Source of the DNA: an uncultured virus (IMG/VR IMGVR_UViG_3300010938_000023)
Taxonomy: Duplodnaviria > Heunggongvirae > Uroviricota > Caudoviricetes
IMG/VR virus record: IMGVR_UViG_3300010938_000023
Direction: 5' to 3' (one strand)
DNA length: 20,000 nucleotides
Of this stretch, positions 1 through 20,000 are shown one piece after another. The translations under genes were made by a program, and so were the position numbers. The notes beneath the pieces were generated by a model. It saw only the letters and a program-made list of their open reading frames with translations. It ran no database searches and had not been told where the DNA came from. The first letter of the stretch is position 1. Every line of letters starts with the position of its first letter.

Positions 1-1
1 G

Positions 2-103
2 CTGAAGAAGCCGAAGCCGGCGGGCCGCAGCACTCGCAAGCGGTCGGCCAGCCCGGCCGATGACCCGTTACTGGCCCAGCTACTGACCGGGCCGAAGCCC
101 TAG
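2..103 (+). CDS. 3' end of an upstream gene (partial): ...LKKPKPAGRSTRKRSASPADDPLLAQLLTGPKP*
   Basis: Frame is open from the window edge to TAG at 101-103, 29 nt before the next ATG and on the same strand as the cluster. Confidence 0.5.
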   Translation: MKKPKPAGRSTRKRSASPADDPLLAQLLTGPKP

Positions 104-132
104 CCGGTCCGTAGCGGGCTGAAAGGCGAGCA

Positions 133-2301
133 ATGCCTGAAGAGGAAGCCCAGAAACAGTGGCTGGCCGGGGTGGGGTCCGGCACGGACCTGAGGCCACA
201 GCTGCGGCTCAGCCCGGTCCCGTCCGATCCGTACGGGCCGCGGCTGGCCCAGCTGGAGCTACATGCAGGCCATTACTATCTCGGGCCCGGCCAACGGGCC
301 CAGGCCCAGTTGGGGCCCGGCGAGGGTGAATGGGGCCCACCTAGCTGCTACCTGTTCAGTCGGCCCGCATTGGTCAGCTTGGACAGCTACGTATCAAGTG
401 GGCCGACCAGCCCGCTGACCGTGCAACTGGTCACATTGACCAGCCAGCCGATCGGGCTCGGCCCGGTCCTGATCGAAGGGGTCCGGTACGAATCGGGCCA
501 GCCGGTCCGGGTGCCCTGGCTACAGCTGGCGCAGCTGGCCCAAACGGTCAGTGGCCAGGTCCGGGCCGAAGGGGAACGGGTAGTCCTGTACCTGCCCTAT
601 AGCGGCCCGATCCTGCCCAGTGTCTCCACGGTGTATGGGGTCCAGGTCCAGACGCTTGCAACAGGCCCCTGGGTGAGCTTAGGGACCGATCTGACCTGTG
701 ACCATAACCGTTTAACGTTCGGCCCAGCGGATGCCGCCAAGTATAGCGGGCTGACCGTTACGGTCCGATACCATATCGATCAGAGCTATGCCGTTCAGTG
801 CACGGAAGATGCCCTTGCGACCGTGCAGATGACGGTCCAGCTGCTATGGACCCAGCCCCATTCCAGCCTATGGCTGGCCATGGACGCAGACGATCCGGAG
901 CAGCTGTGGCAGTATGGTCGTGGCTTGATCAGCAATACCGGGTTTGAATCGAACCTAAACGGGTGGCAACTGGTCAGTAGCGGTGGAAGCACCGTCCAAC
1001 GGACCACAACGGGCGCGTGGGAGGGGACGGCATGTGCCCAAGTGACGGGTACGACCCAACCGGGTGATGGGCTCTATACGGTCTGTAGTGTGAGTACGGG
1101 CCAGCCCTATACGCTTTCGGCCTGGCTCTGGAGCAGTCAATCGACCGGGCTGGTTGCCGTCGAGTATGGCCGGTACCGGGCCGTATGGTCGCCGAGCCAC
1201 CAGCCGGACCGGGGTCCGGGCCGCTGGCAGCGGATCGAGCTCGCGTTCCTAGCGGACAGCAGTGTCGCGACCATTGGGTTTCGGGCCCACCGGGCCTACA
1301 GCCAGTTCCGGGTCGATAAGGTCACGGTCGGCCCGGGCCTGAGATCGGGTCCGGACCGAGCCTACCTACCGCTCGGGCTGGATATGGACCCGAGCCGGAC
1401 CGTGCTACCGGACCGGGCCGTGCTGTGCCTGGCCGAGGCCGCAGACCAGGCCAGCCTGGAGGTACAACGGATCGATCTGCAGCTGCATCCCGCGATCCCC
1501 GTCCGAGTCGTGGGTGCGAGTGAGATGGTCGGGCCCCATACGCCCGATGTGCAGGTGCTCCTGAAGCTCTGGGACCTGCATGGCAACCCGGTCTCAGGCT
1601 ATACCCAAGCGACCGTGACCTGGAACGGGTCCGGGCTGGACCCGGTCCGGACCGGGCCCGGCACGGTCCATGCCAGTAATGCCCGAGGCGAGCTCCGGTA
1701 CCGGTACGTGCCGAGCACGTCCGGGCTGGCAACGCTGATCGCGACGGCCGGGTCGGTCACACGGACCAGCTCAGTCTGGTGCCAGCCGCTGGTCGCGACC
1801 AGCGCGTTAGGCTGGTCCAACGTGGCGGGCCGTTGGGCGCATCGGGGCTGGAAGCTATTCCTGAGTCTGGACCCGGTCTGGCTGCCCTCGGGCCGGACCG
1901 GAACGGGCAGCAGCCTGTATCTGGTCCAGGCCCGTGTGACGGATATGGCGGGCTATCCGCTCACGGTCTGTACCCAGGCCAGTGCCGCGAGCTACGAGCC
2001 GATCCGGCCCTGGGTCACCTTCGAGCTCTATGGGTGCCAGCTCCGGGGCTGTACCCGGGGGCTAGGCCCGACGACGGGCCCCGCACCCGGTCGGCCCGGG
2101 AGCTATCTGCGGGCCGAAAGCTGGCTGGGCCCGTTCAGTGGCTGCCTGCTCACGGCCGGGCTCGCAACCTGCCTGATCGAGCTGGCCGATCTGGACCAGG
2201 CTTGGGTCCGAGCCTATATTGAGGGCCAGATCGCCAGCCCGGTCACACTCTATTGGTATTCCGATTGGCTGCATCTGGCGGGTGCTCAGGCGGGCCGGTA
2301 A
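133..2301 (+). CDS. Putative virion structural protein (722 aa) with a CBM4/9 (CenC)-like carbohydrate-binding domain and Big_1/Ig-like domain(s)
   Basis: LISNTGFESNLNGW...GQPYTLSAWL...WQRIELAF...FRVDKVTV (~925-1340) fits the CBM_4_9 pattern. LKLWDLHGNPVSG...SNARGELRY...SGLATLIATAG (~1555-1780) and QARVTDMAGYPL fit Big_1-type Ig domains. AAAGG upstream of ATG. Confidence 0.7.
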   Translation: MPEEEAQKQWLAGVGSGTDLRPQLRLSPVPSDPYGPRLAQLELHAGHYYLGPGQRAQAQLGPGEGEWGPPSCYLFSRPALVSLDSYVSSGPTSPLTVQLVTLTSQPIGLGPVLIEGVRYESGQPVRVPWLQLAQLAQTVSGQVRAEGERVVLYLPYSGPILPSVSTVYGVQVQTLATGPWVSLGTDLTCDHNRLTFGPADAAKYSGLTVTVRYHIDQSYAVQCTEDALATVQMTVQLLWTQPHSSLWLAMDADDPEQLWQYGRGLISNTGFESNLNGWQLVSSGGSTVQRTTTGAWEGTACAQVTGTTQPGDGLYTVCSVSTGQPYTLSAWLWSSQSTGLVAVEYGRYRAVWSPSHQPDRGPGRWQRIELAFLADSSVATIGFRAHRAYSQFRVDKVTVGPGLRSGPDRAYLPLGLDMDPSRTVLPDRAVLCLAEAADQASLEVQRIDLQLHPAIPVRVVGASEMVGPHTPDVQVLLKLWDLHGNPVSGYTQATVTWNGSGLDPVRTGPGTVHASNARGELRYRYVPSTSGLATLIATAGSVTRTSSVWCQPLVATSALGWSNVAGRWAHRGWKLFLSLDPVWLPSGRTGTGSSLYLVQARVTDMAGYPLTVCTQASAASYEPIRPWVTFELYGCQLRGCTRGLGPTTGPAPGRPGSYLRAESWLGPFSGCLLTAGLATCLIELADLDQAWVRAYIEGQIASPVTLYWYSDWLHLAGAQAGR

Positions 2302-2414
2302 GTGGGGGCCGGGTGCCGAGGTGGGGGCCAGGCCCCGCTGGTGGTTCACCCGGAAACGGGGCCCCGGACCGTTTTGTAGCGTAGGGCGGGTGTAGGGTAT
2401 AAAGCAGCACGACC

Positions 2415-3746
2415 ATGCGGATACAGTTAGGCTATAACCCTTGGTTTCAGCCGGGTCCGGGCCAGCACACGCTCTGCTGGTCAGAGCAGGTCCGGCCAGA
2501 CCAGGTCCCATTAGCGTTGGTCCAGATGCCGCCGTTACGGCCCCTGGAGCTGATCGAGCTTCAGCCGATCCGGTCGGAGTTCGGGCTGCAGGGCCTGTAC
2601 GAAAGTGCGACCGATCAGTGGTTCTTAGAGGTTCAGGACGGTTGGCACTGTGAGGTGGCCCAGACCGGTTATCAGCCAGACGATCCGCTATGGCTCCAGG
2701 GCCTATCGGCCGGTGACCTGTTATTCTATACGTTAGGCCCGGAATCGGCGGGCCAGGGCTGGTACCATCTGGTGCCCACAACGGTAGAGGGTCAACTGGT
2801 CGCAGTGCCCGGTACGGGCCAACGGTGGGTACTGGAATGGCGTGAACGGGCCCTGGTCCGTGACCCACACTGGCTCCAGGTGGACTATCCGATCCTGCAG
2901 TGGGGCGAGTACGAGCCGGTCGGGACGGTAACGGTCAGCCCCCGGGAGGTCGAGGTCCCGTTCGGGCTCAAGCCGATTGTGGAGGACGGGCAGGGCCAAC
3001 GGCTGACCCTGAGGCAGGTGGTCCAGGACCAGCTCGAGCTGGTCGAGCCGGTCGGCCCGGACCAGGTGGTCCTGGTCAGCTATGTGCGGCAGGGCCATAC
3101 TGTGATCTGGCCAGGCCACCCAAACGATGCGGACCCCGACACAGGCAATCGGCACTATCTCGCAGACCTCTGCCCATTGGCCGGGCATGTCATGGAACGG
3201 TGGGTCCCACAATCGAGCCACTACCGGCTCGAGGGCCGAAATTGGGTTGAACGGACCTGGTACCTCTTGTTGCGGCCCAGCAGCTACCATGATGTCAGTA
3301 CCAACCGGCGGGTCGCACCGGAGCCGAACTATGAGGGCGGGCTGGGCTACCATAGCCTCATGGTCCGACCGGAGACGATGCTATCCGGCCCCTTGGTCGG
3401 CGATACCTGGCCGAGCGAGCCCCATACATTGGTGCTGGCTCGGATCGTGGTCCGGACCGATGCGTGCCTCCATGCGGTCCGGCTCTGGGACGTACGGCGG
3501 CGTGGCGGTGGGCTGGATCCCGCGTGGCTCAAGGAACGTGACCTGGGCCAGATACCGGACCTGTACAGCTATTGGGACCTCGGCCCGCTCGATGGCCCGC
3601 CCTATCAGGGGCATGGCTACCTGGTGATCGAGCTGCCCACAACGCTCCTGCGGGAGGCAGGTGGCCCGTTCACGGACGAAGAGGTCCGGCAGCGGATCGC
3701 AGCCTGCCTCCCAGCGGGCGTGTTCTGGCAGGTCCAGTACCGTTAG
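2415..3746 (+). CDS. Hypothetical phage protein (443 aa), probably structural or baseplate-associated
   Basis: Long ORF. The C-terminal block DVRRRGGGL...YWDLGPLDGPPYQGHGYLVIELP...GGPFTDEEVRQRIAACLPAGV resembles, from memory, conserved C-termini in large-phage virion gene clusters. Not verified by search. Confidence 0.6.
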   Translation: MRIQLGYNPWFQPGPGQHTLCWSEQVRPDQVPLALVQMPPLRPLELIELQPIRSEFGLQGLYESATDQWFLEVQDGWHCEVAQTGYQPDDPLWLQGLSAGDLLFYTLGPESAGQGWYHLVPTTVEGQLVAVPGTGQRWVLEWRERALVRDPHWLQVDYPILQWGEYEPVGTVTVSPREVEVPFGLKPIVEDGQGQRLTLRQVVQDQLELVEPVGPDQVVLVSYVRQGHTVIWPGHPNDADPDTGNRHYLADLCPLAGHVMERWVPQSSHYRLEGRNWVERTWYLLLRPSSYHDVSTNRRVAPEPNYEGGLGYHSLMVRPETMLSGPLVGDTWPSEPHTLVLARIVVRTDACLHAVRLWDVRRRGGGLDPAWLKERDLGQIPDLYSYWDLGPLDGPPYQGHGYLVIELPTTLLREAGGPFTDEEVRQRIAACLPAGVFWQVQYR

Positions 3747-3797
3747 GTGAAACGGACCTGGGCGGTGTGGTTGAAGGGATGAGGCGCGGAATCGGCA

Positions 3798-6700
3798 ATG
3801 AAGCTAGTAGGTCCAATTGAGCTTGAAGACCGGCCGGGCAGCGGGCCGGCAGTGGAGCAGCTTCCAGTCCCGGGCCGGATCACGGGCCAGATGCAGCAAC
3901 GGTACGAACGGCAGCTGGAATCGGAGCTGCAGCGGCTGTACCGGAACACGATCCGGCTGGAGCAGACGTGCCGGCAGTACCAGAGTATCGCGCTGAGCGA
4001 GCTCGCATCGGTCCAGGACCAATTGGAACAGTTGGCCCGCCAGACGGACCAGGCCCGGTCACGAACACCCCAAGCGAGCCAGGGGTACCAGATGCGGTAC
4101 GGGCCGGACGAGTTCAGACGTGACACGGCCCGCACGTTAGCCTTAGAATCAGATGTACTGCTTTTAGTCAAGACGTTGGACCGCGAGTATGGTCCCCCTG
4201 CGCAAGCGACGGCCCGGGGCCTGGAGCCGGCAACCCTTACGGCCCGGTCCGTGGTGCGCAGCCCCGGTGGTCAGGCTCGGTGCGAGCTCAGGGTACGTGA
4301 CCGTTACCCCTTAGGGTCGGGCCTGGGCCCGTACCTGTTCGATATCTCGATGGCGTTAGATGACGATCCCAGCACCTATTTCATGGACGGGCTAGAGCTG
4401 CCGGCCGCGTTGGCGAGCCTGGCCAGCTTGGGGTCCGGCATCACGGACCCGGCCCGCAGTTGGGTTGCGTGGCTGCCACGTGAGTTAGGGCCCGAGGGGC
4501 AGGACCCGCAGCAAGCGGCCAGCTGGCTGATCAGTGTACGTTGGCAGTCCCGTCAGCAGTTCAATCGGGTCCGAGCCACGACCACCGCGTGCTCCGGACC
4601 CGCCTGGCTGGTTCGGGCCTATGCGTTGGTCGCGGAAGGCGCGATCACGAGCCTAGCGCGGACCGAGACCCAACTGACCCTAACGGACAATGCGTTGGAC
4701 CTGAGCCCCAGCCCGACCGGGCAGGACTATCTACTGGTGCTGTCCGGCAACCCGTTAGAGCCTGATCCGGTTGAGCAGATGGTGAGGCCGACCGTCGTCT
4801 CGGGCAGTACGATCCAGATCGAGCCGGGCCGATGGGGCGAGCCCTGGCCTGACCCCGTCTGGGTCGGCCAGCCGTATCGGCTGTACCGCCAACTGGAACT
4901 AGACGGCAGTACCGTGACATGGTGCGGGCCGAACCCGCAGAAGCCCCAGGGCCCGCTCGAAGCGGACCTGACCGATGGCGGCCGGACCGTACAGAGTTCC
5001 GAGCTGCTACTGGCCTGGAGCGTCTGGCACTACTGGTCGGACCGCTGGTCGGACCGGACCGGGCCCAGCTCAATCTGGTCCGAGCCGGTCCCGGGCGAAC
5101 GCGACCATCGGACCCAGCTCGAACGGGCCCAACCGTTCTGGCAGCCGGCCCGGACCAGCCTGCCCCCGGAACTGCTGGACTATCTGGAAAGCCAGCCCGG
5201 GCCCAGCCCGGACCTGGCCCTGGAGCTGGGCCCGACCGATCAGGTGCCCGAGCTGGCCGAGAGTGGCCTCCAACGGGTCTGGAACCAGGTGCTGGCCGCA
5301 CTGGCCCAGTCCGATACGGCCAGGTTCGATACGGGCATGAATACGGCCCGACAGGTCCGATACCAGTTCGGGCTATCCGAGCTCGAGCTCGAGCTCCGGA
5401 CCTGGTATCCCGTCAGCTACTGGCTCTCGGACCTGCCGGGCCCGATGGACCGGTCGATGCGCCGGCTCCAGGTCAGCCTGAGCAGTTTGGCCTGTAGCGG
5501 TGCGACCGTGCATCTGTGGCTGGTGCCTCGACCCGGCCTGAGCCCGGTCGAGTTGGAGTACGATCAGACCGATTACTGGATCGGGCCACCGGAAGCGGCC
5601 TATAGCGGGGGTGGCGCCAGTCCGACCGAACGGTGGCTGACCGTCCCGTTAATGGAACGGACCGAATGGTTCAACGGGACAGACCAGGACCGAAGCTATA
5701 GCTTCTATCTACAGTACCCGATCTATACGGGTCGGGACCTGCCCGCATGCCAGCTCAAAGGGGGCCCCTGGGGCCAGTTCTATAACCCTAACTGCCAGTC
5801 CTATAGCCTTACCGACCGGATCTATAGCCCAGCCAGCGATTTCGAGGCAACCTCAAGTACCACGGCGACCCTGATCGGGTCGATGTCGGAATGGATTACC
5901 CATGGCAGTGTCGTATTGGTGGATCAAGTAACGATCAATGGGAATACCTACTTGGCGAACCGCAACGTGGCCAGTATCGGGCGGGGGCCCTATAGCGTCT
6001 CGCTCTGTACGGTCTATGGCTGGTGTGCTCGGTTCATGCAGTCACTGGAAAATAGCCAATCGGCAATCACGTTACGGCCAGAATACGAGATATGGCCGGT
6101 AGTGACCTATTTCTCAACCATGGTAGCCACGGCAAACATCGGGGCGACCCAGTACCAGCCGATGTTTCGGGCAACGATCGCGCGGACCGAGGACGGCGAG
6201 GGCTATGTGGTGGAGTTCGGGCCGAACGGTACAGTTTCGATAGACCCACCCACGGGCTATTTTGAGGTACGGGCCTGGCAGCGGAAATGGCAGGATGGCA
6301 GTCTCCAACTGACAACGTTAGGGCTAGCCACGTTAGGCCCCGAGGAGTTGATGTGCAGCTGGGTAGATTGGGCCGTTACGTTATCAGGCCCGAATCCGGA
6401 CGAAGATCCGATCGGGCCTAATTGGCAGTTTGGTCTGTGGCGTAGCAGTAACGGCGTCACGGGCTGGGGTCCCAAGATTTCGACCTTGGCCAGCGTTATT
6501 TATGGGACTGGGCTGCAGTTTGAGGTGCTATTCCCAAGTTCACATTTATATCTGGACTATGTCGCCCAATGGGGCCGTTATCCGGGTTATCGGCCAGTGG
6601 AGGTGTCCGTCTATGGTCCGGACCTGACCTGGAGCCCAGAGAACTGGGGGATCAATTACCGGGAGGTAGGCCCACCGGAACAGGTGACGGATATCCTGAC

Positions 6701-7391
6701 CTGGAAACGGGACCGGTCGGGCCCGGAAGGTGGCTACTTCTCCGGGAAGTATCGGAACTGGCTACCGTTCCAAGGAACAGGCAGTGCAGGCATCATCCAG
6801 CTCCAGTTCCGGTACCAGCCGCAGCTAGCGGCCCTGAGCATGGTGACCCTCTATGACGGGCTGGGTGAGGGTGCAGGTGATGTCGTGATGGGGCCCGTCC
6901 TAAGCAATGAGGATTTCCAGGTGGACCTGGTATCGGGCCGGGTCTGGCTCACGGAATCGGGCCGGACGAAGCAGATGTTCGCACACGAGACCGGGGTGCT
7001 GCAGTACAATCAGATTCAGGCGACGTTCTGGGTCGAGGGCCGGGTCCGGAACTGGCAATCGAGCGGGCTAGCCAACCGGTTACCGGTCACGTATAATTGC
7101 AGTCTGCCCTGGTATGTGCCGGACGAGCTACGGGGTCCGATGATCGCGCCCCAGCTGGACCCCCTGGAGCCCGGCTATTATCCGGTCATGGAGTATCGGG
7201 CCGAGGGCCGCAAGGTCACGTTCGGGACGGACCTGACGCCCGCGGGCCCGATCGGGCCGGACCAGAAGGTCCGGGTCTCGTACCAGACCCTGGCCCTTCA
7301 GCCCCAGCTCCTGATCGGACTGGAGCTGCCACCGGGTGCAGCCCGTGCTCCGGTCGTACAGCAGGTGCAACTGGACTGGTGGGCGGAGTAG
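3798..7391 (+). CDS. Large putative virion protein (1197 aa) with N-terminal coiled coil and beta-rich body; paralog family member 1
   Basis: Long ORF. Heptad-like N-terminus (ELQRLYRNTIRLEQ...LEQLARQ), internal YQFGLSELEL motif and C-terminal APVVQQVQL, all shared in pattern with neighbours. Confidence 0.7.
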   Translation: MKLVGPIELEDRPGSGPAVEQLPVPGRITGQMQQRYERQLESELQRLYRNTIRLEQTCRQYQSIALSELASVQDQLEQLARQTDQARSRTPQASQGYQMRYGPDEFRRDTARTLALESDVLLLVKTLDREYGPPAQATARGLEPATLTARSVVRSPGGQARCELRVRDRYPLGSGLGPYLFDISMALDDDPSTYFMDGLELPAALASLASLGSGITDPARSWVAWLPRELGPEGQDPQQAASWLISVRWQSRQQFNRVRATTTACSGPAWLVRAYALVAEGAITSLARTETQLTLTDNALDLSPSPTGQDYLLVLSGNPLEPDPVEQMVRPTVVSGSTIQIEPGRWGEPWPDPVWVGQPYRLYRQLELDGSTVTWCGPNPQKPQGPLEADLTDGGRTVQSSELLLAWSVWHYWSDRWSDRTGPSSIWSEPVPGERDHRTQLERAQPFWQPARTSLPPELLDYLESQPGPSPDLALELGPTDQVPELAESGLQRVWNQVLAALAQSDTARFDTGMNTARQVRYQFGLSELELELRTWYPVSYWLSDLPGPMDRSMRRLQVSLSSLACSGATVHLWLVPRPGLSPVELEYDQTDYWIGPPEAAYSGGGASPTERWLTVPLMERTEWFNGTDQDRSYSFYLQYPIYTGRDLPACQLKGGPWGQFYNPNCQSYSLTDRIYSPASDFEATSSTTATLIGSMSEWITHGSVVLVDQVTINGNTYLANRNVASIGRGPYSVSLCTVYGWCARFMQSLENSQSAITLRPEYEIWPVVTYFSTMVATANIGATQYQPMFRATIARTEDGEGYVVEFGPNGTVSIDPPTGYFEVRAWQRKWQDGSLQLTTLGLATLGPEELMCSWVDWAVTLSGPNPDEDPIGPNWQFGLWRSSNGVTGWGPKISTLASVIYGTGLQFEVLFPSSHLYLDYVAQWGRYPGYRPVEVSVYGPDLTWSPENWGINYREVGPPEQVTDILTWKRDRSGPEGGYFSGKYRNWLPFQGTGSAGIIQLQFRYQPQLAALSMVTLYDGLGEGAGDVVMGPVLSNEDFQVDLVSGRVWLTESGRTKQMFAHETGVLQYNQIQATFWVEGRVRNWQSSGLANRLPVTYNCSLPWYVPDELRGPMIAPQLDPLEPGYYPVMEYRAEGRKVTFGTDLTPAGPIGPDQKVRVSYQTLALQPQLLIGLELPPGAARAPVVQQVQLDWWAE

Positions 7392-7426
7392 CGAGAAAAC
7401 AGATTCAATAGCAAGAAAGGACCCTC

Positions 7427-7873
7427 ATGTCAGTACTGAAATCGAACCTAGACGGGCCAGACACGGACGAGCCACGGAACGGGTCTGGCCGAGATTCGGG
7501 CCGGCCCGTGGTGGACCCCTGGTCGGTCATCCCACCGGTCCGAGTAGAGCTCACGTTCCATTGCGCGATCTTTGAGCAGTTGGGGCTACCCACGGAGCAT
7601 CTACTTTATCATGAGGCGGGCCTGCTGGTCCAGCAGCTGCTCTACCAACTGTTCCAGGGTGGCTGTCGGGCCCGGATCCTGGCACCGAACTCGGTCGGGC
7701 CGGACCTGGGCTCGGGCCCAGACCCGACTGGGGCCGGACCGGATCCCATGCCCGCGCCGGCCCGAACCCTTACGGACGCAGAACGGGCCGAGGCGGAGCA
7801 GCTGCTGCAGGCAGCCCATCTGAGGCCGGGCCTGGAACGGAGGATCCGGGCTCGACTGGGCCTGGAGAGCTGA
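7427..7873 (+). CDS. Hypothetical protein (148 aa)
   Basis: AAAGGA RBS 5 nt before ATG. Fills the gap between two large + strand genes. Helical C-terminus LTDAERAEAEQLL. Confidence 0.65.
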   Translation: MSVLKSNLDGPDTDEPRNGSGRDSGRPVVDPWSVIPPVRVELTFHCAIFEQLGLPTEHLLYHEAGLLVQQLLYQLFQGGCRARILAPNSVGPDLGSGPDPTGAGPDPMPAPARTLTDAERAEAEQLLQAAHLRPGLERRIRARLGLES

Positions 7874-7931
7874 GCCAGGCCCAGCCCACGCCACCGCGGT
7901 TCAGGAAGTTGAGAACCGGAAAGAAGGAACG

Positions 7932-9872
7932 ATGGCCCAACGCAATACCCTGCCAATGGCCGATCCGGCAGTCAGCCTGGGCTCGGTCGTGCCGCTGGAC
8001 GAGCTGAGCCGGTGGCTACAGGACCAGCTTGCCGGTGGCACGCTCCAGGACCTGCCAAGCCTGTACTGGCAGCTACGGGCCTGGCTGAGGCAACGGGCGC
8101 AACAGGCCGGCCAGAGCCAGGCCCAGCCGGTCCTGTGCCGTTGGGGGCACCTGCCGGACGGGTCAGCCTACCAGCAGTTCCAGGCCCAGGTCAGCCTGGA
8201 GCTGGCTCAGCTCCAGGCCCGGCACGTCCAGCTAGCGAGCCGGGCCGCGCTCCAGTTCAATGGGCTATTGACGCTCCTGGCCCGAGCCCGGGCCGAGCTC
8301 GATCGGGCCCAACGGGCAGTATGGCATTATCAGGCACAAGCAATGGATACAGACCAGGAACGGTACCAGCATCTCTACTGTAGCTTCCATACGGACCGGC
8401 CCGATCCCAGCTCCACGGGATATTGGGACCCCAACGGCTGGGTCAGCTTAGGGCTGGTCCAGGGCCAGGACGTACCGTACCAGGTCCAGGTGGACCTGGC
8501 CAACTCGACCCGGAACGGGTTCCCCGGTAACCTCTGGGAGATCAAGAGCTTAGGTCAAGCGGACCAGGGCATCTATCAGGCCGAGAGTGTCCAGACGGTC
8601 CAAGCGGGTCTGGACCTGGCCAGCATCCAGGACGGCCAGCCGGAGACCTATTTCCTCTGGGAACGGATCATGGTCGATCCGGTCCAACGCGACCCGCGTT
8701 ATGCCCGATTGAAGGATGTCCCGAACGCGTTACTGGCCTACTATAACTACAAAGCGGCCCAGGTCAAGTCGGAACTGCAGCTGGGCGAGGGGGTCTGGTA
8801 CGATCCACGCAAGCTGGTGGGCGATGTCCCGTGGACGCTGGCACTTCAGGATCGGGCCGAGACCGATATTGGGTGGGCCCCACCGGAAGGGGGCCAGCTG
8901 AAGCTGGTCCTGGTCCTGACCTTGAATCAGCCGCAGCGGCTGAGCGAGCTGCAGCTATTGGGCTATTTCAGTAGTTTAGACCCGCATCGGCTAGGCTATC
9001 GGATCGAACAGCTGGAGCTGGTCACGGCCGATAATCAGCGGGTGGCTCGGACCGAGCTGGGCCATTGCAGTCCTGACCGGCCAGGCTGGCAGATCACCTG
9101 CCCGACCGACCAGCCGGTCCTGGCCCTACGACTGACCCTGGTCCAGAAGGATAGCTATCCGACCCGGATCGGCCATCCGTTCTGGGTGCAACGGACCCAG
9201 GTGAAGAAATCGGGCTCCGGCATGTTTGGGCTGGTATCGGAACTCTGGAACGGACGGAACACCCGGGTCAGCTTCAAACGGGTCCCGGCCCCCGCCCAGG
9301 GGCAGCCCGTAACGTCCGTTTCGGGCCGAGGCTCGACCCCGTTGGAGGACGTGCTGGGGATCGTAGCGGCCCGTCAGTGGGGGATCCCGGCCCAGCTGTT
9401 CGGCGGCACCTCCAAGGTCGTCACGAAAGAGATCGAAGGCCCGTTCTGGGACGTCTTCACGGCCAAACGCTGGTCGATCGGGATCCGCGACCTGAGATTG
9501 GTCAGTCGCGAATATGAGCGATACAGCAGTATCATCAGCCCGGTCCTGGAGCTGACCGGCCGCTGGCAGGCGGTGAGCCTGATCGTGCAGGAGCAGGTCC
9601 CGGAAAGTTTCCCACGGGACCAGGTCTGGGTCCGTTACTATCTCCAGGTCGGTCGGACCGGGGAATGGCACGAGCTCCGACCGCTGGACCGACCGGACTG
9701 GCCGGGATCGGATCCGGCGGCCGAAGTGCTCTATCGGGCCGATCTGGTGCCGGACTCGGCAGCAGACGAGCCGAGCACCAGCTTCCGGGTCCGGATCGAT
9801 CTGAACCGGCCGGAGGACCAGCCTCAGCACAGCCCGGTCGTAGCGGGCTTCACGCTCCGGTTCGTACGGTAA
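7932..9872 (+). CDS. Putative virion protein (646 aa); paralog family member 2
   Basis: AAGAAGGA RBS. Coiled-coil N-terminal region, WSIGIRDLRL motif, C-terminal FRVRIDLNRP...SPVVAGFTL. Confidence 0.72.
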   Translation: MAQRNTLPMADPAVSLGSVVPLDELSRWLQDQLAGGTLQDLPSLYWQLRAWLRQRAQQAGQSQAQPVLCRWGHLPDGSAYQQFQAQVSLELAQLQARHVQLASRAALQFNGLLTLLARARAELDRAQRAVWHYQAQAMDTDQERYQHLYCSFHTDRPDPSSTGYWDPNGWVSLGLVQGQDVPYQVQVDLANSTRNGFPGNLWEIKSLGQADQGIYQAESVQTVQAGLDLASIQDGQPETYFLWERIMVDPVQRDPRYARLKDVPNALLAYYNYKAAQVKSELQLGEGVWYDPRKLVGDVPWTLALQDRAETDIGWAPPEGGQLKLVLVLTLNQPQRLSELQLLGYFSSLDPHRLGYRIEQLELVTADNQRVARTELGHCSPDRPGWQITCPTDQPVLALRLTLVQKDSYPTRIGHPFWVQRTQVKKSGSGMFGLVSELWNGRNTRVSFKRVPAPAQGQPVTSVSGRGSTPLEDVLGIVAARQWGIPAQLFGGTSKVVTKEIEGPFWDVFTAKRWSIGIRDLRLVSREYERYSSIISPVLELTGRWQAVSLIVQEQVPESFPRDQVWVRYYLQVGRTGEWHELRPLDRPDWPGSDPAAEVLYRADLVPDSAADEPSTSFRVRIDLNRPEDQPQHSPVVAGFTLRFVR

Positions 9873-9915
9873 GAAAGAGGGGCCTTTTTTAGGGGCGGGG
9901 AAGGGCTTAGGGGAG

Positions 9916-12084
9916 ATGCCGGACATAGTACGGTACCAAGAGCTGATCAAAGAGAGCTGGGCCTGGCGCCAGAGCTGGTGTCCGGAACTGGAGTCCGGCC
10001 CGGACAGCGCAGCCAATCCGGACCGGGTCGGTCCGGATTCGGACCTCTGGCCGGGTCGGCCGTTCCATCGGGCGCAGGCCGCGTGGACCGACCAGTCGGT
10101 GGAGCCGATGACCCGGAACGTACGGGCCGATCTGACGGTGCTACACCAGGCGGCGAACGCGTTAGAGGCTCGGGCCGAACGGCTCTGGCAGCAGGTCTAT
10201 GCGGACCGCCAAACGGTCACAGCCCACTGGCAGAGCTTGGTCCGGAGCCTGGGCCAGCCCTATCGGGAATCCGGTCGGTCTGCAGGCCATTGGCGTGCGA
10301 CCGCGCAGGACCTTGTGGCCTCGGGCTTAGCGACCATATCGAACCTGGCCCGGGCCGGTTCGGGCCTCATGCTGGAGGCAGAAGCGCATCTGGACCTGGT
10401 GGCACTGGGCCAGGTACAGCTGGTCGCGGCCCGGTACCGGGGCAGCCCGGTGTGGCAACCGATCCCGACCCAGGACGCGTTACTGGACCCAGACCCACGT
10501 ACGGGCCTGATCGTGGTCCAGGAGCCATATCGGCCGGAGAACCAGTTAGAGCTGGAGTTCCAGCTGGCCTCGCTCCATACGATCAGCTGGCTGGGTGTGG
10601 AGCTATGGGGCGATCAGGACCAGGTTGAGCTCTGGATTCGGCCGGACCTAGGCCAGGACGAGTCCGGCTGGCGGGCCTGGTCTGGCCCGGACCAGGTCCG
10701 CCGGATCCGGGTCTTGATCCGGCCCGAGCCCGGCCAGGTCTGGTATGGGCTGAAACATCTACAGCTGGGCCAGGCTGAATACCAGCGACAGGGCAGCTTG
10801 ATCTTTCCCGTACCCTGGCCGGAACAGGGCCGTTGGCAGTTCCAAGTGGACCAGCAGGTGCCCGCAGGCTGTCAGGTCCGGCACGACTATTCGTACGATT
10901 CCGGCCAGACCTGGCAGCCGATCCGGCCCGGGGAGCAGGTGGTCGTGCAGACTGAGCAGCTGGCAGTGACGGTCTGTAGCCAATATGAGGTGGCCGAACT
11001 GGAGCCCGGCAGGCGGGGCCGACCCAACCTGTGGCGTACGGTCGAGCCGGTCCTGGCCGGGTGGACGGAGGGCCAGCCTCGTCCGATCGTGTATCGGGGC
11101 GAGCAGCAGTTCTGGGCCAGCTGCTTCTATATGGAATCTGCATGGCAGCCAGGCCCGTCGGGCCAGGTCACACGAAGGGTACAGGTCGAAAGTATCGGGT
11201 CCGCCTTCTGGGACCAGCTGGGTGTCCGCAGCCGACTGGCCCGGCACGGCCTGGTCAGTCCAACGGACTATACGGCCGATCCAGTCGAACAGGCGGGCCG
11301 AGTCCTGATGTTGGACGAATCGGGCCCCATGGTGCTCCGGGTCGCACGGGGGCTCCGGGACCGGCTGGTCCGGTTAGAGACCTGGCTATGGTGTGAATGG
11401 GCCAGTAGCAGCTTATATACCGTCGAGTGCCCCTGGCCAAGTGGGACCCGGGAGGGGTACGGGCTGAGCCTGTTGGTCGAGCTGAACGGCAGCCGGATCG
11501 TACCACTGGACAGCCAAGCAAGCGACCGAGTCCAGACGATGCCCGTCAAGCTGCAAGCAGGCTGGAACAAGTTCCAAATCTATTTCTATCGGAACGTACC
11601 GCAGGATTTGGACCTGCAGCTGGCAGCCTCGAACAAGGCACATGTGTTCCTGGCCACGTTCCAATTCAACCCGGTCCGGACCGATGTCAAACAGTACCAT
11701 GGGCTGCAACGGGTCTGTGCAGAACCTCGACCGATGCAGTGGCTGCCCTACGATTGGCTAGCGGCCCGTGGCCCGGACGGGAACCCAAGCTGGAACGGCC
11801 GGTACGAGCCGTACTATAGCTGGGACGAGCAGGGTCGGCTGGTATTCGGGTATGATCCAGGCAGCACCCAGCCCGTGGATCGGCCAGGTCGGGTCCCAAT
11901 CTATGCCCAGGATGGGCAGCCCAATGAATATGAATATCTGGCTCGGTCGGCCCACCAGCTCCGGGTCGAACATTGGGTAGGGCCGAACCAGACCGGCCCG
12001 ATCCTGGTCCGGACCACCCTGATCGGGCCCGGTGACCGGAGCCCAAGCCTAGTCCAGTACGAGCTAATACCGGCCGAGCCCTAA
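9916..12084 (+). CDS. Putative virion protein (722 aa); paralog family member 3
   Basis: G-rich RBS-like sequence directly upstream. ADLTVLHQAANAL helix, WYGLKHLQL motif, YSYDSGQTW Asp-box-like motif, C-terminal SPSLVQYEL. Confidence 0.72.
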   Translation: MPDIVRYQELIKESWAWRQSWCPELESGPDSAANPDRVGPDSDLWPGRPFHRAQAAWTDQSVEPMTRNVRADLTVLHQAANALEARAERLWQQVYADRQTVTAHWQSLVRSLGQPYRESGRSAGHWRATAQDLVASGLATISNLARAGSGLMLEAEAHLDLVALGQVQLVAARYRGSPVWQPIPTQDALLDPDPRTGLIVVQEPYRPENQLELEFQLASLHTISWLGVELWGDQDQVELWIRPDLGQDESGWRAWSGPDQVRRIRVLIRPEPGQVWYGLKHLQLGQAEYQRQGSLIFPVPWPEQGRWQFQVDQQVPAGCQVRHDYSYDSGQTWQPIRPGEQVVVQTEQLAVTVCSQYEVAELEPGRRGRPNLWRTVEPVLAGWTEGQPRPIVYRGEQQFWASCFYMESAWQPGPSGQVTRRVQVESIGSAFWDQLGVRSRLARHGLVSPTDYTADPVEQAGRVLMLDESGPMVLRVARGLRDRLVRLETWLWCEWASSSLYTVECPWPSGTREGYGLSLLVELNGSRIVPLDSQASDRVQTMPVKLQAGWNKFQIYFYRNVPQDLDLQLAASNKAHVFLATFQFNPVRTDVKQYHGLQRVCAEPRPMQWLPYDWLAARGPDGNPSWNGRYEPYYSWDEQGRLVFGYDPGSTQPVDRPGRVPIYAQDGQPNEYEYLARSAHQLRVEHWVGPNQTGPILVRTTLIGPGDRSPSLVQYELIPAEP

Positions 12085-12101
12085 TACGGGCCGAGCCCTA
12101 A
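12064..12101. repeat. 17-bp tandem duplication CTAATAC(C/G)GGCCGAGCC spanning the stop codon of the 722-aa gene
   Basis: ctaataccggccgagcc (12064-12080), ctaatacgggccgagcc (12081-12097), then ctaa. One mismatch. Confidence 0.85.
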
Positions 12102-12168
12102 GCTCAGGTAAAGATCATAGGACGGGTGCCAAGACGAAAACGATTGGTAGCCAGGACAGGATAGAGCA

Positions 12169-12348
12169 ATGTGGAAATGGTGGACCGCTCACTACCTGAT
12201 GGAGAACACCCAGAGTGTGTTGATGGTCTTCGGTGAGGTTGGGAGGAAGGACGGCCCGGCGGAGGCAGGGAAGGACCAGGCCAAGGCGGTGGAGGGCCTG
12301 AAGGAGGCAGGGAAGGACCGGGCGGAGGATAAAGCTGTTTTCAAATAA
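12169..12348 (+). CDS. Possible small protein (59 aa) MWKWWTAHYLMENTQSVLMVFGEVGRKDGPAEAGKDQAKAVEGLKEAGKDRAEDKAVFK
   Basis: Read by hand: ATG 12169 to TAA 12348, with AGGA 8 nt upstream and an internal EAGKD repeat. Not in the supplied ORF track. Could be a purine-rich non-coding tract instead. Confidence 0.4.
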   Translation: MWKWWTAHYLMENTQSVLMVFGEVGRKDGPAEAGKDQAKAVEGLKEAGKDRAEDKAVFK

Positions 12349-12435
12349 CCAATACTATCATTGGCTGAAGAAAGGCAGCCTTCCAGACCTGCCAGGGTTT
12401 AAGTAGGTCTGGTAAAACCAGGTGAAATAGGACCG

Positions 12436-12684
12436 ATGCTGGATACAAGGCTCACAATTAAGATGGTCTGCATAGCGTTAGCGAGCAGCATGTCGAGTGT
12501 ACTGGCACTCATGCCGGAAACGGTCGATTGGCAGGTACGGGCGGCGTTAGCGGCCTGTGCCGCGTTCTTCGGCTCGATTGCCGCGTTCCTGGATAAGGGG
12601 GTCGCGAACCTGGAACGCAAATACAATGGGGAGCAAGCAGACCAGGAGCAGGACGAGCCGCTGTCCGAACCCATTGAACTATAG
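12436..12684 (+). CDS. Small two-TM membrane protein, holin-like (82 aa)
   Basis: Two hydrophobic segments (MVCIALASSMSSVLALM; AALAACAAFFGSIAAFL), short loop, charged C-terminal tail. No endolysin next to it. Confidence 0.55.
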   Translation: MLDTRLTIKMVCIALASSMSSVLALMPETVDWQVRAALAACAAFFGSIAAFLDKGVANLERKYNGEQADQEQDEPLSEPIEL

Positions 12685-12910
12685 GGCCAGGCAGGGGCTC
12701 AGGGCCCGGCTAGAAAAGCTATAATAACCTTAGCAAGGCCACGAGATGAGCAACCAATGGGTTTCCCACGTGACCGCATCACAGTGTTGGATCGACCGGC
12801 TTGGAAGGCAAGTTTAGTCGAAATCTGTCCTTGCTAGCCGGACAGGTATAGGACGTGAGTGGGCTGGGCACGAGCGTGGACGGGTGGCCGTGTCGGATTT
12901 AGGGTAGGCC

Positions 12911-13597
12911 ATGACGTACAGGCCACTGGTGCAGCTGGCGGACGAGTTAGCGACCCGGTTCGGGTCCGGTCAGGAGCCCTGGGCCGAGTCTGGGATACGG
13001 GCCTGGCTCGGCTGGGTCAGTGCTCATGCCCATGAGAAGACGGACCGTGAGCTGGCCTGGTTGGTCCGGTACCTGAAGTGGCGTCAGCCTCGGCAGGTCG
13101 TGGAGCTGGGAGTCCGGGACGGCGATTTTACGGGGTTCCTGGCACGGGCCTGTCAGCGGGTATCGGACCGGACCTGGGTGTTCGGGATCGATCTGTTCAG
13201 TAGTGCAGCACCGGGCTGGGAAGGCCATAGTTTGGGCTGGTGCCAGGCTCGATTACGGCAGTTCGAGCGGGCCGGGCTGATACTGGCCGAATCGGGCCAG
13301 GCCGCGACACGGTTCCAGCCCCAGACGGTCGGGCTGATCTTCGTGGATGCGGACCATCAGTATGATGCGGTCCGTAAGGATGTGCTGGCCTGGTGGTCGC
13401 GGCTAGAGCAGGGGGGCTGGCTGGTCTGTCATGATTATAGATCGGTCCCGGACGTTGCGGTCGCGTTAGGCTCGATCTTCCGGCCCGATCAGATTGGGGT
13501 CTTGGACCCGGATTCGGACTATCAGATGGCAGTCTGTATCAAGACCGGTGAACGGCTAGTTCCGGGTGAGGCGGATGCGGAAGTCTGGTACTCATAA
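12911..13597 (+). CDS. Class I SAM-dependent methyltransferase (Methyltransf_24-like)
   Basis: Motif I VVELGVRDG, then FGIDLF and LIFVDADHQYDAVRKD...LEQGGWLVCHDY, typical of this family. No DNA-methyltransferase DPPY/NPPY or PC motif seen. Confidence 0.88.
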   Translation: MTYRPLVQLADELATRFGSGQEPWAESGIRAWLGWVSAHAHEKTDRELAWLVRYLKWRQPRQVVELGVRDGDFTGFLARACQRVSDRTWVFGIDLFSSAAPGWEGHSLGWCQARLRQFERAGLILAESGQAATRFQPQTVGLIFVDADHQYDAVRKDVLAWWSRLEQGGWLVCHDYRSVPDVAVALGSIFRPDQIGVLDPDSDYQMAVCIKTGERLVPGEADAEVWYS

Positions 13598-13829
13598 CCT
13601 GGGCCGGGCCGGGCAGGTCAGTGGAACTTCAGGGCCGGAATCGGGCCCACGGGCCCGGGATGGGGGGCCAGAACGAGCCTAGAGACATTAGAGGAATGGA
13701 AGCCAGATGTNNNNNNNNNNCCTGGGCCGGGCAGGTCAGTGGAACTTCAGGGCCGGAATCGGGCCCGTGGGCCCGGGGATGGGGGGCCAGAACGAGCCTA
13801 GAGACATTAGAGGAATGGAAGCCAGATGT
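13598..13829. repeat. Near-identical ~110-bp copies (13598-13710 and 13721-13829) flanking a 10-N scaffold gap; probable assembly overlap of two alleles
   Basis: Both copies read cctgggcc...gcaggtcagtggaacttcagggccggaatcgggccc..gggcccggg(g)atggggggccagaacgagcctagagacattagaggaatggaagccagatgt, with three differences. Confidence 0.9.
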
Positions 13830-14296
13830 CGGACAGCTTCTATCATGGCCGGCAAGTAACGGTACGGGGTGTCGCACCGGAAAGTGATGGCCAGCTATTC
13901 CAGATACGGCAGGGCACGATCCAGAAGCTGGCCGAGCTCTATCCGGAGCTGGCCGAGTACCGGTCGGGCCGGCTGGGGTCCGGGCCGAGCTGCTGGCTGG
14001 ACCTGGTCCCGGAGCCCGATAACCCTTATGACCGGCATGCCGTAGCCGTCTATGTCCAGGTCCAGGGGGTACGGGTCCAGCTGGGCTACCTGCCACGTGA
14101 GGTCAGTGACGAGCTGGGGCCTGAGGTCGAGCAGGGGCTCTGGCTGGGCAAGCTCAGCCAGATCGTAGGGGGTCGGGAGCCCGGCCAGCGTTGGGGCCTG
14201 CGGCTCACGTTGTACCGAAGACGTGACCATGCCCAGCTGGCCGAGCCGGACCCAGAGCTCAGTCCAGTCCTCAGTCAGATAGGGATGAGGCCATGA
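13826..14296 (+). CDS. HIRAN domain protein (156 aa)
   Basis: VTVRGV...LDLVPEPDNPYDRHAVAVY...QLGYLPREVS is the HIRAN signature. AGAGGA upstream. Confidence 0.9.
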   Translation: MSDSFYHGRQVTVRGVAPESDGQLFQIRQGTIQKLAELYPELAEYRSGRLGSGPSCWLDLVPEPDNPYDRHAVAVYVQVQGVRVQLGYLPREVSDELGPEVEQGLWLGKLSQIVGGREPGQRWGLRLTLYRRRDHAQLAEPDPELSPVLSQIGMRP

Positions 14297-14760
14297 GCAG
14301 CTATTATCGAACCAGTCGGCAGCGTTACCGAGGCTATCGTGAGGCAGAACCGTTACAGCAGCAGTTAGAGCTGTGGCGGCACGGGAGCCAGCAGCTGGCC
14401 GATCAGCTAGAGGAGTTGGCCCAACGGACCTATGGCCTTTCGACCAGCACGTTGGCCTGGTCGCTGGCCCAGCTCTGGGGCGAACGACCGATCTGGGGCC
14501 GGATCGGGAGTGTGAGCACGACGACGACCCTGACCGTGATCTATGATCCGGAGAACGGCTATTGGACCGGACCCGAGCTCACGGGCGGGCTCGCGTTCTT
14601 CGCAGGCCAGTCGGGTCTGTACAGTGTGGTGAGCACTATGGCGTCCTGTTTCGCAGTACTTGCGACCGGACTGGACCAGGTCCGGCCCGGCGGAAGCTAT
14701 TGGATTGAACGGACCCTACCTCTGATCGCACAATGGCAATCTGCACGGTTATCGGGCTGA
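14293..14760 (+). CDS. Hypothetical protein (155 aa) with N-terminal coiled coil, possibly virion-associated
   Basis: ATGA overlap with the HIRAN stop codon, GAGG RBS. RYRGYREAEPLQQQLELW...LADQLEELA helix followed by a beta-rich part. Confidence 0.65.
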   Translation: MSSYYRTSRQRYRGYREAEPLQQQLELWRHGSQQLADQLEELAQRTYGLSTSTLAWSLAQLWGERPIWGRIGSVSTTTTLTVIYDPENGYWTGPELTGGLAFFAGQSGLYSVVSTMASCFAVLATGLDQVRPGGSYWIERTLPLIAQWQSARLSG

Positions 14761-14865
14761 GGGTCCGAGCCTTGGTCCGGAACTGAGGTGTGATGGCAGG
14801 TGTGTCCGGTTCTCCGGAACGGACCGGAACCCAGAGACGAGTGGAGGGGGCAGAACAGGAAGAAC

Positions 14866-15864
14866 ATGGCACCTATTTCATTGACCAGCCCACAGGTGAA
14901 GTTTGTGCCCGGTACGGCCAGCCAGAGCAGCCAGCTCAACGAGCTGACCGATGGGCTCAGTCGCGACCTCGCGATCCTGCATCAGATAGCGCGTCAGCTC
15001 CAGTCGGACCTGGACCGTGCCCTCACGGCCAGCCCGGTCCAGATCGAGCTGCTCCAGGAACAGATCCTGGGTGTGAGCCCCGCGGGTTGGACCGTCAATT
15101 TCCATGGCCGAGCGAGCTTAGAGCCGGAGAACACTGCCCAGATCGATCCGTTCTATGGCCAAGCGACACTACCGATCCTGGCCTATATGGGCCAGACCCA
15201 GCTATGGTACCAAGGCCAGGTCCGAGTGCCGGATTCGGTAAATGTGACCTATCGGCTGGCCGAATCGGACCCTTATCAGACGGATCCGACGGCCCGGGCG
15301 TGCCTGACCGGGCAGAGTTGGGACTGTTGGGTCCATAAGTTGGAGCCGGTTACGGGCGAACAGCAGGTGTGGATCCGATTAGAGCTGGCTCGGACCGTGA
15401 TCAGTCCGATCAACTGTATCGAGTTTGTGCCGTTCCCGATGGGGGGGCTGACACTGGTGGGTGCGTCCTATTCCGGGGCAGGTGGTCAGGAGATCGAACT
15501 CCCGTTAGACTATCTCACGGGCTACGAGCCCGGCAGTGGGACCGTCCCCCAGGTGGGTCCGTGCCGTTGGCTGATCGAGCCGCGACCGGTCCGAACGGTG
15601 ACGTGGCATCTGACGGGTCAGGCTCGTGCCGGCCAGTTCTGGTTCGGGGCCCGGTTCGTACGGGCCGGCCGGATCGTGTTCGGCAGTCAGGCCCAGCTGG
15701 TCTGTAACGTGACGGGCAGCCAGCCCGTGACGAGCTGCCAGGTCTATGGCCGGTACAGTGGTCCAATCCAGCTGAACCAGCCGCGGACCGGTCGGGTGCA
15801 GCTGGTATTAGCCCCGATGGCGGAACTGCCCAGCCCGATCATTCAGGGGCTCCAGGCGAGCTAG
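14866..15864 (+). CDS. Putative virion protein (332 aa from ATG 14866); paralog family member 4
   Basis: Start moved from 14800 to ATG 14866 because of the AGGAAG RBS. Carries RDLAILHQIARQL, FWFGARFVRA and C-terminal SPIIQGL motifs. Confidence 0.7.
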   Translation: MAPISLTSPQVKFVPGTASQSSQLNELTDGLSRDLAILHQIARQLQSDLDRALTASPVQIELLQEQILGVSPAGWTVNFHGRASLEPENTAQIDPFYGQATLPILAYMGQTQLWYQGQVRVPDSVNVTYRLAESDPYQTDPTARACLTGQSWDCWVHKLEPVTGEQQVWIRLELARTVISPINCIEFVPFPMGGLTLVGASYSGAGGQEIELPLDYLTGYEPGSGTVPQVGPCRWLIEPRPVRTVTWHLTGQARAGQFWFGARFVRAGRIVFGSQAQLVCNVTGSQPVTSCQVYGRYSGPIQLNQPRTGRVQLVLAPMAELPSPIIQGLQAS

Positions 15865-16853
15865 GCCCAGTCCGCGAGCTCGGATCCGGGCCGGTGTGCG
15901 AGATAGCTTTGGAGCTTACTGATCGCTTGGTTCCAGAGACAGGAGACGGTCTGGAGCGAGCAGCCCAACTGGATCGCGAGCTCCGCAGGCGATTGGCTAT
16001 GGCCGTCGCGCAGTCCGAGCCGGCCGATAACGACGGTCCGTTCGGTATAGTCCAGGACCTGATCCAGAAGCTGCAGGCAGGCCCCTTCCAGGGCCTGGTT
16101 AATGACCTGGTCCGCGACCGGTACCGCCTCCAGGTCCGGCAGTTGGTCCAGCCAGCTGGCCTCCGTGGGCTCATCGGACCGGTCCGGGCCGAGCAACGGA
16201 TAGGGCTCATCCAAGGATCGGACCGACCGGAACAGGCCCGGGCCGACCCCCGGCTGGAACGGGTCAGGCCCAGCGGCCGCCTGGTCCGGCTCGGGACCTG
16301 GCTCCAGGCCCGGCTCGAGTGCCAGCTCCGGATCGCGGACGCGGTTCGGTCGGGCCCGATCCAGCCAGTGGGGCGGGATCCGAACGGGATAGCCGGTACG
16401 TGCAATGGCACGTGTGATCGCTTGATAGATCCAGGGGACGGCATAGGTCGAGAACCGGTATCCGGGCCGCCACTTCTGGATCGCACGGTGCAGCCCGAAA
16501 TAGCCTTCCTGGACCAAGTCTTCGAGCGTGAGCAGGCCCGTATCCTGGCGGTGATAGATATAGGCCGCGACCCAATAGACCAGTCGCAGGTTGAGCTGAA
16601 CGAACTGCTGATAGGCTTGGGTATCGCCCCGTTGGGCTCGCGCCAACATCTGCCGTTCCTGACGGGCCGAACAGGGGTGCGGCAGGGTCTGGTCCAAGAG
16701 CTGGACCAGCGGCGGCCGGATCATGGGGTCCGGGCTGGAGCAATCGGAGATGCGGTCGGGCCGGACCGTATGGACCGCGTGCCGGGCCAGGTCCGGCTGG
16801 ACCAAACGGGCCGCGTAGGAGAGTGCTGGCATAATAGAGAAGGACGCTCCCAT
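15861..16853 (-). CDS. RNA polymerase sigma-70 family factor, RpoD/RpoS-like; start uncertain
   Basis: Region 1.2/2: ERQMLARAQRGDTQAYQQFVQLNLRLV, EDLVQEGYFGLHRAIQKW, RFSTYAVPWIYQAITRAIARTGYPVRIP. Region 3.2: SLDEP. Region 4: ERTVVIGRLGLRDG...AELAIQLGCS...AISKL. Confidence 0.92.
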   Translation of the reverse strand: MGASFSIMPALSYAARLVQPDLARHAVHTVRPDRISDCSSPDPMIRPPLVQLLDQTLPHPCSARQERQMLARAQRGDTQAYQQFVQLNLRLVYWVAAYIYHRQDTGLLTLEDLVQEGYFGLHRAIQKWRPGYRFSTYAVPWIYQAITRAIARTGYPVRIPPHWLDRARPNRVRDPELALEPGLEPGPEPDQAAAGPDPFQPGVGPGLFRSVRSLDEPYPLLGPDRSDEPTEASWLDQLPDLEAVPVADQVINQALEGACLQLLDQVLDYTERTVVIGRLGLRDGHSQSPAELAIQLGCSLQTVSCLWNQAISKLQSYLAHRPGSELADWA

Positions 16854-16898
16854 CTAGCGAAATTTTGAGAAAGGGGCATCGTTAAGGTTTTTCAGACG

Positions 16899-16927
16899 AT
16901 GACAGCACCAATCTCGTCCGATATTAT
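16899..16927 (+). promoter_or_regulatory. Possible divergent sigma70-like promoter ATGACA-N17-TATTAT facing the groES cluster
   Basis: One mismatch in each hexamer, 17-nt spacer. The -10 overlaps the -10 of the minus-strand promoter. Confidence 0.4.
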
Positions 16928-17252
16928 ACAGCATCCCGGCCAGCCCTGTCAAGTGCCATCAGCAGCCACTCCGGTGAGGCCGGTGAGGTCCGGGCCAGCT
17001 CGATCCAGATTGGTCCGAGAGCTGGTGCCCTCGAATGAGGGGCCCGTCCCGGAAACGGCCCTGCTTTTCCCACGATTGGGCTATCATGTGGGTCCGATCC
17101 AGCCGTTGCAGCTGCTATTGGAGCTGCTCTGGCTCGATACGGACGAGCTGGTCCAGGCTTTAGGCCAGTTAGGTCGGACCGATCTGCTGGAACGATTGGG
17201 GCTCGGGCCCGCCAGTTCCGAACCGCAGGGGCCGAGTGGGGAGGGCGAGTAA
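16899..17252 (+). CDS. Hypothetical protein; true start probably downstream (in-frame GTG/TTG at 16953, 16974, 16983, 17010)
   Basis: The ORF stops 1 nt before the groES ATG and its Leu-rich C-terminal half looks protein-like. The listed 5' end overlaps promoter elements. Confidence 0.45.
   Translation: MTAPISSDIIQHPGQPCQVPSAATPVRPVRSGPARSRLVRELVPSNEGPVPETALLFPRLGYHVGPIQPLQLLLELLWLDTDELVQALGQLGRTDLLERLGLGPASSEPQGPSGEGE
16923..16952 (-). promoter_or_regulatory. Consensus sigma70/sigmaA promoter TTGACA-N18-TATAAT facing the sigma factor gene
   Basis: Plus-strand TGTCAA at 16947-16952 and ATTATA at 16923-16928 give perfect hexamers with an 18-nt spacer, about 70 nt upstream of the sigma ORF. 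Confidence 0.8.
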
Positions 17253-17253
17253 G

Positions 17254-17646
17254 ATGCAAGCTGGCCCGTTGGACCGAGCCGAGCCCGGTCTTCGCCCGTT
17301 AGGGGGCTATGTCCTGATTGAGCCCTTACCGGAGACCGACTGGTCCGTCCTGATTGCAGACCCGCAACGTTCGACCAGTCCCATTCCGCCCCTGACCCGG
17401 GGCCGCGTCCGAGCGATCGGGCCCGGCAAGTATAACCGGGCCGGCACCCGATCCAGCCAGACCCAGTTTACAGTCGGCCAGGTGGTCCGATTCGAGCGGT
17501 ACCATGCCTTGGAAGTAACGGGTTCAGACGGTCAGACCTATTACTTAATCGATGAGTACCATATCCTAGCAGCCGAGTCCGGTCCGGACGAGGCCAAAGT
17601 ACAGACTTCGGGTGGAGGCCAGTTTGCCAGATGTTCTGTCCCGTAG
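17254..17646 (+). CDS. groES: GroES/Cpn10 co-chaperonin homolog (130 aa)
   Basis: LRPLGGYVLIEP...RGRVRAIGPGK...FTVGQVVRFERY...EVTGSDGQTYYLIDEYHILA matches the Cpn10 pattern. GGGGAGG RBS supports ATG 17254. Confidence 0.9.
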   Translation: MQAGPLDRAEPGLRPLGGYVLIEPLPETDWSVLIADPQRSTSPIPPLTRGRVRAIGPGKYNRAGTRSSQTQFTVGQVVRFERYHALEVTGSDGQTYYLIDEYHILAAESGPDEAKVQTSGGGQFARCSVP

Positions 17647-18047
17647 AGCTTCGGGGTCGGTACTACCCGACGGAGACGGTCCGGGGCTGTGAGGACTATC
17701 ACGAGTGTCCAGTCTGTTACCGGTGCCAGAGCTATCAGCCGACCCGAGCCAAGTGCAATCGGTGCGAATCGGTCCGAGTCTGGTCCGGGCCGGGTGAGTC
17801 CCAGCCGGTCCGGACCTGTCCGCATCGGACCGAACGGGCAGTACTGGCCGATGCCAAGCTCCTGGTCCAACACTATCGGTCGCCGTTATATCATCCGCAG
17901 CGGGCCCTAGAGCCGGGCCGGATCCGGGTCCCGAGCCGGTCGGAGGCCCAGCAGCTACGTGACAAGCTGTTCCGACAGGTCTGGTCGAAGCTCCAGATCG
18001 GCCCGGAACGGGAGCGGCAGCCAGGTGCTAAGCCCGTAAAGGCTTAA
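17631..18047 (+). CDS. Cys-rich putative Zn-binding protein (138 aa)
   Basis: HECPVCYRC...KCNRC...CPH motifs, GGAGG upstream, 16-nt overlap with the end of groES. Confidence 0.6.
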   Translation: MFCPVELRGRYYPTETVRGCEDYHECPVCYRCQSYQPTRAKCNRCESVRVWSGPGESQPVRTCPHRTERAVLADAKLLVQHYRSPLYHPQRALEPGRIRVPSRSEAQQLRDKLFRQVWSKLQIGPERERQPGAKPVKA

Positions 18048-18071
18048 ACAGGGACAAGACAGGGACAAGAC
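18048..18071. repeat. 11-bp tandem repeat ACAGGGACAAG x2 filling the intergenic space
   Basis: Exact copies at 18048-18058 and 18059-18069, then AC. Confidence 0.85.
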
Positions 18072-18072
18072 G

Positions 18073-18429
18073 ATGTTGAGACTCATCAAACGCAATCGGG
18101 TGGTCGCATTAGTGCCCGACCAGGGGACCGAGACCGTCTGGCTCAAGCCGGAGCAAGCCGCTACGGGCCAGATCCACTGTCCTCAGTGTGGGGCGGGCCC
18201 ATGGTCAGGCCAGAGCCTGCCAGAGACCTGTCCCGGCTGTGGGGATCGATTGAAACTGGCTCCAGCCAATAGGCCGGGGCAGCCAGCAACGGCTGAAACG
18301 GGAGCAGATAGAGCACCGGCGAGCTCGGGTCCAGCCGCCGACCCGGTACCAGCCTCAGCCCGGGCAGACACGGCAGCCGAACCAGGGCCGGAGGCTCCCC
18401 AACCCATTGATCCGCCCCGGTTCGTTTGA
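18073..18429 (+). CDS. Zinc-ribbon protein with an Ala/Pro-rich disordered tail (118 aa)
   Basis: CPQCG...CPGCG pair, AGGGA upstream, co-oriented with the groES cluster. Confidence 0.6.
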   Translation: MLRLIKRNRVVALVPDQGTETVWLKPEQAATGQIHCPQCGAGPWSGQSLPETCPGCGDRLKLAPANRPGQPATAETGADRAPASSGPAADPVPASARADTAAEPGPEAPQPIDPPRFV

Positions 18430-18853
18430 CTTTGGCCCGGAGCTGGTCCAGTAACCGGCCAGAGACGGTCGTAGTCAGGTTCAGGGGATAGTCCATAAGC
18501 TGGACCGGCCAGAGCGGATGGGGGGCGCGGTCCGTCAGGACCCAGATCGTCTGCTGCCGGTACAGACTATAGGTCAGTAACGGGAGGCAGGGCAGCTTGG
18601 TCCGAGCCTGGAACTGACGAGCCTGGTCTTGGACCCGCTGGAGCTTCTGCCGATTGAGCAGAAGCGCCAGCTGCTGGGTCGATTGATGGTCCAGCATCAG
18701 GATCGGCCAACGGGCCAAAGGGTCCCACGCAAGCACATCACCCTTCAGTAACGGGTCCTTATGTCGGCCCGAGCTGGGCTGGGCCCGAGCATACCAGCCA
18801 TGTCGGGCCAGAAGCTCAACCAGACGGAGCTCACAACGACGACTGAACTGCAT
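18161..18853 (-). CDS. Hjc-like Holliday junction resolvase / PD-(D/E)XK nuclease fold; the C-terminal ~90 aa may be a non-functional extension
   Basis: RRCELRLVELLARHGWYARAQPSSG...KGDVLAW...ILMLDHQST follows the Hjc pattern E..L...L...G....R...SG...D+.A...+ExKS. GGGGTG lies 9 nt before ATG 18853; alternative start TTG 18871. Confidence 0.65.
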   Translation of the reverse strand: MQFSRRCELRLVELLARHGWYARAQPSSGRHKDPLLKGDVLAWDPLARWPILMLDHQSTQQLALLLNRQKLQRVQDQARQFQARTKLPCLPLLTYSLYRQQTIWVLTDRAPHPLWPVQLMDYPLNLTTTVSGRLLDQLRAKVKRTGADQWVGEPPALVRLPCLPGLRLVPGRRLDPSSPVLYLLPFQPLLAAPAYWLEPVSIDPHSRDRSLAGSGLTMGPPHTEDSGSGP

Positions 18854-18929
18854 CGTAGAAAAACACCCCAAATTGGACCCAGGTCTGAGAGCCCCATAGA
18901 CTCTTTAATAGGACGAGCAGTAGATATGC

Positions 18930-19811
18930 GTGAAAGATTATAGCGGGGCCCAGGAGCCAGACTCTTCGATGCGTAACCGTGAGGCAGGAGCGCAGCCGGG
19001 CCGGGCCCGGAGCCGGCCCGCAGGCCCCGTGGGGCTGAGCTCCCGTGAGATATTCCAGCTGGTGGACGAGTATCGGGCCGGGTTCGAGATCGAGCAGCAG
19101 GGCCGGAAACGGACGTTCCGGCCGGTGTCAGACCCGGTCCGGTGGGCTCAATCGAAAAAAGCGGCCGAGCAGCTGCTCATCGCGTTCGAGCCGTTACTGG
19201 TGGAGTACAAGCAGTTCATTCGGACAGGTGTCCCGACCGATAACACACGGAACCTGGCCCGATACTTCGTGCCGGAACTGCTGCAGTTATCGATGGCTTC
19301 AATCGAGGATGAGGATGTGGAGGGTGAGCTGAGGCTATGTCTGCTCCAGTTCTGCTTGAAATGGGATGGGATCGTACAGAACTTCCATTGGGAAGTATCA
19401 AACTGGATCAGCCGTATGACCAAGGACATTTTCACCTGGCGTCCACCGCTCAGCAAGAGCACCACCCTCTGCGATCCCGAAAGCCAGTGCCTGCAGCAAG
19501 AGTCCGAGTGTGACTTTTCCGATAGTGTGATTGAGCAGCTGGAACGAGAACGGGTCTTGGCCTGGCTGAGGGCGCATGTGCCCTGCCAAAGGGGGTACTG
19601 GACGGAGCTATTCACAGAGGCAGAATGTGAGTATCTGAGGGTGATGCTCTCCGGGCGGGCAGAAGAGCAGTTCAGCGTACAGCAGATCAACCAATTCACG
19701 CAACAGATTGCAGACAAGGTGCGGTCCGTACTGGACAGTGAGCTGGCCTCAGCACCAGGTTCCGGTGGGCCAAGCCCAAGTGTGAGCTATCATTATCAGC
19801 CGGTATTTTAA
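18930..19811 (+). CDS. Divergent phage-type sigma-factor-like protein (293 aa); start uncertain
   Basis: EIFQLVDEYRAG...AAEQLLIAFEPLL...EDVEGELRLCLLQFCLKWD resembles sigma region 2. FTEAECEYLRVML...FSVQQI resembles the start of region 4. Confidence 0.5.
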   Translation: MKDYSGAQEPDSSMRNREAGAQPGRARSRPAGPVGLSSREIFQLVDEYRAGFEIEQQGRKRTFRPVSDPVRWAQSKKAAEQLLIAFEPLLVEYKQFIRTGVPTDNTRNLARYFVPELLQLSMASIEDEDVEGELRLCLLQFCLKWDGIVQNFHWEVSNWISRMTKDIFTWRPPLSKSTTLCDPESQCLQQESECDFSDSVIEQLERERVLAWLRAHVPCQRGYWTELFTEAECEYLRVMLSGRAEEQFSVQQINQFTQQIADKVRSVLDSELASAPGSGGPSPSVSYHYQPVF

Positions 19812-19815
19812 GGTC

Positions 19816-19880
19816 TTTGGTGTGGGTGTGTGGGGGGTGGTGTGGGGGTTGGTAGTAGGGGAGGTTGGGGGTGGTGGAGG
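19816..19880 (+). other. C-free G/T-rich tract with five runs of three or more G; potential G-quadruplex
   Basis: G runs at 19824-26, 19832-37, 19844-48, 19858-61 and 19867-71. No C from 19816 to 19887. Confidence 0.6.
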
Positions 19881-20000
19881 AAGAAAGCGGTTTTCAAATA
19901 GCGGACTATACCGCATCAAGGAATGAGGGCTGCAGTTCTGCGTGCGGTGTTCCGAACGGCGCGTAAAGTTCGACGGGAATATCCAAGGCCTTCAGATGCT

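Follow-up and report, generated by a model that had tools for sequence, protein, structure and literature searches.

GGNCC saturation and a proposed short-range block grammar in the DNA of a hot-spring phage

Iterated words in described systems and in the window

The k-mer usage of a phage is often close to that of its host, and in E. coli Dcm/Vsr very-short-patch repair leaves a footprint in which CCWGG is raised and CTWGG/CCWAG and CTAG are lowered. In the excerpted text of Elhai 2015 (PMC4390886), HIP1 (GCGATCGC) and its alternates are described as highly iterated palindromes of cyanobacteria and proposed to be an epiphenomenon, with the reminder that over-representation need not mean function. 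GGNCC in the phage DNA analysed here resembles HIP1, as portrayed there, in being a palindromic word above composition in any frame and between genes, and we also count as a likeness that the excerpts attribute HIP1 to biased substitution and not to functional selection. It differs in being a 5-mer with a free centre whose halves are enriched independently, in being carried by a phage with no cognate methyltransferase seen in the window, and in having one-off variants that bear no ratchet footprint. A second comparison is offered by nucleosome positioning models, which in the excerpted part of PMC4261538 draw on the bending anisotropy of YR steps and its dependence on context, YYRR or RYRY; the YYRR/RRYY and RYRY/YRYR classes are pushed apart here, but with a period of about 5.5 in a phage, in contrast to the 10-bp phasing on histones described there.

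The window, the whole 20-kb stretch analysed from a 77.7-kb contig of a hot-spring phage, has a GC content of 63.6% and contains 561 copies of GGNCC (GGACC 130, GGTCC 122, GGGCC 176, GGCCC 133), which is 2.77x the mononucleotide expectation. An earlier sequence-only reading had described the DNA as saturated with GGNCC, the opposite of restriction-site avoidance, and the controls bear this out: the median of 84 control sequences was 0.73x, the 21 with GC of at least 55% ranged from 0.27x to 0.80x, and four control phages of 61–64% GC reached 0.35–0.57x. GGNCC is five times commoner here than in comparable DNA. The extent given by that reading, 1..19260, holds 559 of the 561 sites, with a density of 16–37 per kb across 1–19000, and relative to its own composition each gene carries GGNCC at 1.5–3.6x and CGC at 0.07–0.67x. 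A recount of the dense example at 1321..1440 returned the same 8 sites (1330, 1335, 1348, 1353, 1386, 1397, 1410 and 1415), where 1.17 would be expected, and the reported chained string was found at 1644–1661, within the longest chain (1638..1662; five sites with gaps of at most 1 base, three of them at exact 5-nt spacing). Chains of three sites also begin at 5051 and at 16176. The largest stretch without a confident gene, 12085..12910, where a small gene may lie on one strand or the other, has 10 sites (2.1x) and CGC at 0.51x. At the window end, 19261..20000, GC falls to 55–56% and there are 2 sites against about 2.8 expected, with CGC still low; this final 740 nt without GGNCC excess is not predicted by a purely genome-wide force.

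CCGG, AGCT, GATC and GTAC, also said to be frequent, stand at 1.81x, 2.85x, 2.31x and 1.48x relative to composition, but at only 1.14–1.32x after a synonymous shuffle; the scarcity of GCGC was confirmed in both comparisons (0.15x and 0.37x). Set against restriction-site avoidance as treated in the excerpted parts of PMC3077040 and PMC4687349, the likeness is that GCGC, CGCG, GTCGAC, GACGTC, GGCGCC and CCGCGG are very rare (0–0.32x), and the difference is that GGNCC, GGCC, CCGG, AGCT, GATC, CAGCTG and GAGCTC are enriched (1.8–5.7x). Because the strong depletion of GCG/CGC and GCGC extends to non-palindromic words (CGCC 0.19x, ACGC 0.25x), it is not site avoidance. Template switching, put forward as one cause, fits poorly, since it would favour palindromes generally, whereas hardly any words are rarer than GCGC, CGCG, GTCGAC and GGCGCC.

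Codons, folding and the DNA level

The excess had been placed at the DNA level. The opposite account, that codon usage, amino acids, Gly-Pro linkers and codon pairs make the words with no force on the DNA, can draw on the 290 of 504 genic sites that share one frame, xxG-GNC-Cxx, which links the preferred codons GAC, GTC, GGC and GCC to neighbours that end in G or start with C, and on other enriched words that are codon-context effects, such as CTAT, found at xxC-TAT in 79 of 98 cases. However, the 504 copies in 16 genes compare with 337 in synonymous-codon shuffles, which keep amino acids and codons (1.50x, z 14.1), and with 388 when dinucleotides were kept as well (1.30x, z 10.4), so the excess outlasts the codon-shuffled models that had been suggested as a check; for CGGNCCG the synonymous shuffle gave 55 against 124 observed (2.25x). 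By frame, the synonymous shuffle left xGG-NCC at 1.71x and xxG-GNC-C at 1.66x. Codon-order shuffles gave 41.8 in the Gly-Pro frame, where 91 were observed (2.18x), and ratios of 2.04x and 2.33x in the remaining frames; with every frame at about twofold, the excess is not confined to Gly-Pro, nor is the ratio near 1.

The same holds outside genes and on the other strand. Unannotated DNA (2,274 nt, some of which may be coding) has 57 GGNCC against 16.0 in mononucleotide shuffles (z 11) and 26.7 after dinucleotide-preserving swaps (z 6.5), and in 598 nt of clean short spacers (summed over nine of thirteen spacer rows) there are about 12, with 3.8 expected. The minus-strand sigma-70 family gene at 15861..16853 is equally rich (35 sites, 3.0x), which makes the bias independent of the coding strand, and z-scores of words and their reverse complements correlate at 0.41–0.59 despite 15 of 16 genes lying on one strand. 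Together with the accessory cassette of a relative discussed below, these observations uphold a DNA-level signal; the coding account is already largely refuted and hardly credible.

Selection on folded strands, whereby self-complementary words would tighten mRNA or single-stranded replication or packaging intermediates and protect them when hot, is in our view very unlikely. Gene windows are indeed more stable than their synonymous shuffles (-47.98 against -45.60 kcal/mol at 37 C, z -4.9; -26.60 against -25.03 at 60 C, z -3.7; 59 windows of 120 nt, 8 genes, 12 shuffles), but the gain of about 5% is within the side effect expected of extra palindromes, the most stable G/C stacks, GCGC and CGCG, are avoided, and spacers and the antisense strand of the genes show the bias just as strongly.

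Block grammar, discrete sites and methylation

Given a GNC core, the outer G and outer C are near-independent (odds ratio 1.14, SE of log-OR 0.08), and the half-words GGNC and GNCC predict 542 of the 561 GGNCC. An order-2 Markov model leaves about 2x, similar for all four centre bases, and an order-3 model 1.01–1.14x. Pairwise base correlations predict 2.97x for GGNCC (observed 2.77x), 1.90x for CCNGG (1.80x) and 0.36x for CGNCG (0.22x), although abundant GGNCC sites would themselves generate pairwise correlations. G and C are paired in excess at short range (G..C at distance 3 and C.G at distance 2, both 1.40), like bases are scarce at distance 2 (G.G 0.71, C.C 0.57), and the same base recurs at distance 5–6 (1.13–1.22); the values of the relative are near-identical, whereas three control phages differ. 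The spectrum of G minus C has its highest power at period 5.5 (2.45x the mean), against 0.83x at period 3, and this short-range oscillation is gone by about 10 nt.

For purines and pyrimidines the autocorrelation at lag 3 is -0.126, whereas four control phages give +0.002 to +0.066; runs of a single base account for 0.371 of all runs, against 0.455–0.549 in 19 high-GC controls, with the lowest of all 82 controls at 0.340, under the window's value; and runs of 2–3 make up 0.524, against 0.334–0.449 in all 82. Among tetranucleotide classes, YYRR and RRYY stand at 1.58x and 1.63x, RYRY and YRYR at 0.59x and 0.64x. In the synonymous shuffle RRNYY is at 1.20x and YYNRR at 1.18x, and RRNYY keeps 1.11x (z 6) without GGNCC. 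No long word dominates: HIP1 has 0 copies and GGGATCCC 1 copy.

Strange as it is, the pattern is real and seems not to have been described before, and no known mechanism accounts for the saturation. We give an even chance to the view that GGNCC saturation arises as a side effect of a short-range grammar, strand-symmetric and genome-wide, that acts at the DNA level, and does not reflect a discrete site. Such a grammar would set purines and pyrimidines in blocks of two or three, place C-blocks 2–3 bases after G-blocks and vice versa, repeat the same base after 5–6 bases, and avoid long homopolymer runs and alternating runs, chiefly GCG and CGC. At 64% GC it would make GGNC and its reverse complement GNCC common, and their overlap would yield GGNCC, in many cases with the flanks of CCGGNCCGG and in chains spaced by 5 nt. 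We infer that the force acts on the phage's own DNA duplex, through either context-dependent repair or biased mutation, or selection on the duplex. The mechanism we prefer is a constraint on duplex conformation that would favour GG.CC block alternation, which is A-philic and rigid, and disfavour alternating purine-pyrimidine runs, which are Z-prone and flexible; it could stem from conformation-dependent damage and repair or from weak selection acting on a large population of a thermophilic phage. Taken alone, this conformational mechanism is tentative and rather doubtful.

A GGNCC-specific component may exist besides the grammar, since with the purine/pyrimidine pattern fixed GGNCC is still at 1.77x (z 15; GGWCC 2.19x) and it tops all 256 XXNYY words by far (z 14.0, next 7.7). 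The similar enrichment of all four centres is what a protein of degenerate specificity might give. The purine/pyrimidine rule is also uneven: only 9 of 16 RRYY words are up in the synonymous shuffle, and the alternating GTAC is up as well.

A HIP-like ratchet, in which a GGNCC methyltransferase of phage or host and methyl-directed or Vsr-type repair would turn near-misses into GGNCC as an epiphenomenon, could explain why GGNCC is the top gapped word with four centres enriched alike, and why synonymous gains exceed and losses fall below random expectation (given below). However, it should deplete one-off T-variants, and GGNCT/AGNCC and GGNTC/GANCC are instead enriched 1.16–1.28x, which speaks against the methylation-coupled repair that had been suggested; it is also at odds with the near-independent half-sites and the lack of excess over an order-3 model, and it leaves the GCG/CGC depletion, the YYNRR enrichment and the 5.5-nt oscillation unexplained. 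The 2.8x excess, embedded in a wider block grammar, is moreover small beside the far larger excesses of HIP1. The Dcm/Vsr footprint is matched superficially, with CCAG/CTGG at 2.6x and CTAG at 0.42x relative to composition, but a shuffle keeping codons and dinucleotides leaves CTAG at 0.97x and CCWGG at 1.11x. Of the HIP1-like reading, the DNA-level signal in all frames and spacers stands, and the discrete iterated site, by the odds ratio and half-word counts above, is not supported.

Scans of the larger ORFs with Pfam, PHROGs, NCBIfam and PADLOC, with library coverage varying between ORFs, turned up neither a DNA methyltransferase of the C5 or N4/N6 kind nor a Vsr, both for the window and for the relative's insert. 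The sole methyltransferase found in the window is a Methyltransf_24 protein at 12911..13597 on the plus strand (Pfam PF13578, 4.8e-19; weak RMNT_CmcI), which also matches PHROG 2675, labelled 'DNA methyltransferase', at 1.5e-16. It contains a DxDH stretch and lacks motifs of the DPPY or PCQ type, and in the relative its gene comes after DUF5672, DegT aminotransferase and GNAT genes; judged on these features it is probably not a DNA methyltransferase and resembles a sugar or small-molecule O-methyltransferase. In favour of the ratchet, alternate HIPs (rCCGGy, GCsGC) occur where a matching methyltransferase is present, in the excerpted text of Elhai 2015 (PMC4390886), and the best NCBIfam model of the sigma factor is of the cyanobacterial RpoD type, but at 98.8 bits, far under the 384.5 cut-off. 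Overall, we regard the ratchet as distinctly unlikely.

The relative, the host and the proteins

The relative, L005, is 94.8% identical to the window, and 262 synonymous single differences separate the two. At these, GGNCC arose 26 times where 12.2 +/- 3.2 were expected and disappeared 15 times where the expectation was 31.4 +/- 4.9, with 0 of 1000 permutations as extreme, so substitutions do preferentially create GGNCC, as the sequence-only reading had proposed checking; CGC/GCG shows 36 losses where 15.2 were expected, and 36 gains where 50.1 were. The four fixed bases of GGNCC differ at 33 positions against 45.9 expected (0.72), compared with 1.08 for the centre and 1.00 for the control word CCNGG. 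As the lineage diverged, GGNCC was both retained and newly formed at synonymous sites.

The phage might instead have adopted the oligonucleotide usage of a hot-spring host with its polymerase, repair or defence repertoire, in which case the oddity belongs to the bacterium. The bias is, as for the host-like k-mer usage common in phages, uniform over the genes of the window and near-identical in the 95%-identity relative, whose accessory DegT, DUF5672 and GNAT genes carry the same signature (GGNCC 1.9–2.7x, CGC 0.22–0.43x), as would fit a like donor or complete amelioration; all three runs with relatives are hot-spring or microbial-mat metagenomes. Yet none of the comparison sequences matches this bias in size or kind: purine/pyrimidine runs of 2–3 exceed all 82 controls, and a 5.5-nt G/C oscillation replaces period 3. 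Across 80 loci of diverse prokaryotes GGNCC reaches 2.09x at most, higher values being AT-rich pieces with 2–7 sites. The window has 3 copies of the chain GGNCCGGNCCGGNCC (150 per Mb), and by the count of this chain the pattern is absent from 828 sampled bacterial genomes (401 Cyanobacteriota, 301 Chloroflexota, 121 of one acidobacterial class and 5 more), where the maximum is 20 copies, about 5.9 per Mb. Since these are samples, drawn mainly from Cyanobacteriota, Chloroflexota and one acidobacterial class, this evidence against a host signature is weak; we consider such a signature unlikely, though worth weighing.

The grammar is present in every gene, where it distorts amino-acid composition and overrides the usual period-3 signal. 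The suggestion that the GGNCC signal may also shape the proteome is supported: window proteins contain 1.2% Lys, 7.5% Gln and 3.3% Trp, with Gly-Pro dipeptides at 2.2x and 277 CGG codons against 32 CGC. In the DegT protein of the relative, Lys is 2.0% against 4.4% in 28 homologues, and codons touching GGNCC match the family consensus in 46% of cases, against 58% for other codons.

GGNCC saturation of the window

The window (GC 63.6% over 20 kb) contains 561 GGNCC sites, 2.77 times the mononucleotide expectation and about twice (1.99x) that of an order-2 Markov model; the saturation reported in the sequence-only reading is confirmed and is larger than first noticed. Its particulars hold as well: the dense example at 1321-1440 has eight sites against 1.17 expected, the chained GGNCC string is present where it had been placed, and the excess ends at 19260, with 559 sites in 1-19260 and two in the last 740 nt. 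CCGG (1.81x), AGCT (2.85x), GATC (2.31x) and GTAC (1.48x) are frequent relative to composition, as claimed, and GCGC is scarce (0.15x), although the depletion is wider than this word, with CGC at 0.33x and GCG at 0.40x. The excess stops within a gene: in a 293-aa ORF at 18930-19811 it is lost over the C-terminal two thirds (19261-19811), which may reflect a mosaic joint or stronger constraint on this gene. The last 740 nt have a GC content of 55-56%, and CGC is still low there.

These values were compared with 80 diverse prokaryote loci, fetched via an unrelated gene and all surrounding one gene family, and with four phages; the median GGNCC ratio of this set was 0.73x. The four control phages (61-64% GC) gave 0.35-0.57x for GGNCC, 0.43-0.76x for CGGNCCG and 0.84-1.21x for CGC. 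Among the 21 controls with a GC content of 55% or more, GGNCC ranged over 0.27-0.80x (0.48-0.94x against order-2 Markov) and CGC over 0.84-2.01x. L005, a 12,566-bp metagenome contig related to the window, matched it closely (GGNCC 2.74x, order-2 Markov 1.94x, CGC 0.32x), and the two stand alone among the compared sequences.

The excess survives control for coding content. Synonymous-codon shuffling of 16 genes, 15 of them on the plus strand, gave 337 GGNCC against 504 observed (1.50x, z 14.1); with dinucleotides also kept, the ratio was still 1.30x (z 10.4). The extended word CGGNCCG stood at 2.25x. These nulls are conservative, because the codon usage and amino-acid composition that they keep are themselves bent by the bias. 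The sites fall in all three frames, as had been stated; each frame is enriched, at 2.0-2.3x against a codon-order shuffle, and the two frames testable by synonymous shuffling gave 1.71x and 1.66x. The Gly-Pro frame holds only 91 of the 504 genic sites, and Gly-Pro dipeptides number 91 against 41.8 under codon-order shuffling. Collagen-like or other Gly-Pro coding repeats were rejected as the source, since the excess is not confined to the GGN-CCN frame and, in place of the 6- or 9-nt periodicity that such repeats would give, sites are most often 5 nt apart (39 pairs), then 6 nt (27 pairs by autocorrelation). The spacing table contained no 10.5-nt phasing.

The signal also lies between genes, as claimed. 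Little of the DNA is truly non-coding; unannotated DNA, which may be partly coding, has 57 sites against 16.0 in mononucleotide shuffles and 26.7 after dinucleotide-preserving swaps, and the clean short spacers have about 12 against 3.8, summed over nine spacers. Every gene shows the excess, the minus-strand sigma gene at 3.0x, and three accessory genes found only in L005 show it at 1.9-2.7x. The description of the window as the opposite of restriction-site avoidance is borne out: seven of the 16 palindromic 4-mers exceed 1.3x composition, and the rare ones are solely GC-alternating words, alongside the non-palindromic words containing GCG or CGC. Restriction-site avoidance was accordingly rejected, type II palindromes being not generally under-represented in the window. 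Counted as enzyme sites, the 20 kb contain 561 for Sau96I, 252 for AvaII, 402 for HaeIII, 367 for MspI/HpaII and 52 for RsrII.

Discrete site or block grammar

The sequence-only reading proposed a discrete iterated site resembling HIP1, the highly iterated palindrome of cyanobacteria. In our own rendering, such a site should be enriched beyond the prediction from its sub-words, and GGNCC is not: its excess is gone against an order-3 Markov model (1.01-1.14x), the odds ratio linking the outer G and outer C given GNC is 1.14 (standard error of the log odds ratio 0.08), and N(GGNC) x N(GNCC) / N(GNC) predicts 542 sites against 561 observed. The enrichment resides in GGNC (1.73x) and in GNCC (1.82x), which is its reverse complement; GGNCC arises where the two overlap. 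A product of pairwise correlations gives 2.97x for GGNCC (observed 2.77x), 1.90x for CCNGG (1.80x) and 0.36x for CGNCG (0.22x). Among longer words none stands out: the most frequent 10-mers, for example GGTCCGGACC (seven copies), are chains, and neither HIP1 (no copies) nor GGGATCCC (one copy) is iterated in the window.

The underlying order is short-range. G followed by C is enriched at distances 2 and 3 (1.17x, 1.40x), as is C followed by G (1.40x, 1.21x); a repeat of one base is disfavoured at these distances (G 0.71x, 0.79x; C 0.57x, 0.68x) and favoured at distances 5-6 (1.13-1.22x). L005 has near-identical values, whereas in three control phages the same-base correlation at distance 3 is positive, as is usual. 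Spectral power of G minus C peaks broadly at period 5.5 (2.45x the mean) and shows no peak at period 3 (0.83x). In purine/pyrimidine terms, RRYY (1.63x) and YYRR (1.58x) are enriched and RYRY (0.59x), RRRR (0.65x) and YYYY (0.59x) depleted. Runs of two or three purines or pyrimidines make up 0.524 of runs, against 0.334-0.449 in all 82 controls; runs of a single base make up 0.371, against 0.455-0.549 in high-GC controls, the lowest of the 82 controls (0.340) lying below the window.

Under synonymous shuffling, RRNYY (1.20x) and YYNRR (1.18x) are enriched and RRNRR, YYNYY, RYNRY and YRNYR depleted, and RRNYY without GGNCC is still at 1.11x (z 6). Purine/pyrimidine order alone does not account for the grammar. 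When that order is kept fixed, GGNCC remains at 1.77x and CGC/GCG at about 0.5x; only nine of the 16 RRYY words are individually enriched; and GGNCC tops the 256 XXNYY words with a z of 14.0, the next being 7.7. A GGNCC-specific component is therefore possible. The leading words under synonymous shuffling are GGACC among 5-mers and CGGGCC, CGGACC and GGTCCG among 6-mers. The GGNCC excess is the most conspicuous part of a block grammar that runs through the genome, displaces the usual coding period and distorts protein composition.

The suggested effect on the proteome is evident in the window's proteins, with lysine at 1.2%, glutamine at 7.5%, tryptophan at 3.3%, methionine at 1.2% and proline at 8.2%; among arginine codons, CGG occurs 277 times and CGC 32 times. 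The DegT aminotransferase of L005 has 2.0% lysine against 4.4% in 28 homologues and 6.4% glutamine against 3.1%, and where its codons touch fixed GGNCC bases they agree with the consensus of the family in 46% of 52 cases, against 58% of 307 others. The folding stability of gene windows exceeds that of synonymous shuffles by about 5% (z of -4.9 at 37 C and of -3.7 at 60 C), which we read as a side effect. Some enriched words are strand-asymmetric: CTAT has 104 copies against 45 of ATAG, with 79 of 98 genic CTAT placed as xxC-TAT; AACGG has 71 against 39 of CCGTT; and CGTTA is enriched. These look like codon-context effects.

Maintenance and candidate causes

The window at 2980-13107 is 94.8% identical to L005, and the alignment of 9,960 bases contains 521 mismatches, the differences being unpolarised. 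Five genes have 401 differing codons (262 single synonymous, 107 single non-synonymous, 32 multiple), and for the null, synonymous changes of matching kinds were assigned to randomly chosen synonymous sites in 1000 permutations. Synonymous differences preferentially create GGNCC (26 against 12.2 +/- 3.2 expected) and rarely destroy it (15 against 31.4 +/- 4.9), with 0 of 1000 permutations as extreme as either count. CGC/GCG words were lost 36 times against 15.2 expected and gained 36 times against 50.1; for RYRY/YRYR words the losses were 59 against 32.0 and the gains 34 against 51.0. Within GGNCC, the four specified bases differ 33 times, 0.72 of the 45.9 expected given codon position and base; the corresponding ratios are 1.08 for the free centre, 1.5-1.9 for the bases directly beside the word and 1.00 for the control word CCNGG. 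This shows a steady state kept by a DNA-level force, with which selection and biased mutation or repair would both be compatible.

Methylation-coupled biased repair had been put forward as one such force. A ratchet of methylation plus Vsr should deplete T-containing near-misses of GGNCC, and these are enriched instead: GGNCT 1.28x, AGNCC 1.16x, GGNTC 1.22x and GANCC 1.23x. CTAG is at 0.42x against composition and at 0.97x once codons and dinucleotides are kept. The window thus differs from a Dcm/Vsr-type very-short-patch footprint in showing neither T-variant nor CTAG depletion. By the criterion of Elhai 2015 (PMC4390886), a genome with a HIP should encode a methyltransferase for the word or its core. 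Scans with Pfam, PHROGs, NCBIfam and PADLOC, which covered the larger ORFs of the window in ORF sets that varied between libraries, detected neither a C5 or amino DNA methyltransferase nor a Vsr, and the 2.5-kb insert of L005 contains no DNA methyltransferase.

The window's Methyltransf_24 protein is labelled 'DNA methyltransferase' by its PHROG and weakly matches PADLOC mad2 (3e-4). It also weakly matches the rhamnosyl O-methyltransferase/CmcI family, and it has a DxDH stretch and neither of the DPPY and PCQ-type motifs of DNA methyltransferases. In L005 its gene comes directly after the 2.5-kb insert, which encodes DUF5672, a DegT sugar aminotransferase (5e-81) and a GNAT. The L005 cassette, the O-methyltransferase match and the missing motifs argue against a DNA role, and we take the protein to be part of a sugar-modification cassette. 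The insert itself (L005 9694-12293, between window positions 12795 and 12786 by alignment) carries DUF5672, DegT and GNAT genes that are absent from the window and have the same k-mer signature; it is a variable sugar-modification cassette, with the virion, the host surface or DNA as candidate targets.

Template switching, also suggested, would favour palindromes of any composition, and here GCGC, CGCG, GTCGAC (no copies), GACGTC (one) and GGCGCC (two) are among the rarest words. The HIP1-like interpretation stands only in part. GGNCC resembles HIP1 in being a DNA-level, frame-independent signal that extends into non-coding DNA and tops its length class; it differs in not exceeding its sub-word prediction and in lacking a ratchet bias among one-off variants, and a discrete methylation-driven site is unsupported by the 20 kb covered here and by the L005 insert.

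We propose instead that a constraint would act on the phage duplex itself, favouring alternation of GG.CC blocks and disfavouring alternating purine-pyrimidine runs, and that it could be imposed by weak selection or by conformation-dependent damage and repair. GG.CC blocks are A-philic and alternating purine-pyrimidine runs Z-prone, from which we infer that the grammar may be linked to duplex conformation. Published support is limited to a difference in bending anisotropy between YYRR and RYRY contexts (PMC4261538). Bolder, and in our judgement improbable, is the idea that the genome of a thermophilic phage lineage has evolved into a GG/CC block code with a period of about 5.5 nt that tunes the physical state of its DNA, or into a dense array of modification targets. 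If true, the tuning could mean, for example, easy B-to-A-like compaction or protection from heat and desiccation in the capsid, and one methylated C per strand per GGNCC would mark about 9% of cytosines (1,122 of 12,724); either purpose would be a DNA-level adaptation able to push lysine to 1.2% of the proteome.

A phage genome would be expected to lose the short palindromes that restriction enzymes cut. The palindrome saturation, together with persistence in several hot-spring samples, implies that this DNA is protected in a way not seen here or that its hosts are without such common enzymes. By erasing the period-3 coding signature and altering proteins, the bias offers a clean natural case of DNA-level pressure beating protein-level preference, and such genomes will mislead gene finders, k-mer host predictors and codon models. 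Should the cause prove to be repair biased by local conformation, or selection on the mechanics of the duplex, it would be a new kind of force shaping genome composition. Word searches, which cannot prove absence, returned no description of GGNCC over-representation in a phage or of a 5-6-nt G/C block periodicity.

Relatives, gene content and minor elements

The window covers 20 kb of a source contig that one protein cluster record puts at 77,714 bp, and its gene content is phage-like. A 722-aa protein with a CBM_4_9 domain is followed by several large proteins without a family, one of which matches a PHROG virion structural protein; a HIRAN protein and a GroES homologue are also encoded. A sigma-70 family gene lies on the minus strand at 15861-16853, almost fully overlapped by a 324-aa plus-strand ORF at 15894-16868. 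Only the minus-strand product has family matches, and the plus-strand ORF is probably an artefact of stop-poor high-GC DNA. No tRNA or Rfam family was detected in the window, and PDB sequence searches with three of its proteins gave no match.

The lineage is isolated in sequence searches. Megablast of the window against 50,697 phage records gave no match, and an exact 45-mer of it was absent from the viral and metagenome contigs searched. The 1197-aa protein had no match among phages by tblastn or in the viral contig collection, where protein P0123 was not found either. For the 646-aa protein, tblastn against phages returned two distant matches (23-26% identity), a word-based homologue search returned only the protein itself, and HMMER against 1.84 billion representatives recovered no relatives closer than about 30% identity, with 165 at E up to 0.001 and one, the query itself, at up to 1e-30. 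The contig of one distant relative, L090, has a GC content of 34.5% and GGNCC at 0.93x, a value made uninformative by the distance.

Near relatives occur in sequencing runs. Contigs of two hot-spring runs cover 30 of 30 window bins, mostly at 90-99% likeness, and those of a third run, from a microbial mat, cover 20 of 30; relatives in runs X1 and X2 are about 95% identical, and 961 differences separate the window from the run contigs. These relatives and L005 indicate that the window sequence is no assembly oddity. None of the runs listed as carrying the phage is an RNA dataset. The many short partial run matches (32-43 nt, 80% likeness) with unlike flanks are at the level expected by chance and were not taken for CRISPR spacers.

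The bias may be a signature taken over from the host, and this was checked by sampling: the window's oligonucleotide bias was found neither in 828 sampled genomes from three phyla (five handles, 401 Cyanobacteriota, 301 Chloroflexota and 121 of one acidobacterial class) nor in the 80 prokaryote loci. The chain GGNCCGGNCCGGNCC has three copies in the window (150 per Mb) and at most 20 in any sampled genome, about 5.9 per Mb; five of the 301 Chloroflexota genomes are flagged as unpublished, and the same limit applies to the other 296. A search with the sigma-factor protein gave mixed viral and bacterial clusters, and the DegT homologues, at only 50-57% identity, are spread over many phyla.

Several smaller features were observed. 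Direct repeats lie at about 12071-12100 and 12255-12320, and run relatives skip 47, 66 and 153 nt (joints 12084-12132, 12281-12348 and 13597-13751), which indicates that the spacers at 12060-12350 and 13597-13751 vary in size within the population. A run of 10 N occupies 13711-13720. The sequence 3' of the last gene (19826-19900) is G/T-rich over about 70 nt and contains many G-runs; just after this tract stands the motif TTTTCAAATA, which recurs in the 12.3-kb intergenic region (12335-12350) and may mark a shared promoter or terminator element. The gap between structural and accessory genes holds a hairpin element of about 54 nt (12363-12416), for which there was no Rfam match and no exact match in genome contigs. 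The copy in the window has a folding energy of -24.1 kcal/mol (z of -1.9 relative to shuffles), and three changes in copies elsewhere perfect the stem (11 bp). Those copies lie on other contigs of the three runs, between flanks that are unlike the window's and richer in AT, five contigs of run X3 carrying it at a summed depth of 656. The hairpin resembles a shared terminator or a small element that is repeated or mobile.
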